Shown: positions 1 to 64,000 of the stretch, in pieces
How positions within the stretch are numbered: the stretch's first letter is position 1
Layout of the letters: each line of letters begins with the position of its first letter
IMG/VR virus record: IMGVR_UViG_3300037453_000168
Span: 1-64,000 of that record
Origin: a virus
Taxonomy: Duplodnaviria; Caudoviricetes
DNA: 64,000 nucleotides
Direction: 5' to 3' (one strand)
Notes under the pieces: model-generated
Told to the model about the DNA's origin: nothing
The model's input: the letters and a program-made list of their open reading frames with translations, nothing else
The model's database searches: none
Made by a program: the position numbers and the translations under genes

Positions 1-2
1 AG

Positions 3-476
3 ACCCTCGGACACGAGCATTGGAAACACTACGTCGAGCAGAAGGACGTTGTTTCCAAGATTTCTGGCATGATAGAAAGCTACATGGATAAGGTACCCGT
101 ACTCAAGGACAGGATAGATGCTCTCAGGAACGAGGAAATCACGATTACCGAGGCGGAATGCCTGCTTTGGGGAATCAAGGTCACCCCGTTCAAAATCGAA
201 GGAATCATGAGCAACCTCCCCGAACTCAATCCTGAGATAAAGCTGGCGAACGGGAAGGTCAAGGTCTACGACGTGTTCAATGCCACCACTGCCTACAACA
301 CCTACTCGAACACGGGCGGTTCGGAGTTCGGCAGGGTCGGATTCATGGAGAGGGCCGAGGACATAATCACGGGCAACATCAGCAGACTGATTGATAGCGG
401 AAACACCGCAAGAGAGGAATTCCTCTCTCGTGCGATTACCCTCAATGCGAACAACACCTCAATCGTGGACGCTTGA
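3..476 (+). CDS. 5'-truncated hypothetical protein, possibly DUF932-like C-terminus
   Basis: Frame is open from nt 3 through ATG69 to TGA476; phage-like codon usage; 'TTAYNTYS' resembles DUF932 C-termini (weak). Confidence 0.6.
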   Translation, partial: TLGHEHWKHYVEQKDVVSKISGMIESYMDKVPVLKDRIDALRNEEITITEAECLLWGIKVTPFKIEGIMSNLPELNPEIKLANGKVKVYDVFNATTAYNTYSNTGGSEFGRVGFMERAEDIITGNISRLIDSGNTAREEFLSRAITLNANNTSIVDA

Positions 477-481
477 AACAA

Positions 482-516
482 AGGGGGCATATACCCCCTA
501 CCTTTACCTTTTTTTC
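482..516 (+). terminator. GC hairpin plus pyrimidine/T tract
   Basis: aggggg-catata-ccccct followed by acctttaccttttttt just after a stop codon. Confidence 0.65.
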
Positions 517-528
517 GGAGGACAGATT

Positions 529-1137
529 ATGGGAGATACCAAAGCGATTAATCAAGACCCCCGTATAACCTACCTCGGGGTCGGAAAGCCGTGCACCGAA
601 TGGCTTTCCATAATGGGATACAAGCCAGACGAGGTACTTACATGGTTCGACGGTCAGGGGTTCGACAGAAAGCAATTCACCATGAAACTCATACGGTACA
701 ACTTCGAGGGTGCGGAATGCACATTGGCAATCCGCAACCAGCGCAGACCCAAGAATCTGGTGGGTATGAAGTTCGGTAGGCTGAGGGTATTCAAACAGGA
801 GAGGGCGGATTGCTACTGTCTATGCGAATGCGGTAACGAGACCATCGTGAAAAGGCGCAGACTCATAGACAATTATACGAAATCGTGCGGTTGCCTGAGA
901 AAAGAGCATTGGAACGCATACGTCAACGGACAGATTCACGGACAGCCTGCCAAACGCCGTCTGCTGGCATTCAACGGAAAGACCCTCACGGTAACAGAAT
1001 GGTCGAGACAGCCCGAGGTCATAGAGAAGGGGATAAAGCGCAGACAGATATACACCCGTCTTAACAGCGGATGGTCGATAGAGCGCACCCTTACAGAACC
1101 CAACCACTACCTTCACAGGACCGATTGTACCGATTGA
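529..1137 (+). CDS. Homing-endonuclease-associated Zn-ribbon/DNA-binding protein
   Basis: NLVGMKFGRLRV..CLCECG..TKSCGC and FNGKTLTVTEWS..R..GWSIE motifs typical of phage HNH/AP2-type proteins; SD ggagg before ATG529. Confidence 0.7.
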   Translation: MGDTKAINQDPRITYLGVGKPCTEWLSIMGYKPDEVLTWFDGQGFDRKQFTMKLIRYNFEGAECTLAIRNQRRPKNLVGMKFGRLRVFKQERADCYCLCECGNETIVKRRRLIDNYTKSCGCLRKEHWNAYVNGQIHGQPAKRRLLAFNGKTLTVTEWSRQPEVIEKGIKRRQIYTRLNSGWSIERTLTEPNHYLHRTDCTD

Positions 1138-1182
1138 ACAATTTAGCAAACCCTTTATCCTTATCCAGATTCTACATTCGTC

Positions 1183-1494
1183 ATGGACACCTATCTACGC
1201 ATGAAACCCGAATCATGGGATAGACAGGATGAGGTCAGATGCAGTATAGTCGATATGCTCTATCGCAACGGATTCACGAACGATGTATTCAGCTACGATA
1301 GGGATATCCTGATAATAGGGACTACGGAAGGAGAGCATCAGGTCATCTGCGAGAATATTCGGATAATGTCGCTTTCCCTCGATTCTGAGCCATCTTGGGT
1401 CAAAGACGGTATGAAATTATATCGGTTGGCCGAGGGTCGCTTGTACGACGATTCAAATGGTATTCTAAATGAATCCAGAACAGACCTCTCGTAA
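1183..1494 (+). CDS. Hypothetical protein
   Basis: 103-aa ORF with genome-typical codons. Confidence 0.65.
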   Translation: MDTYLRMKPESWDRQDEVRCSIVDMLYRNGFTNDVFSYDRDILIIGTTEGEHQVICENIRIMSLSLDSEPSWVKDGMKLYRLAEGRLYDDSNGILNESRTDLS

Positions 1495-1789
1495 ACGTGG
1501 CAGACCGTTGAGGAACGACCTCACAGGGGAACGGTATGGTTATCTGACCGTCATATAGAGGTCGCCCTCCGACGATGGCAGGGTATGGTGGGACTGCCGT
1601 TGCGACTGCGGAGAGTATGCAAGGGTCCAATCGTTCGACCTCATAAGCGGTAGGCAGAGGTCATGCGGATGCTATCGCCGTAAGCGTCAGGTCGAGATAT
1701 ACAGGCTGAAAAAGAAGATAGGCAAGTACCTCCGATGGAAATTCAGCGAAATTTATACTTTATATAGGGATGCCGATTGTGTTTCATGA
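1469..1789 (+). CDS. Homing-endonuclease-associated Zn-ribbon protein with in-frame TAG (1556-1558)
   Basis: Reads MNPEQ..DLTGERYGYLTVI*RSPSDDGRVWWDCRCDCG..SGRQRSCGC; paralogue of the 529 and 19377 genes; its TGA overlaps ATG1786. Confidence 0.75.
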
Positions 1790-2655
1790 CCTACAATCGT
1801 CTGAACTCAACGGAGATTAGCGGAAGGTTCATCTCATCGACTCAAGGATGCGTCGTGGGGTCCTCCGAATCCCTCCCCAATGCGGATAAGTACGAGAACG
1901 GGGTCGTGATGCAGTATCTCGGACCAGCGACAGCCGACCTGATACCCAACCATCTGTATAGATGCACATCGGACGGTACGACGTACTTCTGGAAGGATGT
2001 GACCCCTGTCGTGGATGTGGAATATGCTCCCGACAGGGCCATCGGTACGGATGGTAACGGATTGATTATCGCAACCGATGTCACGACACAGGAACTCGGC
2101 ACCCTCTCTGATGCGAGAGCCAACATCCAGACCCAATTGGATAATCTCGATGCCAAGATTGATGACAGGGAATCGTTCTTGCAGAGCGAGATTGACCAGA
2201 ACTACGCCACCCTTGACGATAAGATGGACCACATTACCGACGGATTGGACGAGAGATTCGACCAGAAAGTGGATAAGGTAGAGGGCAAAGGTCTTTCGGA
2301 GGCCGATTTCACGGAACGTGAGAAGTACAAGCTGTCCTCGATAGAGTTCGGCGCACAGGTCAATACAATCGACGAGATTATGATTAACAATGTGACCGTA
2401 CAGCCACATGACAGGATTGTGAACCTTCCTCTGCTGGAGGGGAAGCAGTACCCCATCCAGCAGTTGGTCGCTGGTCAGATGACCGAGGTGAAGCACAACC
2501 TGATAAGGCCCGTGTTCTTCGCACAGGTCAGGGATTCCGCAGGGAACGTCATATCTGGAAGTATGAAGATTGATACGGTGGTGGTCGATTTCACACCAGA
2601 TACATCGGCCGTCAACTGCACCATGTTTGTGATATGCGGTGGTATAGATGACTGA
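1786..2655 (+). CDS. Tail fibre/baseplate-associated protein
   Basis: Coiled-coil middle, KVDKVEGKGLSEADFT tail-fibre motif, C-terminal HNL module shared with neighbours. Confidence 0.75.
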   Translation: MTYNRLNSTEISGRFISSTQGCVVGSSESLPNADKYENGVVMQYLGPATADLIPNHLYRCTSDGTTYFWKDVTPVVDVEYAPDRAIGTDGNGLIIATDVTTQELGTLSDARANIQTQLDNLDAKIDDRESFLQSEIDQNYATLDDKMDHITDGLDERFDQKVDKVEGKGLSEADFTEREKYKLSSIEFGAQVNTIDEIMINNVTVQPHDRIVNLPLLEGKQYPIQQLVAGQMTEVKHNLIRPVFFAQVRDSAGNVISGSMKIDTVVVDFTPDTSAVNCTMFVICGGIDD

Positions 2656-5215
2656 GATAACAAGGATATTCAATGTGGATACGAGAGCAATCACCAACGT
2701 CCAGCGCAAATACGCTGGTGTTTCGTGCGATTCCCTGTCCACCACTATGCATTTCGAGTACAACCCCGTCAATTTCCTATCGGGCAACGATTATGTGCCG
2801 TATATCATGTTCAACGTGCATGACGATGACGGCAACCCCCTGATTTACGGTCCAGAATCCACACCGAAGTTCGATGGATGGACTTTCCAGATTCCTTGGG
2901 ACGTCACTTCGAGGGTCAAGACGCAGAGCGTAGACTATCAGTTGTTCTTCGTCAAAATCAATGTGAACTACAACCCGTCCACGGGAGTACCCCATCTGGA
3001 TTCCACGGATTACATAATCTCGGCATTGGACGGAATCGCATTGAAGAAATCCATCCAATGCAAATCGGATAAGAGGTCATGCTGTCCTCCGATGGCGCCC
3101 ACGACAGAGCCGTCGGTGGTAGGATACATCAATCTCTGGAAGGAGTACGGTCTGGTCGTTGAACCCGATGCGGAGTACAACGAGGACATAGACAGGGTTC
3201 AGGTACATTTCCGTACATACAACGGCAACAGGGATTGCACGGTGACTCTCGACGTTCCTGTTCTGGACGAGGACGGGAAGATACCTCTCAGATTCTTCGA
3301 CATGGTGACGAGGATTCTCGAAGGAGGATATTACGAGGAGACCTATCAGATTCCCTCCGCAAAGGCGGTATGGGACTTCGTGATGGAGAACTTCAACCCG
3401 AAGTCGAGGGGCATTCCAGCATGGGATTCGGCGAAGACGTATCAGGACGGTGCGGTGGTCGAGTACAGGGGTGCGATTTACATATCCTGTCACGATGACA
3501 ACACGGATAACGAGCCTAAGACAAGCCCTCAATACTACATAGATTCGGAGGCCAAAGACCCTCATTGGAACATGATTGCGCAGTACAACATCGTCCTCAA
3601 CGCACCTACGGGCATAGAGGGCGGTTCTACCGTGGATGTTCCGAGCGAGAGCCTTGTGATGCAGATGCTCGTACCCAAGTTGGACGATTCGCAAGTGATA
3701 TCATCTTGGGACGAGTACGACCCGTCCAAGACAGGACAGGACATACAGATTATCTCCGCAAAGCTGTCCTACGATTCCATTGAGACCAAGATTGATGATT
3801 CTCAGATTATCAGGGATTGGTCGGAGTTGGACCCCTCCAAGGTCGGAGTGGATATACAGATTCCCTCCGCACTGATGGTAAGCGATTCTCTGGATTCCAA
3901 GTTGGACGATTCTCAGTTGGTGAACGATTGGAACGACCTATCGACCGACAAGATTCCCAACCAGAAACTCGTGAGGGAGTCGATAGACGGGATGCTGGAC
4001 GATTCGCAGGTCATAGAGGATTGGTCGGAACTCGACCCCTCCAAGACAGGACAGGACATACAGATTCCGTCAGCCGTACTGACTAAGGGCTCGCTGGACG
4101 ATAAGCTCGATGATTCGCAGATTACGCAGGAGATAACATACGAGCAGGACGAGATACCCTCTGGATTCGCAATCACGAACGCTCTGGATTTGAAGGTCGA
4201 TAAGACTCAGATAGTCCAGACGATGGAAGTGAGCGAATCCAAGATTCCGTCAACGGCTTTGATTAAACAGGCCCTTGATTCAAAACTCGACGATTCACAG
4301 CTTGTGACCGAATGGAACGACCCCACCGACGAGCAGATACCCTCTGCCAAGTTGGTAAAGGATTCCATCGACCCCCTTACCGATTATCGCATGGCGATTA
4401 GGTTCTGGTATCCAGAAACGATATACACCAACGGCTCGACCGTCATATATGACGGTACCATCTATATCAGCAGAGCCGACGAGAACAGGGGCCATGTACC
4501 CAACGATTCCACCGAACACGGCCAATGGTGGTCTAAGATTGAGGGCGGTGGCGGAGGTTCTGGAAACCGCATCTATGTGGATATCATAGGGAACGGTGTC
4601 GATACGATATACACCGTACAGCACGGACTCGGCTCATGCGACATATTCTATTCCATGAGGTACAACGATTCCAACCGTGAGTTCACGGATGCCGACGTGT
4701 ATGTCATAGATGACAATACAATCAGGGTGGAGACCTATGTCCCTCTGCCTATGGATTCCCTCGTCATAACGATTGGGGTGGGCCTGAACGGACTCCCGTT
4801 CAACGAGGTCATAGGAAACGGTACGGATACATCATTCGACCTCAGACACAACTTCGGTACGTTCGATTTCTTCTGGGAGGTACAGGACGTAGCGACTGGA
4901 CTGTTCATAAAGGCGAAGATGTATGCAATCAATCCCTCGATGGCCAGAGTGGTCTTCGAAGAACCCCCAGCGACGGATTCCATAAGGGTCATGCTGTCGC
5001 CCAACGTGGACGGCACCGCAAGGAGCACATTCTACATAGATACTCCCTCCGCAGAATGGACGGTCAATCACAGATTCGGAAGACCCGTGTTCGTTCAGGT
5101 GTACGACGAGAACTGGGAGGAACTCACGGGATTGGTTCAGCAGGATACGGTGGGTCTGAACAGCGTCACGGTCAGATTCAACCATGAGCATACGGGATAC
5201 GTCATAGTGATGTGA
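2648..5215 (+). CDS. Tail fibre/baseplate protein: BppU-like N-terminus, KxDDSQ repeats, two CBM5/12-like modules, HGL/HNF modules
   Basis: 855 aa; repeats KLDDSQ..W..IPS; WDSAKTYQDGAVVEYRGAIY and WYPETIYTNGSTVIYDGTIY modules; GGGGGS linker. Confidence 0.8.
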   Translation: MTEITRIFNVDTRAITNVQRKYAGVSCDSLSTTMHFEYNPVNFLSGNDYVPYIMFNVHDDDGNPLIYGPESTPKFDGWTFQIPWDVTSRVKTQSVDYQLFFVKINVNYNPSTGVPHLDSTDYIISALDGIALKKSIQCKSDKRSCCPPMAPTTEPSVVGYINLWKEYGLVVEPDAEYNEDIDRVQVHFRTYNGNRDCTVTLDVPVLDEDGKIPLRFFDMVTRILEGGYYEETYQIPSAKAVWDFVMENFNPKSRGIPAWDSAKTYQDGAVVEYRGAIYISCHDDNTDNEPKTSPQYYIDSEAKDPHWNMIAQYNIVLNAPTGIEGGSTVDVPSESLVMQMLVPKLDDSQVISSWDEYDPSKTGQDIQIISAKLSYDSIETKIDDSQIIRDWSELDPSKVGVDIQIPSALMVSDSLDSKLDDSQLVNDWNDLSTDKIPNQKLVRESIDGMLDDSQVIEDWSELDPSKTGQDIQIPSAVLTKGSLDDKLDDSQITQEITYEQDEIPSGFAITNALDLKVDKTQIVQTMEVSESKIPSTALIKQALDSKLDDSQLVTEWNDPTDEQIPSAKLVKDSIDPLTDYRMAIRFWYPETIYTNGSTVIYDGTIYISRADENRGHVPNDSTEHGQWWSKIEGGGGGSGNRIYVDIIGNGVDTIYTVQHGLGSCDIFYSMRYNDSNREFTDADVYVIDDNTIRVETYVPLPMDSLVITIGVGLNGLPFNEVIGNGTDTSFDLRHNFGTFDFFWEVQDVATGLFIKAKMYAINPSMARVVFEEPPATDSIRVMLSPNVDGTARSTFYIDTPSAEWTVNHRFGRPVFVQVYDENWEELTGLVQQDTVGLNSVTVRFNHEHTGYVIVM
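3676..4380 (+). repeat. About 8 degenerate coding repeats K(L/I/V)DDSQxxxxW..IPS
   Basis: Recurrent gacgattc(g/t/a)cag and 'gacccgtccaagacaggacaggacatacagatt' units. Confidence 0.8.
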
Positions 5216-5219
5216 TAAC

Positions 5220-7874
5220 ATGGTTACGAGAAAGATTGATGTCAGCATTGACCTGTTGAACAACACGGTCAGCAATTTCGCAATAGAATGCAGAGCGACC
5301 GCACCAGAGAACCCTGTCAAGGGAAATATGTTCTACAATGAATCCAATGGATTCGTCCAGTACTATGACGGCACGAGATGGACCGATGTATGCGAATTGG
5401 ACGAAAACAGTAAGATTCCCACTTCTTTCCTCTACTGTCTGAAATCCACGGACGGCATGGAAGGTGCATCCGACGATTCCCTTGTATCGTCCCTGCTGAT
5501 GAAGGACGAACTCGATACGAAACTCGATGATTCACAGCTTGTGACCTCATGGTCGCAGGATGCTTCGGACGATGCTATACCCTCCGAGAAACTTACCAAG
5601 GACACCCTCGATGCCAACTACACCGCATTGGATACCAAGATTGACGAAACGAAAGCGGAGATAATCGAGGAAATCGAGGAAGACTATACCGCTCTCGATA
5701 CCAAGATAGATACCGTCAGGACTGAACTCGATACCAAGATTGACGATAACTACAATACCCTCGATACCAAGATAGGCACGACCAGAACGGAATTGGAAAG
5801 CGTAATCGAGAGCAACTATACGACCCTCGATACCAAGATTGACACAACTAAGTCCGACCTGTTGAGCAGGATAGACAGCGATTATACCGCTCTGGATACC
5901 AAGATTGACACAACTAAGTCTGATTTGGAACAGGAGATATCCGATACCGCAGACACGATTAACCAGCGTATAGACGATATAAAGGACGAGATTGAGGTCG
6001 ATGTCGAGAACAAGGTCGATAAATCTCAGATTGCGACCGCATGGGACAGCGAGGTATCGGATGACAGGATTCCCTCGGAGAAACTCACGAAGGACACCAT
6101 CGATGCCAATTACAATACCTTGGATGCGAAGATAGATTCCGAATATACGGCATTGGATACCAAGATAAATGACAATTACAGCACCCTCGATACCAAGATA
6201 AATGACGATTTCAGCACCTTGGATACCAGAATAAGTGACAATTACACGACTCTGGATACCAAGATTGACACCACCAAGTCCGATTTGGAGCAGACTATCT
6301 CCGATGATGTGGATACTCTCAATTCGAGGATAGACAACATCGTAATCGAGGTCGAAGTGGATGTTCAGAACAAGGTGGATAAGTCGCAGATTGTCACGGA
6401 ATGGAGCGATGAACCCTCCGATACCAGCATCCCCTCGGAGAAACTGACCAAGGATGCCATCGACACCGTGAATTCAAGAATCGACGGTATTGATTCCGAT
6501 GTGGATACGAAGATATCCGACCTCAGAACGGAATTGACCGAGGATATAGCGGATTTGAGCACGAGCGTAGATACAAGGCTCGACGGCAAGTTGGATGATT
6601 CCCAACTCGTCACCTCGTGGTCGGACCCCGTTACCGACGAGCATATCCCCTCGGAGAAACTGACCAAGGATACTCTGGATGCCAAAGTGGACGATTCGCA
6701 GATAATCACATCTTGGAATGCAGAGCCGTCGGACAGCGCAATACCGTCCGAGAGTCTTGTGAAAAGGGAATTGGATGCTAAACTCGACGATTCCCAACTC
6801 ACCCAATACATCACGGGAGAGCAGAGCGACATACCCTCTGGATATGCCGTACAGACCGCACTCGATACGAAGACCGACAAGACGATGGCGATTCCCCTAT
6901 GGAACCACACCACGATATATCATACCGACAGCACCGTGATTCAGAGCGGAATCCTATACATATCGCTGGTCGATAGCAACGTCAACCGCGACCCCCTCGA
7001 AGACGTCGCCAACGAGTATTGGACCAAGATTCAGGGTGGCGGTGGCGGAGGTTCGAGCATCGTGGGAAGGACTTTGCAGTTCGGCAACTCCAACGATACC
7101 GTGTATCAGATTGAGCATAACCTCTCCACCTATGATTTCCTATATACCATACGCACCACCGACTATCCGAGGGAGTACGTTCAGGCGAGGGTGCAGGCGA
7201 CTTCCAAGAACGAATGCACGGTATTGCTCACGAATCCGCCAGGCGACAATGCCCTGACATTCAACATCGTACCTGTGAGGTCCACCGCACCGCCCACGTC
7301 CAACATCTTGGTAGTGGATATATCCGAGCCTACCGACGAATGGAGGTGGAACGACAACGAGACAGGTCATGTTGTGTTCGTCCAGACGTATGACGAATCG
7401 GGCGACCAGATACAGGGAGCGATAGCACAGCCGTCCACCACGGATTTCAACCCCGTCGTTACCGATTTCGGAACGTCGGTATCGGGTTCGATGTTCATAG
7501 CATACTCCGACCTGTATCAGCTATTCGAGAACAAGACGAGTTGGATGATAACCCATAACCTCGGGACATACGTCGCAATCCAGATGTACAACGACCAGCA
7601 GGGGCAGATATTCGGAGAGGTCATACAGGATGGGAACTCCGTCATAGTGACGTTCCCCGAGCCTACCACAGGATACATGACGATAATACCGCCCACCATC
7701 GTAGCCGAGCAGTCAGGAACGACTTGGGCCGTTGAGCACGGATTGGACAGAATCGTCGGAGTGCAGACCTACGACAGCAACAACAACCAGATTCAGGGCA
7801 ACATCCAGCAGACCAACGGACGTGTCGAGGTGACGTTTGCGACCTCGCAGACTGGAACGATACTGATAATCTGA
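5220..7874 (+). CDS. Tail fibre protein: 11-aa coiled-coil repeats, KxDDSQ repeats, CBM-like module, HNL modules
   Basis: 884 aa; YTxLDTKI repeats; same architecture as the 2648 gene. Confidence 0.8.
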   Translation: MVTRKIDVSIDLLNNTVSNFAIECRATAPENPVKGNMFYNESNGFVQYYDGTRWTDVCELDENSKIPTSFLYCLKSTDGMEGASDDSLVSSLLMKDELDTKLDDSQLVTSWSQDASDDAIPSEKLTKDTLDANYTALDTKIDETKAEIIEEIEEDYTALDTKIDTVRTELDTKIDDNYNTLDTKIGTTRTELESVIESNYTTLDTKIDTTKSDLLSRIDSDYTALDTKIDTTKSDLEQEISDTADTINQRIDDIKDEIEVDVENKVDKSQIATAWDSEVSDDRIPSEKLTKDTIDANYNTLDAKIDSEYTALDTKINDNYSTLDTKINDDFSTLDTRISDNYTTLDTKIDTTKSDLEQTISDDVDTLNSRIDNIVIEVEVDVQNKVDKSQIVTEWSDEPSDTSIPSEKLTKDAIDTVNSRIDGIDSDVDTKISDLRTELTEDIADLSTSVDTRLDGKLDDSQLVTSWSDPVTDEHIPSEKLTKDTLDAKVDDSQIITSWNAEPSDSAIPSESLVKRELDAKLDDSQLTQYITGEQSDIPSGYAVQTALDTKTDKTMAIPLWNHTTIYHTDSTVIQSGILYISLVDSNVNRDPLEDVANEYWTKIQGGGGGGSSIVGRTLQFGNSNDTVYQIEHNLSTYDFLYTIRTTDYPREYVQARVQATSKNECTVLLTNPPGDNALTFNIVPVRSTAPPTSNILVVDISEPTDEWRWNDNETGHVVFVQTYDESGDQIQGAIAQPSTTDFNPVVTDFGTSVSGSMFIAYSDLYQLFENKTSWMITHNLGTYVAIQMYNDQQGQIFGEVIQDGNSVIVTFPEPTTGYMTIIPPTIVAEQSGTTWAVEHGLDRIVGVQTYDSNNNQIQGNIQQTNGRVEVTFATSQTGTILII
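5617..6282 (+). repeat. 33-nt-period coding repeats (YTTLDTKIDDN)
   Basis: About a dozen copies of (c/t)tcgataccaagat(t/a)ga in two blocks. Confidence 0.8.
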
Positions 7875-7890
7875 GGGGATTCCTCCCCTC
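7873..7890 (+). terminator. GC hairpin
   Basis: gagggga-ttcc-tcccctc overlapping the stop codon. Confidence 0.6.
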
Positions 7891-7984
7891 AAACCCCTTA
7901 ATAATTTCCTAAATCTTATAAGCCGTACTTTTGATTAACCATCTGTATCCGAGATTCGGGATATTATACAAAGGAGTAGTAATC

Positions 7985-9565
7985 ATGGCAAGCCAAGATA
8001 TTGATTATCTGAACAACCTGAACCTGAATGGCAATCAGTTGAAGAACGTTGTCATCCAGAAGGTAGCGACCCTCCCCACAAGCACCGATAAGTACGACGG
8101 AAAGTTCGTCTACCTCACGACTGCGGATGGCACTAACGCAATCGGCCTGTACTTCTGCAAGTCCGATACATGGACTATGCTCGGAACGGGCGGAGATGTG
8201 ACCGTCCTCGCTGGACGTGTCGAGGCTCTTGAAACGACCGTCGGGGATGCATCCGCTGGACTCGTACACGATGTCGCTGACATCGAGAGCAAATACGCAT
8301 CCAAGGTCAGTGCGACCGCTGGAACTGGACTCAAGACCACAATCAACAGCGAGGGTATCGTTACCGCAGTCACAACCGCTGGAACATCCGACCTGTCCGA
8401 CTGGTCCACCGTCGATGCTGGACTCGTCCACACCGCAGACCTCATCAACACCTCCGCTGGCTCTGCCGATGCTGGCAAGGCAATCAAGCTGAACTCACAG
8501 GGTAAGATTGACAACACAATGATTCCCCCTCTCGCCATCGCAGAGTTGGCTGGAACCGTCGATGCGAAGTCCAAGCTGACCACCCTGTCCTCCGCAGAGA
8601 AGGGAGATATCGCAGTAGTCGATGGAGATGCCACGACCAACAACAACGGAGTCTACTTCCTCACGGGAGCATACGACACCCTCGCCAACTGGGTGCAGAT
8701 TGTCGGTCCTGCGAACGTCGTCAGCGTCAACGGCTCCACTGGTGTCGTGACCATCGGAGTGTCCGACCTCAACGGAATCACGCAGGAAGAGATTGACGCC
8801 ATCGACTCTGGAATCACAGCATCCAAGGTCAGCACCTACGACGGATACGCCGACGGTAAAATCAACGCATTCGCAACCGCACCCTCAGCTGGAAAGGTCG
8901 TAATCACAAAGGCTGACACCAACGACCTCGATGTTTCGAGTGCCACCCTCGGTAGTGCGACCAAGCCCATCTACCTCAACGCTGGTGCTCTTGCAGAGGG
9001 TACTCAGATTGGGGATGCTGGATACCTCGGCAAGACCGTTCAGGGTTCCGATTCTGGCTCGAAGTTCAGCAGTTCATCCACCGACAGCAACGTTCCCACC
9101 GACAAGGCCGTGTACACCGCCCTTGAAACCAAGGTCGATAAGGTCACGGGATACTCCCTCGTCGATGACACCGAGATTACCAAGCTATCTGGCATCGAGG
9201 CAGGAGCAGAGGTCAACGTCATCGAGACCGTCAAGGTCAACGGAACAGCCCTCACCCCCGATTCCAACAGGGCGGTCGATGTGACCGTTCCCACCGATAA
9301 CGCATCCCTTGCCAACGGTGCAGGATACCAGACCGCATCCGATGTCGCCACCGCCATCGCTGGAATCTTCAAGACCGCCACCGTCACCACCACCGCCAAC
9401 ACCGACACGACCGTTACGGGAGTCACCGCAGGAAAGACCCCCAAGTTCGTGCAGGTGCTCAAGAACGGCGTCATCGTGCAGTGCTATGTCGCTGTCGCAA
9501 GCGGTAGCATAACCATCAACACCGCATCCGCACAGACGGGACTCACCGTCAACTGGATTGAGTGA
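7985..9565 (+). CDS. Abundant virion fibre/tail protein (Ala/Thr/Gly-rich)
   Basis: Strong C-ending codon bias like the MCP; SD ggag; LGSATKPIYLNAG and KVDKVTGYSL tail-fibre motifs. Confidence 0.8.
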   Translation: MASQDIDYLNNLNLNGNQLKNVVIQKVATLPTSTDKYDGKFVYLTTADGTNAIGLYFCKSDTWTMLGTGGDVTVLAGRVEALETTVGDASAGLVHDVADIESKYASKVSATAGTGLKTTINSEGIVTAVTTAGTSDLSDWSTVDAGLVHTADLINTSAGSADAGKAIKLNSQGKIDNTMIPPLAIAELAGTVDAKSKLTTLSSAEKGDIAVVDGDATTNNNGVYFLTGAYDTLANWVQIVGPANVVSVNGSTGVVTIGVSDLNGITQEEIDAIDSGITASKVSTYDGYADGKINAFATAPSAGKVVITKADTNDLDVSSATLGSATKPIYLNAGALAEGTQIGDAGYLGKTVQGSDSGSKFSSSSTDSNVPTDKAVYTALETKVDKVTGYSLVDDTEITKLSGIEAGAEVNVIETVKVNGTALTPDSNRAVDVTVPTDNASLANGAGYQTASDVATAIAGIFKTATVTTTANTDTTVTGVTAGKTPKFVQVLKNGVIVQCYVAVASGSITINTASAQTGLTVNWIE

Positions 9566-9574
9566 AACTGAAAC

Positions 9575-9597
9575 GGAGGGTACACCCCTCCCCTTTT
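9575..9597 (+). terminator. GC hairpin plus T tract
   Basis: ggaggg-tacac-ccctcc then ccttttc. Confidence 0.6.
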
Positions 9598-9640
9598 CAA
9601 TTTCGATGTTCTTATATGCGAATCAGCAGATTATCTCGGC

Positions 9641-10987
9641 ATGACCTACTCTAATCTCACGTCTTTGGCTGTCGATGGTCGTATATCATCGTCACAGCAG
9701 GGTCTTATGTTAGGTGCGGTTACGACCATGCCCACCCCTATCAACGACCTTCTCAATTCATGTGTGATATACACAGGGGTAACCGATGCAAATTACACAA
9801 CGAACACCGTTTACAGATGCGATTCCAACGGTAGCGGAGGATACACATGGACCGAAGTCCAGTTCGCCACCGAGATTACGATTGATACACAGGTTACTTC
9901 GGAATCCACCAATCCCGTAACATCGGAGGGTATAGCGAACTTCGTGAATTCCTCAATCAATGCCCTCGCCGCCTATTACATCACATACGATGCGCAGGGT
10001 TCTCCGTTCCCTACGAGGTCGGCTCTGATGAACGCCACCACGTTCTACTACAACGGTGCTGTCAGGACACCCACTCAGAACGATTACTGCATTGTATTGG
10101 CGGATGAGAATTACAGCAACATGAGTACCCGTTATATGTTCAACGGGACGAATTGGGTCTACCAGTACACATTCAATATGCAGTTCACGACGGCTCAGCT
10201 GAATGCTCTGAACTCAGGCATAACATCGAGCAAAGTATCCACCTATGACGGATATGCCAGCCAGATTGCTGGAAAGATGCCATCCATGACCGTTGACAGC
10301 GCACCCACGTCTGGTAGCAGTAACCTCGTTTCATCTGGCGGAGTATATACGGGTCTTTCGACGAAGGCGGATGCGAATTCGTTGGCAACCGTTGCAACAT
10401 CTGGAAGTTACGATGATTTGACGAACAAGCCCACGATTCCCACCATACCCAATCTGTCCAAGGGAACGACCACGGGAACGGGCAACGTAGTATCCGACAT
10501 ATCGGTAAGCGGTCATACGATAACTCTGACGAAAGGAGTGACAGCACTCACGGAGCATCAGAGCCTTGCGAACTACGTCACAAAGACGGGTAGCGAGGCC
10601 CTTACCAACAAGACCTACAACGGCTACACCCTCGGTGCGGCATGCGCCAAAGCGGTAGGTTCGGTGGCATCGGGCAATACGGGGCTGGTGACCGGTGGAG
10701 ATGTCTACACGGCGGTCAACGGCAAGCAGAACAAGAATGCGACGTTTACCAACGTTACGGCATCGTCATGGGCATCTGACAATACATACTCTGATTATTC
10801 CTATAAAGGCACGATTGCCTTGTCTGGCGTCACATCATCGGATGTGGCATGGGTCACGTTCGGGGTCGAGCAGGCTACGAGTGGTGAGTACGCTCCGATA
10901 TGCGATACATACAACGGCGGTGTCTATATCTGGTCGCAGAGCAACACATCTATAACAATTCCGAGCATCGTGGTATTCAAGGGGTGA
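9641..10987 (+). CDS. Tail fibre protein
   Basis: ANSLATVATSGSYDDLTNKPTIP and GNVVSDISVSGHTITLTKG fibre motifs; N-terminus paralogous to the 1786 gene. Confidence 0.8.
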   Translation: MTYSNLTSLAVDGRISSSQQGLMLGAVTTMPTPINDLLNSCVIYTGVTDANYTTNTVYRCDSNGSGGYTWTEVQFATEITIDTQVTSESTNPVTSEGIANFVNSSINALAAYYITYDAQGSPFPTRSALMNATTFYYNGAVRTPTQNDYCIVLADENYSNMSTRYMFNGTNWVYQYTFNMQFTTAQLNALNSGITSSKVSTYDGYASQIAGKMPSMTVDSAPTSGSSNLVSSGGVYTGLSTKADANSLATVATSGSYDDLTNKPTIPTIPNLSKGTTTGTGNVVSDISVSGHTITLTKGVTALTEHQSLANYVTKTGSEALTNKTYNGYTLGAACAKAVGSVASGNTGLVTGGDVYTAVNGKQNKNATFTNVTASSWASDNTYSDYSYKGTIALSGVTSSDVAWVTFGVEQATSGEYAPICDTYNGGVYIWSQSNTSITIPSIVVFKG

Positions 10988-10991
10988 TACC

Positions 10992-12263
10992 ATGGCCATA
11001 GGAAGGACGAACATCTCCATATTCAAGTCGCCAGTGAAGGTATGGGGAATCGAGATAGATGAAACGGTATCTGACTGCTATAACATGGTATCGTATCCTG
11101 CGACGCTATCGACAGGGCAGGGGACATACACTAATGGGGCATACGGTGCGACCCCTATGAGCGGTGCTGGAGCGTCATTCAACGTCGGTTCGTGGGGTTC
11201 GGGGAACTATGCCAAGCTGATAGAGGGAATAAAACCCGTTTCATTCAATGGAACAACATGGGCGGATTTGAATAAGACCAGCGAGACGGACTGGCCTACG
11301 GATAGGGACATATTCACGGAGTTCCCGTTCAGATGGCTATCCATCACTAAAAGCGGTAGCAAGATAACAGTAATGATAGCCGATTCACAATATGCTCCAG
11401 ACAGCACGTTCCAGGATTGGGCGTTCCTCGGTGCCGATGGAACGACTAGGAGGTCTAACTTCCACCTTGGATGCTACACGGCGTCGGGTTCGGTCAGCGG
11501 CGTGTTCTCCAAGAAGGGCACGAGCAACCTTGTCAGCACCGCGCTCAACAGGTATTGGGTCGCTGCATCCAAAAGGGGCACGGAGTATGATTGCCTGCCG
11601 TATCAGATGTGGGTGTATCTCCAATGCCTGTTCCTCGTGCTGTATAAGTCCACGAACTGCCAGACCACGCATTCCAAAGGATATAGCGAAGGCGGCAGCG
11701 TCCAGTCCAACTCCGCATTCGCGGACTACGGCAACAACTACGGGATGTACGGGTCCACTTCAAGCAGTACGGCCCAGAACGCATTCTTCTGGCTGCATAA
11801 CCTCTGGGGCAACATGTATCAGTTCAGCGCATCCGTGTTCGTCAGGGCAGGCTCGACCAAGGCGATATACTACTGCCTGAGCGCCATGTCGAGGTCATCG
11901 AACTGGGACAACAGCTCTTGGAATAATACGAGCACATCATACAGGGCGAAACAGACCAATATCGGTGTCGCATCGGGATCTGTAGGAAAAGCTGTAGGAG
12001 ACTATTACACCAAAGCGTGCGGAACCAACGGTGCGGGATTCCTGCCTGCATCCGATTCAGGCACGGGATCGGCGACAACATACTTCCCCGACTATAGCAG
12101 TGTCGGCTCGTACTCATCGTATGCGGTCTTTGCTTATCTTGGAGGCTACTGTGGTAGCGGTGACTACTGCGGGTTATTCTGTGGCTATGTCAGCAATAGC
12201 TCGACCACCGCGGGCGTGTATTACGGCTCGCGCCTTGCATACAGGGGTGGGCCTAATTAGTGA
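10992..12263 (+). CDS. Receptor-binding protein with C-type-lectin/FGE-like C-terminus (DGR-target-like); ends TAG-TGA
   Basis: HNLWGNMYQF and LGGYCGSGDYCGLF..YYGSRL motifs typical of Mtd-like DGR targets. Confidence 0.75.
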
Positions 12264-12272
12264 GGTGATCTC

Positions 12273-12632
12273 ATGATTGGCGGTACGAACGCGAAAGTAA
12301 CGACAGGCGGTGCACCCACAATACCCGTGTCGATATACAAGTATAGGAAATTTCCTAACGAGGTCCAGATTAACCTTTACAGAGGGTCGGATTCGTCTGG
12401 CGAATTGATATTCCATACAACTGTTCCTGCGAGTTCAAATACTGAATATGTATTGGGCGACTACCCTATAGTGCCAGGAGAAGAATATTATATTGATGGA
12501 ACGGGTTTGGAATATATCACGTTATATGAGGTTTATGGCTCCTCTTCGAGCGATTATATTTATCTGTTCCAATATGGTTCATTCACAATGCCAGATTGGG
12601 GCAGTCTTTGCATCCACCTATATGGAGACTGA
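12273..12632 (+). CDS. Small tail-associated protein (paralogue A)
   Basis: MIGGTNA..YRGSDSSG..FTMPDW; SD gaggtga. Confidence 0.65.
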   Translation: MIGGTNAKVTTGGAPTIPVSIYKYRKFPNEVQINLYRGSDSSGELIFHTTVPASSNTEYVLGDYPIVPGEEYYIDGTGLEYITLYEVYGSSSSDYIYLFQYGSFTMPDWGSLCIHLYGD

Positions 12633-12754
12633 TGATATCCTAAACCTTTTAATCCCCTCCCTCGATATTCATCCATGAATCAAAATATCGCACCCTCCCT
12701 CTCAGGGGGGGGGGACAACCATTCTTTGAATAACCACTCCGCAGGGGTGGTCGC

Positions 12755-13114
12755 ATGACCATCGGCGGAACTAATGCGATAATCGTACCTGCATCTCCCG
12801 AACCCGAATCCAAAACGATTCCAGCGTATCTGAATGCGAATGATGGTGCAGCGTCCGTGGTTATGTACGAGGGGTCGGATGCCACTGGAACTATCGTTTT
12901 TAGTAAATCGTCAACGCGCCTAGATTATGTAAGCATAGGGGACATCGTAGTTACAATCGGAGGGACATATTTCATCAAAGCATCGGGGTCGTCACAAACC
13001 ATGCAGCTGAGGAGCGAGGCTTACGGAGCGAATCAGATAGAAATAACGGGCTCTGGAACTTTCACGATGCCTGATTGGGATGCGTTCTATGTCAATGTGC
13101 CGAACATCTTCTGA
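12755..13114 (+). CDS. Small tail-associated protein (paralogue B)
   Basis: MTIGGTNA..YEGSDATG..FTMPDW; clear paralogue of the 12273 gene. Confidence 0.65.
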   Translation: MTIGGTNAIIVPASPEPESKTIPAYLNANDGAASVVMYEGSDATGTIVFSKSSTRLDYVSIGDIVVTIGGTYFIKASGSSQTMQLRSEAYGANQIEITGSGTFTMPDWDAFYVNVPNIF

Positions 13115-13118
13115 ACCT

Positions 13119-13559
13119 ATGTTTATAATGCATAACCGACATATTCGATATGATATTATGGATTACAGAGAGAACGTAACCGCAAGAATCAGACTGCCCG
13201 ATATAGAGCATAATTTCAGGCATGTCTATTTCAGATTCGATTTCAGGAAATCAGTCGTTCCTGCCACGGAGACCGAGCCGGAGCATACGATATGGACTTG
13301 GAACGAATACTATATGCCAGAGAACGAGTACTACATGATATGCTGTGGAGCATACGGGGAAGAATACAACGATGTATTCCGTTCCGTCCAGAGGGAATAC
13401 CTCTACACCTACGCCGACAAGATGATAATGAAGTACACCACCGATGCGCCTGATGAGACCCTCCGCCAGGCATGGGTGGATTACAAGCATTCCGTAAGAC
13501 AGACTCAGTACGGCCCGACCTATCCCGAACAGGTCGAGTATCCAGACTATCCTGAATGA
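13119..13559 (+). CDS. Tail fibre assembly chaperone-like protein (start uncertain)
   Basis: C-terminal WVDYKHSVRQTQYGPTYPEQVEYPDYPE matches the W..Y...LR....P..V..P..P tail-assembly motif. Confidence 0.65.
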   Translation: MFIMHNRHIRYDIMDYRENVTARIRLPDIEHNFRHVYFRFDFRKSVVPATETEPEHTIWTWNEYYMPENEYYMICCGAYGEEYNDVFRSVQREYLYTYADKMIMKYTTDAPDETLRQAWVDYKHSVRQTQYGPTYPEQVEYPDYPE

Positions 13560-13565
13560 AACGAC

Positions 13566-13586
13566 TTCGGAGGGCATACCTCCGAA
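13566..13586 (+). terminator. GC hairpin
   Basis: ttcggagg-gcata-cctccgaa, 8-bp stem after the stop codon. Confidence 0.65.
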
Positions 13587-13632
13587 TCCTTATTTTATAA
13601 ATCCTTAAATCGGGTCATTTTGATGACCCTCT

Positions 13633-14556
13633 ATGCAAAGACCTATGAACTATATCTCGTACAGCGTAGCGAAGGAACTCGCCACATCCTTAGTCCGTTG
13701 CTACAACGACAGGTCGGACACCACTCAGATACTCGAAGACGAGTACAGGAGTCCCGATTGCCGTGATTATGTCAAGCGCATATACACTATAAACTGCGAT
13801 TTCACCAACAACAGGAAGATATCGGAGTTCTCCATCGAGGAGATACATTCTCGGTTCAGGAAGAAGATACTCTCATTATATGACGTATCGAACATGAGCA
13901 TACAGGACGGTGTGTTCTACATCTTCGCAGAGCCTTATGAGTTCTCGATACTCATAACGCCGAGTTCCCCCGACGAGCCTTACGAGGATTACAACGTCAA
14001 CGATGATTCAAAGGTCGCTCAGATTCTATCCATCAATTCGACGGTAAGGCCCATCCTTCTCGCATATCCGAGCATCGAGTCCGATGCCGAGATTGTGACG
14101 GCACGCGCATACAGATGCAACGAAATCAATGCGGATGCATCCACGGGGACAATCCGTGCCAATAGGTTCGTAGGGGACTTCGAGGGCAATCTGGTAGGCC
14201 CGTCCACATCATGCAACGGGAATGCGGTCACATCGAACATGGCGAAGAGGTTGGGGGATGTGTCGGTAGGCTCGAAATACAACCCTATATTCTTGGATAA
14301 CGGACGTGCGACCCCCTGCAACATAAGCAGAGAGGACGTCATAGCGCATTACGGACTCCGTACCGTCGTGGATTTGAACCTATCAGTAGGGGATAACGAG
14401 ATACTGCACGACCTCGATATGATGTATCCGCAGGTGACGGTCTACAATGCAAATGGGGATATCGTACCCGTGAACGTATCATGCGTATCGTCGGGAAAGA
14501 TTAGGATAAATACTCAGACACGCATCCCCAATGCACACGTCGTAATCTCGATGTGA
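13633..14556 (+). CDS. Tail/baseplate-associated protein
   Basis: FVGDFEGN..GNAVTSNMAKRL..VGSKYNPIFLDNG fibre motifs; C-terminal HDL module. Confidence 0.65.
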   Translation: MQRPMNYISYSVAKELATSLVRCYNDRSDTTQILEDEYRSPDCRDYVKRIYTINCDFTNNRKISEFSIEEIHSRFRKKILSLYDVSNMSIQDGVFYIFAEPYEFSILITPSSPDEPYEDYNVNDDSKVAQILSINSTVRPILLAYPSIESDAEIVTARAYRCNEINADASTGTIRANRFVGDFEGNLVGPSTSCNGNAVTSNMAKRLGDVSVGSKYNPIFLDNGRATPCNISREDVIAHYGLRTVVDLNLSVGDNEILHDLDMMYPQVTVYNANGDIVPVNVSCVSSGKIRINTQTRIPNAHVVISM

Positions 14557-14610
14557 TTGTCTTTCTCCCTCAAACCTCTTACCCTTTTATATCCGATGCG
14601 ATAATCACTC

Positions 14611-15018
14611 ATGATATCCGATTTCGGAAACGAGTTCATGCCGAGAAGGGCTACGGACGGCAGTGCTGGATACGACTTCTATTATCCGCATGATACAAGG
14701 ACGTTCGTGCCTGGAGAGATATACGAGATTGATACTGGAATCCATATAGAGGACGGGGACATGAAGAGCAGATACTATCTCGGATGCATGCCACGTTCCA
14801 GCATGAGGAAGAAGTACGGTCTTGACTTCATGGGCGAAATGGTGATAGATGCCGATTACAGGGATTCGATTAAGGTCTATTTCATCGTGCATAGGATTAT
14901 GACTCTGAACAAGGGCGACAGGTTCATGCAGGGAATCGTCAGAGGATTCGAGACATTCCCCAATGAGATACAGCCTACGATGAAACGTACAGGCGGTACG
15001 GGTTCCACAGGAATTTAA
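14611..15018 (+). CDS. dut: Trimeric dUTPase
   Basis: Motifs PRRATDGSAGYDF, PRSS, VIDADYRD, KGDRFMQGI, RTGGTGSTG. Confidence 0.93.
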   Translation: MISDFGNEFMPRRATDGSAGYDFYYPHDTRTFVPGEIYEIDTGIHIEDGDMKSRYYLGCMPRSSMRKKYGLDFMGEMVIDADYRDSIKVYFIVHRIMTLNKGDRFMQGIVRGFETFPNEIQPTMKRTGGTGSTGI

Positions 15019-15490
15019 GTAGTTATTTAAAGCGATTTCAGGATTTACCATCGTAGGGTTCTGGTACATCCTTCCTATTCTGAACCCTACACCATTCAGA
15101 AATTATAGAATATTTGCAGATATTATATAGAATCCGAATCTTATACAATATCTTGAGAATTTGTATAATATTCTCTATATATCAATAATCAATGTTTTTT
15201 TTCAAGATTATAATATTATTAATATGTTTATAATATTATTAATTTGTTTGAATTAAATCGTTTTATTATTATTATACGGATTTTATATAATATTTCGAGA
15301 AATTATATAATATCGTGGTTCTTTAATTTTATATATATATAGATACATGATGAATTGGTAGGCATACTATATCATATCCTACCGCTTATTTTTACAAGAT
15401 TATGTTATAATCTTGTAAAATATGTTATAATCATATTTATCGTGTAAATATTATTAAATACATTTTATTGAATATATCACTCGATATAGT
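15019..15490. other. AT-rich non-coding region, candidate replication origin
   Basis: Very AT-rich; repeated TTATA(T)AATAT units; 14-bp perfect inverted repeat at 15390-15420; 9-bp inverted repeat at 15053-15090. Confidence 0.55.
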
Positions 15491-15838
15491 ATGCCGACCA
15501 TCAAAAGGGATTACCATCACGGGTCTGGTAAGCACTCGGTTCAGTACCCGTCTACTGTTTCGCAGGAACAGTATGATAGATTAGAGGAATTCCGCAAGAA
15601 GGTGTCAGAACGTAAGGGCATTCCTATCTCCAGAGGGCAGTTCATAATGTGGATGTTCTATCGTACATTCACGACCTTCGAGGATTGCGTTGCGATAGAC
15701 GATTTCTGTGACAAGCAGATTTCGGACATAGCGGATGCCGTCGATAAGCTCAACGAGGTCATGCGGAATGCTGGTTTTTTCAAAAATACCTGTCTGATTT
15801 TTGAGGATGGAGAGGACAATGAAGAAAAAGACAACTAA
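15491..15838 (+). CDS. Putative ribbon-helix-helix DNA-binding protein
   Basis: VSQEQYDRLEEFRKK..GIPISRGQFI pattern. Confidence 0.55.
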   Translation: MPTIKRDYHHGSGKHSVQYPSTVSQEQYDRLEEFRKKVSERKGIPISRGQFIMWMFYRTFTTFEDCVAIDDFCDKQISDIADAVDKLNEVMRNAGFFKNTCLIFEDGEDNEEKDN

Positions 15839-15977
15839 GACAGTTTCATTGCGCAACGATACAGTCGATAAGCTCAACGAGTTATCGGCTCTTATGGGCG
15901 TCCCAATGAGTTCGGTGATTGATTTCGCAATCGAGGTCTACTATATCAAAAAGACGGAGGGATACAGTGAGAATTAA
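15819..15977 (+). CDS. CopG-like RHH protein (not in the ORF track)
   Basis: MKKKTTKTVSLRNDTVDKLNELSALMGVPMSSVIDFAIEVY; SD gagg. Confidence 0.7.
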   Translation: MKKKTTKTVSLRNDTVDKLNELSALMGVPMSSVIDFAIEVYYIKKTEGYSEN

Positions 15978-16638
15978 CACAGATGCTCTGGACGATGTTG
16001 AACAGGAACAAGAGGAAGAACACGACCGTGACCCCCTTCTCAGGGATTACCGTCGTAGGAACAAGGCGTACACCCACTTGGATAATTCGCAGTTCAAACG
16101 TTGCATATTGAGAGAGGACTTGGTAAGATTGGCATACACGGATAGGAAATCCGCAGTAGCGTTCCTCAGAGCGCACGAGGATGATTTCAGACGTGCAAGG
16201 TTCGATTCACAGGCCAAGGCGGATATGCATAGCGCATTGTCAAAGGACTACTACGGCATCCTGAACAACTCGGACATAGAGTACATCAAATCGGTCCTCG
16301 GACCGAACGTACCGCCCAAGCGCACCGTTGCGAACACCCAATACTGCACATCCCATGAGTATTACGCCGACCCCAAGGATTTCCGTGGATGGATGGCGGA
16401 GTTGCATGATTCTACATTCGTCAGATTCCGCAAGTGGATGAACGACTCGAAGAATCTGGAACGGTATATGAAGAACCTATCGGATGTGGATAGGGACGTG
16501 TTGTGCGAGGTATTCGAGTATCAGCTACAGCGCAGATACGTGATGGGTTTCCAAGTCAAGGAGGGCCTCGATTTCAACGAGGAAACGGACAGACCTTGGA
16601 TTGACCGCATATAGAACGATTACGGGTTGAAGGCATGA
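15967..16638 (+). CDS. Hypothetical, possibly replication-related; TAG at 16612 backed by TGA at 16636
   Basis: GTG start with SD ggaggg; origin-proximal; read-through adds NDYGLKA. Confidence 0.65.
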
Positions 16639-16675
16639 GAACGGGTATATACCCCGAACCCCTGTCAGGTTCGTC

Positions 16676-17077
16676 ATGGTAGAGTTCAAGGTCGAGGGCC
16701 ATCCACAGCCAGAGGGTTCCCATACCGCCCACATCATAGGCGGTCGTGCCGTGGTGCATCATGTCCGTTCGGACAGATTGACAGCATGGAGGGAATCGGT
16801 CGCGGATGCTTTCAGGAGGTCGGGTGCGAACTACCTCCATGACGAGCCTATCAGAATCAGCATCGAGTTCCATCTTCTAAGACCCAAATCGGTATCCGTG
16901 AGGAAACGTCCGTACATGACCGTCAAGCCAGACATAGACAAGCTGTGCCGTTCCACGATAGACGGCCTGTCGATGGGCACGGCTTTCGACGATGATTCGC
17001 AGATAGTGGAGTTGCACGCATCCAAAATCTATTCCGATTGGGAAGGTGCGGTAATCGATATAGAAAGGTTCGAGTGA
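16676..17077 (+). CDS. rusA: RusA-family Holliday junction resolvase
   Basis: KPDIDKL.R..IDGL..FDDDSQIVEL motif. Confidence 0.9.
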   Translation: MVEFKVEGHPQPEGSHTAHIIGGRAVVHHVRSDRLTAWRESVADAFRRSGANYLHDEPIRISIEFHLLRPKSVSVRKRPYMTVKPDIDKLCRSTIDGLSMGTAFDDDSQIVELHASKIYSDWEGAVIDIERFE

Positions 17078-17081
17078 TTGC

Positions 17082-17372
17082 ATGGTGACCAAGATTGAGA
17101 TAAAACTGCTGTCATTGGATTACAGACTGCGCATGCAGGTTCAGGACGAGATAAACGCTCGCTACGTCGCACTCATACATCCTGACAGAGGATACATCGT
17201 CAGGATGGATTTGGACGATGACGGGGTATCGAGGGAATCAATCATATCCTCGTTATCCGAGGGTTCGCTGGAATTCATAGACACAATCAAGGTGATAGAC
17301 GGGGACAGGCCCGTGGAAAAGCCATCCAGACAGGTGTCCGATTTCGTCACCGCAGATACTCTGATTCGCTGA
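17082..17372 (+). CDS. Hypothetical protein
   Basis: 96-aa ORF in operon. Confidence 0.65.
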   Translation: MVTKIEIKLLSLDYRLRMQVQDEINARYVALIHPDRGYIVRMDLDDDGVSRESIISSLSEGSLEFIDTIKVIDGDRPVEKPSRQVSDFVTADTLIR

Positions 17373-17374
17373 AA

Positions 17375-17400
17375 TAATATATTTTATATACTTCCATATT
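17375..17400 (+). promoter_or_regulatory. Archaeal TATA promoter (AATATATTTTATATACTT class)
   Basis: Same motif recurs at about 35180, 43571, 58558 and 61668. Confidence 0.65.
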
Positions 17401-17412
17401 ATATTTTAGTAC

Positions 17413-17643
17413 ATGGAAGGACATATTTCAACATTGAACATCGGACTTCTTTACGAAATCCATCAAAAGACGTTCAATCCGCAGAGGTACGAGCCTAAGG
17501 ATTTGGACGTGGATTTGCTCAATCTCGAATCGGTAGGATACATCGTCTACAACGGCAATCCCTCCGAGGTCGCTATAACGGAGAAGGGCGCCGAGGATTT
17601 GAAGGCGATTATCACGGAAATGATGGAGGGAGTGGATGGATAA
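17413..17643 (+). CDS. Winged-helix protein
   Basis: LLNLESVGYI..VAITEKG. Confidence 0.7.
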   Translation: MEGHISTLNIGLLYEIHQKTFNPQRYEPKDLDVDLLNLESVGYIVYNGNPSEVAITEKGAEDLKAIITEMMEGVDG

Positions 17644-17647
17644 AGAT

Positions 17648-18565
17648 ATGGAAACGGTGCTTGTGAGCCATTCGGATTTGGACGGCTACGGCAACAACAT
17701 CATAATATAGACCTATCTCGGGCATATACGTTCTTTCAATATCGGATACAGTGATTTGGAGACCGTGTTGGTTGCGTTGCCCGACAACATACAGCTAATC
17801 ATCACGGACCTGTCGATTCCAGAGCGCACATCCCCGATGCTGGAACGTTTCGCCCATGTGATAATAATAGACCACCATATCACGACCCAATGGGCGGTGG
17901 GATGGGCGGAGAGCACGGGCAACGAGGCCATCGTGGATACGTCGAGGTGTGCCACATGGCTGACATACGAGTACATGAAATCGGTCTACGGGTTCGGCTC
18001 GGAGAAGATGACCTGTTGGGCCAGACTCATAGACGATTACGACAGATATGTTCTGCAATATCCCGAATCAAGACGTCTTAACGTGCTTTTCAACATAACG
18101 GCCGACCCGATAAGGTTCGTGAGGGACGGCATGGAGAAACATCCCGAGACATTGCTGAACCGTGAGTCCGATGATATTGATTACTATCTCGAACAGCAGA
18201 GGAAGTACATAGACAAATCGACGATGTTCGTTCTCAACTACAAGCCGTAGGTCGTGATGACCTTCGCTGAAAGGCACAAATCCGCTATGGCGGAGATAGC
18301 GATTGCCGAGGGGGGTGTGGATTTGTTCTACGGTGTAGACCTGCATTCGATGACGGTCTCGATACGTTCGTCTGTGAAATCCAAGATTGATTGCACCAAG
18401 GTGGCGAAGATGATTAATCCCGATGGCGGAGGCCATCGCAATGCCAGCGGTGCATCCATATCCAACTGGTGCGTCGGATGGAACAATGTGGAGGTCGGGA
18501 CATTCTGTATGCCCCTGTCGTTCCCGTCGAGGGACCTGCCTACCTATTCGGAGGAATCGGAATGA
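17648..18565 (+). CDS. DHH/DHHA1 phosphoesterase with two in-frame TAG codons (17708, 18248)
   Basis: SHSDLDG (before TAG1), IITDLS, IIIDHH, and GGGHRNASG (after TAG2) all lie in one frame. Confidence 0.88.
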
Positions 18566-18753
18566 GAGCCATGCGCATAAACGGACACATAGTGAAATGC
18601 AAGATGTGCAGGAAATACAATGCATCTATGATTTATTTGGGTGTGCCCGTATGCAATCGCTGTCTAAGGCCGTTCCTCATGGGATATCTATGCGGTAGGG
18701 CGAAAGCACTCGATTCAGATGAATCGGAGGATTCCCGATGGTAGATGCGATAA
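18562..18753 (+). CDS. Small Zn-finger protein; TAG18742 backed by TAA18751
   Basis: CKMC..CNRC; ATGA overlap with the upstream gene. Confidence 0.6.
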
Positions 18754-19046
18754 TCCGCAGATAGGAGATAATCCTGTTCCTGTATGACCACTCCCCGTTC
18801 GATTCATACACCGCACCATGGTCCACCACTCTGCTGGGATTGTCGGCTCATTACAAGTTGAATCGTACAACCATCAGCAACATCCTGAAATCCCTCATGG
18901 ACAAGGGCCTGGTGGAACGCTCATTCAAGCATACGATGGATAAGGGCATGGTCTCGGACAGGAAACGTAGGACCTGCTATTCTCTGACCAGCGATGGCAA
19001 GGAGATTGCAAAGCGTATAAAGGATATTAGGAGGGATTTGGAATGA
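18738..19046 (+). CDS. Winged-helix (PadR/MarR-like) regulator with in-frame TAG (18762)
   Basis: SD ggagg plus ATG18738; MVDAIIRR*EIILFLY..ISNILKSLMDKGLV..YSLTSDGKE. Confidence 0.75.
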
Positions 19047-19354
19047 CCGAATACCTATGCAACATAAACAGGATTCTGGATACATTCGAGGCCATAATCA
19101 AGCATGATGGGAAGAATCTCGCTGACATCGTGAAGGACGAGGGATGGCAACCGTTGCGTTACCATATCGACGAGTTAATAGACAACGGACTCGCAAAGAA
19201 GTACCGCTACGGATACCGTGAGGTACATCTTACACGCAAGGGATACGAGGTCTACGAACTTCTGAGACAGGCGAAGGAGCGCATGGACGATGACGATGGT
19301 GCCGACGAGTACCATATATTCGTGGATGCAGGCAAGAGAGGGTATGAGAGATGA
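19043..19354 (+). CDS. Winged-helix protein
   Basis: HIDELIDNGLA..VHLTRKG. Confidence 0.7.
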   Translation: MTEYLCNINRILDTFEAIIKHDGKNLADIVKDEGWQPLRYHIDELIDNGLAKKYRYGYREVHLTRKGYEVYELLRQAKERMDDDDGADEYHIFVDAGKRGYER

Positions 19355-19376
19355 CCTTCGAGATGGAGGGGACGGT

Positions 19377-19916
19377 ATGACTGGCAGGCCTACGGACCTC
19401 ACAGGGATGCGCTTCGGCAGGCTGACCGTCGTTGCATACGACGGACACAGGGGCAAGAGGAATTATTGGACGTGCGCTTGCGACTGTGGGGGGACGGCCG
19501 TCACCAGCTCAGGTTCCCTCATGCAAGGGCATTCCCAATCATGCGGATGTCTTCGTCACGCGCCCCGTCCGAACAAGTGCAAACGGCTGGAGCACGACGG
19601 GGAATCACTGACCTATGACGAATGGGCGGACCGTCTCGGAATGAATAGGGACACTATACGCACCTACGTCCGCTCGGGCATCCCTCTCGGCCATCTGGTA
19701 GAGAACGAAGGCCATGTGCGTATGGGGAGGTCGGGATTTCCACCGAGGGTATATTATCACGGCGACGTCGGATAGACCAGAACTGGATGGGCTGGATGTC
19801 TGGGCATCAGCACTACGTCTTTAAATCATCGCATACAGAAGGGCCAGTCCATCGGGGACATCATCGAGGACAGGATGAGGGAGCGCATCGTGCTCACGGT
19901 GGGGAGACCGGAATGA
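19377..19916 (+). CDS. Homing-endonuclease-associated Zn-ribbon/HTH protein with in-frame TAG (19773)
   Basis: DLTGMRFGRLTVV..CACDCG..SCGC; the second xTxxxWAxxLG repeat continues after the TAG; its TGA overlaps ATG19913. Confidence 0.78.
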
Positions 19917-20119
19917 TACTTCACAATCAGATACCAGATAAGACCGCCCTGACCATTGAGAAGGTGGATGAGGGCGAGGTCTATGTCGAGTGCACCATCA
20001 AGGCGATAATCAAAGCCTCGGAGATCCAGGAACTATATGATACACTTGATGCGTGTTGTATCCAGATATTCGATTATGACCACAACGACGGAGACGATGA
20101 AGAGGAGGAAGAGGAATGA
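19913..20119 (+). CDS. Hypothetical protein
   Basis: Coupled ORF, GAATGA junctions. Confidence 0.65.
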   Translation: MILHNQIPDKTALTIEKVDEGEVYVECTIKAIIKASEIQELYDTLDACCIQIFDYDHNDGDDEEEEEE

Positions 20120-20343
20120 AGACCCTCGGAAGGATTTACGGAACAGAGGGGACTTTCCTCGATAGGAATCCTCATTTCAAGGGGTATAATGACAGGATGG
20201 ACCATATCGTGAAATGTCCAGAGTGCGGTCAGGGAATGGCATTCACAGACATTCTCAGAGTCAATCATAAATGGGGATGCCCACTCTGCAACAGATATAT
20301 CAGTCATGTAACGGAGATTGTGAGAAGGGAGGAAGAAGAATGA
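20116..20343 (+). CDS. Zn-ribbon protein
   Basis: CPEC..CPLC; coupled. Confidence 0.65.
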   Translation: MKTLGRIYGTEGTFLDRNPHFKGYNDRMDHIVKCPECGQGMAFTDILRVNHKWGCPLCNRYISHVTEIVRREEEE

Positions 20344-20699
20344 GCGGATACACAGGGCCGATAGGAGATGGGTACGGCTGGCAACCATGCCCTAAATGTG
20401 GGAGGGATGCCTTCATCTCATATAATGGGATGAAATGCAATCATTGCGGATACAACACTTTTCCGAATATAACCACCAGCGACAGAAGTACAGGCTCCAA
20501 TAGGGTCAATCTACCTCTTATAATCGACACTCCCGAACAATACGGCAGGATTGTGACAGGAGAGCAATCCGTATTGGAGGATTTGGTGCATATCGTAGCA
20601 AGGATTGCAATAAAATACCATGCAGACACGGATTGCAGTGACATTTTCGACATGATAGATGCTTGCAGGAAGAAATTGAACATGGAGGGAGAGGAATGA
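20340..20699 (+). CDS. Zn-ribbon protein
   Basis: CPKC..CNHC; coupled. Confidence 0.65.
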   Translation: MSGYTGPIGDGYGWQPCPKCGRDAFISYNGMKCNHCGYNTFPNITTSDRSTGSNRVNLPLIIDTPEQYGRIVTGEQSVLEDLVHIVARIAIKYHADTDCSDIFDMIDACRKKLNMEGEE

Positions 20700-20917
20700 C
20701 TGAAAAATCAATACAGAGCATTAATTTGATGCTACTTGCTGGTAAATGTTTCGAGGAAATGGGCGTATATAAACAGGCTCTGACGTTTGTGAGCGATGGT
20801 GATGGCGTGAATGCTTATCTTGTGCTGACATTCGATAAGAACCATCCAACTCCTCCCGAACTGTCTAAACCTATGATGAAGTATAGATTAGAACTATATG
20901 CGGAGGTAGAGGAATGA
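20696..20917 (+). CDS. Hypothetical protein
   Basis: Coupled ORF. Confidence 0.6.
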   Translation: MTEKSIQSINLMLLAGKCFEEMGVYKQALTFVSDGDGVNAYLVLTFDKNHPTPPELSKPMMKYRLELYAEVEE

Positions 20918-21099
20918 CCGAACTGAAACCGTGCCCCTTCTGCGGTTCAAACAATATAATCTGTCCATTGCCTTGGATAATTTCTTGCGATTCATGTGGG
21001 TTCGATTTCAGACCACCGAGCCATTTTGGAGAGGGCCTTACGGACAAGCAGAGATAGGGGCTCACAATCGAATATTGGAACAGGAGGGCGTCAGAATGA
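20914..21099 (+). CDS. Lar-like restriction-alleviation family protein with in-frame TAG (21055)
   Basis: MTELKPCPFCG..CDSC..KQR*GLTIEYWNRRASE; the family WNRR motif lies after the TAG. Confidence 0.8.
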
Positions 21100-21275
21100 C
21101 ATTCGTGAAACCCTGTCCGTTCTGCGGTGCAGAGGTCTCGATATACGACAGGAATGGGCGCACCAAGATAGACCACCCGGACGGAATCGAGTGCATCCTG
21201 AACGTGATGGAGAGCCAATGGTACGGCCCTATTGGGGATTTTATCAGGGAATGGAACAGGAGGGTGGAGGAATGA
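21096..21275 (+). CDS. Lar-like protein
   Basis: KPCPFCG..IREWNRR. Confidence 0.75.
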   Translation: MTFVKPCPFCGAEVSIYDRNGRTKIDHPDGIECILNVMESQWYGPIGDFIREWNRRVEE

Positions 21276-21448
21276 TAGTCACAGGTTATGAGATTAGAGA
21301 CGAGATGAAAGGTTCGGCGGACAGGAAGAACGTACAGGCCTGCATTGAAATCAAGGTGGTATCGTCGCTCGAGGAATACCAGCGTTTCATGCTGGCCTTG
21401 TCCGACGGGGCTTTCATTTTCAAAAGGATATCGGAGGAGAAGGAATGA
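21272..21448 (+). CDS. Hypothetical protein
   Basis: Coupled ORF. Confidence 0.6.
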   Translation: MIVTGYEIRDEMKGSADRKNVQACIEIKVVSSLEEYQRFMLALSDGAFIFKRISEEKE

Positions 21449-21660
21449 CCAGACGCTACATCATACGCATCGGGGAACTCGGCCCGATGGAGGTCCTCGC
21501 CAAGCATCCGAGGGCGGTGGTCAACAGGTACGTCACAGAGCCCGACACGGTGGCCATCGTCAGAGAGTCCATGTCTGACACGGGCAGGATGATGCTGTGG
21601 AGGGCCAACCGTACAGGGCTGACGGAACGCATCGGCTGGATAATGGAGGCGGACGAATGA
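21445..21660 (+). CDS. Hypothetical protein
   Basis: Coupled ORF. Confidence 0.6.
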   Translation: MTRRYIIRIGELGPMEVLAKHPRAVVNRYVTEPDTVAIVRESMSDTGRMMLWRANRTGLTERIGWIMEADE

Positions 21661-21836
21661 AGATATACGCTATATGTGAGATTTACCCCAATGAACCAGA
21701 CATCATAATCAGGTACTATAAGACCAAGGAGGATGCGAAGTGGGGTCTGAACAAGCTGATGGCTGGTGAGGACGAGAGCTACGAATGGAATGAGTATGGC
21801 GAGTATGAGATAATCGAAATCGAGGTGGAGGAATGA
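21657..21836 (+). CDS. Hypothetical protein
   Basis: Coupled ORF. Confidence 0.6.
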   Translation: MKIYAICEIYPNEPDIIIRYYKTKEDAKWGLNKLMAGEDESYEWNEYGEYEIIEIEVEE

Positions 21837-22045
21837 CTGCTATTCAGGAGTATCGTGCATGGGTCAGAGCGATAACGAGATTATCAATCGCCATCAGTGC
21901 AATGGATACTGTCCCGTTCTTAGGAATCGGCCCAGAGTTTAGGGCGGAGTGTGAGGAATTATGGGAGAGGATGGATTCTCTGAAATCTAAGATGGAAACG
22001 AGGATAGAAGAAATGGAAAAAGAGCTAGAGGGGTGCAAGGAATGA
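21833..22045 (+). CDS. Hypothetical protein
   Basis: Coupled ORF. Confidence 0.6.
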   Translation: MTAIQEYRAWVRAITRLSIAISAMDTVPFLGIGPEFRAECEELWERMDSLKSKMETRIEEMEKELEGCKE

Positions 22046-22242
22046 CAACCAAGATAACTTACTTCAATGCCAAGGTGAATAACACCGAGGATTATGGAAC
22101 GCACATAAACATGGAGATTGGCATGAGATTGGAGGAAGAACAGTCGGTACAGTACCTTCTAACCGTGACCAAGCATGGATGCCAGATAGAGGAATACTGG
22201 AGGAAGAGGAATGATTTACACGAAGATGCTCGTGATGTGTGA
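22042..22242 (+). CDS. Hypothetical protein
   Basis: Coupled ORF. Confidence 0.55.
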   Translation: MTTKITYFNAKVNNTEDYGTHINMEIGMRLEEEQSVQYLLTVTKHGCQIEEYWRKRNDLHEDARDV

Positions 22243-22453
22243 CGGATGCGGTGCAGAGATAGATATCGATGTGGCTCTTAGAGAACGTTCGTATGAAATC
22301 GACGGTTTCTCATTCTATTACCAGTTGCGCAAGCGTGGGTGGGGTAGAGTGGATGAGGGCATGTGCGATATGAAGCACTATTGTCCGCTTTGTCTGGCAA
22401 AAAAGAACTCGGCATCCGCAAACTGTTTGGATAATGCGGAGGCGGAGGAATGA
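22211..22453 (+). CDS. Zn-binding protein
   Basis: CDGC..HYCPLC. Confidence 0.65.
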   Translation: MIYTKMLVMCDGCGAEIDIDVALRERSYEIDGFSFYYQLRKRGWGRVDEGMCDMKHYCPLCLAKKNSASANCLDNAEAEE

Positions 22454-22659
22454 CCGAGAAACACAGATTCTACCTCAAGGTAGGATTCGACGTCTACGCC
22501 GATTGCGAGGACAATGCGGAGAACATCCTGTACACGATGCTCGACCATATGCTCCTCGACCCGTTGAACAAGGATGGGGATGTGGAGGTCAGGAATTACT
22601 GGCCCGACATACTGGTGAGGGATTGCAACAAGGTAGGCAGACAGGAGGAAAAGGAATGA
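22450..22659 (+). CDS. Hypothetical protein
   Basis: Coupled ORF. Confidence 0.6.
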   Translation: MTEKHRFYLKVGFDVYADCEDNAENILYTMLDHMLLDPLNKDGDVEVRNYWPDILVRDCNKVGRQEEKE

Positions 22660-22826
22660 CTGAATATGTTTGCTACGGCTGTAATAACTGTTGCTATCTG
22701 AATGAAGAGGACATGAGGGAGCATGGTATGATGGATGAATGGGATGAGGATTATTCGGAGATTAATGACATCTGGTGTCCCTGTGGCGGATGTCGCACTT
22801 AGGTATGTAAGGAGGAAGAGGAATGA
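22656..22826 (+). CDS. Cys-rich protein with in-frame TAG (22800)
   Basis: ..CPCGGCRT*VCKEEEE-TGA; read-through restores the EE-stop/ATGA junction used by the whole array. Confidence 0.72.
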
Positions 22827-22963
22827 AATGTTCCGAATGCGCTAATCTGATACGCACTCCATTGGGTCTAAGGTGCAGGTACGAGTGGGAACTATTGAGT
22901 AATCCCAGAGGCGGAGCTTGTGCGAGAGGAGAGAGGTTCGTACAGAAGGAGGCGGAGGAATGA
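22823..22963 (+). CDS. Small Cys-rich protein (not in the ORF track)
   Basis: MKCSECANL..C..C..EAEE; coupled on both sides. Confidence 0.6.
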   Translation: MKCSECANLIRTPLGLRCRYEWELLSNPRGGACARGERFVQKEAEE

Positions 22964-23139
22964 CCGAATTGAAACCCTGTCCGTTCTGCGGTTCGTCAGA
23001 TGTACACATGCGCGAAATAACCGACTACTGCCATTTTGCATTCAAGGGCATATTCTGCGACGGATGTTCAACCTTCCATGTAGCATGGATAAGCGACGAG
23101 AACAGGATAGAATCATGGAATAAGAGGGTGGAAGAATGA
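22960..23139 (+). CDS. Lar-like protein
   Basis: MTELKPCPFCG..CDGC..IESWNKR. Confidence 0.75.
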   Translation: MTELKPCPFCGSSDVHMREITDYCHFAFKGIFCDGCSTFHVAWISDENRIESWNKRVEE

Positions 23140-23558
23140 CCATAAAGTGCAGCACACCGCTCTTCCATCCGCGCCACAGGTATTGCCCGTTATGCGGAGT
23201 GTTCACCGAAGAAGCGGTATTAGATCCGACACGTCCAGAAGTGACCGTACACTGCAAGAACTGCGGGTACACCACGATAATGACATCGACACTTTGGCCC
23301 GAAAAGGAGAGCGAAGACAATGGAGGAGAACGAATGACCGCTATTGTTCGTATATGCCCCAAAAGAGACACAGGATACTACACTAATGACCTTTGTGTAA
23401 CGGTCACTCATACAGAGACACAGAGTTTGGATAGGACATATACTGTGAGGAATGGCGACCTATGCTTAAAAAAAGGGATGCTTGTCTTAAAGACAGCGAG
23501 CGAGACGGTTTACATCTTTCCCACGGAAATTCTTGATTATGCAGGGGTGTTAGAGTGA
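23136..23558 (+). CDS. Zn-ribbon protein (possibly two fused cassettes)
   Basis: CPLC..CKNC; an internal GAATGA junction at about 23334 is read through in frame. Confidence 0.6.
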   Translation: MTIKCSTPLFHPRHRYCPLCGVFTEEAVLDPTRPEVTVHCKNCGYTTIMTSTLWPEKESEDNGGERMTAIVRICPKRDTGYYTNDLCVTVTHTETQSLDRTYTVRNGDLCLKKGMLVLKTASETVYIFPTEILDYAGVLE

Positions 23559-23580
23559 CCTATGAGATGGAGGGCGAGGA

Positions 23581-23937
23581 ATGACATTGAGCCGTAGAGC
23601 AAGGGATTTCTGTCATGATGGCGGTGTCCTGATTATATTGATATGCCTTTTTTTAGTGATACCCATGTCATGTATCTGGGTGGTCACGGAGGGGTGGGCT
23701 TACGATGACTGCCATGCACCGTTGCATGATGAAATCGTGTGCATAGTCGATGATGTTGAGACACATATCTCGACCGCTGGAAAGGATTTGCGGAACGAGG
23801 TCTTTGCGTTCATATCCGAGAACAGAGGACAGTTCGTATCTATCTGTTTTACGGATGGTTCGCATGGGCATGACCGCACGATATTGGTATGTTGGGTCAA
23901 AGAAATAAAGAACCAAATCGAGGGGGTGAGCGAATGA
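23581..23937 (+). CDS. Putative membrane-anchored protein
   Basis: N-terminal hydrophobic VLIILICLFLVIPMSCIWVV. Confidence 0.6.
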   Translation: MTLSRRARDFCHDGGVLIILICLFLVIPMSCIWVVTEGWAYDDCHAPLHDEIVCIVDDVETHISTAGKDLRNEVFAFISENRGQFVSICFTDGSHGHDRTILVCWVKEIKNQIEGVSE

Positions 23938-24305
23938 CTGAATCAATCAACAAGCCATGCCCTAAATGCGGTCGGCCGATGACGTGCATGGAGAAGGGCA
24001 GATATTGGTGTGCCGACTGTCGCATCAACTATTATGATGATGACTATGCCTCGGTCAAGTTCATTCCAACCCACGACGACACAGAGGAGGAACTGGTCGA
24101 CCATCCGGCCCATTACGGCGGCAAGGATGACCCGTACGAGGCCATCAAGGTCATCGAGGCGTGGGGATTGGGATTCCACCTTGGCAACGCCGTCAAGTAC
24201 ATAGCACGCGCCGGGAAGAAGAACCCCGATACGGAGATTGAGGATTTACGCAAGGCAGTTTGGTACATCAACCGTTTTATCGAGTTGAAGGAGGGGAAGG
24301 AATGA
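23934..24305 (+). CDS. Zn-ribbon plus DUF3310-family protein
   Basis: VDHPAHY..EAIKVI..GFHLGNAVKYIARAGKK..EDLRKAVWY. Confidence 0.85.
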   Translation: MTESINKPCPKCGRPMTCMEKGRYWCADCRINYYDDDYASVKFIPTHDDTEEELVDHPAHYGGKDDPYEAIKVIEAWGLGFHLGNAVKYIARAGKKNPDTEIEDLRKAVWYINRFIELKEGKE

Positions 24306-24772
24306 CCTCCCAGCGTAAGGACAGGAAGATGCACAGGAACACCGCCGACAGATTGCTGGAGGGGGTGAGGGAGCGCATCGCAGAGGTCAACAGCAACGAA
24401 GATTACTGTTATTCTATAACCGAGGCGTATGTGTTCGGCTCATACGTCAACTCCGACAGGGACATGATATCCGACCTCGACATAGCGTTGAGGGTCGAGC
24501 GTCGCTGTTCGACGGATTCAGAGCAGTACCGTCGCAGACAGGCGGAATGCCCCTACGGAGACGTGTTCCTCCAGCTGGTTTGGCCCAAGGAGGAGGTATT
24601 GAGGTTCATCCGCAACCGTTCGGGCTACATCAGCATCCACACCCTCGGCGACGTGGAGCAGGATGCGATAATATTCTCCGACAGGACGATTAGGCTGGAG
24701 GTCGAGCGATATGGCGATAGAGGTATTAGATTTGACAGACAAGGCAACTGTTTCCGAAATGGAAAAAGTTGA
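24302..24772 (+). CDS. Minimal nucleotidyltransferase (Pol-beta superfamily)
   Basis: AYVFGSY..SDLDIAL (GS..DxD) motif. Confidence 0.8.
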   Translation: MTSQRKDRKMHRNTADRLLEGVRERIAEVNSNEDYCYSITEAYVFGSYVNSDRDMISDLDIALRVERRCSTDSEQYRRRQAECPYGDVFLQLVWPKEEVLRFIRNRSGYISIHTLGDVEQDAIIFSDRTIRLEVERYGDRGIRFDRQGNCFRNGKS

Positions 24773-25016
24773 AAAGTCAAGAAAAGTCAATGAACTAAAG
24801 ATTGACTTTTTGAAACCGTGTCCGAGATGCCACACCGCTTTTGTGATTCCGTTCGAGGGGGAATGGGTGGCCGTCTGCGACTGCAACCCTTGGAGCCTTA
24901 TGAAAGAGGATGCGATAGACCTCTGGAACAGGAGGATAGAGTCTTGGATGGAGACCAATAAGTCGGTCAAAGCACACATTGAAAGGGAGTTTAAAGAGTA
25001 TCATTGGGAGGGATGA
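24711..25016 (+). CDS. Lar-like Zn-finger protein
   Basis: LKPCPRC..CDC..AIDLWNRR. Confidence 0.6.
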   Translation: MAIEVLDLTDKATVSEMEKVEKSRKVNELKIDFLKPCPRCHTAFVIPFEGEWVAVCDCNPWSLMKEDAIDLWNRRIESWMETNKSVKAHIEREFKEYHWEG

Positions 25017-25303
25017 ATATGAGAACAAAGAAACATTGGATTCTAAATTATCTGAGATATCACAACGGAGTAAGTCGTAGGGATATAGTGAGGTCCTGCG
25101 GTCTTGCATCCGTAGACAATACTCTGCGCGATACAAGACGCATGATTGACAGCAACCATATAGCGAAGAACGAATCGGGCGGATTGTATATCACGGAGGA
25201 TGGGCTTGCGTACCGCGATTATGTAAGGAGTGCGATGTTCGACGAGGCGGTAGAATGGGCGGAACATCGAAAAAAGTCATATATATGCTCGACCACGGCC
25301 TGA
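25013..25303 (+). CDS. Winged-helix protein
   Basis: ILNYLRYHNGVSRRDIV..LYITEDG. Confidence 0.65.
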   Translation: MNMRTKKHWILNYLRYHNGVSRRDIVRSCGLASVDNTLRDTRRMIDSNHIAKNESGGLYITEDGLAYRDYVRSAMFDEAVEWAEHRKKSYICSTTA

Positions 25304-25512
25304 TTGTGATGTATATCTATCCGACGGTACTACCTAATGAGAAGGAGAAGGTCGTTCGCATCATGATATTCGGTGGCACTCATGAACGCAGATTGTCCAT
25401 ATCGCTGTATAGAAGGGATGTGTTGGAACTCTACAATGCTCTCGGAAGATACCTTGAGGATACCGAACGCAAAACGGGAGAGGATTATGAGATTATCGAG
25501 GATGAACCATGA
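25255..25512 (+). CDS. Hypothetical protein (start uncertain)
   Basis: ORF in operon. Confidence 0.55.
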   Translation: MGGTSKKVIYMLDHGLIVMYIYPTVLPNEKEKVVRIMIFGGTHERRLSISLYRRDVLELYNALGRYLEDTERKTGEDYEIIEDEP

Positions 25513-25751
25513 CCGAGTATCACAGGGACGGCAGAAGATTCATCAGAGAGAACTGCGAGATATGCTCTGCAAAAGACGATTGCGACGGCATAGTGGTCTA
25601 TCTCGGTAATGAATTGAAGGAATCAGGGGAATATGCGGATGCCGACCCTACCAGATTCTATTTCAGCGACAACTGTCCTTTGAGGATGATGTACGAGGGC
25701 AAGATGAAAGATGGCGAGTCGAACGACAGGCTATGGGGGATGCTCCGATGA
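25509..25751 (+). CDS. Cys-containing hypothetical protein
   Basis: CEIC..C..CPL; coupled. Confidence 0.6.
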   Translation: MTEYHRDGRRFIRENCEICSAKDDCDGIVVYLGNELKESGEYADADPTRFYFSDNCPLRMMYEGKMKDGESNDRLWGMLR

Positions 25752-25963
25752 CCGATTGCAGGACACCGATATTGAATGCCCTCGAATCGGGACCCAAGAC
25801 AACCCCCGTGCTGGCTGAACTATTCGTAACGGATTGCATAGGCCATCTGTCTGCGAGGAACAAGGCATACCATCATCTTCACAAGATGATGGAGGACGGG
25901 AAGATTATCTGCATAAGGGAAGTCGGAAAGCCCAACACATGGATGCTTAACAGAGAGGGGTGA
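25748..25963 (+). CDS. Winged-helix protein
   Basis: ILNALESGPKTTPVLAE..HLHKMMEDGKI. Confidence 0.7.
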   Translation: MTDCRTPILNALESGPKTTPVLAELFVTDCIGHLSARNKAYHHLHKMMEDGKIICIREVGKPNTWMLNREG

Positions 25964-25964
25964 T

Positions 25965-26357
25965 ATGCCTATGGGATTATTGGATGAACCCGTGAAAGTC
26001 GGGGAATGGAACGGTCTGGAATTCTACAAGGATTCCTTGACCGAGAGTCTGACCAGACACGCCCGTAAAATGAGCTTGCAAGGAATAGAACTCAGAGGAT
26101 GGTCGGTCTATGTCGTAAAAGACATCAAGACGGGGAACAGGGCATTCGTGCTGTTCGATGATAAGGGCATGGCATTCCGCGATTCCAATTCGATGGAGGG
26201 CATGGCCTATGAGATTGATTTCCTGAAGTCGGCCATGTCGATGGAGAACAACATAGTGGATATGGCGGAAAAGAGGAATGCGGAATCAAAGAAGAATAAA
26301 AAGAGGAAGAAAAAAGATAAGGAGCGATATCATGGGTTTCAGGAACGGAGTAACTGA
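25965..26357 (+). CDS. Hypothetical protein
   Basis: 130-aa ORF. Confidence 0.6.
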   Translation: MPMGLLDEPVKVGEWNGLEFYKDSLTESLTRHARKMSLQGIELRGWSVYVVKDIKTGNRAFVLFDDKGMAFRDSNSMEGMAYEIDFLKSAMSMENNIVDMAEKRNAESKKNKKRKKKDKERYHGFQERSN

Positions 26358-26601
26358 ACGCTATTGTTCGGAATGCAAGAAATGGTACGAGGTAGAGGAT
26401 TCGGAGGGCTTGTTCACCTGTCCTCATTGCGAGAGGAAACAGCGCATAGCGAAATGCAACAGGTGCGGATACGAGTGGAGATTGCATAGGACACGCTATC
26501 CTGATAACTGTCCGTCGTGCAAGAACCCCTATTTCAACACCAAGCGCACGCAGACAAGGAAGGAGACGGCAAAGCTGTACATCGACAAGGTGAAATCATG
26601 A
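26332..26601 (+). CDS. Multi Zn-ribbon protein
   Basis: CSEC, CPHC, CNRC, CPSC. Confidence 0.7.
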   Translation: MGFRNGVTERYCSECKKWYEVEDSEGLFTCPHCERKQRIAKCNRCGYEWRLHRTRYPDNCPSCKNPYFNTKRTQTRKETAKLYIDKVKS

Positions 26602-26813
26602 AGTACAAAGCGATAGTCAGGAAAGATGACGGGGAATGCCTGTCGTTGGTGAAGTTCGATTCCCTTGAAGGATTGAACGAGTACATATCCAACATCAGGG
26701 AGTCGTCGGAGCAGATGCTCATACGCTTGAACGGAACCTATCTGAAATTAACCGTCTATAAATTGCAGGACGATGAATGGAAGGAGGATATGTAGGAGAC
26801 TTTGTTCCGTTGA
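26598..26813 (+). CDS. Hypothetical protein; TAG26793 backed by TGA26811
   Basis: Coupled ORF. Confidence 0.55.
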
Positions 26814-26861
26814 GTACCGATTATACGGTACTTATTTAATAAAGTGCGGAGATATCTTGAC

Positions 26862-27473
26862 ATGGTGTTCAGTACATCGGGCAACAGCAGTCCGAGGATT
26901 CAGCCCGACAGATGGGAGCGTGAGATTGAGTTGCAGAAGACGTCCAACCTCACCCCGTCCGAAGCATCCATATACGTCGCAAGGGAGAGCGGACTATCCC
27001 TCTCGGACATAGCCGACGTTCAGGGTCTTAGCATCCAGACTGTGAAGAACACGCTAACGACCGCACGCAAGAAGATAAACGGAGAGGGTACGATGGAGTT
27101 CTATATCTCTAAGACGAATCAATCGAACAACGATAGTTCGATGAACAAGCTGAATCTGTCACAGGTTCTGTCCTATCTCTGCAGAGAATTGGGATACGAC
27201 GTCCTGATGATGTCGCATACAATCGTAATCAAGGGATTCGATAGGACGGTGCCAGGGGATTACAGCTGGTTCAAGGACAATGTGGAGCGCATGGTCGATA
27301 TGATAGGCACTCGCAACGATGCTATGGCATCGGAGAGGGCAAAGCGCATGGTCGCAGTCTATAAACAGCGCATGATGGAGCAGGAGGTAAAGACCCCTAT
27401 GTTCGGACATGCGGTACTGAAATACTATCTGGATAGATACTATATCCCCTATGACGTGAACGAGGTGGATTGA
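26862..27473 (+). CDS. LuxR/sigma-region-4-type HTH protein with C-terminal domain
   Basis: LTPSEASIY..GLSLSDIADVQGLSIQTVKNTLTTARKKI. Confidence 0.75.
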   Translation: MVFSTSGNSSPRIQPDRWEREIELQKTSNLTPSEASIYVARESGLSLSDIADVQGLSIQTVKNTLTTARKKINGEGTMEFYISKTNQSNNDSSMNKLNLSQVLSYLCRELGYDVLMMSHTIVIKGFDRTVPGDYSWFKDNVERMVDMIGTRNDAMASERAKRMVAVYKQRMMEQEVKTPMFGHAVLKYYLDRYYIPYDVNEVD

Positions 27474-27474
27474 A

Positions 27475-28038
27475 ATGGGCAGGAAATCGAAGATACAGGA
27501 GGCAATCGAAATGGAGAACAGGACGATAGAGGAAACGACCACAGGACAGACCGAGACGTCCGACGATATGATATACCAACCCGATACCGAATCGTCGGCA
27601 GAGTCGATAGCAGACGTCGGGAAGAAACCGTCCACGGACTTCCAGCGCACGCTCACTCCCGACAGCGATTCACTCGTTGCAAAGGAATTGAGGGAGCATC
27701 CCTTCGAGTCCGATTCAGGCTCATACGTAAAGAATCTGAGATTGTCGAACACGCAGAAGGACATGATTGTGACAGAGGAACTTCGCAGAATCATCAATTC
27801 CGATAATGAGCTGTACGGGGTGCAGGTACGCACGCTCATAGACTATCCCTACGACAAGGACGGATTCACGGTCGTATCCATGTTCGTCAACCGCGACCCC
27901 CGTTTAATCTCGATGGCTTGGGACTATTACAGGGATAACGTCGCAGACCCGACCGTGGAGAAGTTCGCCTACAAGGTGGAATCAATCATAGGCGCATCCG
28001 AGAAGTTCCGCAGAGTGGTGCATCTGAAACTGAATTAA
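27475..28038 (+). CDS. Hypothetical protein
   Basis: 187-aa ORF. Confidence 0.7.
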   Translation: MGRKSKIQEAIEMENRTIEETTTGQTETSDDMIYQPDTESSAESIADVGKKPSTDFQRTLTPDSDSLVAKELREHPFESDSGSYVKNLRLSNTQKDMIVTEELRRIINSDNELYGVQVRTLIDYPYDKDGFTVVSMFVNRDPRLISMAWDYYRDNVADPTVEKFAYKVESIIGASEKFRRVVHLKLN

Positions 28039-28122
28039 GCAATCATTTTAACCGAGTACCGCCCTCATTCGTCATCGAGTGAGGGTCCTCATACTTCCTG
28101 ACCTCACTCACGGAGCATCGAT

Positions 28123-29007
28123 ATGGCCGAAATCAGAAAATACAAGAAGATTCCAGAGGGAACACAGCGTATGATAGACGGTCGTATGCACACCCGTCAT
28201 AACGGGGAATGGATACCCAACGATTCCAAGCCGATGGATGTAAGGAACGCTCCGAACGGAGGACGTCAGTACCGCAGACAGGGGGATAAGGAATGGCGCA
28301 ACGTCGATGATTCCAAAGAGGGCATCATCGCACAGGATGCCGATGTGAACACCCGTAATTCCGATGCGATAGCCGACAGATTGGGTGCCAGAAGACCGAG
28401 GAATGCACCGTCGAGGAGTCAGGACAAGAAGATTATGGCATTCGGTTCGAACGGGATGGTCGGCAAACCCTGGTCGTACAAATCCCCTCTCGACTATCTG
28501 AAAGCGTATGCCCTCAGAAGTCCCAAGACCAAGGCTGGAAGATTGCTGTTCGATACAATCAATACCACCAACTGGTTCGTAACGTGGTCTAGGAACAAAT
28601 CCCGTGCCAAGGCGGAGAATGAGCAGATTAAGGCCGTCGATGACGGATACGAGGATGCTATGAGGAACGTCTATGAATGGACGGACAACATAGACCCGTC
28701 GCAGTCGGTAGACAGCATATCCTCCGTCCAACTGAACAGGATGTATAAGGAACTCAACAAGAAACTGTCCGAAATGGAAGACCAGTATGAGGACATGAGA
28801 GGTCGTACAGACCCCGATGCGCTCAGATTCAAGACGGAATACAAGGCATACCGCGATATGTATGGGACGCTCGACAGGATGGCCCGTGACGAGGAATCAA
28901 GGCGCAGGGCATTCGACGAATCGGAACGCAGAGCCAATGAACAAAGGGACAGGGCAAGGCAGAAAGCCGAGGAAATACGTCAGCGTTACAAACAAAACAA
29001 CCCTTGA
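28123..29007 (+). CDS. Hypothetical, possibly virion-internal protein
   Basis: Repeated GTQRMIDGRMHTRHNGEW / GGRQYRRQGDKEW N-terminal motif; coiled-coil C-terminus. Confidence 0.7.
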   Translation: MAEIRKYKKIPEGTQRMIDGRMHTRHNGEWIPNDSKPMDVRNAPNGGRQYRRQGDKEWRNVDDSKEGIIAQDADVNTRNSDAIADRLGARRPRNAPSRSQDKKIMAFGSNGMVGKPWSYKSPLDYLKAYALRSPKTKAGRLLFDTINTTNWFVTWSRNKSRAKAENEQIKAVDDGYEDAMRNVYEWTDNIDPSQSVDSISSVQLNRMYKELNKKLSEMEDQYEDMRGRTDPDALRFKTEYKAYRDMYGTLDRMARDEESRRRAFDESERRANEQRDRARQKAEEIRQRYKQNNP

Positions 29008-29057
29008 AAATATATTGAATAAAATCTTTTATATAATTCAATATATTTTTATCGAGT

Positions 29058-29345
29058 ATGGTTAGCAGTCTGCACAAACTACAATTCCTCGGTAAGATAT
29101 CCAAAAGCCCAGGCGGTGGATACAAGATTTGGATTCCGAAGGACGTATCCGAGAAGATACCGCCCGAACTATGGGTTTTCGATGTCGTATATATCAGGGC
29201 GGAGGGATTCAAGCAGACCTTGAAGAATCCGCCTTGCTCTCACGCAACGGAGATTAAGAAGTACATCCCGATATACAGCGAGTTCGTGGAAACGGATTAT
29301 ACTAAACTCGGCAAGGTCACGGTCGAGATGGTGTACGAGATATAA
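29058..29345 (+). CDS. AbrB/SpoVT-like DNA-binding protein
   Basis: LGKISKSPGGGYKIWIPKDV. Confidence 0.6.
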   Translation: MVSSLHKLQFLGKISKSPGGGYKIWIPKDVSEKIPPELWVFDVVYIRAEGFKQTLKNPPCSHATEIKKYIPIYSEFVETDYTKLGKVTVEMVYEI

Positions 29346-29379
29346 GGCATGTAAGAATCTATCGAATGGAGGAAATGAA

Positions 29380-30508
29380 ATGAGCGAAACAGAAGACAGG
29401 TACAAGTGGCAAAACGAGATATACCCGAAGTGGGCTAACCAGAACTACGTCGGTCTTGTGAAAGCGTCGACAGGAGCAGGTTAACGGCAAGACCATAGCG
29501 ACATGTAAGACCTTGCAACAGTTCCAGCAAGACCATCCGTTCGATGATATACTCGTGGTAACACCATCGTCCAAACTCAACAGGATGTGGGAGGACGAAC
29601 TGAAAAGGTATATGATTACCAATTTCAAAGTGATGACCTATCAGACCGCAGTCAACCGTATGCAGAGGAACGGGCTGACCTGCCGTTGTCTTATCTGTGA
29701 CGAATGCCACCGTCTGGCCACACCTGTCCAAGGCCGTGTCCTCGAAATGCAACCGAGATACGTCCTCGGACTGTCGGCCACGCCAGAGGGTGCGCTGGAT
29801 ATCCTCGGAAAGCCGTTGGTCGATATAGACGTGAATCAGGCCAATCTGTGCGAGTTCACGGTACACTACACATCGTTCCCCATGTCCGCATCCGAGAGGG
29901 CGGAATATGATGATATAACACGTCGCATGAGGTCGAGGGCATCGCAGGTGACGGACGGCATGGCCACATCCCTACCTCCTGGCAGAGATTCATACGGCTG
30001 GGGCTCATACGATGCTCTCGCTCGCAAGAGAAGGGATATAGTCTATAAGCAGACCTCACGCATACCCTACACGGTCGCACTCGTCAAGAGGTACATCACA
30101 TCGCGCATCATAATCTATACGGAACGTAGGGAAACGATGCACCGCATAGTACAGGCTCTGATGGACGAGGGGATACAATCGGTGGATGATTCCAATATAC
30201 AAGCCTACGAGGACGAACGTGTCAATGTGATGGTCCTATGCGGAAGGCTCCGTGAGGGTTTCAACAGCGTAACGACCAACATAGTCATAATGGCATCCAT
30301 CAATACAGGGGTCATAAAGAACGTTCAGACAATCGGAAGGGCATTGAGGGTAGACCCGAACAATCCTGATAAGAGGGCGCATATATTCCTGCTCATAGCA
30401 CAGGGGACATCGGACGAATCGGTCATCAGGAATACGGGCGCATATTACAAAGGGCATTCGAAGGTATCGACTATACAGCAGGAACTCGGACAGAACGTGA
30501 TAGCATGA
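29380..30508 (+). CDS. SF2 (DExH) helicase, interrupted by a 7-nt insert in Walker A (recoded or pseudogene)
   Basis: N-terminal part ..KASTGAG-TAA; GKT resumes in the +1 frame at 29486; DECH, SATP, QTIGRALR motifs downstream. Confidence 0.85.
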
Positions 30509-30966
30509 GCGACGGTCAGGAAGTGAAAGAGGAAATCAGGAAGGAAGTGAGATTCAAACTCGACGACCACATCCGTACATCCCCTACATCGAAGATAGGT
30601 CGTTTCGTGGACGGTCAGGAGTTGGAGAAATGTGTGGTATCCCAATACGCACAGTACAACAACAATCTCCGCAAGGTCGCCAACGAACAGGACGATATAG
30701 AGAAGAACAGAGGAAGGTACGGCTCTGGCTATCATCCAGCCGAGATAGAGCTTAACCGTCCGTTCGAGCAGATTTACTTCGAATTGATGGGTCACGGATA
30801 CAACGGCTCCCCGTTCCCCAACCGTATAGGGGAGCTGTATGTCTGCCGTTGCGGATTGAAGTACGAGACATCGCACAAGCTCGCACCAGAACGCTGTCCG
30901 ATATGCGGAACATTGACTCCGAGAGGGGAATTGAACCAATATTTCCCTAATTGGTATAAAAAATAA
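30505..30966 (+). CDS. Zn-ribbon protein
   Basis: CRCG..CPICG. Confidence 0.7.
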   Translation: MSDGQEVKEEIRKEVRFKLDDHIRTSPTSKIGRFVDGQELEKCVVSQYAQYNNNLRKVANEQDDIEKNRGRYGSGYHPAEIELNRPFEQIYFELMGHGYNGSPFPNRIGELYVCRCGLKYETSHKLAPERCPICGTLTPRGELNQYFPNWYKK

Positions 30967-30970
30967 AGTA

Positions 30971-31000
30971 TTATTCAATATACCGTAGTATATTGAATAA
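30971..31000. promoter_or_regulatory. Perfect 12-bp inverted repeat, operator-like
   Basis: ttattcaatata-ccgtag-tatattgaataa upstream of a TATA box. Confidence 0.6.
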
Positions 31001-31047
31001 TATTTTATTTAATTATCAATTATATACTTGCTTTGTAATTTACACAC

Positions 31048-32643
31048 ATGGTTATCAAGAAGGAGGGTAAACGTCAGTTCCAAGATTATACCGTCGATGA
31101 ACGGCAGATAATCTGGGACACTCTGGTCGATGCTCTTGACGAAGGCGGTCACGATATCTATTCCAAAGATATTATGCCGAATCTTATCGAATCCGAGAAG
31201 GAATACATGGAGCGTGAGCAGTTCTATGGAATAAAGTTCGACCGCAACAATTTCAAGGACTTGTATGTAATCTCGATTCTGGATGGTAATTCGATTGACC
31301 CTACCGAATCCGTTGATTTCGACAAGATTCTTAGCGATGCGAAGAACAACGGGAAACAGCAGGGGGTTCTCGACGATACGCCTATGGACAAGTCGAGGAC
31401 GAAGAAGGGCGGTATGTCAATAGATGACCCCGATTTCGATGAGGTCGAGGAAAGGCTGTTCGATTTGGAGCAGGCCCTTTATAACAAGCCCACATCGTCC
31501 GTCGATTGGGATTCTCTTATCGAATATGATGAATTATACAACAGGTTTCATGGTTCGCATTATGTCTCCGACTATCAACTGCTGACAGACAGCAATGCAA
31601 GGAACGTCGTGGACAACTATCTGGACTTCGTAGCTTGGAACAATCACGGCAACGAATCGCATTGGATGGAGTACCCCGAGTTCCTGTTCCAGCCCTACAC
31701 CGAGCCACAGGATATACTTCGCCATATGGAGGAACAGGGCGATATGGATTATTACGAATCCAATGATAATGTAAGGAGAGTTGTAGATATGCTACGTTCT
31801 GTGAATAAATCGAAGAAATCCAAGACTAAGAAGGCTCAGATTCTCACAGGCATGTTCGGGGATGACGATAGATTCTACAAGAGGATTCTGGAACTCGCAG
31901 AGCAGTACGCACCGCATTGCACGAAGATTTATGCTGATATGGCAACGGATATCGTATGGGACTTGCCGTCTGGAAACCACCCAGGATTGTTCCTGTCCTA
32001 TCATGAGCATGAGGGTGAATCGTTCTTCACAGGCTCTGTCACGGCTTGGAGACACCTTGAGTTCCCTGAGAACACAGCCGACGGGGAAATGCCCGAGCAG
32101 ATGGGCATTCTCGCAAGGACGATGATAGACCAGTCCAATAGCGGAGGAATCTCCGAGAGCAATCTCATAGCCTACATGCAGGAGATGGATATCATGTGTG
32201 CGGAATTACAGAACATGACGAAATCCAAGACCAAGAAGGACGAGAAGAAGATTCCTGTCTCCGATGATGATACCGTGGAGATTGAGGAAATGGACGGGAA
32301 GAGGTACGTCGAAATCGAACCCAAAGAGGAACACGCAGAGGAAGTCCAGACAGGTTACGAGAAGGAATCTGATGACCTCAATACCGAGGACAACATCACG
32401 CATCCAGATACATCCAAACCGAAGAAGTCCAAGACCAAAGAAGTCGTGAAGATGAACCAGTCGCAGTCGATGGAGGTCTGCATGGACTATCAGTTAAGGA
32501 ACAACCGCATAGGGCTCACCAAGTCCGAGATTATCCAGATGACTGGAAACGACCCCGAGCAGATATTCAGGCCGTTCATATCGTCAGGCAGGATAGCGAA
32601 GGTGAAGTGCTCTGACGGATACATATACAGATTCAGGATGTGA
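31048..32643 (+). CDS. Acidic protein segmented by KSKTKK motifs (putative internal head protein)
   Basis: KSRTKK, KSKKSKTKK, KSKTKK, KKSKTK motifs separate acidic domains. Confidence 0.7.
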   Translation: MVIKKEGKRQFQDYTVDERQIIWDTLVDALDEGGHDIYSKDIMPNLIESEKEYMEREQFYGIKFDRNNFKDLYVISILDGNSIDPTESVDFDKILSDAKNNGKQQGVLDDTPMDKSRTKKGGMSIDDPDFDEVEERLFDLEQALYNKPTSSVDWDSLIEYDELYNRFHGSHYVSDYQLLTDSNARNVVDNYLDFVAWNNHGNESHWMEYPEFLFQPYTEPQDILRHMEEQGDMDYYESNDNVRRVVDMLRSVNKSKKSKTKKAQILTGMFGDDDRFYKRILELAEQYAPHCTKIYADMATDIVWDLPSGNHPGLFLSYHEHEGESFFTGSVTAWRHLEFPENTADGEMPEQMGILARTMIDQSNSGGISESNLIAYMQEMDIMCAELQNMTKSKTKKDEKKIPVSDDDTVEIEEMDGKRYVEIEPKEEHAEEVQTGYEKESDDLNTEDNITHPDTSKPKKSKTKEVVKMNQSQSMEVCMDYQLRNNRIGLTKSEIIQMTGNDPEQIFRPFISSGRIAKVKCSDGYIYRFRM

Positions 32644-32647
32644 TTAT

Positions 32648-33628
32648 ATGGCCGAGGAAACCGAGAAGATTGAGAAGTCGGATTATTTCACGAATCCCAA
32701 GAAGGATACGGGCAAACGCCGTGGAAGACCCCCAGGAAGTAAGAACAAGAAGACAATCGAGGCGGAGCAGAAATCGAAGTCCGAGGATACGAAGAAGTCC
32801 AAGGTCGTCAAGGATTACGATATCGCCGATTGGGGCGGATTGGGATTCATGAGGTCTGAACTCCCCACAAGGTGCGAAAATATAAGGGACTTGACCGACA
32901 TATTCTCCAAGGACCGCATATCTGACAGCGAATACCTCCAAGCCCTCGGAATACTGACGACTCTGCGCGATTGGGCGGAGAAGTCGGTGAACTGGATGAG
33001 AACCTGCGAGAGCATCGGCAAGTCCGAGAAACCCGTTGTCCTCAAGGGATACAGAGGACATTGGACACCTATCGCCAAATCGGGATATTACACGATGTGG
33101 GAGTCCGTCGAGATGGGCGACAAGGCATACAATGTAATCACGAAGACGATGAAGAACCGCAAGACGGGAAAACTCGTCGAGAAGATGGCATTCGAGGATG
33201 TGGACGGATTCAACGATGCGAAAGTGCAGAGCATTTTCAAATCGAAGTCCGAGGTCGCAGGAGAGGAGGTCGCATCCCGTAAGCGTGCTATGGAGCAGAA
33301 AGAGGGATACAAAAGGATAAGCGGACCTGTAATCCCCAAGAGGATATTCGATGAACTTGTGGATATGCACAAACAGAAGTATTTATCGCAGGGTCTCTCT
33401 GAGGAGGAGGCTGTTGCCAAAGCAACCGTCGAACCGACGGCGCAGGGTACATACCGTATATTGAATTCGGCGGAGTCGATTGCTGACTTGGAGATAAAAA
33501 TCAGACAGGATTTAATCGAAGAGGGATTCTACTCTGATTCCCAGATAGATGAAATCGTAGACTACATAACAGACCATACATCAGTCGATTCTGATGGGAA
33601 TTACATTTTCGAGGCGGAGGAATATTAA
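32648..33628 (+). CDS. Hypothetical Lys/Glu-rich protein
   Basis: KRRGRPPGSKN AT-hook-like motif; 326 aa. Confidence 0.7.
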   Translation: MAEETEKIEKSDYFTNPKKDTGKRRGRPPGSKNKKTIEAEQKSKSEDTKKSKVVKDYDIADWGGLGFMRSELPTRCENIRDLTDIFSKDRISDSEYLQALGILTTLRDWAEKSVNWMRTCESIGKSEKPVVLKGYRGHWTPIAKSGYYTMWESVEMGDKAYNVITKTMKNRKTGKLVEKMAFEDVDGFNDAKVQSIFKSKSEVAGEEVASRKRAMEQKEGYKRISGPVIPKRIFDELVDMHKQKYLSQGLSEEEAVAKATVEPTAQGTYRILNSAESIADLEIKIRQDLIEEGFYSDSQIDEIVDYITDHTSVDSDGNYIFEAEEY

Positions 33629-34767
33629 TGGCAAAGATTAGCTTGAAGAAAAGCGATGCAAAGGCAATAGGAACTAAGAAATCGAACGACGAGGTTGAAG
33701 AATATCCTCCCTATGTTCGTAATTATGAAACACTCAAAGAAGGGCTATTTAGGTATCTGAACAGGTATGACAGTTCAGAGTATCTTGCTCTTATCTTCTC
33801 AGCATTGGCGGTCGATTCTTTTGAATACAAATCGCTGTGGGATGAATTCGAGAGAACATACAAGTCCAAGGTCAAGAAGGGAGAACCTTGGAATCTGGCA
33901 TTCAATTTCTCAGCAAGGGGTACGCTTGGAATAGATGAACCACAGCGTTTCTTTGTATATGCTATTGAACCGATAGATTCGGAGTTTGCCAGACAGGAAC
34001 TTCTTGGAGAGTTCGAGATGACTCCGAGGGAATTCATGAAGGAATTTGTCATAGATGATTTGATGCGTCAGGCAGAGAGATTCTCCAAATCTACCGACTC
34101 CATGACAACCAAGGACATGATTAAGACCCTCAAATCCAAGGGTTATATCGTGTTCAAGGCGGAGGACGAGGTTTCCGATGAAACGACCGAGGAAGACATG
34201 GAGGAATCCTCAGAGGTCGAGGAAGTCGGAGAGACCACCGAGGACACCGAGGACGATTCCGATGTAGAGGTCGAAATCGACGTTGATAAGAAATCGAGGA
34301 AGTCCAAGAGGAAATCTGGTGCGGATATCCTGAAATCCAAGGGCTGGGTCAGGAAGACCGATGACAAGGGTCCCGATTCCGAGGACGTAGAGGACGGTGC
34401 AATCGACGAGAAGGCCGTTACCGTACCCGATACGAAAGAACCATCGGACAATGTAGAGGACGCGGACACAGGCGTTCCCGAGGACGATGAACTTCACGAG
34501 GACTCTAAGTCATCGCAGAAGGTCGGAGATAAGGAGGGCAACGATATCGACGAACTCAAAGAGGGTCCGCAGAATTCCGAGGACATAGCGAACATGGATA
34601 TAGGCGACCTTATCGAGTCCAAGAAGATGAAGAAGGAGGAACAGAAACCGCCAGCATCGTTCCAGCCTTTCTCGAACAATTACCGCACCACGCAGATGGG
34701 CGAGGGGAAGATGAGCATATCCAATGCAATCACACCCAAAGGGTCTGTCGGAAAAGGGAGGAAATGA
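33628..34767 (+). CDS. Acidic protein with KS motifs (putative internal head protein)
   Basis: KSKVKK, LKSKG twice, long acidic tracts. Confidence 0.7.
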   Translation: MAKISLKKSDAKAIGTKKSNDEVEEYPPYVRNYETLKEGLFRYLNRYDSSEYLALIFSALAVDSFEYKSLWDEFERTYKSKVKKGEPWNLAFNFSARGTLGIDEPQRFFVYAIEPIDSEFARQELLGEFEMTPREFMKEFVIDDLMRQAERFSKSTDSMTTKDMIKTLKSKGYIVFKAEDEVSDETTEEDMEESSEVEEVGETTEDTEDDSDVEVEIDVDKKSRKSKRKSGADILKSKGWVRKTDDKGPDSEDVEDGAIDEKAVTVPDTKEPSDNVEDADTGVPEDDELHEDSKSSQKVGDKEGNDIDELKEGPQNSEDIANMDIGDLIESKKMKKEEQKPPASFQPFSNNYRTTQMGEGKMSISNAITPKGSVGKGRK

Positions 34768-34768
34768 G

Positions 34769-35131
34769 ATGACGGACTCATTCGTTATAAAGAAACTGAA
34801 AGAGAACGGTATGGATGAATCGGGTCAGAAACTCGTGAAATTCGAGAAATCCAAGGTCAAGAAGGGAGATAACCCCATGTCGACCATCGGATATCTCAAA
34901 GACGCATTATCCCGTCTCGAACAGAAGGTAGCGGAATTCGATGAGAAGGAATCCTCCAACTCTCCCCGTATCGGCATCGCTCATGACATCATCAATCTAT
35001 GCAATGAAATCAAGGAGAACGCCGAGATTGTCGGCAACTATGCATCCGCCAATATGATGCGCGATATGAATAAGTCCAAAGTCGATAAGGCTCCTATCGG
35101 AACCGATAATAAAGGAATCAGAAGAATATGA
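34769..35131 (+). CDS. Putative internal head protein
   Basis: N-terminal FVIKKLKENG..KSKVKK leader. Confidence 0.7.
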   Translation: MTDSFVIKKLKENGMDESGQKLVKFEKSKVKKGDNPMSTIGYLKDALSRLEQKVAEFDEKESSNSPRIGIAHDIINLCNEIKENAEIVGNYASANMMRDMNKSKVDKAPIGTDNKGIRRI

Positions 35132-35135
35132 TTTC

Positions 35136-35155
35136 GGAGGGATTCATATCCCTCC
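35136..35155 (+). terminator. GC hairpin
   Basis: ggagggat-tcat-atccctcc. Confidence 0.65.
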
Positions 35156-35177
35156 AAACTCTTTATTAGTTTATTAA

Positions 35178-35250
35178 AGAATATATTTTATATACTTATA
35201 TGTGTTATTCAATTCTGTAAACCGATGGGTTTACAGGTGTGAATGGAATG
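35178..35250 (+). promoter_or_regulatory. Promoter plus 5'-leader hairpin cassette, copy 1
   Basis: TTTATATA, then ctgtaaacc-gatg-ggtttacag, SD, ATG35248. Confidence 0.8.
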
Positions 35251-35418
35251 AGCGAAGTACACGGATACATACTTGGAGAGAAGATTATCGCAGGTTCTTG
35301 GATAGAACTCTACGATATCGCACAGGAGAAATCAGATATCCTCGGCATGACCCTTACCGTCAAGAACGACAGGGAAGAGGAAATCCACAGATGCCACCCT
35401 CACAAGGGGGTGGCCTGA
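35248..35418 (+). CDS. Hypothetical protein (not in the ORF track)
   Basis: Follows the leader cassette; ends KGVA-TGA-ATG. Confidence 0.65.
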   Translation: MSEVHGYILGEKIIAGSWIELYDIAQEKSDILGMTLTVKNDREEEIHRCHPHKGVA

Positions 35419-35589
35419 ATGGTCTACGTAGGATTACAGAACTCGCACACGCTCGACGAATGCTATCTCAACATAGATTCCGAAATCAAGAGGACGTTGC
35501 GCTCGATTTAGCTCGACAACGGATGGAAGGAGATATACAGCATTTCATCCGAGCCGATTGTGACCAATCACTCCAAAGAGGTGGCTTGA
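35419..35589 (+). CDS. Hypothetical protein with in-frame TAG (35509)
   Basis: MVYVG..TLRSI*LDNGWKE..KEVA-TGA-ATG; same junction as the previous gene. Confidence 0.65.
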
Positions 35590-35835
35590 ATGGACTTCTG
35601 GCAAGCGATAAAGGAGATGGACAAGGGCAAGGTCGTTCAGATGTGCGTCAACCCCGAACGCTACTATCGTCTTGCATCCGATGGATGCACCATCGTCAAT
35701 AAGCCCATACATGAGGATTGGGCGTACAAGGGCGAGGAATACGGAGGGGAATGGCGCAATGCCATCTTCACATCCACTCACATCAGGGGGAGTTGGATGG
35801 TCGTGGGAGAATGGAGGGATGGTCGCATATACTAA
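35590..35835 (+). CDS. Hypothetical protein
   Basis: MDFWQAIKEMDKGKVV phage-type N-terminus. Confidence 0.7.
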   Translation: MDFWQAIKEMDKGKVVQMCVNPERYYRLASDGCTIVNKPIHEDWAYKGEEYGGEWRNAIFTSTHIRGSWMVVGEWRDGRIY

Positions 35836-35915
35836 ATTCTGGGTATCTTTGAGGTATATTCCGACATATAATTTATATACCTCAATATCCTCGAATTAAA
35901 ATAGGGGGAAACGAA

Positions 35916-36113
35916 ATGAGTACGACTGTTGGCTCATTCATAAGGAACGGCAAAGGTATCAATAACTTCGAGATAGCGGATTCAAAGGGTAACGTGCTCT
36001 GCGATTCCAACGACTATAACAACGTCATATCCTATTTCGACAGGCTCGTCAAGACCTCTGTGGTAGAGGACAGGGGTAACTATGGTTTCGTGGCCACTCT
36101 GGTGGTATCATGA
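35916..36113 (+). CDS. Hypothetical protein
   Basis: Own TATA (tttatata) and SD gggg. Confidence 0.6.
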   Translation: MSTTVGSFIRNGKGINNFEIADSKGNVLCDSNDYNNVISYFDRLVKTSVVEDRGNYGFVATLVVS

Positions 36114-36319
36114 GCGAGTTCGAGATTGGAAGGACATACAAGCCGAGATATGGCGGAAAGGATGATATCATCACAATCGTCGATAAGGACGATACTTATA
36201 TCTATTTCACCAAGGAATGGGTGCAGAACAAGGTGTTCCGTGAGAAATACATCAAACATCCGAATTCCGAAACGGCTCTTACCAATGTCTGGACTTCATC
36301 CAATGATTCGATAGACTGA
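36110..36319 (+). CDS. Hypothetical protein
   Basis: Coupled ORF. Confidence 0.6.
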   Translation: MSEFEIGRTYKPRYGGKDDIITIVDKDDTYIYFTKEWVQNKVFREKYIKHPNSETALTNVWTSSNDSID

Positions 36320-36370
36320 AAACATCTTAAATAATATATATCCTCATTTTAATGCAACGACCGTGATATT

Positions 36371-36982
36371 TTGGTCGTTGTCGATAATGTCAGGTTGGAG
36401 AAGATTCCCATCGAGAAACTGATTCCCCATCCGAAGAATCCCCGTGTGGCTCTTACCAAAGGGAACCCCATCTATGAGAAACTATACACATCCATCCAGC
36501 ATCACACATACATAGACCCGATTGTATGGAACGAGCGTACAGGATACATCGTGGCTGGTCATCAGAGATTCCAAGTCCTGAAAGATATGGCGGACGAGGA
36601 CGGAACGGTTCTGAAAGAGATTCCTGTCGTTGTCGTGAATCTATCGGACAAGGACGAATTGACTTATCTCACAGCCGATAACAAGATTCAGGGTCTATGG
36701 GACCCCGATAAGCTGTCCGCCCTGTTCAGAGAGTTGGAGGACGATGATTACGCCTATACGGGGTTCGACGATTTCGAGATTGCATCCCTTATAGACGATG
36801 AGGAACCCGATGTAGGCGACGATGTGATTATCGACGATATAGAACCCAAGGGGTTCTCCGTAACGGTCGTGTGCGAATCGGATGACGATAAGGAATTCAT
36901 GAAAAAGCTTTTCAACGAGGCGGTCAAGCTGAAAAGAAGATACACGGTATCCGAACTCAGGCTTGCAATCCCGAAGGAGTGA
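36371..36982 (+). CDS. ParB/Srx-like protein
   Basis: LIPHPKNPR..IDPIVWNE..IVAGHQR..ADNK..WD. Confidence 0.85.
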   Translation: MVVVDNVRLEKIPIEKLIPHPKNPRVALTKGNPIYEKLYTSIQHHTYIDPIVWNERTGYIVAGHQRFQVLKDMADEDGTVLKEIPVVVVNLSDKDELTYLTADNKIQGLWDPDKLSALFRELEDDDYAYTGFDDFEIASLIDDEEPDVGDDVIIDDIEPKGFSVTVVCESDDDKEFMKKLFNEAVKLKRRYTVSELRLAIPKE

Positions 36983-36986
36983 TAAT

Positions 36987-37799
36987 ATGGCTAACAATGA
37001 AGATATAAAAGTGAACATCCAGACCGTGATGAAGAAACTGTCCGATATACACCCTTATGAGAACAATCCCCGTAACAACAAGGTCGCAGTCGATAAGGTC
37101 ATCAGGTCCATCCAGCAGTTCGGATTCAAAGTACCCATCATCATAGACAATGACGGCACAATCGTGACAGGGCATACCCGTTATCTCGCATCCAAGAAAC
37201 TCGGATTGAAGGAAGTGCCCTGCATCCTCGCAGACGATTTGACCCCCGAACAGATTAAAGCCTATCGCCTTGTCGATAACAAGGTATCCGAATATGCAAC
37301 ATGGGACGTACAGATGTTACAGAAGGAATTGAAGGATTTGGAGGACTTCGACCTGTCGGAGTATGATTTCGATGAGACATTGCAATCCGTCATAGATACG
37401 TCCGAAGAAGCGATACAGGAAGTCCAGCCAGAGAACCCCTATACATTCAAGATTCAGTTGCCTGAATATGAGGTGCAGGGTTGGGACGTCAATGCATCGG
37501 ACCTTGTGAATACGGCACAGAGGGACAAACTTCTCAAAGAGATTAAGGGTGCGGACATACCCGACGATGTACGCATATTCCTCGAACTCGCATCGCAACG
37601 CCATCTTATCTTCGATTATACCAAGATTGCCGAGTTCTATGCACAGGCCGATGAAACGGTACAGGATTTGATGGAACGCTCAGGTCTTGTAATCATAGAT
37701 TACGATAAGGCAATCCAATACGGATACATGAACCTCGTCAAGGAAATCGAGGAATTGAGAGAGAACGATACCGAGGATGATGAGGACAATGAGGGATGA
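36987..37799 (+). CDS. ParB-like protein with C-terminal glycosyltransferase-associated helical domain
   Basis: PYENNPR..GFKVPIIID..GHTR..RLVDNK; C-terminal FLELASQRHLIFDYTKIAEFYA..LMERSGLVIIDYDKAI. Confidence 0.85.
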   Translation: MANNEDIKVNIQTVMKKLSDIHPYENNPRNNKVAVDKVIRSIQQFGFKVPIIIDNDGTIVTGHTRYLASKKLGLKEVPCILADDLTPEQIKAYRLVDNKVSEYATWDVQMLQKELKDLEDFDLSEYDFDETLQSVIDTSEEAIQEVQPENPYTFKIQLPEYEVQGWDVNASDLVNTAQRDKLLKEIKGADIPDDVRIFLELASQRHLIFDYTKIAEFYAQADETVQDLMERSGLVIIDYDKAIQYGYMNLVKEIEELRENDTEDDEDNEG

Positions 37800-38688
37800 C
37801 TTCGCTGTATTCATCCTCACACACGGCAGAGCCGACCATGTGGTTACATACAATACTCTGAAACGTATGAACTATACAGGTAAGATAATCATACTCATAG
37901 ATGACGAGGATTCCCAAGCCGACAGATACCGCCTCAATTTCTCCAATATGCCCAATACAGAGGTCGTACAGTTCGACAAGAAGGCTCGTGCGAGATTGAC
38001 GCAGACCGCCGACAACCTCGACGAGAGGAACTCGGTGATATATGCCCGTAACGAGTGTTTTGCCGTCGCACAGGAACGTGGGTTGTCGTATTTCCTTGAA
38101 TTGGATGACGATTACGGCGGAATATATTTCCGCTATCCCAAGGACGGCATACTCAAAGCCGATTTCGTACAAGATTTCGATTCCGTATGCGAGTCTATGA
38201 TTAGATTCTTGGATTCCTCCAAGGCTTGCACCGTATGTTTCGCACAGGGAGGGGATTTCATCGGAGGTCTTGAAAAATACAACAATTGGGGAAATAAATC
38301 CCGTAAAGCTATGAACTCCTTCTTCTGTTGTACCGCAAGACCGTTCAATTTCCTCGGTAGGATGAACGACGATGTGAACTCATACGTCACGCTCGGTTCG
38401 AGAGGCCACCTGTTCTGGACGATAAAGGAGATATCTGTCAATCCAGCGCAGACACAGGCCGTAGAAGGGGGATTGACAGACATGTATCTGAAATATGGTA
38501 CGTATGTCAAGTCTTATTATGCTGTCATATTCAACCCATCCTGTGTCAAGGTGGATTCGATGGGATGGACGAGAAGGAGGATACATCACAAAGTCTATTT
38601 TGATAATGCGGTCCCTAAGATTCTGTCGGAGAATATCAAGAAATCAGACAACATCGTCACTCCGATTTGCAAGGAGTATATGGTATGA
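37789..38688 (+). CDS. TAGT/GREB1-like putative DNA-base glycosyltransferase A
   Basis: FILTHGRA, ELDDDY, QGGDFIGG, RKAMNSF, GRMNDDV, GTYVKSYY motifs. Confidence 0.75.
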   Translation: MRDDFAVFILTHGRADHVVTYNTLKRMNYTGKIIILIDDEDSQADRYRLNFSNMPNTEVVQFDKKARARLTQTADNLDERNSVIYARNECFAVAQERGLSYFLELDDDYGGIYFRYPKDGILKADFVQDFDSVCESMIRFLDSSKACTVCFAQGGDFIGGLEKYNNWGNKSRKAMNSFFCCTARPFNFLGRMNDDVNSYVTLGSRGHLFWTIKEISVNPAQTQAVEGGLTDMYLKYGTYVKSYYAVIFNPSCVKVDSMGWTRRRIHHKVYFDNAVPKILSENIKKSDNIVTPICKEYMV

Positions 38689-39593
38689 CATCAGACGATA
38701 TGTTCGCCATATTCATCCTCACATACAAACGTGCGGATAACCAGCTAACGCTCGAACATCTTAGGGAGGATTTGGGATACGAGGGCAAGATAATATTGCT
38801 GATAGGCGACGATGACCCCCAACAGGAGGAATACAGGGCCACAGCATCCAGATATCCGAACACGGATGTATTCGTATTCGATAAATCGAAATCGATTCAG
38901 CATTCGGACGTATGCGACAACATCCAGAGATTCAATACGGTCGTATTCGTCCGTTCCGAGGTATTCTATGTGGCAAGGGAACTCGGATACACATACTTCA
39001 TGATTCTGGAAGATGATTACAGCAGTTATCTGTACCGTTATCCTGAGGATGGGATGCTGAGAAGTCGGAAGGTGCATGATATGGACGGAGTGATTTCCGC
39101 TATGCGCAGATTCTATGAATCCACAGATGTGACCTCAATATCGTTCTCCATGGGAGGGGATTATATCGGGGGTCTTAGCAAGTATCTGAATTGGGGATAC
39201 AAGCAGAGGAAGGTATGCAATTCGTTCTTCCATTCCACAGACAGGCCGATGCGTTTCATAGCACGCATGAACGACGATATAGCCACTCAGGTCAATATGT
39301 CGCAGAGAGGGCATTGTTTCCTGTCTGTCCGTGAGATAGCCATACCTCAGCCTGAGACCATGACGCAGGAAGGAGGTCTTACAGATATGTACAACGCGAA
39401 CGGAGAGTATCAAAAAGCATTCTATACCCTCATAGCACAGCCATCATGTGTCAAGATAAGATATATGAGACATCTGAAACAGCCGATACATCATTCGGTA
39501 TCGTACAATAACTGCACACCATGTATCCTGTCCGATGATATCAAGAAATCCAAGACCAGGATTACACCTATTTGCAAGGAGTATATAGCATGA
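38685..39593 (+). CDS. TAGT/GREB1-like putative glycosyltransferase B (tandem paralogue)
   Basis: FILTYKRA, ILEDDY, MGGDYIGG, RKVCNSF, ARMNDDI; shared TPICKEY tail. Confidence 0.75.
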   Translation: MTSDDMFAIFILTYKRADNQLTLEHLREDLGYEGKIILLIGDDDPQQEEYRATASRYPNTDVFVFDKSKSIQHSDVCDNIQRFNTVVFVRSEVFYVARELGYTYFMILEDDYSSYLYRYPEDGMLRSRKVHDMDGVISAMRRFYESTDVTSISFSMGGDYIGGLSKYLNWGYKQRKVCNSFFHSTDRPMRFIARMNDDIATQVNMSQRGHCFLSVREIAIPQPETMTQEGGLTDMYNANGEYQKAFYTLIAQPSCVKIRYMRHLKQPIHHSVSYNNCTPCILSDDIKKSKTRITPICKEYIA

Positions 39594-40318
39594 AAGGAGT
39601 CGTACTGGCGGCTGGCGACGGCAAGCGTATATCGGGATACCATGATTTCGCATCGAAGGTGCTGATAGAGATAGATGGTCAGCCTTTGATAATGTTGAAT
39701 ATGGAACGTATCTCCCCGTATGTCGATTCTTTCGTGGTCGTGGTAGGTAAAGCGAAGAAGGAGATTGTATCAAAGGTCGGATATGTATATGATGACAAAC
39801 CTGTCTACTATGTGGAACAGGAGGTCAGAGATGGACCTCTCGGTGCTTTGAGATGCGCCTACGACCTCATAAAGAACGATGATTGCATAATCGTGCTTGC
39901 GGACGAATATATCATAGGCGATAGGATTCGCCAGACAGTAGAGATATTCAACAGACGTTATCCCGATGCCATACTCGGAGTCATACCTGATTCCAAAAAG
40001 GAGGATATCGCTCAGACATACTCCATAGAATATCTGTCGGACAATTACGGCAACCCCCACAAAGGGGATTGCGTCAAGAGATTGGTCGAGAAACCCAAGA
40101 CGTTCCCGAACTCGATAAGAGGTACAGGATATTATTTCGTATCCGAATATGTGATTCGCAAGATTCCCCATGTCAAGGCGAGGAAGAACGGCCAGTATGA
40201 GATTACCGACCTGTTCAGCTATGTCCTGAAAGGCGGAGGTACAATCATAACCCGTACAATCGCAGAGAAGGCATACAATATAAATTCGATTGAAGTATTG
40301 AACGAGTTGATAGGTTGA
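39590..40318 (+). CDS. Sugar-1-phosphate nucleotidyltransferase (RmlA-like)
   Basis: VVLAAGDGKRI..SKVLIEIDGQPLI, VEKPK, YEITD. Confidence 0.85.
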   Translation: MKGVVLAAGDGKRISGYHDFASKVLIEIDGQPLIMLNMERISPYVDSFVVVVGKAKKEIVSKVGYVYDDKPVYYVEQEVRDGPLGALRCAYDLIKNDDCIIVLADEYIIGDRIRQTVEIFNRRYPDAILGVIPDSKKEDIAQTYSIEYLSDNYGNPHKGDCVKRLVEKPKTFPNSIRGTGYYFVSEYVIRKIPHVKARKNGQYEITDLFSYVLKGGGTIITRTIAEKAYNINSIEVLNELIG

Positions 40319-40719
40319 GGACGAACAAGCCAGTATTCGAACCGATGAATCCCAAGGGCTGGGATAAGCATTTCATCGTGGCAATAGATTACGACGGTAC
40401 TCTGACCTCTAAACGTGACGGCAGTATAGATAAGGTCGCAATCCAATACGTCAAGAACATCCGTGACCTCGGATGCGTAATCATCCTATGGACGTCGAGA
40501 TATGACGAACTTCTCGACAAGGCTATTGCGGAATGTTCCAAGAGAGGTTTGGAGTTCGATTATGTCAATTCCAATCCTCTACGCCATTCATCGGACAAGG
40601 TATCCGCCGACATATATATAGATGACAAATCCGAGATAGGCCCGATACCTTGGATAAAATGGATTGATTTCATTCAAAAACAGCTTTCACTCAAAGAATA
40701 TATCCTGATGGAGAGGTAA
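40315..40719 (+). CDS. HAD-superfamily phosphatase
   Basis: AIDYDGTL, ILWTSR, KVSADIYIDDK. Confidence 0.85.
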   Translation: MRTNKPVFEPMNPKGWDKHFIVAIDYDGTLTSKRDGSIDKVAIQYVKNIRDLGCVIILWTSRYDELLDKAIAECSKRGLEFDYVNSNPLRHSSDKVSADIYIDDKSEIGPIPWIKWIDFIQKQLSLKEYILMER

Positions 40720-40720
40720 T

Positions 40721-41671
40721 ATGGCCGACAACATTTCTTCGGATAAACTGATGTATCACATGGCTCATGTGGTCGAAGGACTCCCCATAACCTGCAATTG
40801 GTTTCTGAACGATGTATGCAACAACAGATGCACCTATTGTAATTTCGCACGTCACATGAACAGGGATGGCAACAATATATCGTATCTTGATTTTGTGAAG
40901 TATGCGAACAGATTGAAGGAAATCGGTGTGAAGGGAATCATACTCGAGGGCGGAGGGGAACCTACTATATGTCCCGACTTCGAGAAGATGACCCAATATC
41001 TGGATTGTATCTCCATACCGTACATCATTCTGACCAACTTCAATGAATACAGAGAGGTAAAGCCAGAGGTTCTGAGGGTGTCCCTCGATGCTTGGTCGGA
41101 GGACACATACAAGGCGAAGAGAGGGGTCAGCAGATACAATAAGGTCAGGGACAATATAATCCGCTATGCTAAATGGAGGGATGAGCATTCACCCGATACA
41201 GAGATAGGCATCCAACTTGTCACCTGCGATACGTCGGAGATATTGCCGTTCTACGAGGGCAACAAGGATTTACCTGTCGATTACATAACGATAAAGCCGT
41301 ATGAGTCCACCAACTGCACGTTCTACGATGGCAAGGACGATGCAATCGCCGAGCAGAACGCCATAATCAAGGCTCTGTCGGAGAAGGATTCCCGTATAGT
41401 CTATAATTACAAGTGGCGTGACCTCAACCATCGTTTCTCGGAATGCTACGCTCATGCGAATCAAATCGGACTAAGGTGGGACGGTGCGGTCATGTGCTGT
41501 TGCCATCGTCCCTACGATGTGCTGGGGAATATAATGGACGAGGATATCCTTGTGAAGAACCGTCAGACCAGATTCGATATGTCCAAATGCGACGTTCCGT
41601 GCAGACTGACTGGGCCTAACACATTATTGGAGAATCTGAACAGAGGATGCAAGAATCAGAACTTCATCTAA
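40721..41671 (+). CDS. Radical SAM protein with SPASM/Twitch domain
   Basis: CNNRCTYC (CxxxCxxC), GGGEPT, CYA..DGAVMCCC..LGNI. Confidence 0.9.
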   Translation: MADNISSDKLMYHMAHVVEGLPITCNWFLNDVCNNRCTYCNFARHMNRDGNNISYLDFVKYANRLKEIGVKGIILEGGGEPTICPDFEKMTQYLDCISIPYIILTNFNEYREVKPEVLRVSLDAWSEDTYKAKRGVSRYNKVRDNIIRYAKWRDEHSPDTEIGIQLVTCDTSEILPFYEGNKDLPVDYITIKPYESTNCTFYDGKDDAIAEQNAIIKALSEKDSRIVYNYKWRDLNHRFSECYAHANQIGLRWDGAVMCCCHRPYDVLGNIMDEDILVKNRQTRFDMSKCDVPCRLTGPNTLLENLNRGCKNQNFI

Positions 41672-41702
41672 ATATTAAATAATATAAATCAAATGAATCC
41701 GT

Positions 41703-42200
41703 ATGCCTAAATCGTATAAGACCGACGAATTACAGGAGTATCTTCAATCCAAGAAGGGATTGAACGAGATTACCGAGCAGTCCCGTAGCGGTAAGACCCT
41801 CGCAGAGATATCCGAGCATTTCGGGATTGCCCGTACCACACTATACACATGGTCCAAGAAATATCCTGAGATTCAATCGGCATTATCCGAGGGAAAGCAC
41901 GTTGCGGATGACCGTGTGGAGCAATCCCTGTACGAATCCTGTTTCGGACGTACCGAGAAGGAGGTCACGGTGGAGAAGGACAGGGACGGCAATGTGATTA
42001 AATCCATAGTCCGCACCCGTTACATCCCTCCGAACATCACGGCAATCCAATATTGGTTATCTAATCGTCGCAACGACACATGGAAGGCAAGACAGCAGTT
42101 GGAGTTCGCACCCGATACCAAACTGCCTGTGATGTTCGTAGAGGATATACCAAACCCGTTCATCAAGAAAGATGTCGAAGAAAAAGACGCATCCGAATGA
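41703..42200 (+). CDS. terS: Terminase small subunit
   Basis: HTH..TLYTWSKKYPEI..VEQSLY..PPNITAIQYWLSNR; directly upstream of TerL. Confidence 0.85.
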   Translation: MPKSYKTDELQEYLQSKKGLNEITEQSRSGKTLAEISEHFGIARTTLYTWSKKYPEIQSALSEGKHVADDRVEQSLYESCFGRTEKEVTVEKDRDGNVIKSIVRTRYIPPNITAIQYWLSNRRNDTWKARQQLEFAPDTKLPVMFVEDIPNPFIKKDVEEKDASE

Positions 42201-43569
42201 CCTCGAAAGCGAGAACGCATTGGAAGTGCCACAGTTCAGGCAATTCAACATATCAAAGCTGATAGGTCAGGGTTATGACGAGTACTGGTGGTGGCACGGC
42301 AGATATGCGGTATGCAAGGGCAGTCGTGCCAGCAAGAAGTCGTTCACAACAGCGTATTGGATAATACTCAATATGATGAAATACCCCCTTGCGAACACGC
42401 TCGTGGTCCGCAAGGTTTCGGGTACTAACAAGGACTCCACATTCGCTCTGTTGATGCAGATTATATACTCGCTCGGTCTGGATGACGAATGGTACGCTCA
42501 TATATCCCCTTTGGAGATAATATGCCGTAAGACCCATCAGAAGATTCTGTTCAGGGGACTGGACGAACCTCAGAAACTATCGTCCATAACCGTGGAGAGA
42601 GGGGTCCTATGCTGGATGTGGGTGGAGGAGGCATATCAGATTACCAACGAGGCCGATTTCGACATTGTCGACCAGTCGATACGCGGTCAGATGCCAGAGG
42701 GATATTTCCCACACATAATGATTACATTCAATCCTTGGCACAGGGAACATTGGCTCAAAAGAAGGTTCTTCGATACCCCGAACAAGGAGACCCTTGCCAT
42801 GACTACGAACTATCTGATAAACGAGTTCATATCTGATTTCGATAAGAGCTATTTCGAGGATTTGAAAGAACGCAATCCCCGTCTATATCAGGTCGCTGGA
42901 TTGGGGGATTGGGGAGTGTCCGAGGGTCTGATTTATTCCGATTGGGAGGAAAGGGAGTTCGATGTGGGCGAGATTATGAAACGCAACACCGTTCTCGCCC
43001 TGTTCGGGCTGGATTTCGGATTCACAGACCCGACAGCATTCGTCGCTCTGATGCTCGATACCGCAACCCGTACAATATACGTCTATGACGAATGGTATCA
43101 GACAGGAGTGCATAACATAGATATCGCCAACAAATTGAAGGAAATGGGGTATCAGAACGAGCGTATCGTATGCGATTCGGCACAGCCTGAGTCGATATAC
43201 GAATTGCAGACCCTTGGTCTTTCCAGAGTCACAGGTGCGATAAAAGGTCAAGATTCGGTAGAGTGGGGCATCCAGAAATGCCAGCAGTACCATGTCGTGA
43301 TTCTTCCCAAATGCGTCAATTTCCTCACAGAGATTTCGATGTATGCCTATGACCAGGACCGCATGGGTAAATTGATGAACAGGCCCTGTCATGATTTCAG
43401 CCACGGCATGGATGCTTGGAGATATGCCGTATCCGAGATGCTGTATCGTACAGGACAGATAGAAGGGCTGGTTATCGGGCCGAAGGAAGATGCTCAATCA
43501 ACGGTGTATCAAAGGAACAGGGCGGAATCAGAGCATCCAGAGGAATTTGTATCCAAATATGTATTTTAA
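42172..43569 (+). CDS. terL: Terminase large subunit (PBSX-like)
   Basis: KGSRASKKS, WVEEA, TFNP, GLDFGFTDP, HGMDAWRYA. Confidence 0.93.
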   Translation: MSKKKTHPNDLESENALEVPQFRQFNISKLIGQGYDEYWWWHGRYAVCKGSRASKKSFTTAYWIILNMMKYPLANTLVVRKVSGTNKDSTFALLMQIIYSLGLDDEWYAHISPLEIICRKTHQKILFRGLDEPQKLSSITVERGVLCWMWVEEAYQITNEADFDIVDQSIRGQMPEGYFPHIMITFNPWHREHWLKRRFFDTPNKETLAMTTNYLINEFISDFDKSYFEDLKERNPRLYQVAGLGDWGVSEGLIYSDWEEREFDVGEIMKRNTVLALFGLDFGFTDPTAFVALMLDTATRTIYVYDEWYQTGVHNIDIANKLKEMGYQNERIVCDSAQPESIYELQTLGLSRVTGAIKGQDSVEWGIQKCQQYHVVILPKCVNFLTEISMYAYDQDRMGKLMNRPCHDFSHGMDAWRYAVSEMLYRTGQIEGLVIGPKEDAQSTVYQRNRAESEHPEEFVSKYVF

Positions 43570-43608
43570 AGAATATATTTTATATACTTCAATATTTATT
43601 ACATCATT

Positions 43609-43675
43609 GGGATATCCGAACCCGTGTGAAGTACATCCCATTCCATCTCGCTTTTACATGACGGGTATCCCTTTT
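43609..43675 (+). ncRNA. Candidate small structured RNA
   Basis: Own TATA at 43579; GGGATA/TATCCC and ACCCGT/ACGGGT pairings; followed by TTTT; no credible ORF. Confidence 0.4.
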
Positions 43676-43714
43676 ACCAGCCTGATAATTTAAAGAAATC
43701 TTATAAGGGAGTAG

Positions 43715-45490
43715 ATGGATTGTCGAGGTATGCTATCCACCACACATCTGTCGAAATCGAAGAATAAGCCGAAATCGTCAGAGGTCGCATCGCCCAATCT
43801 TCCGAAGAGCGTCATGGGTCTTTCGACCGCTGAATCATTCGATAAGGGTGTGGTGCAAGAGGTGGAAGTGGTCGGAAGACCATCGAACATCATCTGGAGA
43901 TTGAATAACCGTTCGTTCTGGTGGCAATTCTATTCCCTTATGGATTTCTACCGTTCCGAGGTATCAATACTCGACACCATCATCTCTCGTTCCGTGACCG
44001 AGATATTCAGATACGGGATAGATTTCGAGCCTGCGTTCGTAGTCAAATGTGTGGATTGCGGTAACGAATATCAGAACAACGTGAAGGTATGCCCCTACTG
44101 CAACTCCACGAGATTGGTAAAGCCAGAGGAAAAGCAGAAGGATTATTTCGTCAGACCTGACGGCACATCGTTCCTCGAAGAATGCAACGAGAACCAGCAA
44201 TCCCTCAAAGACCTGTGCAGAATGTATGCCGAATCCCAATACCAGAACAATCAGGCATATCTTCTCGTAATAACAGGTGATGTGATTGACAATGAGACCA
44301 AGCAGTTGAAACATTCCTATCCGTTGGAATTCATCTGCATCGACCCTAAATTCGTCCGTTATCTGTATGACGAGCATGCCGAGCCAGGAGAGTTATATGG
44401 GTTCACAATGAACGACAGACGCACTCTGATTACCCTACCTCATGACGGGGATTTGGTCACTACGACACCAGACGGGGAGGTAATCTATCCAGCATACTGG
44501 CAGGTCGGAGACTCCTTCGGTGCTGGCGGACCGTATATATCGTACACGAAGGACGAGATATACCAGAACCATTGGTTCAGGCAGTCCATGACCTACGGGA
44601 TACCCCATTGGCTCTCAATCGAGGACGATTTGCTCACCTATCATTACATCGAGAAACATAACCTGAAGAAATACAAGTACGGATACGTCCGTAAGATTGT
44701 GGTTCTCCCAGGATACGATGTGAATGTAATCAAGGATGTAGCACAGGGGATACAGAACGTTCTGGCGAAGAACGACAACTCCGTTCCGATAGTCGGATTA
44801 CCGCCAGCACCCCCAGGCACGAGTCCACAGCCAGCATCCACCCTCGAAATGGGTGCGGAATCGGGTTCAGACCTCATACAGACCAAGAACGACATCCGTG
44901 ACAGGCTATGCGCCCATGCTGGTGTCCCCAATCTGTTCGCTGGCGACGTGGAGAACGGCGGAGGACTCAACAACGAGTCACAGCAGATTACGACCTTCGA
45001 CCGTTATCTAATGGACAAATATGATTACACGGATGATATGCTGGATTGGATTCTTTCGTGGTTCCCCAAGATTACGGATTGGAAACTGAGAGTCAAAAGA
45101 CCCTCAAAGGCCGACCAAGCCAATAAGCAACTTCAAGAGGAAATCCAGATTGCACAGGGCATGAAGAACCTCGGATTCCAAATCACATACACCAACGGAG
45201 AGTTCACATACTCCGAGAAACCCGTCGATATGGGCATGGGGATGGGCGGAATGGGCGGAGGTATGGACCCTGCGCAGAACACGGATATAGGATTCAGAGG
45301 CATGCTTGGGGCTGGCGGACTCGGTAACGATACCGAGCAGATGGATACGAAAGGAGAGGTCGGAGAATATGAGGACGATGCCTATCAGCAGTACCAAGCA
45401 TCCAAGGATGCAAAGCTAAGGAAGGCTGGTAGTTCCTTTCGCCTATCTCAAGGGGACCTCAGAAGAGCAATATCTCAAATACATCGGTAA
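43715..45490 (+). CDS. Portal protein (with CxxC..CxxC insertion)
   Basis: Position after TerL; size; RDRLCAHAGVPNLFAGD..GLNNE portal-like wing motif. Confidence 0.8.
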   Translation: MDCRGMLSTTHLSKSKNKPKSSEVASPNLPKSVMGLSTAESFDKGVVQEVEVVGRPSNIIWRLNNRSFWWQFYSLMDFYRSEVSILDTIISRSVTEIFRYGIDFEPAFVVKCVDCGNEYQNNVKVCPYCNSTRLVKPEEKQKDYFVRPDGTSFLEECNENQQSLKDLCRMYAESQYQNNQAYLLVITGDVIDNETKQLKHSYPLEFICIDPKFVRYLYDEHAEPGELYGFTMNDRRTLITLPHDGDLVTTTPDGEVIYPAYWQVGDSFGAGGPYISYTKDEIYQNHWFRQSMTYGIPHWLSIEDDLLTYHYIEKHNLKKYKYGYVRKIVVLPGYDVNVIKDVAQGIQNVLAKNDNSVPIVGLPPAPPGTSPQPASTLEMGAESGSDLIQTKNDIRDRLCAHAGVPNLFAGDVENGGGLNNESQQITTFDRYLMDKYDYTDDMLDWILSWFPKITDWKLRVKRPSKADQANKQLQEEIQIAQGMKNLGFQITYTNGEFTYSEKPVDMGMGMGGMGGGMDPAQNTDIGFRGMLGAGGLGNDTEQMDTKGEVGEYEDDAYQQYQASKDAKLRKAGSSFRLSQGDLRRAISQIHR

Positions 45491-46661
45491 GGATGTCTAC
45501 GGATTCCTCCGCAATCACAAGGAGGACATCGCCCAAGTCCTCGCAGTCGGATTCGATGTTGCAGATACGATACTGCCCAACGGCACGCATCCGTTCGTCG
45601 ATATGACCTTCGATGAGGTCAAGGAGATGTACATCGGTATGATTGAGGTATTGCAGAAACCCCAATGGTCGGTGCAGGAGATTAGGGACGTAGTTTACAA
45701 TTCATGCGCCAAGTACCGTGATGCGGAGAGAGGGGATGCCGAGATACGTAACATGGTCAAGCGTATCGCTCAGACCGAGATGAACCGCATACTTTTCTAT
45801 GCGAAGGAGCAGGAGGCCATCGAGTCGGGAGCGACGGATTCATACTTCATCTGGGCTGGCCCGATAGACAGGCGCATGACCCCTATGTGCCGTTTCCTGC
45901 AAACGGGGGAATTGAAAGGGGAGAACAACAGGGGCGAACCTTACGATTACGAGGAACTCCGTAGCGAACTCCCCGAATGGAGGGAGGAAGGATGGACTCT
46001 GCCCGAATTGAAGGTGATTTGCCGTCAGGTGCATGATGTGTTCTATGCTCACGATGTGGTCAAGACCCCGATGCTATCCGATTGGCAGATGCACATAAAC
46101 TGCCGTCACACGTTCGGATACTCGATGAAAGCACCCAAGCTCGATGCACCGATAGAGGTCGATGGATGGATACAGGTGGATAACGCACAGGAATCGCCTG
46201 CAAGCGACGAGAAACCCCCCGAATATGTAGGCATACCTCCATCGTTGCAAACCCCCTCAGAACCGAAGGAATACGCTTGGGATGGACCGTTGCAGATTGA
46301 GTTCGTAGGGGATGCCGTCATGCAAGCCGACGATACCGATGACATAGACATCTTCGAGACGCCTTTGGCTCAATACACGTTCGGGATAGAGCATCCTATG
46401 AGGAACGTACCCCTGTTCATACTTCCCGAATCGACGGAGAACGACGAATCCGCCATCTTCCAATTCTCCACCGTGAACGAGTTCCAGTTGGGCTCATGGC
46501 TCAGATTCGTCATAGAGGAATTGGATGCTGGATTGGATATGCCTGTGATAGTGGATGTGCTGAACAGCGAATCGGGTATGACCTATCAGGAGATAGGATA
46601 CATACAGAGACATTGGGATTGGCTGTTCGACGTCGCCCTCGATATGGGATGGATACTATGA
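45441..46661 (+). CDS. MuF/SPP1 gp7-like head morphogenesis domain; frame open from 45420 but first ATG at 45603 with no SD
   Basis: IWAGPIDRRMTPMC..HINCRH motif; coding-like upstream extension reachable by a +1 shift from portal. Confidence 0.75.
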   Translation, partial: AYLKGTSEEQYLKYIGKDVYGFLRNHKEDIAQVLAVGFDVADTILPNGTHPFVDMTFDEVKEMYIGMIEVLQKPQWSVQEIRDVVYNSCAKYRDAERGDAEIRNMVKRIAQTEMNRILFYAKEQEAIESGATDSYFIWAGPIDRRMTPMCRFLQTGELKGENNRGEPYDYEELRSELPEWREEGWTLPELKVICRQVHDVFYAHDVVKTPMLSDWQMHINCRHTFGYSMKAPKLDAPIEVDGWIQVDNAQESPASDEKPPEYVGIPPSLQTPSEPKEYAWDGPLQIEFVGDAVMQADDTDDIDIFETPLAQYTFGIEHPMRNVPLFILPESTENDESAIFQFSTVNEFQLGSWLRFVIEELDAGLDMPVIVDVLNSESGMTYQEIGYIQRHWDWLFDVALDMGWIL

Positions 46662-47377
46662 CCGTAGCGACCCTCAACATCCAATGGAAGGTCGAAATAA
46701 GCACCAAGGATTTGAGGGACTATATGAAGTCGCAGAAACGTCTACAGCCTTGGTGCTGTGTCATAGGCACGAAACAGGCCGAGTGGATGGAGTTCGGGAC
46801 ATCCCCTGCGACAAGGGCGGATTGCGAGTACCCGAGCATGAGCGACCCCCAGTTCTATGTGATGAAGGGCAGGGGCAAGAACAGGAAACCCACGTTCGAC
46901 CCTGTTCTCTATTATAAGGAAGTGTATCGCCGTTCGGAGTTCTACCGCAACATATACGATTGGGTCAATCTGAAAGGCGCACCCAACGTAAGCCAGAAGG
47001 AGAAATACGAGATTGCTTGGAGGATGTGCCGTATAATCGCAAAGAACGGGTTGAAACCCCGTCCGTTCTTCCGTCCAGCATTCTATTACATGTGCGCACA
47101 TATACAGGAATGGTGGAATGACGGATAGAGCATCGAGCAGATGGTATATTGCATGGAGAAGAAGGTGGACCAGTTCATAAGGGAGAACCCTACCGACGGG
47201 CTTTCGGATTTACAGCGCAACCTCAACTTCTCTGGTGCCATGAGGATGTCGTTGCATTCGTTCGCAATACCCGACGAGGATGTGCCGAGGGCGTTGAATC
47301 CGCCCGTCAATCCGAGGCCGATAGCCAACGACTTATCAGAGGATAGGGCGAGGGCTACGGGAGAGAGATACCGATGA
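46658..47377 (+). CDS. HK97 gp10-like virion morphogenesis protein with in-frame TAG (47126)
   Basis: MEFGT..PRPFFRPA; the ORF-track pieces 46496-47128 and 47141-47377 are in one frame; TGA overlaps ATG47374. Confidence 0.72.
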
Positions 47378-47511
47378 AGGTCGTTCTAAGGCACAGGGTC
47401 AAGGATGATTCCAATGTCATTCTAATCGACGAATCCCTGTATTTCGAACCTCAGATGTTGGAAATCGACAAATCCGATGAAACACACGACGGACAAGAGT
47501 TTACGGAATAA
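47374..47511 (+). CDS. Small hypothetical protein
   Basis: Coupled 45-aa ORF. Confidence 0.55.
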   Translation: MKVVLRHRVKDDSNVILIDESLYFEPQMLEIDKSDETHDGQEFTE

Positions 47512-47580
47512 TATAAATTATATACTTACATGTGTTATTCAATTATGTAAACCTTCGGGTTTGCAGGAGTGAGTGGAATG
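47512..47580 (+). promoter_or_regulatory. Promoter plus leader hairpin cassette, copy 2
   Basis: tgtaaacc-ttcg-ggtttgca (G-U pair), SD ggagtga, ATG47578. Confidence 0.8.
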
Positions 47581-47928
47581 TCGGTAAGCAGATACCTCGA
47601 ATCGGCGATAAAGGACGAATTGAAATATCACATCGGGAAACTCGGTCTTTCAAGGGCGAAGACCATGTATGTGGATGTAGTGGATGCCCTCGGTTGCATA
47701 AGGAACATCCATGTGTTGGTAAAGCACAAGGCATTGTCGGACGGTAGCAACTGCTCGATATTCAGCATCCTGTCGTACCCCGACTGGTACATATCCTCCG
47801 CTGATTTGATAGGCCATGCGATACTCGACGGCAACGGAATCCGCTACGTCGGAGAGGACTACGGGGATTATACCAAGGACAGGATTTCCGCATGGCTTGA
47901 CAAGGCATTGGAGGAATGGAATCAATGA
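47578..47928 (+). CDS. Hypothetical protein
   Basis: Follows the leader cassette. Confidence 0.7.
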   Translation: MSVSRYLESAIKDELKYHIGKLGLSRAKTMYVDVVDALGCIRNIHVLVKHKALSDGSNCSIFSILSYPDWYISSADLIGHAILDGNGIRYVGEDYGDYTKDRISAWLDKALEEWNQ

Positions 47929-48083
47929 GGTACATCGTCAAGGCGAGCAAGCTGAACGAATACGAAACCCTCGTATTCCCGTTCAGATATACCGTGTATG
48001 ACGGGGATTCGTTCAAGAAGGCCAAGCAGGTGTTCCTCGAATATGCTCAGTTCACAGGCGTGTCCTTCGAGTCAAGACTGTGA
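47925..48083 (+). CDS. Small hypothetical protein
   Basis: Coupled 52-aa ORF. Confidence 0.6.
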   Translation: MRYIVKASKLNEYETLVFPFRYTVYDGDSFKKAKQVFLEYAQFTGVSFESRL

Positions 48084-48128
48084 TTTCATATCAGATAAAT
48101 AGCAACGATAGGATACAAGGGCGATAAC

Positions 48129-48431
48129 ATGAGAAGCGCAGATAAGCTATATCTCGACGTCCCCTACAATTCATGCAGAATCATAGGCTCTGTATGCGAG
48201 AGAGGGGACTGTCGCAACTGCTCGATACCTATAGTGATGCCTGAGAGGGCGAGGCAGATAATAGAACAGGATTCATATTACCGAGCGAGGGATTGGAAGG
48301 ATGCTCTGGATGGGAACGGTCGAGCGTCCATTATGTCCTATATGCACCTCGTCGAGGCCGATGTCAAGGGTCTCCTTGCTTTCATCGGACAGAACGAGGG
48401 ACAGGGAGTATTGGATTTGCAAGGACTGTAA
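48129..48431 (+). CDS. Cys-motif hypothetical protein
   Basis: C..C..C..C cluster. Confidence 0.6.
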   Translation: MRSADKLYLDVPYNSCRIIGSVCERGDCRNCSIPIVMPERARQIIEQDSYYRARDWKDALDGNGRASIMSYMHLVEADVKGLLAFIGQNEGQGVLDLQGL

Positions 48432-48493
48432 GCGCAGATTCCCCGTCAGGGAATTAAAGAAACGATATAAATGATTAGAAGGATGGCGATAAC

Positions 48494-48670
48494 ATGATAT
48501 TAAAGCCGGTATGGTATGATTTCCTCATATGGGATACCTCGGACCCCATGTTCCCTGTTGCAAAAGGGTTCAAGAAGGGTACTCCGCCAGAGATAATCAA
48601 GGCCTATAAGAAGGATTTGAAGGACTATCAAAGGCGCAGAGAGGAAGACCCCTATGAAAGACTCATCTGA
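48494..48670 (+). CDS. Small hypothetical protein
   Basis: 58-aa ORF overlapping the start of the 48654 gene. Confidence 0.55.
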   Translation: MILKPVWYDFLIWDTSDPMFPVAKGFKKGTPPEIIKAYKKDLKDYQRRREEDPYERLI

Positions 48671-50807
48671 GCAGATAGAGAAGAAGGACTGCCCTGGCGG
48701 TATGCACGCCCATACGGGCTATACAGCATGCCATCCGTTGGATAAGCCCCATCGCCCTGGTTCTTCCGCAGACCTGTACCATCAGCAGACGGGCATAGAG
48801 AACACATGGTATCGCAATCACGGAACGACCCGTGAGGATTACGAGAAGGAACATCCCAAGGACAGCACCCCTAAGGCCCCCGAATCCACGGGCGAACCCT
48901 CGGAACCAGAATCCGAATCAAAGCCCAAGCCAGAGCCTGAATCGGATTACAGGGACGAGAAGGTGCCTGGCGTACACCAATGGGATTCCATGAGGGAGAT
49001 TAAGGCGACCAATCCCAAGCTATACAAGAACGTGAGTTCAGCCCGCGAGGTATTGAGGAAGTACGAGGGGAAGGAGGGCGTGAAGTCATCACAGATATAC
49101 AAGCAGTTCGCAAGGGCTCTCCTGAAAGACGTCAAGGACGGATACGGCAAACCCGTAGAACCTCATATAAACCCTCAGCTGTTCAACAGGGTCGAACCGA
49201 GATACGCAATCCAATTCCTCAACGACATATTGAAATCGGCGGAGGAATGCCCGATAGGATGCAGAGCGGTGAAGGACATCAGACTGTATTCGAATAAGGG
49301 TTCCTCTACGCTCATGGCATATCGCTATTACGGTATCGGGTTCGAAGTGAATACGGCGCACAATCTCAAAGACCGCAAAATCGGTTCCAAAGCCACCCTG
49401 ACCAACCTCAAAGGAGAGGAAACGGAATGGGACTTCCACTTCAAAGGACAGGATACGACGAACTCCATAGACCACGAATACGGTCATTCCGTATCCAGAG
49501 AGATATCCGCGCTCAGAATGATGTCCGACGAGGTGATACCAAGGAAGTTCATCGCATCGGAATTGAGGGAATATGCATCCAAGAAATATGATGAGGATGA
49601 CAACAGACCCTCGAAGGAGAGATGGGGCATGTACATCGGCGAATACATCCTACCTCTGTCTGGGCATAAATACGGCGAACCCGAATATTACAAGTACGGG
49701 GAGATTAGAATATCTAGGTGCGACGAGAGCATCGTATCGGATATACAGAAGATTGCGGAAAGATACGGATGCGAGGTAAAGATTGACAAGAAGGAGAAAC
49801 ACTACAAATCTCTCGATTCCGAACGTCCCGACCTATATAAATTCACACTCAGGTTTGAGAAGTCGAAGAAGGGCATACCCGATGCAATCAAGGAGAAGTT
49901 CAAGGAAGACCCCCTCAGCACGCTCGATAAGATGGAATACGAACTCGACTATGCGGACAAGATTGCGACAGAACGTGTGAAGGATTGCGAGGAACTCTAT
50001 AAGAAGATATACAACGTGGACAGAATCGACCCTACCGACGTATATTCTGGATACGGTTTCTCCGCAACATCGGGATTCGATAAGAAGATATCCGCAGACA
50101 GCATGAAGGGCAGGTCATGCGAGGAGAGGTTCGCAGAGGCCTATGCGGATTTCGTCATCCGTGGGGAGAACGCCAACTCCATGTCGAAACTCCTTGTCGC
50201 TCATTCCCAATACACCTATCACAGATGCATGCTGGATTACGAAGGCTCGTTCGAGGATTTCGTGAAGGACAAGATAGGCATGGACAAGTTCGAAAGGCTG
50301 ATTACGAAGTCCATCGACAGGATAGAGGACGTCAATCTAAGATTCGTAGATTCTATCAAGAAGGGTATCGAAAACAGACAAAACGACACCATCCGCAAGC
50401 ATCAGGCATTCATCGAGTCCGTCAGAAAGCAGTTCGATATGAGAACGACGAAATACAGAGTGCCTAAGAGATTGATAGCATTCGGACAGGAATATACCTT
50501 GGATAATGGGTATCTCCAACCCGAAGACGATTCGGACACGGCATCGGGAACACAATACAGATTCGTCACGAAGCACGATTTTTGGAAGGAATACGATGAA
50601 GGCGAGGGTCAGAATCCCGATAGCACCACGATAATCCTCTACGACAACGGTCGTACTTGGGCGAGCTATATGGATTCCAAGCCAGATAAGTCCGATATGA
50701 GGTCGGGAGTAATCTGCACCGAATGGGGTTTCATCTGTTACAACTGCACTCCCACAAGGGATGATGACGGGCATGGGGATTACATATACGATGTAGAACT
50801 CAATTGA
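48654..50807 (+). CDS. Large protein with zincin-like metallopeptidase motif
   Basis: IDHEYGH (HExxH) and distal EERFAEAYADF; N-terminal C..H.H..C.H motif. Confidence 0.7.
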   Translation: MKDSSEQIEKKDCPGGMHAHTGYTACHPLDKPHRPGSSADLYHQQTGIENTWYRNHGTTREDYEKEHPKDSTPKAPESTGEPSEPESESKPKPEPESDYRDEKVPGVHQWDSMREIKATNPKLYKNVSSAREVLRKYEGKEGVKSSQIYKQFARALLKDVKDGYGKPVEPHINPQLFNRVEPRYAIQFLNDILKSAEECPIGCRAVKDIRLYSNKGSSTLMAYRYYGIGFEVNTAHNLKDRKIGSKATLTNLKGEETEWDFHFKGQDTTNSIDHEYGHSVSREISALRMMSDEVIPRKFIASELREYASKKYDEDDNRPSKERWGMYIGEYILPLSGHKYGEPEYYKYGEIRISRCDESIVSDIQKIAERYGCEVKIDKKEKHYKSLDSERPDLYKFTLRFEKSKKGIPDAIKEKFKEDPLSTLDKMEYELDYADKIATERVKDCEELYKKIYNVDRIDPTDVYSGYGFSATSGFDKKISADSMKGRSCEERFAEAYADFVIRGENANSMSKLLVAHSQYTYHRCMLDYEGSFEDFVKDKIGMDKFERLITKSIDRIEDVNLRFVDSIKKGIENRQNDTIRKHQAFIESVRKQFDMRTTKYRVPKRLIAFGQEYTLDNGYLQPEDDSDTASGTQYRFVTKHDFWKEYDEGEGQNPDSTTIILYDNGRTWASYMDSKPDKSDMRSGVICTEWGFICYNCTPTRDDDGHGDYIYDVELN

Positions 50808-50943
50808 AACGGTGCTAAGAAACTGAAGGATTGAATTTTCCTGAAAGTACAAACCGCCCGTGTATGATTTGTACTTTCGTACAAACCTCTTCCTCATTTT
50901 CCAATTAAAATAGTTATATAACTGATAATCAAGGTTAAGGTTC

Positions 50944-52269
50944 ATGTACTCCAATATCTCCGAACTCCCCACAGAGGTCAAGAACGCATTGGACGAGGAC
51001 GATTGCAAAATATTCCTTGAAAAATTCAATGAGAAGAACCCTCAGACCGAAGAAGAATATAGGGACGCTATGAGGTACGCATGGGAATGTTGCAAGAACC
51101 TGCCCTCGTCGTTCTCGTTCGATATAATCGCATCGGTCGAGGATGTAGATTCGGACGGGGAGCTAATCACAATCAAATCGTTATCCGACCAGATGGATAA
51201 GTTCATCGAGCAGGGCGGTGTCGTTCAATCGGAGCATGGGGACTATCGCACAGCGCATATATGGGGGTGGGATGAGTACACCGACCCCGACACAGGATAT
51301 CCTGGGGTGCTTGTCCATGGCAACGTGTTCGGGGGTCGTGGGGAGAACTCGGAATATGCGAAGGCCAGACAGGACTTCCTGAACGGTAAGAACAACCTGT
51401 CAATCGCTGGCGATGCATCAATCGAAGGCTACGAATGCGACAAGGGAAGATGTTTCGTCAGGAGGAATCTGACTCAGCTTATGGAGATTTCTCTGGTAGA
51501 CAGCCCAGCGAACCCCTATGCTAAAATGCTCTGGTACAACGACAAGGCCATCGTGAAAGGGAACACGAATCTCAAAGTCAAGAACGTAGGCATCCACAAA
51601 TCCTACAATGAATGCGATTTGGAAATGCTGAGGAAGAAACTCTCCGATTTCGATACAAAGATTACCTCGAAGGGACTGATAGTCAAGGATAAGGTTTCCG
51701 TAGGGATTTCTGCGGAATCCGTAGAAATCGTCAAATCAAAAATCAAAACACTCGGGCAACTTGTCGAGGTGTCTTCGGATTCCGTAGTAATCGATACGAA
51801 TAAGCGCATCTTGGAGCGTGAATTCAAGAAGTCCTTCGACAATAAGGAATGCGATACCGACGGCATTCTGACCAAGAACGTCGGAAAAGGAAGGTTCACA
51901 GAACTTTTCAACCGCTCGCTGATAAGACCGAACAAGGACGGTATATGGGCATTCGACGGTTCGATATTGAAGAACCGTGACGAGGATTGGGATGATAACG
52001 GCAATTACATAGGCCCGAAGAACACGATTTACGTCTGGGATGCCAACGGGAACGAGATTCTGTGTTTCGCTCCCGTCGACGAGCACGATACCTCCGACGG
52101 CTGGTCCATATCGAATGTCGGTTCGGAGAGATACTGGAAGTCCGATTCATGGGGCAGTCATTGGGATTCGATAGATGAAGTGGTCGATGCAATCAGACGG
52201 CATAAGCGCAACGTGACGATTAAGAGAGGGGTCTATTGGGACGATGCCAATTACCTTGAGGATATCTAA
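50944..52269 (+). CDS. ChaB-like domain plus HK97-type prohead protease plus C-terminal extension
   Basis: MYSNISELP..AW..K (ChaB-like); ASVEDVDSDGE, HG, LSIAG, EISLVDSPANP. Confidence 0.85.
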   Translation: MYSNISELPTEVKNALDEDDCKIFLEKFNEKNPQTEEEYRDAMRYAWECCKNLPSSFSFDIIASVEDVDSDGELITIKSLSDQMDKFIEQGGVVQSEHGDYRTAHIWGWDEYTDPDTGYPGVLVHGNVFGGRGENSEYAKARQDFLNGKNNLSIAGDASIEGYECDKGRCFVRRNLTQLMEISLVDSPANPYAKMLWYNDKAIVKGNTNLKVKNVGIHKSYNECDLEMLRKKLSDFDTKITSKGLIVKDKVSVGISAESVEIVKSKIKTLGQLVEVSSDSVVIDTNKRILEREFKKSFDNKECDTDGILTKNVGKGRFTELFNRSLIRPNKDGIWAFDGSILKNRDEDWDDNGNYIGPKNTIYVWDANGNEILCFAPVDEHDTSDGWSISNVGSERYWKSDSWGSHWDSIDEVVDAIRRHKRNVTIKRGVYWDDANYLEDI

Positions 52270-52322
52270 TAAAATGAAATATATACTTCAATATATATTT
52301 ACAATCAAAAACAGGTGGTAGG

Positions 52323-52973
52323 ATGTACGAATTTCAGATAAAGAAGATGAGAAACATACAGAAATCGAGGTACACGTTCAAGGTAGATACATCTTCTGCG
52401 ACGATAGGACAGCCCGTCAAAGGCGGTCAGTTCGACAGCAGAGATTACGTCATACCCCTCTCGAACCTGTCGGTAAAGTTCGGGAGGGAGGTCATCGCAA
52501 GCGGTCTGTCTGGAGAAATCTACATAAACGAATCCGATTTGATGGATACGGCCGAGGAAGACGGACTGTACGAGAGGATGTACGCAGAACTCATAACGTC
52601 CCGTGAGAGGAAACTCGAAGAGGAACACGGGAACGATGATGACTTCGGCGAACTCGAAGAACAGCTATGGGATGAACTCATAAAGGTGAACCGCAGACTC
52701 GATGATGCGTTCGACAACATATCCTATGAGCTACTGTCAATCGGCAGGATTCCTGCGATATCGTTCAAGGGATTCGTCTACGACGGGGATTCGGAGTTGG
52801 AGGACGAGTATGTAGATGAACTCAAAATGAAATTCACTTGCAGACTGTCGATACCCGACTTCGGGGAACACGAAATCACGGCGGAGACAGATTCCGCATC
52901 CTTCGTCCCGTCCGACGGGATGATTGACGAGATGATTTCCTATATGGAAATGGAGAACGAGGAAACGGAGTGA
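52323..52973 (+). CDS. Acidic putative internal head protein
   Basis: MYEFQIKKMRNIQKS leader. Confidence 0.7.
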   Translation: MYEFQIKKMRNIQKSRYTFKVDTSSATIGQPVKGGQFDSRDYVIPLSNLSVKFGREVIASGLSGEIYINESDLMDTAEEDGLYERMYAELITSRERKLEEEHGNDDDFGELEEQLWDELIKVNRRLDDAFDNISYELLSIGRIPAISFKGFVYDGDSELEDEYVDELKMKFTCRLSIPDFGEHEITAETDSASFVPSDGMIDEMISYMEMENEETE

Positions 52974-52992
52974 CGATTCGCATTGAACTATT

Positions 52993-53931
52993 ATGAGGGA
53001 TACTATGGAAGATATAGGCAAGATGATAGGGGACAGACGCTGGTTCAGGGAGAGGGGTCAAATCTTCAAGGAAATGGCACCCGACATGACGGCGCAGATG
53101 AATGACTATGCCTTTATGATAGACGAAATCATAACGGATTTCGGTCTTAAAGGCGGATACGCATTATCCGAAGAGGACGGACATACGACGATGATATTCA
53201 ACGTCAACGACTGCACGAAACCCTGCGACAAGTATCAGACATCGCAGGACGGGGATTGGCTGTCCGTTCAGTTGGATTCGATATCGAAGGAGTGCGGTTC
53301 TGCTGGTGTAGGCGGAGGGTACTCACAGGCGAGATATTCCGATAAGACCGAGAAATCGGATTTGACTCCCGATGATGACCTATACAGGGATATCAAGAGT
53401 AGCGGTAACCTGGTAAGGGAAATCGATAACGGTGACGGCACCCGTACCGAACTCTACGGTTGGCAATCCGAATATGAGTCGGGGTACAGCCCATGCATAT
53501 ATAGGTTCGTGCTTATCGGAGACTCTATGGTAGATGGAGAGATATATGTCACTCCGAGAGCGGTCAGAGATGCATGCGACCAATTCAGTCTAGCATATCC
53601 GTTCCTTCTCAAATCCAAGAAGTCCAAGGTCAAGAAGTCCACCGATGCCCTGCTCCATCTCAAACCGCTCGGTCAATGGTATCACATGACTTCCGACGGA
53701 TATCCCGATTACGTCACCGAAGAGTTCGCAATCCGCATGGAGGATTATGGGGACACACCGCAGGACAATGCGGATTATCTCGCAGACTATTGCGAGAGGG
53801 TCTATGACGGCTCCCGTTGGATTGGCAACGTGGACCATTACTACATCGTTGAGGACAACGATATCAAGGAGATAAGCAGGGATGATGCGAAAGCCCTTGC
53901 AAAATCCAAGACCAATAAGAATGGAAGATGA
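52993..53931 (+). CDS. Acidic putative internal head protein
   Basis: KSKKSKVKKS and KSKTNK motifs. Confidence 0.7.
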   Translation: MRDTMEDIGKMIGDRRWFRERGQIFKEMAPDMTAQMNDYAFMIDEIITDFGLKGGYALSEEDGHTTMIFNVNDCTKPCDKYQTSQDGDWLSVQLDSISKECGSAGVGGGYSQARYSDKTEKSDLTPDDDLYRDIKSSGNLVREIDNGDGTRTELYGWQSEYESGYSPCIYRFVLIGDSMVDGEIYVTPRAVRDACDQFSLAYPFLLKSKKSKVKKSTDALLHLKPLGQWYHMTSDGYPDYVTEEFAIRMEDYGDTPQDNADYLADYCERVYDGSRWIGNVDHYYIVEDNDIKEISRDDAKALAKSKTNKNGR

Positions 53932-54165
53932 GAGGACATCGAGAGGTTAAATACTACAAACCCGTTACTAAATCTGTCTTGGATAGGTAAATCTACCTTG
54001 ATGACTTGGACCATAGGCCCGAACCGTGCCTACGAAAGTGAAACGGTTCACATATTCTCATACATTTTATGATATTACGGATACCGTCGTTATGGTACTC
54101 CGACCTGTTCAATTCAAAAAGGCTTATAAGCGTTAATCAGAATCTCTTGCCAAAGAGGTCTATAA

Positions 54166-55098
54166 ATGGATAGTGATACCGCATGGGCGCAATTCAAGAA
54201 GAACAATCAGACCTCGGTAGAGGATAAACTCGACGTCATCCTTGCACAGCAACAGGAGATTATCACCGATACATCCCGTGTCGCTGACCTCGTTCCCCTC
54301 GTTACGGGGGACAAGGCGGAGGAGGACGCTTTGGAGGAAACGGGCGATTTGGAAGAGGTGCCTGACGAATCCATTGACGAGGATGCCCCTCTCGAAGATT
54401 CGGGAGAGATATCCGAGGACGAGGACAATCCATTCGCTTTCCTCGATGAATCCGACGATTCAGGCGACGAGAACCAAGAGTATGATGGGGAATACCTATC
54501 AGACGATGGAATCGCCGAGGATGACGGAGAATACGAGGAAACTGACGAGGATTCGGATGTCGAGGACTTCGACTATCCCGAAGAGGATGAATCCGAAGAG
54601 GATTACGAATCCTCAGAGGAATCCGACGAGCCGTATGAAAGCGACGAGTCCGACGAGGAAACTGACGAGGACGGTCATCAGAGCCAATCCGAGGAATCCG
54701 ATGAAGAGGAATCATACGACGAATCGGAGGATGTTGAATCGGAGGACGAATCCGAAGAGGATGAATCCGATGAAGAGGACTACATCTCATTCGACGAGAT
54801 TGACGAGGACGAAGAATCCGACGAGATTGACGAGGACGATAAGGCGAAGAAATCCGCCCGTCCAGACACAAAGACCATCAAATCCGTGTCGGACAAGGCA
54901 CGCATGACGGTGATATCGAGAGTCCAAAGACCCGATGATTCCCTATCGTTCGGAAGGTCGAGCAATTCCGACCAGATTGCCGATGCTCTTTTCAAATCCG
55001 CAAAGGAGTTCGAGATAGGGTTCGGCATAGACCCCCATAAGGTAGTCGAGAAGGATTGGGCGGATTACCGCATGATGAAGAAACTAAACTCATTCTGA
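54166..55098 (+). CDS. Scaffolding-type protein with very acidic low-complexity core
   Basis: Directly upstream of the MCP; D/E/S repeats. Confidence 0.7.
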   Translation: MDSDTAWAQFKKNNQTSVEDKLDVILAQQQEIITDTSRVADLVPLVTGDKAEEDALEETGDLEEVPDESIDEDAPLEDSGEISEDEDNPFAFLDESDDSGDENQEYDGEYLSDDGIAEDDGEYEETDEDSDVEDFDYPEEDESEEDYESSEESDEPYESDESDEETDEDGHQSQSEESDEEESYDESEDVESEDESEEDESDEEDYISFDEIDEDEESDEIDEDDKAKKSARPDTKTIKSVSDKARMTVISRVQRPDDSLSFGRSSNSDQIADALFKSAKEFEIGFGIDPHKVVEKDWADYRMMKKLNSF

Positions 55099-55113
55099 TT
55101 TCAAAGTGATAAC

Positions 55114-56337
55114 ATGACTGGAGATATTTCAAGGGGAATCACTCAGATTGGCGGAGAACTCGTTACCATCGGGTACTCCAACAACGGAGCTGGAACCAAA
55201 GCGCTTATCAATGACTTCTATGACGAACAGCTCCGTATCGGAAAGTCGGCTGGATTCACAGGATACGGCACGGCTGGCGTATTCAACGCAATCATGGGAA
55301 AGGAGATTACGGCTGGCATGTTCGCATCCAACAACATCCTCACCGCCATCGGTGCAAGGCCCTACGACCATGAGGGAATGCGTATCGCATACGACCTCGC
55401 TCAGAAGGGCGGAATCGGAACAAGGAGGGAGGGACACATCCCCGACTCCGTGAAGATGCCCATCAAGCAGGTGCGCCAGCCCTACAAGGAGCTTCCGTTC
55501 TCGTTCAACTACGGACTCGGACTGAAAGCCCTTGAATCCAAGGACGATACCATCGCATACCAGCAGTACATCGACATGATGACCGCCAACTACTCCGATG
55601 CGCTCGACTACGACCTTCTCCGTCCGATTACCGAGGCCCAGCCCGTGGACAACGGAGAGGAAATCTGCCTGACTGGAATCGAGAGGGCAATCGCATCCTC
55701 CGTAGAGGTCGGAGAGACCTACGGAACCGTGGCAATCACAGGCGATATGGTCTCCCCCTACGGCGGAGTCGCATCCGACCTGTACGACGTCCGTACCGCC
55801 AGCACTCAGAACAACTTCGACGGATACGTCAACAACGTCGAGGGAGTCCTCTCGCTGGATGACATGAACGGCCTGTATTCTGGATGCGCACCCTATTGGG
55901 CGGACCAGGCGAACCCCAACAACAAGATATTCGGAATGTCCGTCGTGGCATTGGAGAAGATTTCTGGACTGATGAACTCTCAGAACCTCTGGCTCGAGTC
56001 CGTGTTCGTGCAGAGGGACTTCAACGGCGTCAAGACCATGCCTGGAAGGGAGGTCGGAGGTATCCTCGCATCCGCATATAGGAACATCCCTATCATCATG
56101 GACGGTAACTACAACTACGATGCGACCACCAAGAGGATTGGGGGCTCGCTCGGAACAATCGGACTCTACGACCTCGACAACCTCTATATGAGACTGCTCA
56201 CTCCTGTCGAGTTCCGCAGTACCGAGGACTATTCCATCACAAGGGAACTTCAGGAGTTCAATGTGATGCAGTCCCGTATGGAAACTGGAATCTCCAAGTT
56301 CCTCGGACAGGGAAGGATAGTCAACAAGACCGCTTGA
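55114..56337 (+). CDS. Major capsid protein (HK97-fold, inferred)
   Basis: Position after protease and scaffold; 407 aa; strongest codon bias; followed by a terminator. Confidence 0.85.
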   Translation: MTGDISRGITQIGGELVTIGYSNNGAGTKALINDFYDEQLRIGKSAGFTGYGTAGVFNAIMGKEITAGMFASNNILTAIGARPYDHEGMRIAYDLAQKGGIGTRREGHIPDSVKMPIKQVRQPYKELPFSFNYGLGLKALESKDDTIAYQQYIDMMTANYSDALDYDLLRPITEAQPVDNGEEICLTGIERAIASSVEVGETYGTVAITGDMVSPYGGVASDLYDVRTASTQNNFDGYVNNVEGVLSLDDMNGLYSGCAPYWADQANPNNKIFGMSVVALEKISGLMNSQNLWLESVFVQRDFNGVKTMPGREVGGILASAYRNIPIIMDGNYNYDATTKRIGGSLGTIGLYDLDNLYMRLLTPVEFRSTEDYSITRELQEFNVMQSRMETGISKFLGQGRIVNKTA

Positions 56338-56343
56338 AAACAA

Positions 56344-56370
56344 GAGGGGGCCTATACCCCTCAATTTTCC
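56344..56370 (+). terminator. GC hairpin plus T tract
   Basis: gagggg-gcctata-cccctc then aattttcc. Confidence 0.7.
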
Positions 56371-56418
56371 CTAATTTTATATTATTTCCAGATTATCACT
56401 TGTTCAAAGTGATAAATC

Positions 56419-57963
56419 ATGGCCAATGAGTTCGCACTTAAAAAACTGCAACAGCACGGTTTCGTACCCAAGTTCGCAGTTACAAAGACGAAGAAATCCA
56501 AGATTAAGAAGTTCGAGGACGTCTACTATGTTCCTCTCGCATACATCGGTATGGCGGAACTCAGAGCACACTCTCCGACAAAGAATTACAATAGAGAATA
56601 TTCCTGCAATATTCCGTTTTCCACAGAGGCTGGCGATGGACATGTTGTAATATATATGCATATCTACAATGATAATGCATATTCCTATTCAAACTCTGAC
56701 TACGACGTCTATCGTGAAATGGAGGATAGATTCGACCGCGACCCCAACGATACCGAGGCCGAGACATATCTTCAAAATTATAATCTCCGTAGAGAGAACA
56801 CATCCGATGTAGTCAATATCAAAGTCACAGGTGCTATGAAATACTATATCTCGGGATTGCTCGGTGCTGGAACAGAATGTGTTTATAATATATCCCTCAA
56901 AGAACGTTATGATGTTCAAGAGGCCCTCGACCAATTCGCTCAATCTTCCGAAACAGGATGGAGCAAAGTGATGGAGAAAGTGAACGAGGCCCTTGCTGGT
57001 CAGGAGGTATTCGAGCAGGCTGGAGAGTCCCTGCCTACCGAGATTTCCATATCTACAGGTTTCGGAGACCTGTTATTGAAGATAGATGAGGTCTATTACG
57101 CTACATACGGTGCATACATGGGTGAAGTTATGGGCGTAGAGGATAAAGTACAGGCCGACGTGTCTGTAATCCTTCAGCCTATCAAAGATGATGAGACTAG
57201 ATACGAAGGTCAAAGGTACGGGCGTGAGTCCAGTATAAGGGAGAGGTCGTTCACACCGAAAGGATATGATATATCCGTCATAGGACGCATCACGGACTAT
57301 AACACGCAACTCAGTACGGGCCATGAACCTAAAAGGGAGTCTTGGACGAGGGATTTCGGACACGAGGGTGCATCCACTCTCGACGAGGCGAAATCCATTA
57401 TCGGACAGAACATCAAGGAAATCTATGACGAGTGGACCGCTTTCGTAGAATCCGAGAGAAACTATGAGAGGGAGGGACACGGCAGAGGTCGTTCCGCAAC
57501 CTATGAGAATACTGCTGAATGGGCATGGAACTACGGAGATACAAAGGATGATGTGAATTACGAAGAATTCCAAGACAGGGAGATGGCAGATAGGGTCGAA
57601 TCCGAAGTCAAATCACTTGTTCCAGAGCTATACAGATTCGTATATATTTCTGCGAATGATGATTACAACGACAGAGGATATTCTTATTTCATTTTGAATC
57701 TGAGAGAACGTAGTACAGATTCGGATAAAGTGAATGCTGTTAAGACCATCCTTGAAATGAATGGTTATCAGATATTGGATGTATTAAGTGGCTATGGCGG
57801 TTATGTGAACATCTTGTTCTATCCATCCGTCTATAAGACCAAGAAGATGAAGAAATCCATCAAGCAGACCTACATGAACCTCGTCAAGTCCCTCTCCAAA
57901 ACGAGGAACACGACCAAAGCAGAATCATCAATAAAAAACAAAGTCGCCAATCAAAGGAAGTGA
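56419..57963 (+). CDS. Putative internal head protein
   Basis: MANEFALKKLQQHG..KKSKIKK leader; basic KS-rich tail. Confidence 0.7.
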   Translation: MANEFALKKLQQHGFVPKFAVTKTKKSKIKKFEDVYYVPLAYIGMAELRAHSPTKNYNREYSCNIPFSTEAGDGHVVIYMHIYNDNAYSYSNSDYDVYREMEDRFDRDPNDTEAETYLQNYNLRRENTSDVVNIKVTGAMKYYISGLLGAGTECVYNISLKERYDVQEALDQFAQSSETGWSKVMEKVNEALAGQEVFEQAGESLPTEISISTGFGDLLLKIDEVYYATYGAYMGEVMGVEDKVQADVSVILQPIKDDETRYEGQRYGRESSIRERSFTPKGYDISVIGRITDYNTQLSTGHEPKRESWTRDFGHEGASTLDEAKSIIGQNIKEIYDEWTAFVESERNYEREGHGRGRSATYENTAEWAWNYGDTKDDVNYEEFQDREMADRVESEVKSLVPELYRFVYISANDDYNDRGYSYFILNLRERSTDSDKVNAVKTILEMNGYQILDVLSGYGGYVNILFYPSVYKTKKMKKSIKQTYMNLVKSLSKTRNTTKAESSIKNKVANQRK

Positions 57964-57967
57964 TGCT

Positions 57968-58513
57968 ATGTATGAGTTCATGGTAAAAAAATTGAAAGAA
58001 AGGAATTATGTCCCCCTATCTAAAACTGAGAAGTCAAAAACCGAGAAGGATAGGGCTGTCGGACCAGGCTATGAGCTGGATTATGATAGGATTGCCGACG
58101 AGATATTCCAGATAATGCTCGAGTCCAGACAGCGCAATGGCGATTTTGGGATGGACGCATTTAAAGCATATGAGGAATGGGAATCGAGGAACTATTCTAT
58201 CATCAGGTTCGATGAGCATGGCTATGAGGATTATGATTTCAAACTCATCGACATGGTTGAGAACAAAGTCATAGACTACGACAGACAGATGCAGAGGGAG
58301 ACTATGGATAAGGTATTCGACCTTGAATACAACGACCTTGTTAAATTCAAGGATGGAGAGTACTACGTTAAATCCACCAACGACAAGCGTTCATACAACG
58401 GTTGTATGATTTGGGCAGGTCCAGAAAAAGACAGCGAACACGGCTGGTATATCTCTGTTTCTGATTTCATAAAAATCATTGAACGGTCAAACAGCGGCGA
58501 AAGGCTCTTTTAA
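57968..58513 (+). CDS. Putative internal head protein
   Basis: MYEFMVKKLKERN..KSKTEK leader. Confidence 0.7.
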   Translation: MYEFMVKKLKERNYVPLSKTEKSKTEKDRAVGPGYELDYDRIADEIFQIMLESRQRNGDFGMDAFKAYEEWESRNYSIIRFDEHGYEDYDFKLIDMVENKVIDYDRQMQRETMDKVFDLEYNDLVKFKDGEYYVKSTNDKRSYNGCMIWAGPEKDSEHGWYISVSDFIKIIERSNSGERLF

Positions 58514-58524
58514 ACTGCATTAAA

Positions 58525-58539
58525 GGGGGAGATTCCCCC
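58525..58539 (+). terminator. GC hairpin
   Basis: ggggga-gat-tccccc. Confidence 0.55.
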
Positions 58540-58555
58540 CTCTAAATATATACAT

Positions 58556-58630
58556 AAGAATATATTTTATATACTTCAATGTGTTATTCGATTCTGTAAA
58601 CCTTCGGGTTTACAGGAGTGAATTGAAATG
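58556..58630 (+). promoter_or_regulatory. Promoter plus leader hairpin cassette, copy 3
   Basis: ctgtaaacc-ttcg-ggtttacag, SD ggagtga, ATG58628. Confidence 0.8.
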
Positions 58631-58735
58631 CAGACTTGGATTCTTGACCCGAAATCGGGCAGATACGAACCTCACGAGGTCGTATCGGAGAACAGCACGA
58701 AACAGACCACCCTCGATTTCTCGGAGGACGATTGA
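58628..58735 (+). CDS. Small hypothetical protein
   Basis: Follows the leader cassette. Confidence 0.55.
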   Translation: MQTWILDPKSGRYEPHEVVSENSTKQTTLDFSEDD

Positions 58736-58736
58736 G

Positions 58737-58895
58737 ATGTACCATGACACCCCAATCACTCAGGACGAATGCAGAGCATCCGAGAGGGCATTCCTCCGTT
58801 CTATCGGAGTGAGGGACATGAACGCACTTCAAAGGATATTCGAGGAGTGCGACTACGATATCGACAGAATCAACAGAAGGCTCGGAAGGTGCTGA
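58737..58895 (+). CDS. Small hypothetical protein
   Basis: SD ggagg. Confidence 0.55.
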   Translation: MYHDTPITQDECRASERAFLRSIGVRDMNALQRIFEECDYDIDRINRRLGRC

Positions 58896-58897
58896 AC

Positions 58898-59212
58898 ATG
58901 GGATACAAGAAAGTCATCGGGGAATGGCCGAACATCCCCCTCTCCAAAGAGGATGCGAAGAAACTGGTGCTAATCAGTAACAATCCCGTCTACGAATCCG
59001 TTGTGAGGGACTATCACGGACGTAGCAGATACGACAACAATCCGCCAGAGGATTTGGGATTCGGAGACATCTGCTATTGGCTGGACTACGAGGCCAATAT
59101 GGACGATGCGCAGGACGTACCCCTCGAAGAGAGGATGTTCACCCGTCAGGCGGTTTCTGGAATCAACAGATGGCTGGATAAATATAACACCAATCCAATC
59201 CGCCCGTGGTGA
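58898..59212 (+). CDS. Hypothetical protein
   Basis: ORF in operon. Confidence 0.65.
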   Translation: MGYKKVIGEWPNIPLSKEDAKKLVLISNNPVYESVVRDYHGRSRYDNNPPEDLGFGDICYWLDYEANMDDAQDVPLEERMFTRQAVSGINRWLDKYNTNPIRPW

Positions 59213-59217
59213 TAGGG

Positions 59218-59358
59218 ATGACGAAGAAATACATCGTAGGATGGGTCGATTACGAGAACAAAACGAAGGTGGAGGAGTTCATCGATGTCAAAGAGGCCCT
59301 GCAATTCATCGAGAACGGACTTCACTTCATACAGGAGTTCACGATTAGGAGGGAATGA
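59218..59358 (+). CDS. Small hypothetical protein
   Basis: Coupled to the next gene. Confidence 0.55.
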   Translation: MTKKYIVGWVDYENKTKVEEFIDVKEALQFIENGLHFIQEFTIRRE

Positions 59359-59606
59359 GGATGGCCCCGTTGTTCAAGACGCTTGAAGCACCCATAGTCG
59401 GGGTGCGTTGTTCCAAATGCGGTGCGGAGAGCACCACGATTGTACCCATCAGAATGTCGGAATCATACGACTATGAATCTGGCATCTATACGTTCATAGA
59501 TGCGACCGAATGCGGTGGCTGTGGCCATATCGTGTTTGTGGAAAGGAGGATGAAGATAGTGGAGCAGAGGTCGATGGATACCATCGAGGGGAAGAAGGAG
59601 GAATGA
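59355..59606 (+). CDS. Zn-ribbon protein
   Basis: CSKC..CGGC. Confidence 0.65.
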   Translation: MRMAPLFKTLEAPIVGVRCSKCGAESTTIVPIRMSESYDYESGIYTFIDATECGGCGHIVFVERRMKIVEQRSMDTIEGKKEE

Positions 59607-59610
59607 GGGC

Positions 59611-60006
59611 ATGGCGGATGCGAGGGAGATTGTATCTTCCCCTCTTAAAAACCGTTTCATGCCTGTGTTCAAGGCGTACTGTGATGCATGCGGTACGACG
59701 AACGATGCTCCGAACACTACGAGGATGCTCGAACGCTACGATTACGACAAGGGGACATACATCTTGTTCGATATCGTGACCTGCGAATCGTGCGGAACAT
59801 CGTTCATCGTCAAGAGGGAATTTCAGATGCTGAAACAGGAATCATCAAGGAAGGTGGATAATGATGCACAGCGACGATATCAAAGACAGAATCGAGGAAC
59901 TGAACAAGCAACTCGACACGTTCGAATCCGATTCCAGCATACCGAGGGAAACGCTGGAGGTCATACGCACAAGGGCGATACTGCTGAACGTCCTCGCTCT
60001 CAATGA
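59611..60006 (+). CDS. Zn-ribbon protein, paralogue of the 59355 gene (3' end uncertain)
   Basis: CDAC..YDYDKGTY..CESC; long overlap with the 59861 gene. Confidence 0.55.
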   Translation: MADAREIVSSPLKNRFMPVFKAYCDACGTTNDAPNTTRMLERYDYDKGTYILFDIVTCESCGTSFIVKREFQMLKQESSRKVDNDAQRRYQRQNRGTEQATRHVRIRFQHTEGNAGGHTHKGDTAERPRSQ

Positions 60007-60097
60007 GCTGAACTGGTCGTTCTTCTATACCAAGGAGGAATTGAAGAAGATTAATCAGTCTTTGGACCTCCTTATCAGGACGATACAGAGGAAGTAA
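59861..60097 (+). CDS. Hypothetical protein
   Basis: SD ggtgga; coiled-coil. Confidence 0.65.
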   Translation: MMHSDDIKDRIEELNKQLDTFESDSSIPRETLEVIRTRAILLNVLALNELNWSFFYTKEELKKINQSLDLLIRTIQRK

Positions 60098-60098
60098 T

Positions 60099-60356
60099 AT
60101 GTACGATTGGAATTGTGTATCATGCGGTTCGAAGGTACAGGCCTTCAACACGATAAAATGGCCTATGATTCCCCGTATCTTCGGCAGTCCGACAAAGGGG
60201 GTCAAGGTCTATCGTACCTATCGCTGTGACAGATGCGGAATAAGATACATGGAGAGGGTGCGATGCCGACACATGTTGTCCGTTATTCCTGCAAGGATTC
60301 GAGCAGACAGGAGTTCAGGACGCTCGAAAGCAGATATTACTCCAACAGCAAGGTGA
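60099..60356 (+). CDS. Zn-ribbon protein
   Basis: CVSC..CDRC. Confidence 0.55.
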   Translation: MYDWNCVSCGSKVQAFNTIKWPMIPRIFGSPTKGVKVYRTYRCDRCGIRYMERVRCRHMLSVIPARIRADRSSGRSKADITPTAR

Positions 60357-60661
60357 TGTACGAGAAATGCTTGGAATGGGCGGAGCATCACGGATTCGAC
60401 CAAGTGGAATTGTTCCGTCGCACGATTGCCAACACCGAGACAAAGGACAATCAATCCGATACGTCCCCCGTCGTTCCTAAGTCGGTTCGGGACGATGAAC
60501 ATATATCCATACCGACCGATAAGAAGAAATCGCCCAGGAACGATTTGATAACGACCTCCGACGATATGCTCAGGATACTGTTGAAGACCTCGCATAGAAA
60601 CTCGGAGATATATGCAAGAGCGGTGGCGGAGATTAAATGGAGAGGACTGGAACGAATATAA
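60263..60661 (+). CDS. Hypothetical protein
   Basis: SD gagggtg. Confidence 0.6.
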   Translation: MPTHVVRYSCKDSSRQEFRTLESRYYSNSKVMYEKCLEWAEHHGFDQVELFRRTIANTETKDNQSDTSPVVPKSVRDDEHISIPTDKKKSPRNDLITTSDDMLRILLKTSHRNSEIYARAVAEIKWRGLERI

Positions 60662-60669
60662 TCCGTGTG

Positions 60670-60771
60670 ATGATTGAACATGAGATATTCTGGGAGTCCA
60701 TACTTCCAGACGTCATGTAGGCAATCGAACTCAATCAGGTTTGGAACGACATACGCAGAGAACGTTTTTAA
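60670..60771 (+). CDS. Small ORF with in-frame TAG (60718)
   Basis: MIEHEIFWESILPDVM*AIELNQVWNDIRRERF fills the gap between two genes. Confidence 0.45.
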
Positions 60772-60792
60772 GGGCAATCAAACCTATCGGTC

Positions 60793-61647
60793 ATGGGAAG
60801 GAGCATGACCGATATATTCCATTCATTCTTGAAGACGGTAGGCGGTGGAGAGGGGGACAGATGCCTGTACCCCACGAGATTGGACGTATATGGCAAGGGC
60901 TGTCAGCATAACTGCGCCTATTGCTATGCCCAATCCTTATTGGATTTCAGAGGCAATTGGAATCCAGAAGACCCCTCCGTCGCCGATAAGGATGATGTAT
61001 CGAAAGCATTGGATTCTATCGAGAAGGGTACGATACTTCGCCTTGGAGGTCTTACAGACCCGTTCCAGCCATGCGAGGACAGGCATCACATGAATCGTTG
61101 GCTCATACAGGAATTGAACGACAGGGGTATAGGATACCTCATCGTCACCAAGGGTGCGAACATCCTCGAGAAGAACATGGACGTATTGGATACTGGATTA
61201 TGCCATGTGCAGATTTCATACACTCATTCCGATGGCATGGCACCGCCTGATTTCGAGAACGCATCCCCTCCGCATGACCGTATAAGAGTGGGCGAGATAT
61301 TGCAGGACAACGGATTCGACATAGCCCTCCGCCTGTCCCCGTATATGCCACAGTATATAGATATGGATAGAATCAGAGATTGCAGGATTGATAAGATTCT
61401 CGTCGAGTTCCTGAGAGCGAATGCTATGATTAGGAAGAAGATGCCGTATTACGATTTCACGGCATGGAACCGTAAACAGGACGGCTATCAGCAATTATCC
61501 CTGTCCGCTAAGAAGATGCTGTTGAGACCGTTGCTATCCACGGGAAAGAGGATTTCCGTATGCGAGGATTACACCCCTCATTATCTATGGTTCAAGGAAA
61601 ATGTGAACTTCGATAAGGATGATTGCTGTATGCTGAGGAAACCGTAA
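60793..61647 (+). CDS. Radical SAM protein, spore-photoproduct-lyase (SplB)-like
   Basis: GCQHNCAYCYA, RLGGLTDPFQP, IVTKG, LRLSP. Confidence 0.85.
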   Translation: MGRSMTDIFHSFLKTVGGGEGDRCLYPTRLDVYGKGCQHNCAYCYAQSLLDFRGNWNPEDPSVADKDDVSKALDSIEKGTILRLGGLTDPFQPCEDRHHMNRWLIQELNDRGIGYLIVTKGANILEKNMDVLDTGLCHVQISYTHSDGMAPPDFENASPPHDRIRVGEILQDNGFDIALRLSPYMPQYIDMDRIRDCRIDKILVEFLRANAMIRKKMPYYDFTAWNRKQDGYQQLSLSAKKMLLRPLLSTGKRISVCEDYTPHYLWFKENVNFDKDDCCMLRKP

Positions 61648-61659
61648 TGGATTTAGTAT

Positions 61660-61738
61660 ATTGAATAATATATTTTATATACATACATTTGTTATTCAAT
61701 TCTGTAAACCGATGGGTTTACAGGCGTGAATGGAAATG
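61660..61738 (+). promoter_or_regulatory. Promoter plus leader hairpin cassette, copy 4
   Basis: ctgtaaacc-gatg-ggtttacag; ATG61736. Confidence 0.8.
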
Positions 61739-62122
61739 GGCAACTACGAAGTAGTACAAGCGACGGACAAGGACTTGGATTTCTTTTACGAGGATTGGTC
61801 GTTGACCGTCGAGGGTCTTAGCACCGAACAGGAATCTCTGGACGATTATTACGACGTCCTCTCGGAATTTACCGCACTCAAACCAGATTTCAAGTTCTTC
61901 GTCATCGAGGGATGGCTGATGAATCTGAAATACGGACTGACTGGAACGAACGCCTATCCCGACCACTGCCATATCGTGGTCGCACCCAACGGGCAGTTCG
62001 AGGATATCGGCAAGGTCGCCATCCCGAGGTTCGCTTGGGGTGGCAGATGGTTCAATGATATCGTTGACAACAATGCGGTACGTCAGAGGGAGATTAGGGG
62101 ATGGGTATATGGCGAGTGTTGA
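61736..62122 (+). CDS. Hypothetical protein
   Basis: Follows the leader cassette. Confidence 0.7.
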   Translation: MGNYEVVQATDKDLDFFYEDWSLTVEGLSTEQESLDDYYDVLSEFTALKPDFKFFVIEGWLMNLKYGLTGTNAYPDHCHIVVAPNGQFEDIGKVAIPRFAWGGRWFNDIVDNNAVRQREIRGWVYGEC

Positions 62123-62297
62123 CCAGATTCGCCAATGGATGGAAATCATCGGATTATCTGTGGGATGGTATCGTGACAGACTCGAAGAGTGGGATGACCA
62201 CCCCCAATCCGAGGTCATCTGGGAGGACTTGGCCGAACAGACGGAACTCAATCACATAGAAACGATTGAGGATTTCATAGGATTCATGGAGAACTAA
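62109..62297 (+). CDS. Hypothetical protein
   Basis: ORF in operon. Confidence 0.6.
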   Translation: MASVDQIRQWMEIIGLSVGWYRDRLEEWDDHPQSEVIWEDLAEQTELNHIETIEDFIGFMEN

Positions 62298-62310
62298 GGA
62301 GAGATTGGAA

Positions 62311-62499
62311 ATGACAGATGTGGAAACGGTCAAGGGGTGGGTTCATACGCTCGCCCACGGACAGGGTTCATACGGGCGTATGCTCGCCAGTATAGAGGAA
62401 TCGGAGAATCCCGACGGTATGTGGCAAAATCTGACCGATGCAGTCAACGGTTCGGGAGTGACGGATATCGTCGGATTCGTGATGCTCATAGAGGGATGA
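62311..62499 (+). CDS. Hypothetical protein
   Basis: GQGSYGRML motif; SD aggag. Confidence 0.6.
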   Translation: MTDVETVKGWVHTLAHGQGSYGRMLASIEESENPDGMWQNLTDAVNGSGVTDIVGFVMLIEG

Positions 62500-62636
62500 A
62501 TATGGAGATAGAGATAAGGGTGCATTGCAATGAGTTTCCTGATGACGGCGACCCCGACTATGACCGCATCACGAGGGAGTGCATAGAGCGTGCAGTAGCC
62601 AACGGAGATTGGGAAGAAATCGGAGATGATGAATGA
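62496..62636 (+). CDS. Small acidic protein
   Basis: Coupled ORF. Confidence 0.55.
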   Translation: MNMEIEIRVHCNEFPDDGDPDYDRITRECIERAVANGDWEEIGDDE

Positions 62637-62953
62637 TGGACCTTGATGAGTTAGCAGGGAAGATAGGCGTAAGCATAATGACGCAGGATGATGTGAACGA
62701 ACTGATAGATAAGACGTTCGCTCTCGGCACCGTCATAGCGACCATCCGCACGACATACGTCATAGCAGTCAATTCGCTGTCGGAGATGGTGGATGACATG
62801 AAGGAGAAGGGATTCCCCCAGGATGCAATCGAGACCGTGGAGAGGGATATCAAGGCATTGCGCAGGAGCAAGAACGAAGTCCTGGATGCCGTAATGGAGC
62901 ATGAATCAGGAAGAAAGAACGATGAGGAATACAAGATAGTGGAGGATGAGTGA
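62633..62953 (+). CDS. Hypothetical protein
   Basis: Coupled ORF. Confidence 0.65.
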   Translation: MMDLDELAGKIGVSIMTQDDVNELIDKTFALGTVIATIRTTYVIAVNSLSEMVDDMKEKGFPQDAIETVERDIKALRRSKNEVLDAVMEHESGRKNDEEYKIVEDE

Positions 62954-63700
62954 ATGGGGAACAGAGGAGTAATCTGCACGAGAGAGGCATTCGAGAACAA
63001 CGGCATAGGAATCTACGGTCATTGGCAGATGGGCATGGATTCGATAAAGCCGATGTTCGCATACATGAAACTGAGGAACATATCTGGTCCGAGGGAGGGG
63101 GAGAACAGCGAATACAGTAAAACGACGGGATACGCCGATTTCGTATGGATATTCGGCAATTTCGCCAACTCCGCTGGATATTCCAACTTCTCGATAGACT
63201 GTATCGGCAATCTCGATTGCGATAACTACGACAACGGGGTCTACATCATAGACGAGGATTGGAACATCATGGGCAGGGAGCATTTCGATGGAGAAGAACA
63301 GGACAGCTACGACTTCAAGGAGTTCATATATGCTCTGGACGATGCACAGCCAGAATACTATCGCCTTGGGCATGATATGATAGACGATTTGCTCATATCC
63401 AATGCCAACATAGACTATGTATCTTCCCAATACTATTATACGATGAGCATACAGAAGGGGAAGGTCAAGGCATTCCCCGAACGTTTTGAAACGACGGTCA
63501 ATATGTTCGGCAGAATCTCACATATACGCATAGAGGAACGCAAGACCGCAGACGGATTCGTATATCTCAACGGTTCGGAGAATCGCAACGGGGGAAGAAT
63601 ACCCTGTTCTTGGAGGGTCTATCGTTGGAGGGACGGCTCGGAGTCGATAGTCGTATCGGACGGCAAGGATAGCAGGGTCATCCATTCGTCGGATATCTGA
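62954..63700 (+). CDS. Hypothetical protein
   Basis: MGNRGVI..GIYGHW..CDNYDNGVYII conserved-looking phage family. Confidence 0.75.
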   Translation: MGNRGVICTREAFENNGIGIYGHWQMGMDSIKPMFAYMKLRNISGPREGENSEYSKTTGYADFVWIFGNFANSAGYSNFSIDCIGNLDCDNYDNGVYIIDEDWNIMGREHFDGEEQDSYDFKEFIYALDDAQPEYYRLGHDMIDDLLISNANIDYVSSQYYYTMSIQKGKVKAFPERFETTVNMFGRISHIRIEERKTADGFVYLNGSENRNGGRIPCSWRVYRWRDGSESIVVSDGKDSRVIHSSDI

Positions 63701-63760
63701 AATGATTTAAAATCCGAGGGCGATTGGGATACATCGTCCTCGGACTATGGAAGGGATGGG

Positions 63761-64000
63761 ATGATTTGTCAGACTTGCATATACTGTGCCGATACGGTCA
63801 ATTCTTGGAGATACTGCTTTAAGGATACCGAACCCGTCTGGGTCGGTCATCTGTCGGAGGAACGTAAGAACAGATGCCCGTTCTATCGTGAGTCCTCGAT
63901 ACCCTCGTATCGCAAATCGTCGGTTCAGGTATGTCCGAATTGCGGTAGAATCGCTTGTGAATTGAGGAAAGGCGATGGGCATATATGGTTCTGTGAGTTC
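63761..64000 (+). CDS. Cys-rich protein, 3'-truncated
   Basis: MICQTCIYC..CPF..CPNC; open to the window end. Confidence 0.6.
   Translation, partial: MICQTCIYCADTVNSWRYCFKDTEPVWVGHLSEERKNRCPFYRESSIPSYRKSSVQVCPNCGRIACELRKGDGHIWFCEF

Follow-up and report, generated by a model that had tools for sequence, protein, structure and literature searches.

The genome analysed here raises the question of whether a tailed virus carries TAG as a sense codon and, if so, which amino acid the codon specifies and who supplies the means to decode it. The window, that is, the whole stretch of DNA analysed (positions 1-64,000 of a contig of 78.9 kb, or 78,931 bases, about 75% complete), holds the greater part of an uncultivated tailed virus genome (Caudoviricetes). 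An initial annotation of the window had listed ten TAGs lying inside intact-looking genes and proposed that they are translated, probably as pyrrolysine (Pyl), in an archaeal virus. All ten positions were confirmed, each being in frame within an ORF bounded by TGA or TAA (Table 1).

Table 1. Positions in the window of the TAG-bearing genes and ORFs, the head module and a promoter-like motif
Feature	Coordinates	Strand	TAG	End or remarks
Zn-ribbon protein, phrog_374-like, 106 aa	1469..1789	+	1556-1558	ATGA end overlaps next start 1786
Tail-fibre-like gene	10992..12263	+	12258	Tandem TAG-TGA end
Gene	15919..16638	+	16612	TAG, 7 codons, then TGA
DHH/DHHA1 phosphoesterase, 309 aa	17636..18565	+	17708-17710 and 18248-18250	ATGA end
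Small Cys-rich protein	18562..18753	+	18742	TAG, two codons, then TAA; short extension, by itself fits either reading
Winged-helix regulator, 102 aa	18738..19046	+	18762-18764 (codon 9)	ATGA end
Zn-ribbon + HTH protein, 208 aa	19290..19916	+	19773-19775	ATGA end overlaps start 19913
Lar-like protein, 61 aa	20914..21099	+	21055-21057	
Cys-rich small protein	22656..22826	+	22800-22802	TAG, 7 codons, TGA in ATGA junction; short extension, fits either reading
Gene	26517..26813	+	26793	TAG, 5 codons, then TGA
Promoter-like motif (a/g)aa(g/t)aatataWWTTATATACTT, one copy	35176..35199	+		
56-aa ORF	35419..35589	+	35509-35511	TGA end, ATG immediately after
Head module	42172..57963	+		TerL 42172-43569; portal 43715-45490; protease-like 50944-52269; major capsid protein 55114-56337
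Head-module protein, 242 aa	46649..47377	+	47126-47128	ATGA end; downstream of portal gene
44-aa ORF	60637..60771	+	60718-60720	Coding potential only; weakest case

Homology or profile matches extend across six TAGs in five genes (17708, 18248, 21055, 1556, 19773 and 47126), namely the DHH/DHHA1 gene with its two TAGs, the Lar-like gene, two Zn-ribbon genes and a head-module gene, and the Lar, DHHA1 and Zn-ribbon family matches indeed run past the TAG as had been claimed. In the DHH/DHHA1 protein the Pfam matches cover residues 12-122 (DHH) and 243-281 (DHHA1), and 19 uninterrupted homologues (298-398 aa) align over both TAG columns, with M, Q, F, R, K, E, V or S in the first (Q being the commonest, 5 of 18) and K, R, L, C, N, A, D, S or V in the second. 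AlphaFold2 predicted a single confident fold for this protein (pLDDT 91.3, pTM 0.83), in which TAG residue 29 lies within a helix and TAG residue 209 at the start of a strand. An independent ENA assembly contains this gene interrupted at the identical position, and this speaks against an assembly error; a metagenome scan for the 44 nt surrounding TAG 18248 gave no match. The Lar-like gene matched all 58 positions (1-58) of the Pfam Lar_restr_allev profile, scoring 41 bits where 28.6 is the cut-off; its extension past the TAG is only 13 aa, and the motif YWNRRASE found there resembles the C-terminus EWNRRVEE of a tandem paralogue at 21096-21275 which has no TAG. For the Zn-ribbon gene at 1469-1789 the phrog_374 match (residues 13-82) has the TAG inside its span, the match to the virus vir335 has 13 residues before and 52 after the TAG, the sequence scores as coding both before and after the TAG, and the TAG column holds A, K or G in paralogues. 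In the second Zn-ribbon gene (19290-19916) phrog_374 covers residues 37-106 and phrog_3377 residues 106-206, across the TAG, after which the best coding potential is that of its own frame; the start of the next gene is preceded by a Shine-Dalgarno-like GGTGGGGAG. The head-module protein has uninterrupted homologues in three relatives, L095 (ORF 4893-5582), L103 and L102, whose alignments continue for 20-84 residues beyond the TAG and which have L, F and G in its column. Thus, the aligned TAG columns are variable and show no single canonical residue.

For 18762, 35509 and 60718 the evidence is coding potential derived from codon usage. The winged-helix frame has positive coding potential on either side of its TAG, several Pfam HTH families match it weakly, and without read-through its earliest usable start would be 18840. 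The 56-aa ORF, for which no homologue was found, has the best coding potential over 35240-35740, whereas a competing 166-aa ORF in another frame (35202-35702) scores as non-coding. At 22800 reading through adds just 7 residues. The statement of the initial annotation that at least nine genes are fragmented was therefore generous: five are secure, three have coding potential behind them and the one at 22800 fits either reading. When the ORFs of relatives were compared with the whole contig by tblastn, restricted to the best-scoring frame, the raw list being full of off-frame shadow matches, the deep internal stops were TAG only (1556, 17708, 18248 and 47126), and no TGA or TAA was found deep inside these matches. 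The pattern that all six homology-backed interruptions are TAG has by itself a p of only ~0.015, because about half of the single-base paths to a stop yield TAG in this codon usage. Six of the ten TAGs fall in an early block at 17.6-22.8 kb and one in the head module. The proteins of the early block include the anti-restriction protein Lar, the DHH nuclease/phosphoesterase, regulators and HNH-associated proteins. Three further TAGs were considered as internal and rejected, since 68971, outside the window, precedes M27, where the major tail protein truly starts, and 42139 and 43712 precede the TerL and portal starts.

Gene ends gave a complementary picture. The four genes which had been said to end in TAG with another stop close behind (12258, 16612, 18742 and 26793) do have this back-up TGA or TAA, and in the L092 homologue of the last one the TAG position is occupied by R. 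If 22800 is included as a possible terminator, TAG-ended genes number 5 of ~108, and all five have a TGA or TAA within 7 codons, as compared with 32% of other genes (p ~0.0035). Under the standard code the stops are TGA 76, TAA 26 and TAG 8; with TAG as sense they become TGA 79 and TAA 29, and coding density rises from 90.2% to 91.4% (+1.2 points). Read-through was also said to end mostly at the coupling junctions usual in this genome, and 7 of the 9 read-through ORFs were found to stop at ATGA or TGA-ATG, against 30% in random frame walks (p ~0.004). The length of the extension after TAG, compared with that after TGA or TAA stops, gave no discrimination; it is uninformative because adjacent genes are often in the same frame. 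TAG in this virus is thus placed within intact, homology-supported genes and avoided as a sole stop, so that standard gene callers cut genes in pieces.

Next to the TAGs the base on the 3' side is a purine at 9 of the 10 sites and that on the 5' side is often A, and the 90 nt past the TAGs fold no better than controls (-22.1 vs -19.7 +/- 5.6 kcal/mol). The window was said to hold no tRNA with a CUA anticodon, and ARAGORN found no tRNA at all in the 78,931 bases; as the contig is about 75% complete this absence is not final, and a suppressor could lie in the missing part. PylS had no match in the viral contig, and no suppressor was noticed among the tRNAs of relatives.

The host was approached through the structural genes and the promoters. 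About 25 proteins match vir335 (GenBank BK063680 / NC_134205), a virus of similar genome size (83 kb) whose record gives Methanomassiliicoccales in the host field and baboon faeces as the source. The common proteins include TerL (44% identical), portal (44%), protease (34%), capsid protein (45%), tail proteins, dUTPase and ParB; core proteins are thus 34-45% identical, the early module is not common to both viruses, and no secure internal TAG was found in vir335. Stops in vir335 are likewise TGA-dominant and TAG-poor (75/10/4, from strand-restricted ORF calls in a GC-rich genome). The virus vir335 is reportedly described by Medvedeva et al. (2023). Against 50,697 GenBank phage records the capsid protein matched only vir335 and one virus labelled Methanofastidiosa, and no bacterial-phage record; a single-sequence IMG/VR scan with it gave no match and the ESM Atlas no host information. 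TerL, which matches Pfam Terminase_3 and Terminase_3C, is ~53% identical to that of Clostridia prophages, with which nothing else is in common. The archaeal promoters proposed initially fit a conserved, intergenic, TATA-box-like motif of the TTTATATA type, enriched tenfold on the coding strand; besides the copy in Table 1, the window has copies beginning at 17384, 29029, 31020, 43580, 47518 and 58567, and the rest of the contig has others beginning at 64025, 66669 and 78108. For TTATATAMT 11 occurrences were counted where 1.1 would be expected, 10 of the 11 being on the + strand. There was no enrichment of sigma-70-like promoters or intrinsic terminators, and no peptidoglycan hydrolase was recognised. 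Relatives, stop usage and promoters together suggest that the host is most likely a gut Methanomassiliicoccales archaeon. Against this stands the phage-like character of several genes (RusA, Lar and a Sigma70_r4_2-type HTH). The Sigma70_r4_2 match, in a 209-aa protein at 26844-27473, was rejected as a sign of a bacterial host, its HTH being N-terminal (residues 35-78, not the layout of a sigma factor) and region 2 being absent.

Relatives are not uniform in their use of TAG. Called gene ends (TGA/TAA/TAG) are 25/7/0 in L103, 9/1/0 in L104, 18/6/0 in L089 and 26/12/2 in L088, and no in-frame TAG was seen in conserved genes of relatives other than L092 in the limited DNA compared. In the close relative L092, 4 of 24 genes end in TAG, and at two of these ends read-through would run >60 nt into the following genes in another frame, which implies that not every member of the lineage treats TAG as pure sense. 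An L092 ORF (1155-1652) gains a C-terminal WNRR and an ATGA end by TAG read-through; it is without Pfam confirmation as Lar and is kept as a lead only. A capsid-protein fragment of 276 aa in the relative L112 was rejected as TAG-cut, the break being due to a scaffold gap. A 72-kb relative, whose capsid protein is 49% identical, was binned in a bacterial MAG in which RpoD is present and McrA and PylS are absent; since its stop usage differs from that of the chromosomal loci of this MAG, it was probably mis-binned.

From these sequence data we infer both the amino acid and the host, and consider that TAG here probably specifies pyrrolysine supplied by a host of the 'Genetic Code 34' type. The initial preference for pyrrolysine over code 15 in an archaeal virus finds support in the small density gain, the failure to find a suppressor tRNA in the contig, the early-gene TAGs, the relatives that carry a methanogen-virus label and the TATA-box-like motif. 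A gut Methanomassiliicoccales archaeon encoding tRNA-Pyl, PylRS and PylBCD would be the host and would provide all of the decoding machinery, none having been found in the viral contig. Constant amber suppression in such a host would render TAG near neutral at tolerant sites, where it would be retained, and TAG columns which vary without a canonical residue are what neutral drift to a non-canonical residue is expected to leave. TAG would at the same time be a poor terminator, so that genes would truly end in TGA or TAA, with one of these stops close behind each of the rare TAG ends.

The alternative that TAG is reassigned to Gln (code 15) or another canonical residue, through a suppressor tRNA encoded in the quarter of the genome that the contig lacks or by the host, possibly a bacterial one, appears unlikely. 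Gut phages which recode TAG to Gln have reportedly been described (Ivanova 2014, Borges 2022), with many TAGs, a large density gain, suppressor tRNAs of their own and recoding concentrated in late genes. The present genome resembles them in having genes that in-frame TAGs interrupt when the standard code is applied. In favour of this alternative, about 25% of the genome is missing, its TerL is nearest to Bacillota prophages, one relative sits in a bacterial MAG and Q is the commonest residue in the first DHH column. Unlike those phages, however, this genome has about ten TAGs, clustered in early accessory rather than late genes, and a density gain of 1.2 points, below the 5-10% thresholds applied in PMC13465236. 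Neither the 78.9 kb nor the relatives' tRNAs yielded a suppressor, the other TAG columns are without Q, TerL is the sole gene common to the Bacillota prophages, and the capsid, portal and tail module has relatives only among viruses that carry a methanogen (archaeal) label.

It is quite unlikely that TAG is mainly a stop, subject to leaky termination or programmed read-through and giving mostly truncated products, perhaps regulatory ones. The purine after TAG and the frequent A before it would suit such a signal, as would the gathering of TAGs in a single early-gene block and the two genes which L092 seems to terminate with TAG. A functional DHH enzyme would, however, require two read-throughs, and its truncated forms would be without metal-binding motif I or without the DHHA1 GGGH motif; the downstream 90 nt fold like controls, and a back-up stop behind every TAG end implies that TAG is not a reliable terminator, which argues against this explanation. 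A further alternative, in which the decay of accessory genes in a defective virus produced the TAGs as nonsense mutations, or in which they are sequencing or assembly errors, is highly improbable: the affected genes are mostly accessory and about every second single-base path to a stop gives TAG, but the genome is densely coding, at least six nonsense hits stand beside zero frameshifts and zero TGA or TAA hits, the DHH gene with two TAGs is otherwise intact in its catalytic motifs and predicted fold, its interruption is identical in an independent assembly, read-through ORFs stop exactly at coupling junctions and TAG ends are backed up.

Host-supplied pyrrolysine would place this virus next to archaea with Genetic Code 34, in which TAG is read as pyrrolysine genome-wide (Kivenson et al. 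2024, bioRxiv 10.1101/2024.09.30.615893). Viruses are not mentioned in that preprint, and its Category 1 comprises an internal TAG with homology before and after it and an extension >15 aa. By these categories five genes are Category 1 or near it and five have short extensions; the DHH gene with both TAGs, 46649-47377, 1469-1789 and 19290-19916 belong to Category 1. Large out-of-frame overlaps (Category 4, >60 nt created by read-through) are absent among the well-supported genes, an apparent case at 19773 vanishing because the following gene starts at 19913. TAG accounts for 5% or less of the apparent terminators (5 of ~108), and stops are used much as in Ca. Methanomethylophilus alvus (Ca. 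M. alvus), for which UAG at 1.6% and UAA at 17% have been reported (Borrel 2014, PMC4153887). The internal TAGs with two-sided homology, the rarity of TAG ends, the lack of large overlaps, TAG positions which are unconserved among homologues and the lack of a PYLIS-like structure are all shared with Genetic Code 34 archaea. Unlike them, this is a virus without its own pylT or pylS, known from sequence alone, and it would be wholly dependent on its host. Low use of TAG terminators, mirroring a Pyl-decoding host, is also a likeness to smacoviruses, small ssDNA viruses in which TAG stops are depleted (4.25%) and this depletion served as a clue to a Methanomassiliicoccales host; depletion alone, with no internal TAG codons, was reported there (Diez-Villasenor & Rodriguez-Valera 2019, PMC6336856). 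It is conceivable, if rather doubtful, that TAGs in the early accessory block couple protein output to the supply of charged tRNA-Pyl and hence to methylamine growth, in which case the genetic code would let the virus sense the physiology of its host or would tie it to hosts that decode Pyl.

Our literature search found no description of a virus with internal pyrrolysine codons. A database of archaeal viruses published in 2026 applied density-gain thresholds to 3,708 genomes and reported none with an alternative code (PMC13465236). If the proposed reading is true, screens of this kind would overlook such recoding, and standard annotation would split or shorten the affected genes. Viral proteins would then contain pyrrolysine and join the few natural Pyl proteins, and several genes would be expressible only in a UAG-decoding host, so that the genetic code itself would be a host-range barrier. 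Sparse internal TAGs combined with TAG-free gene ends would furthermore be a marker linking uncultivated viruses to Pyl-decoding methanogens, which are relevant to methane emission from gut and rumen.

All ten in-frame TAGs of the initial annotation were found where it had placed them, in ORFs bounded by TGA or TAA. Read-through of an internal TAG was confirmed in five genes and is plausible in three further ones; the earlier count of at least nine fragmented genes is generous, the TAG at 22800, where read-through gains just 7 residues, being undecidable. The clearest case is the DHH gene (17636-18565), which under the standard code is split into ORFs of 164 aa and 103 aa in the same frame with one TAG (18248) between them, and whose second TAG (17708) severs the N-terminal DxD motif. 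When read through, it matched two Pfam families, DHH (residues 12-122) and DHHA1 (residues 243-281), and 19 uninterrupted homologues (298-398 aa, 32-56% identity) aligned across both TAG columns, DHH and GGGH motifs included. AlphaFold2 gave the read-through protein one confident two-domain fold (pLDDT 91.3, pTM 0.83), with the first TAG in a helix and the second at the start of a strand. The Lar ORF (20914-21099) matched the full Lar_restr_allev profile above cut-off only with TAG 21055 read through, and the WNRR motif noticed beyond this TAG (YWNRRASE) indeed resembles the C-terminus EWNRRVEE of its TAG-free tandem paralogue. In the Zn-ribbon proteins (TAGs 1556 and 19773), also said to continue past the TAG, matches to phrog_374 and phrog_3377 spanned the TAGs. 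Three paralogues (391-1137, 1469-1789 and 19290-19916) have the common Zn-ribbon LxGxRFGRLxV...WxCxCDCG...SCGC; they are phrog_374, annotated as part of HNH endonucleases, and the same module is present in vir335 (Caudoviricetes sp. vir335, GenBank BK063680). Three related contigs carry uninterrupted homologues of the head-module gene 46649-47377 (TAG 47126), which aligned 20-84 residues beyond the TAG. For 18762, 35509 and 60718 the evidence is the codon-usage score, which favoured the read-through frame on both sides of the TAG; at 35509 the competing ORF of 166 aa in a different frame looks non-coding.

We consider it likely that this virus uses TAG as a sense codon, most probably read as pyrrolysine supplied by a Methanomassiliicoccales host. 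In Methanomethylophilus alvi and Methanococcoides burtonii TAG is read genome-wide as pyrrolysine, as demonstrated by proteomics by Kivenson et al. (bioRxiv 10.1101/2024.09.30.615893), from whom the name Genetic Code 34 and four TAG classification categories come; the TAG pattern of the present genome is their 'fully recoded' pattern. TAG makes up <5% of its apparent stops. The virus is TGA-dominant with TAA minor and TAG near zero, similar to Ca. M. alvus (UAG 1.6%, UAA 17%; Borrel et al., PMC4153887), and Borrel et al. had earlier made the case that in such a host an amber codon arising in frame would be a stable mutation. That a suppressor inserts a canonical residue at TAG appears unlikely. 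The preference over code 15 (TAG=Gln) was borne out, as code-15 phages are a poor fit: coding density rose merely from 90.2% to 91.4% with TAG as sense, a suppressor tRNA is absent from the 78.9-kb contig (estimated 75% complete), the TAGs are concentrated in early and not late genes, and alignment of the TAG columns to homologues, proposed earlier as a check, gave no consistent Gln. ARAGORN found no tRNA in the window or in the 78,931-bp contig, and neither the Rfam search nor the PylS family gave a match.

Leaky read-through of TAG ranks next and is likewise improbable. The 90-nt stretches that follow the TAGs had ordinary folding energies. As to whether the TAG pattern exceeds chance, read-through ORFs ended at an ATGA or TGA-ATG junction, a tendency noticed before, in 7 of 9 cases against 30% in random frame walks (p ~0.004), and several of these junction ATGs start a called downstream gene. 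The back-up stops described behind TAG ends are real, as all five apparent TAG-ended genes (12258, 16612, 18742, 22800 and 26793) reach TGA or TAA within 7 codons, compared with 32% of other genes (p ~0.0035). When all ORFs of 13 related loci were searched against the entire contig and each place was represented by its best-scoring frame alone, the stops lying more than ~13 residues inside matches were TAGs only (1556, 17708, 18248 and 47126), with no TGA or TAA. Decay or error is very improbable, as a pseudogene reading needs at least six nonsense hits and zero frameshifts in a densely coding virus, and an independent ENA assembly, judged without its DNA, has this DHH gene broken off at the identical residues (...NYKP), the following fragment beginning 6 nt on in the same frame, which argues against an assembly artefact. 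It may be noted that, given the codon usage of this genome, about half of the single-base changes that create a stop create TAG, and therefore that all six are TAG carries by itself only p ~0.015. Six of the ten TAGs lie within 5.2 kb of early accessory genes, the block 17600-22830 (scan statistic P ~0.001, with a post hoc window width), which may reflect weak constraint, recent acquisition or regulation.

The linear 78,931-bp IMG/VR record (completeness estimate 75%), whose first 64 kb form the window, has essentially all genes of the window on the + strand. These encode the large terminase (Pfam Terminase_3 and Terminase_3C), a portal protein, an HK97-type capsid module and tail and tail-fibre proteins, and an early module with RusA, the DHH/DHHA1 phosphoesterase, two Lar-like proteins, a helicase, ParB_N, a radical-SAM protein and a dUTPase. 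Judging from its gene matches, one segment is likely a DNA-modification module, and the viral DNA may be hypermodified. Three palindromes are strongly avoided in the whole contig, with GATC present 6, CTAG 10 and CCGG 7 times where base composition predicts ~270-300, and TCGA is over-represented (572 copies); the avoidance suggests pressure from host restriction systems, and because CTAG is avoided, C never precedes an in-frame TAG. Between the tail and early modules, 470 bp of AT-rich DNA (15019-15490) lack a convincing gene; they contain inverted TTATATAAT boxes (15283-15311) and 2.1 copies of a 20-bp tandem repeat (15208-15249), and may be a replication origin or regulatory region. An intergenic run of about ten G's (12690-12705) ahead of gene 12755 could be slippage-prone. 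Furthermore, a recurrent ~24-nt motif, (g/a)aa(t/g)aatataWWTTATATACTT, was noticed 40-60 nt upstream of start codons, often right behind the preceding stop; TTATATAMT is found 11 times where 1.1 are expected, and 10 of these copies lie on the coding strand. The motif includes what we take to be the archaeal TATA-box consensus and is probably the main promoter of the virus, combining a TATA box with an A/T-rich BRE-like part. Immediately behind long structural genes there are GGAGGG-loop-CCCTCC hairpins with short T-rich runs after them, which look like terminators, yet fall below a simple terminator scan.

Coordinates of the putative modification module, promoter-like motif and hairpins
Feature	Position	Remark
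ParB_N	36963-37799	Part of likely DNA-modification module 36963-41671
Tandem paralogues matching phrog_842 'beta-glucosyl-HMC-alpha-glucosyltransferase'	37777-38688, 38667-39593	Same module
Radical-SAM protein	40721-41671	3' end of module; two unknown genes between phrog_842 pair and this gene
~24-nt motif, window	17384, 29029, 31020, 35188, 43580, 47518, 58567	
~24-nt motif, contig	64025, 66669, 78108	
Hairpins	7875-7930, 9566-9640, 13560-13632, 35132-35201, 56338-56418, 58514-58580	

The host is the weakest link of the pyrrolysine reading. In favour of an archaeal host, besides the TATA-box-like motif, about 25 proteins match vir335, an 83-kb genome from baboon faeces whose host field reads Methanomassiliicoccales, with identities of 44% for portal, 45% for capsid protein, 44% for TerL and 34% for protease, and the tail genes match too; among 50,697 GenBank phage records the capsid protein matched only vir335 and a virus labelled Methanofastidiosa. 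TerL is ~53% identical in many Bacillota prophages, and no other gene common to them was found within 10 kb on either side of TerL. Sigma-70-like promoters and intrinsic terminators were at chance level, and the searches turned up no recognisable peptidoglycan hydrolase. Relatives retrieved with the capsid and DHH proteins likewise use many TGA and few TAG stops. Against an archaeal host, a 72-kb relative is binned in a MAG with RpoD and without McrA or PylS; its stops (TGA 26, TAA 12, TAG 2) differ from those of the MAG's chromosomal loci (TAA 21, TGA 11, TAG 5), and we read the placement as a probable binning error. Also against it, TAG is the final codon in 4 of 24 genes of the close relative L092, and in two of these it resembles true termination; the host of L092 may treat TAG differently. 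The capsid protein of L092 is 78% identical, and its Cys-rich ORF ending in TAG (L092:1155-1652) runs 61 codons further, as far as a WNRR at the C-terminus and an ATGA junction with the next gene. This may make L092 another virus with a TAG inside a gene; Pfam gave no confirmation for this ORF. Two other related loci carry tRNA genes (Leu-CAA and Ser-UGA at L103:16350-16522; Leu-UAA, Leu-CAA, Pro and Glu at L104:3622-4276), none with a CUA anticodon.

Amber-stop depletion was taken as a clue to a Methanomassiliicoccales host in smacoviruses (Diez-Villasenor & Rodriguez-Valera 2019, PMC6336856). A 2026 archaeal virus database lists no alternative code among 3,708 genomes (PMC13465236), and its coding-density threshold would miss so sparse a TAG pattern. 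A full-text literature search, which did not cover the paper describing vir335, returned no report of pyrrolysine codons inside viral genes. With pyrrolysine supplied by the host, Code 34 would extend to a virus without any of the machinery.

Follow-up and report, generated by a model that had tools for sequence, protein, structure and literature searches.

A stop-containing 7-nt insert in the Walker A motif of phage helicase genes: a candidate ribosomal hop between matched glycine codons

Natural programmed translational bypassing is known to us from very few systems: gene 60 of phage T4 and its homologues (the T4 bypass was reportedly described by Huang in 1988), the byps of yeast mitochondria, and a candidate in Streptomyces phages. 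In gene 60 the Gly codons match and a stop follows the take-off site; the gap is 50 nt long and comes with a hairpin at take-off, a signal in the nascent peptide and a cassette for the MobA endonuclease (Manning and Atkins, bioRxiv 10.1101/2022.08.31.505936). Much shorter bypasses, of 7-10 nt, have been proposed and partly shown in the terminase genes of Streptomyces phages: that of phiHau3 spans 10 nt, is triggered by a rare UUA codon and has partial mass-spectrometry support in E. coli, while a 7-nt case is found in a prophage of S. catenulae (PMC10732093). Stop-hops and hungry-codon hops have also been obtained in the laboratory in E. coli, at low level and in engineered or over-expressed genes (Weiss et al. 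1987, as cited in PMC10732093).

The locus described here lies in a window of 64,000 nt (the whole stretch of DNA analysed), itself part of a 78,931-bp virus record, in which a helicase gene is split inside its Walker A motif. The sequence at 29470-29494, ACA GGA GCA GGT TAA C GGC AAG ACC, is exactly as an initial annotation of this DNA had set it out. That annotation also gave the gene an N-terminal stretch of 33 codons preceded by an SD element; the element is borne out, but the codons number 34. The DECH, SAT and QTIGR motifs that it described as intact are all present in the downstream frame. The features, all on the + strand, are these:

29368-29372, + strand: SD-like GGAGG, 7 nt 5' of the helicase ATG, read directly from the sequence.
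29380..29481, + strand: helicase part 1, 34 codons, ATG through the take-off Gly, with ...V-K-A-S-T-G-A-G as the last residues; uninterrupted homologues align with it at their N-termini.
29437..29512, + strand: patch around the junction with unusually high nucleotide conservation among interrupted genes, from comparison of pairwise identities.
29479..29481, + strand: proposed take-off codon GGT (Gly34); GGT in 4/6 and GGC in 2/6 interrupted lineages.
29482..29485, + strand: gap TAAC, proposed to be untranslated, consisting of the in-frame stop TAA and one pyrimidine; TAA in 6/6, spacer C or T.
29486..29488, + strand: proposed landing codon GGC, which the same peptidyl-tRNA-Gly would re-pair with and which would not be decoded a second time; GGC in 6/6 interrupted lineages.
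29489..30508, + strand: helicase part 2, from the Walker A Lys-Thr to a TGA stop; Pfam ResIII, PHROG DNA helicase, with XPB/Rad25 as the closest solved structure.
29699-29710, 29774-29782 and 30326-30340, + strand: the part 2 motifs DECH, SAT and QTIGR, respectively.

In the second frame the open stretch is 29462-30508, with ...V-N-G-K-T-I-A-T-C-K-T... ahead of the three downstream motifs. In the window this frame holds no ATG, GTG or TTG ahead of the landing codon; its first start is a TTG at 29513, nine codons past the landing site. Removal of the 7 nt leaves one stop-free ORF in every interrupted copy, and the single Gly codon that precedes the Lys in uninterrupted genes aligns with the landing GGC.

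In Pfam the downstream part hits ResIII at E 1.3e-11, a score that clears the curated cutoff, and an uninterrupted relative used as query matches the PHROG DNA helicase family (E 3e-32) and the archaeal XPB/Rad25 structures (E 4.6e-11). Motifs I (GxGKT), II (DExH), III (SAT) and VI (QxxGRxxR) of the SF2 helicases occur in order alongside the family HMM match, and motif I is complete only when the junction is crossed. Uninterrupted homologues down to 36% identity carry xT[GSA]xGK[TS] and show no length variation from the N-terminal WQ motif to the P-loop; from the WQ motif to beyond GKT there is no indel in ~30 homologues, and archaeal XPB aligns ungapped over the same segment.

The reading that we prefer, with a probability of roughly 0.55, is that the gene would produce one full-length XPB/ResIII-like SF2 helicase of ~367 residues by means of a programmed short translational bypass, or stop-hop. 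The ribosome would translate 34 codons, leaving peptidyl-tRNA-Gly (anticodon GCC) on GGU in the P site. When the stop UAA entered the A site, a fraction of ribosomes would let the tRNA leave GGU rather than terminate; the tRNA would slide 7 nt and re-pair with GGC, and decoding would restart at AAG to give ...A-S-T-G-A-G-K-T..., as in the insert-free relatives. Under standard wobble pairing a single tRNA-Gly(GCC) can read GGU as well as GGC, and the take-off and landing codons are cognate for it in all six interrupted lineages, each of which has the stop TAA immediately 3' of take-off; between take-off and GGC no triplet is cognate for this tRNA. The product of such a hop is colinear with every uninterrupted homologue, which supports the proposal of the initial annotation that a hop from GGU(29479) to GGC(29486) would regenerate TGAGKT. 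Among the readings considered, only the hop would give the spacing between WQ motif and P-loop that characterizes the family. That a Gly-to-Gly hop, from GGY to GGC over UAA, yields the canonical protein is slightly favored by the odds; its role is probably either to set the dosage of the helicase or to accommodate an insert that is retained for some other cause.

The resemblance to T4 gene 60 lies in the matched Gly codons of take-off and landing, in the stop directly 3' of take-off, and in the setting: an insert in an essential phage DNA-metabolism gene, patchy among relatives, whose product matches uninterrupted homologues residue for residue in its layout. The differences are considerable. 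From take-off to landing the helicase gap measures 7 nt (4 untranslated bases) against 50 in gene 60; no take-off stem-loop was detected at the helicase junction; no homing endonuclease adjoins the helicase, which is not extended at either terminus; the enzyme is a helicase rather than a topoisomerase; and the codon pair is GGY/GGC rather than the GGA/GGA of T4.

Nearest in size to the helicase insert are the Streptomyces cases, which likewise consist of a frame-breaking insert of 7-10 nt in a conserved phage enzyme gene with relatives that lack it, and for which the same argument holds, namely that a +1 frameshift would add residues at a conserved junction. They are triggered, however, by UUA, a rare sense codon linked with the development of the host, whereas in the helicase it would be a UAA stop. 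The Streptomyces cases are few, while the helicase insert is found in six diverged lineages and is accompanied by selection statistics; on the other hand, phiHau3 has its partial mass-spectrometry support and the helicase hop is a proposal from sequence. With the E. coli stop-hops, as they are described in the paper that cites them, the proposed mechanism shares the re-pairing of peptidyl-tRNA to a nearby cognate codon over a short distance with a stop or slow codon in the A site; it differs in that the helicase case is a natural, conserved feature of a gene under selection. A full-text literature search returned no paper describing coding gaps in a helicase Walker A motif.

A search of 5.8 billion proteins returned ~33 homologues of the helicase, all metagenomic; 13 of them, 62-73% identical to the window, make up a crown group. 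Seven crown members (P0003, P0004, P0005, P0006, P0008, P0010 and P0012) are uninterrupted proteins of 365-370 residues with ...ASTGAGKT... or near variants. The remaining members are annotated as truncated or oddly started proteins, and their DNA carries the same insert at the same codon. The arrangement GGY TAA Y GGC thus occupies one codon position in six lineages, the window and five diverged metagenomic ones: the take-off codon is GGT in the window, L001, L003 and L004 and GGC in L002 and L186; the stop is TAA throughout; the spacer is C in the window and L002 and T in L001, L003, L004 and L186; and the landing codon is always GGC. Alignment of the DNA with four uninterrupted genes reveals a clean 7-nt insertion.

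Three near-identical contigs from other samples (L188, L189 and L190) also carry the insert. Together with one ENA contig, known from its gene calls only, the window, L001-L004, L186 and L188-L190 make up ten insert-bearing contigs. The initial annotation had pointed to related viral helicases as the place to look for the same 7-mer, and the insert, with its C/T variation, is present in L001-L004, L186 and L188-L190; an assembly artefact, or an insert unique to one assembly, both of which had been entertained, is excluded by the occurrence of the insert in ten contigs from different samples. Homologues outside the crown group, down to 36% identity, are all uninterrupted. Deposited phage records contained no DNA or protein match to the window; IMG/VR, the JGI metagenomes and the GTDB genomes yielded only distant helicases (<=28% identity) and one 50% relative, L005, with no more interrupted copies among them; and a second protein search with a family profile added no close relative to those already listed.

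Several of the database entries call for comment. In L001 (473-1555), L002 (3001-4077), L190 (3001-4191) and the P0037 cluster, gene callers have carried the downstream helicase frame back to an ATG that lies upstream and out of frame, and the resulting chimeric N-termini, e.g. MDCGRNRGTSDWYR..., overlap the true first-frame N-terminus. These proteins with chimeric N-termini are annotation artefacts.

By itself the 10-mer GGYTAAYGGC is not rare (one match against 0.25 expected by chance), and the significance of the site therefore lies in its conservation and not in the motif. In this respect the two Gly codons stand apart: take-off is GGY in 6/6 and landing GGC in 6/6, while other invariant Gly columns in the interrupted genes use all four codons, and Gly codon use in both the helicase genes and the genome is even (GGY about 0.5). 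Uninterrupted genes also mostly have GGC at the landing position (3/4) and the patch is generally conserved, so that the invariance of the landing codon is weak evidence only.

Synonymous sites between interrupted lineages are saturated (pS of 0.7-0.8 in the C part), and dN/dS for the C part is 0.10-0.16 wherever it can be computed; most pairs give 0.06-0.17 for the N part, with one value of 0.42 (based on only ~7 synonymous differences) and one pair for which it is not computable. Taken alone, these between-lineage ratios could reflect divergence that predates the insert. A more direct view is provided by the close pair L003/L188, both of which carry it: here 34.2 synonymous differences stand against 8.8 non-synonymous ones, a dN/dS of 0.065 (binomial P of 2e-15 overall, 0.0035 for the 32 codons of the N part and 2e-14 for the C part), with no stop and no indel. 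Because the insert is present in both members of this pair, the selection on both parts is selection within the interrupted gene. Neither a stop nor an indel occurs in the ~1,110 nt of any of nine interrupted copies. We conclude that the interrupted gene is under purifying selection in its N and C parts alike, in keeping with the description of its flanks as undecayed in the initial annotation. A recent inactivating mutation, one of the alternatives raised there, is excluded by the retention of the insert in six lineages together with this selection; so too is relaxed selection downstream of the insert, including in the close pair.

The G-K-T codons right after the stop vary synonymously only (AAG/AAA, ACC/ACG), and in the window no start reaches them; it follows that ribosomes must pass the junction and switch frame. 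Recoding of some kind at the junction we hold to be likely.

The alternative that survives best is a programmed +1 frameshift at GGY UAA Y, in which the U would be skipped, AAY read as Asn, and GGC AAG ACC decoded thereafter to give ...T-G-A-G-N-G-K-T.... Classically, +1 frameshifting is set off by a stop in the A site, as in prfB, and the helicase junction shares with the prfB-type site (CUU UGA C) both this stop and the net frame change of +1, along with a possible SD-like AGGAG upstream in some copies. The gap TAA-Y fits a +1-frame Asn codon AAY equally well: the codon is AAC or AAT, always Asn, in the six lineages, its C/T alternation (the sole variation in the gap) is synonymous, and TAA is invariant. 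The product would, moreover, retain GxGKT. Set against this is the chemistry of the shift itself, since tRNA-Gly cannot re-pair in the +1 position, where GUU or GCU presents a central mismatch with the anticodon GCC. The product would also gain two residues, Gly-Asn, inside Walker A, in a segment without an indel in ~30 homologues or XPB. As to the upstream element, AGGAG is found 2 nt before the take-off (or shift) codon in 4/6 interrupted genes, and AGGCG in the other two; the same GGAGC is found in 2/4 uninterrupted genes. Missing from two of the six interrupted genes and present in two of the four uninterrupted ones, AGGAG does not seem specific to the insert. On balance we regard the +1 frameshift as unlikely.

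The distribution of the insert bears on a second alternative, in which the break is never translated across. The tree was built from the helicase body with the junction patch left out. On this tree the insert requires five changes by parsimony, at least three of which are forced by well-supported branches, and it is no more clustered than shuffled labels: interrupted L002 is sister to uninterrupted P0010, and interrupted L186 to uninterrupted P0008. Identity among the interrupted genes peaks at 0.84 in the ~45 nt before the junction, compared with 0.63 elsewhere in these genes; in the same patch it is 0.66 between interrupted and uninterrupted genes and 0.60 between uninterrupted pairs. The conserved patch is either a co-conversion tract, left by an insert that spreads through recombination, or the product of a cis-acting constraint. 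P0010 has an N-terminal protein sequence of the interrupted type and no insert, a pattern that fits precise loss.

Such scatter, within a patch that resembles a co-conversion tract, would fit a picture in which the interrupted genes were defective or dispensable helicase alleles, the insert spreading by recombination or gene conversion (for example through protection from a site-specific nuclease) or the alleles being complemented by co-infecting phages. Defective alleles are hard to reconcile with the strong purifying selection on both halves, which the L003/L188 ratio shows also after the arrival of the insert, and with frames that, once the 7 nt are removed, are open in all nine copies. Searches of the window's genome for HNH, HNH_3 and GIY-YIG genes produced no match, and the neighbors of the helicase are the same small ORFs at interrupted and uninterrupted loci. 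An untranslated break is, in our judgment, improbable.

Less probable still is a third alternative, according to which the 7 nt are removed or neutralized before translation, as a micro-intron, by RNA editing, by transcriptional realignment or through a subpopulation of insert-free DNA. The existence of insert-free related phages shows that precise loss happens over evolutionary time; but there is no homopolymer on which slippage could occur, 7 nt is below the size of any known intron or archaeal bulge-helix-bulge site, and the insert is present in contig after contig from different samples. Nor does RNA structure lend support: at the junction no conserved stable structure was found (z-scores of single-sequence folds from -1.7 to +0.1), and no Rfam family matched. 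The consensus fold is weak and has one covarying pair, between the third base of the Ala codon GCR and the spacer Y, which may be a single event, L001 and L003 being sisters. The lack of a conserved hairpin counts against the hop as well.

A two-piece helicase, or a downstream part started independently (by reinitiation after the stop, or at an internal or out-of-frame start), is the least credible alternative, for although TAATG lies at the junction in 4/6 lineages and gene callers have used a second-frame ATG upstream in L001, L002 and L004, the ATG of TAATG belongs to the third frame, TAAC in the window and L002 offers no ATG, the second frame of the window opens only at 29462 with no start before GKT, a start past GKT would give a product without Walker A, and upstream of the junction conservation at the protein level is in the first frame.

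Other candidates were rejected. Reassignment of TAA to sense fails because the first frame meets more TAA and TGA stops within ~20 codons; no suppressor or unusual tRNA was found in the genome, nor indeed any tRNA gene. A mobile-element footprint around TTAAC, listed as an alternative in the initial annotation, and with it a footprint of the TTAA transposon type, fails because relatives have TTAAT, CTAAC or CTAAT in its place. The HpaI site GTTAAC is confined to the window.

The genome in which the window lies encodes a terminase, a portal, a tail tube, a tape-measure-like protein and a tail protein, and is therefore that of a tailed phage. The first 126 nt of the record (1-126) are repeated exactly at 78788-78913, close to its other end, and beyond the repeat the two sequences differ. 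Although classed as linear and 75% complete, the assembly probably represents an almost whole genome that is circular or terminally redundant. A genome-wide scan for further hop-like junctions was noisy, with the helicase site among the few having a short gap and no start in the landing frame. Upstream of the helicase, in the window (26844-27473) and in all relatives, is a gene for a sigma-70 region-4-like helix-turn-helix protein (PHROG RNA polymerase sigma factor, E 2e-5), which hints that the host is bacterial and not archaeal. A DHH/DHHA1 phosphoesterase-like gene at 17624-18562 is whole only if in-frame TAG codons at 17708 and 18248 are read through; it has weak Pfam matches on both sides of the TAG codons and is one ORF of 311-318 residues in L104 and L190. 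TAG may be a sense codon in this phage genome.

Between a conserved 95-residue gene and the helicase is a variable slot, occupied by a 57-residue ORF, a Tad2-like gene of 102 residues, a 69-residue ORF or nothing (L098 2835-3008, L102 2693-3001 and L188 2675-2884, versus window 29346-29379); the content of the slot is uncorrelated with the presence of the insert. Two genes downstream of the helicase, several relatives (L098 4889-7113, L190 4954-7191) encode a protein of 900-990 residues with Zeta_toxin/AAA_33 domains, and YodL in one; at the matching position the window (31048-32643) encodes an acidic protein of 531 residues with no family match.

Given the scatter of the insert and its conserved patch, one may ask what maintains an insert that breaks the frame within an ATP-binding loop. 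One conceivable answer, which we offer as speculation and think rather unlikely, is that the insert is a tiny heritable hop cassette, carried by recombination from one related phage helicase gene to another along with a short co-converted stretch. The cassette would be kept since it alters the DNA that codes for the P-loop, a highly conserved target of site-specific nucleases or other sequence-directed attack; the hop over UAA would keep the helicase functional and tie its level to the termination capacity of the cell. Were this so, the link to termination could matter in a phage that seemingly reads TAG as sense.

Interrupted genes of this kind are misannotated by gene callers as truncated or chimeric, as seen in P0002, P0007, P0009, P0011, P0013, P0036 and P0037. 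If the hop reading is right, the helicase junction would be a minimal 7-nt bypass, conserved across diverged uncultured phages, in which a stop lies between matched Gly codons and neither a hairpin nor a nuclease partner is evident; it provides a compact construct in which the minimal needs of hopping could be tested. Hopping would then be something that ribosomes do dependably with hardly any signal in cis.

Follow-up and report, generated by a model that had tools for sequence, protein, structure and literature searches.

A conserved UUU_CGN site in the portal–MuF-like overlap of a probable archaeal virus suggests programmed +1 ribosomal frameshifting

The locus described here lies in a window of 64,000 nucleotides (positions 1 to 64,000 of IMG/VR record IMGVR_UViG_3300037453_000168) from a tailed virus (Duplodnaviria; Caudoviricetes), where the 3′ end of a portal gene overlaps the reading frame of a MuF-like protein (Table 1). 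The portal was assigned by similarity and position. Its ORF matched the PHROG portal family at 3e-6, its product was 44% identical to the annotated portal of the Methanomassiliicoccales virus vir335, and the large terminase lies upstream of it (42172-43569); with Pfam Phage_portal, the window portal gave sub-threshold matches only. Altogether, 171 portal homologs were gathered. Residues 112-129 of the portal form a conserved zinc-ribbon insert, whose four cysteines are invariant in the portal alignment (A2).

The downstream frame had been described in an earlier note, made from the sequence alone, as open from 45420 and lacking any ATG, GTG or TTG before an ATG at 45603, itself without a Shine-Dalgarno sequence. 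Each of these points was confirmed: the frame runs from 45420 to 46661, and no purine-rich stretch precedes the ATG. We refer to its product as MuF-like on the basis of fold, gene position and weak Pfam hits in relatives. A predicted structure with a mean pLDDT of 68 was used for the fold search, and the window model matched head-morphogenesis proteins, a GpF-like protein and long halovirus portals in BFVD (E 3e-6 to 7e-4); the gene directly follows the portal in the window and in its relatives. No Pfam call stands behind the assignment: the window protein had no Pfam hit and did not reach the gathering threshold of the MuF/SPP1 gp7 family (PF04233), and the Phage_Mu_F (PF04233) scores of relatives were sub-threshold, at 15-19 bits against a cut-off of 29.6. 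The PHROGs search left the window protein unnamed, DNA and protein searches of the phage collection with the MuF-like frame returned nothing, the PDB fold search gave no match, and a scan of genome contigs found no relatives.

The virus had also been taken to be archaeal. This is likely, since the only matches of the portal and capsid proteins are to viruses with a Methanomassiliicoccales or Methanofastidiosa assignment, and by these matches the host is probably a member of Methanomassiliicoccales. The assignment is less than clean in one respect: one relative (L028) sits in a genome bin with bacterial, not archaeal, markers, probably as a mis-binned viral contig. Ten other large window ORFs, scanned with Pfam, did not point to any domain of life.

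Table 1. Features of the portal–MuF-like overlap, in window coordinates.
Feature	Coordinates	Strand	Remarks
Portal gene, 0 frame	43715..45490	+	591 codons from the first ATG, ending in TAA; the gene caller's start is later (558 aa)
MuF-frame TAA stop	45417..45419	+	six codons ahead of TTC; no ATG/GTG/TTG from stop to site
Purine-rich Shine-Dalgarno-like stretch, then CTG GTA in the MuF frame	45419..45431	+	
Candidate +1 shift site, TCC TTT CGC (E-, P- and A-site codons)	45434..45442	+	TTT CGN kept in 14/14 split +1 loci
Raised synonymous-site conservation just 3′ of the site	45438..45470	+	first 11 MuF-frame codons
MuF-like frame after the shift	45441..46661	+	406 codons and stop; third codon position most variable
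Unshifted portal 0-frame tail	45443..45490	+	15 codons past Arg, then TAA; rare codons; length not conserved in relatives
First canonical MuF-frame start, ATG	45603..45605	+	inside the conserved protein; homologs align 54 codons upstream

The sequence TCC TTT CGC was found in the portal frame of the overlap, at 45434-45442, as had been noted. TTT is the rare phenylalanine codon of this virus (13% of Phe codons in 83 window ORFs), yet it is invariant at the site. The A-site class CGN makes up 46% of arginine codons in the window virus, and CGC 14%; because CGN is not rare in the virus, a "hungry" A-site codon is unsupported as an element of the site until host tRNA levels are known. From the window codon counts, the expected frequency of an in-frame TTT CGN is about 1.2e-4 per codon pair, or about 0.003 occurrences in the 23-codon overlap, and the site is the only one in a credible gene among about 19,000 window codons. 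A second in-frame TTT CGN pair was seen in a minus-strand ORF nested within a plus-strand ORF. In-frame TTT CGN was not significantly depleted in the window (2 observed, 2.3 expected), nor was the heptamer alone over-represented there (6 copies, 7.9 expected). What gives the heptamer significance is thus where it lies and the fact that relatives keep it. The earlier description of atypical codons in the portal tail past the site was borne out by codon usage in the same 83 ORFs, where CTA accounts for 7% of Leu, TCT for 11% of Ser and CGG for 6% of Arg codons. The length of this tail ranges from 0 to 278 codons across 14 loci in which the portal and MuF-like frames are split, with the latter at +1.

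All 14 of these DNA-verified split +1 loci carry TTT CGN in the 0 frame at the junction, which answers the earlier call for a conservation check in relatives with the same frame arrangement, and a Phe-Arg pair is present at the protein level in seven further portal tails. Across loci, all four bases occur at the third position of CGN, and the residue after Phe in the +1 frame may be Ala, Val, Gly or Asp. Since neither is conserved, the constraint acts on the 0-frame CGN codon and not on the MuF protein. TTT CGN is also kept in three loci with about 31% protein identity (L002, L008 and L012), where the site stands ahead of an acidic linker, its flanks are unrelated, and the 0-frame stop comes right after CGN. 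A second viral-contig scan with the portal alignment reached only a sister clade that has no MuF after the portal and a normal stop, and was therefore uninformative on the site. The split loci come from independent assemblies (ENA, JGI, Logan and NCBI) of different samples, made with different pipelines, and several protein clusters hold 29-35 member sequences. The split might instead be an artefact or a sign of decay, in a plain fusion gene misassembled by one nucleotide or in a gene broken of late, and plain fusions do occur in relatives; but the same +1 arrangement and motif recur in 14 independent assemblies, with clusters of up to 35 sequences, a run of three T is untypical as a source of indel errors, and both frames are intact and conserved. 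We put the chance of artefact or decay close to negligible.

Variation by codon position shows which frame is under selection on the 3′ side of the site. In the MuF frame, the differences at first, second and third codon positions were 572/375/1105, and conserved MuF-frame protein sequence begins at the candidate shift site in the homolog alignment. This bears on an annotation in which the MuF-like protein starts at ATG 45603, the 54 codons between the candidate site and that ATG are untranslated remnants, and the motif is a coincidence. The ATG is the sole canonical start codon in the MuF frame, and one protein cluster (P0003, 344 aa) begins still further downstream. Nevertheless, the 54 codons are conserved as protein in at least 10 homologs, down to 29% identity; their third positions are the most variable in the MuF frame; no Shine-Dalgarno-like sequence lies ahead of the ATG; and its methionine is not conserved in homologs. 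Because it lies within a conserved protein, the ATG is unlikely to mark the true N-terminus, and the reading as a whole is extremely improbable.

Synonymous variation was reduced next to the site. The synonymous difference fraction was 0.16 over the first 11 MuF-frame codons, 0.37 over codons 11-22 and about 0.52 beyond, so that the suppression extends about 30-60 nt 3′ of the site. Against a frameshift reading it may be said that dual coding alone would conserve some of these nucleotides too. Around the +1 site no conserved RNA structure was found (z about 0, no covarying pairs), and the +1 sites showed no well-spaced Shine-Dalgarno-like stimulator. The purine-rich stretch upstream of the site could be a 5′ stimulator, a region of non-canonical initiation, or merely a conserved portal-frame Arg-Lys-Ala-Gly peptide. 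As a prfB-like stimulator, the stretch together with its CTG was rejected on spacing.

The second of these possibilities underlies the reading of portal and MuF as two separate genes, the latter translated from a weak non-canonical start (CTG 45426, or the adjoining GTA or ATA) that overlaps the portal 3′ end. A low yield would suit a protein needed at few copies per virion, and dual coding would account for the conserved nucleotides. In 11 loci the MuF-frame codon four before TTC is CTG (8) or GTG (3), directly after the purine-rich stretch, and gene callers place the starts of P0009 and P0017 at a GTG in that position. Moreover, a canonical start lies somewhere in the open stretch upstream of the site in 10/14 loci, which would allow independent initiation there; in the other 4/14, the window, L013, L014 and L015, there is no ATG, GTG or TTG between the MuF-frame stop and the site. 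However, CTG, which is no normal start, is the commoner of the two codons, and the distant clade lacks the [C/G]TG there. The purine-rich stretch is 0-2 nt from the [C/G]TG, whereas Shine-Dalgarno contact in bacterial systems needs a wider spacing. The nucleotides of the stretch are also kept in an in-frame fusion (L019), where no start is needed, and another relative (L016) has a MuF-frame stop one codon before its site. The invariant TTT CGN with its free third base, the heptamer of the sister -1 loci described below and the in-frame fusions would all be left unexplained by separate genes, a reading that we regard as unlikely.

In sister lineages the MuF frame is arranged in other ways. In L016 and L017 it lies at -1, and a canonical X_XXY_YYZ heptamer, C_CCU_UUC, stands at the junction in the correct frame; a hairpin starting 7 nt downstream was found in L016 (z = -2.6), and the value for L017 was z = -0.3. 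The portals P0039 and P0040 have the same type of tail as these two loci. In eight further cases portal and MuF form a single in-frame fusion of 910-1180 aa (P0022-P0026, P0084, P0086 and P0092), and the trans-frame products predicted for L010 and for the window are both colinear with P0022. The +1, -1 and fused arrangements interleave on the FastTree portal tree, as read from its topology, without support values.

We infer that programmed +1 ribosomal frameshifting at UCC_UUU_CGC probably joins the portal to the MuF-like frame. This agrees with the core of the earlier note, a +1 slip of tRNA-Phe from UUU to UUC that fuses the portal to a start-less MuF frame, and is supported by the motif in 14/14 loci and by the colinear natural fusions. 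In the proposed process, ribosomes on the portal mRNA would arrive at UCC_UUU_CGC holding tRNA-Phe on UUU (P site), with CGC in the A site. In some of them tRNA-Phe would then re-pair from TTT (45437-45439) to TTC (45438-45440), UUC matching the anticodon GAA in full, and the next codon read would be GCC (45441). The shifted product would comprise 575 + 406 = 981 aa, that is, the whole portal including its acidic tail, followed by the MuF-like minor head protein. Unshifted ribosomes would add 16 more residues (Arg and 15 others) before the stop and yield plain portal subunits. Through the fusion, MuF domains would be placed at the procapsid's portal vertex, in a ratio that depends on how efficiently ribosomes shift. 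In sister viruses, either a -1 shift at C_CCU_UUC or a plain in-frame fusion would lead to this product.

Entry into the MuF frame by another route at the same place, either a -2 shift or RNA polymerase slippage, is very unlikely. The two kinds of shift, +1 and -2, end in one and the same frame, and sequence alone does not tell them apart; yet the site shows no tandem -2 slippery pattern, its three T fall short of the long homopolymer runs that polymerase slippage requires, and the invariant UUU_C followed by CGN fits the documented +1 P-site slip. One part of the earlier proposal, that the fusion is a minority product, found no support. Two relatives have a 0 frame that continues for 176 and 278 codons beyond the site, and eight lineages have the fusion only; on these grounds, the portal-MuF fusion may be the main product. 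We also lean, with less assurance than for the frameshift itself, towards a broader reading in which the influenza-type UCC_UUU_CGN works on archaeal or prokaryotic ribosomes as well, as a universal property of the decoding centre. CCUUUC would then be a two-way slip site, shifting +1 as ..C UUU C.. and -1 as C CCU UUC, and lineages would drift freely among the +1, -1 and in-frame states.

Among prokaryotic-type ribosomes, a +1 P-site slip occurs in bacterial prfB (RF2) and in the capsid and tail genes of Listeria phage PSA. In prfB, a stop codon occupies the A site and a Shine-Dalgarno sequence lies 3 nt upstream of the shift codon. The distant clade resembles prfB in having a 0-frame stop one codon after the shift codon; in the window, by contrast, the A site holds a sense Arg codon, CGC, with the end of the purine-rich stretch 11 nt ahead of TTT, away from the prfB spacing. 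The nucleotide motif itself is that of documented +1 sites in RNA viruses, UUU_CGN in plant amalgaviruses and UCC_UUU_CGU in influenza A, where it produces PA-X (PMC5052127, PMC4317690). The comparison with the PA-X site drawn in the earlier note thus holds in the literature (PMC4317690), and L010 carries the exact influenza nonamer. Shared with these viruses are the proposed UUU to UUC slip in the P site before Arg CGN, the lack of obvious RNA structure and the start-less downstream ORF. In contrast, those are RNA viruses on eukaryotic ribosomes that make nuclease or polymerase products, whereas here a tailed dsDNA virus, whose prokaryotic host is probably an archaeon, would make a structural fusion, and CGN is not clearly rare. 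Our literature search found no paper on portal-MuF recoding and none on UUU_CGN outside eukaryotic RNA viruses. Against the proposal, frameshifting at UUU_CGN is known only from eukaryotic ribosomes.

The predicted end product, a portal followed by a MuF/gp7-like domain, also exists as single-ORF fusions, both within this virus family and elsewhere. Haloarchaeal tailed-virus "portal proteins" of 786-829 aa match the window MuF-like model, and a mycobacteriophage "portal and MuF-like fusion protein" is known (PMC9584337, PMC9584339). Such fusions involve no recoding and place MuF on every portal subunit, while at the window locus two products in a set ratio are expected. A C-terminal extension on a fraction of the copies of a structural protein is likewise made by -1 shifts in the lambda G/GT tail chaperones and in the Ig-like capsid extension of MSTV1. 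Among the MSTV1-like viruses of methanogens, one relative has a direct fusion in place of the frameshift (PMC11375127), an alternation that is also seen in this portal-MuF family. The relatives L016 and L017 likewise carry a canonical -1 heptamer; the window differs from these systems in a predicted +1 shift, another motif and another gene pair.

Records of programmed +1 frameshifting in archaea are scarce; a 2021 review counted for archaea one proven -1 case and one merely suggested +1 case, in halovirus HSTV-2 (PMC8211752). A conserved UUU_CGN in a family of methanogen viruses would mean that a signal of influenza and plant RNA viruses also acts on a ribosome of a third kind; short and open to test, the cassette would also lend itself to work on how archaea maintain the reading frame. 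Gene annotation is affected as well: in this family, gene callers cut the MuF-like proteins short at the N-terminus, their starts falling at five different positions among homologs, and give the portals meaningless tails as long as 278 residues. MuF/gp7-type proteins of SPP1 bind the portal non-covalently. For virus assembly, the proposed fusion suggests how proteins of this type may reach the portal vertex in defined numbers.

Re-reading the window confirmed the layout described in the earlier note: the portal ORF, a MuF-like frame one base ahead of it that lacks a start codon until well past the portal's end, and the placement of TCC TTT CGC near the portal's 3' end. Codon counts over 83 window ORFs also bore out its claim that the portal tail past the site uses atypical codons, as CTA, TCT and CGG are uncommon. 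In the same counts only 13% of Phe codons are TTT, CGN codons are not evidently rare, and an in-frame TTT CGN is expected by chance about 0.003 times in the 23-codon overlap. The junction pair is the only in-frame TTT CGN in credible window genes.

Features of the portal/MuF-like junction and its neighbourhood in the window
Feature	Position	Basis
Large terminase, 465 aa, normal length	42172-43569	
Portal ORF	43715-45490	ORF reading of window
Start of stored portal gene call (558 aa), 33 codons past the ORF's first ATG at 43715	43814	
Four-Cys zinc-ribbon insert, portal residues 111-129	44045-44101	
TAA of MuF-like frame (one base ahead of portal), thereafter open to 46661	45417-45419	Window sequence
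Candidate shift site TCC TTT CGC, portal frame	45434-45442	Window sequence
Purine-rich C-A/G-A-G-G-G string	45449-45455	By eye
First ATG/GTG/TTG of MuF-like frame (ATG)	45603	Window sequence
C-terminal domain of MuF-like protein, residues 310-413	46281-46661	

Judging by sequence comparison, the MuF-like frame upstream of ATG 45603 is coding. The extended frame had 19 homologs, and the 54 codons 5' of this ATG were clearly conserved in the alignment in about 10 of them, at overall identities down to 29%. Over the 100 codons following the site in seven close relatives, the third positions of the frame were the most variable (572/375/1105 pairwise differences at positions 1/2/3). Annotated starts among the homologs are scattered over five positions, as is expected where a good start codon is lacking. 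Taken together, initiation at ATG 45603, an artefact and a different recoding route are improbable.

Fourteen distinct loci with DNA share the +1 arrangement: the window and the relatives' loci L001, L003, L005, L006, L013, L014, L015, L010, L011, L028, L002/L009, L008 and L012, the last represented by only the 3' part of its portal gene. In all 14, TTT CGN is kept in the portal frame where the conserved MuF-frame sequence begins; the TCC that completes the motif of the earlier note is found in only 11, and is replaced by ACC, CGC and TCG in one locus each. All four bases (C, T, G and A) occur at the third position of the Arg codon, which makes the +1-frame residue following Phe Ala, Val, Gly or Asp. 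Such freedom is predicted by selection on the 0-frame CGN codon, not on the MuF protein. In the distant clade (L002, L008 and L012; about 31% identity), the flanks are unrelated, the site is displaced ~50 residues towards the N-terminus of the colinear product, ahead of the acidic linker, and a 0-frame stop stands immediately 3' of the Arg codon. Past the site, the 0-frame tail spans 0, 0, 0, 7, 14, 15 (four loci), 25 (three loci), 176 and 278 codons, and therefore holds no conserved peptide. At the protein level, the same Phe-Arg junction ends seven more portal homologs.

The best reading, and one we consider likely, is that the tRNA-Phe in the P site would slip off UUU onto UUC while the A site presents a CGN codon still to be decoded. 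A weak point of this reading is that CGN is not evidently rare in the window. The identical P-site slip, here predicted from sequence, is documented for influenza PA-X (PMC4317690) and proposed for amalgaviruses (PMC5052127). In the window, L013, L014 and L015 (4/14 loci), the interval from the MuF-frame stop to the site contains no canonical start codon. Independent initiation of MuF at a non-canonical codon is unlikely: its main clue, in 11 loci, is a [C/G]TG 5' of the site with a purine-rich stretch before it, but the spacing between stretch and codon is too short, CTG outnumbers GTG there by 8 to 3, and the distant clade has no [C/G]TG at that position. Moreover, the same nucleotides are kept in the in-frame fusion L019, encoding a conserved Arg-Lys-Ala-Asp peptide. 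Within the close clade, synonymous differences in MuF-frame codons 3' of the predicted slip site were 0.16 for the first 11 codons, 0.37 for the next 11 and about 0.52 beyond; the low values may come from a stimulatory sequence 3' of the site or from dual coding where the short 0-frame tail overlaps. A conserved RNA structure around the +1 site was looked for in relatives and not found. By eye, most +1 loci also show the purine-rich C-A/G-A-G-G-G string shortly 3' of the Arg codon, mostly at a distance of 3-6 nt. The distant clade has it too, although the peptide encoded there differs; the string may be a 3' context element.

Other relatives show other arrangements of the two genes. L016 and L017 have the MuF-like frame at -1 to the portal, and their junctions carry the canonical slippery heptamer C_CCU_UUC; L016 also has a MuF-frame stop one codon 5' of the heptamer and a hairpin (z = -2.6) that starts 7 nt 3' of it. 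Two further portals, P0039 and P0040, share this tail type. In eight lineages a single ORF of 910-1180 aa joins the portal and MuF-like domains. One such fusion, P0022 (976 aa), is colinear, one residue block after another, with the predicted trans-frame products of L010 and the window (981 aa). The +1, -1 and fused forms are interleaved among close relatives in a FastTree portal-domain tree (topology without support values). In a large sister clade (L022-L027 and vir335, locus L032; portals ~50% identity, contigs 82-87 kb), the portal ends in a conserved acidic tail and is followed by a capsid-assembly gene, without a MuF-like gene; P0084 and P0086 are in-frame fusions in which a MuF-like domain comes after a tail of this type.

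The assignment of the window portal is supported by a PHROG family match and by 44% identity to the portal annotated in vir335, a virus of 83 kb that has been assigned to Methanomassiliicoccales. The zinc-ribbon insert of the window portal, unusual for a portal protein, gave weak Pfam Zn_Ribbon and HypA matches, and all of ten portals, fusions included, keep Cys 112, 115, 126 and 129. Pfam made no call on the window's downstream protein; Phage_Mu_F matches were sub-threshold in 5/6 relatives, over the same profile region. The AlphaFold model of the MuF-like protein (mean pLDDT 68) matched head-morphogenesis and GpF-like proteins as well as 786-829 aa halovirus "portal proteins" (E 3e-6 to 7e-4). 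In the model the C-terminal third of the protein is a small strand-plus-helix domain with a confident fold (pLDDT 80-90), and a disordered linker stands between this domain and the MuF core. According to the precomputed Pfam list, several relatives have Hint/intein domains in their large terminase genes (L010:1-632, L015:1-721, L018:1-1366).

The window belongs to a 78.9-kb linear IMG/VR record, for which an archaeal host is probable on sequence grounds. The earlier note's "archaeal virus" agrees with the portal match and with the capsid protein, which among 50,697 phage records matched only vir335 and a Methanofastidiosa virus. It is not proven, because L028, a 72-kb contig carrying the +1 site, sits in a 2.7-Mb genome bin (NCBI assembly GCA_045617945.1) with bacterial ribosomal protein L20, in which archaeal S8e, mcrA and 16S had no match. 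The explanation is either mis-binning of this viral contig or infection of bacteria by some members of the virus family.

Portal-MuF fusion genes are already known (PMC9584337, PMC9584339). So are structural proteins extended by a frameshift; in methanogen viruses, one such -1 event alternates with direct fusion (PMC11375127). A review of archaeal recoding has +1 only as a suggested case (PMC8211752). Our literature search found no paper on portal-MuF recoding, nor, in keeping with the earlier note, any on UUU_CGN in a prokaryotic virus. The fusion had been cast there as a minority product; that it need not be minor is suggested by L010 and L011, whose 0-frame tails are long, and by the lineages that have only the fused form. 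Across the relatives, the constant feature is the predicted fused protein, while the route to it changes.
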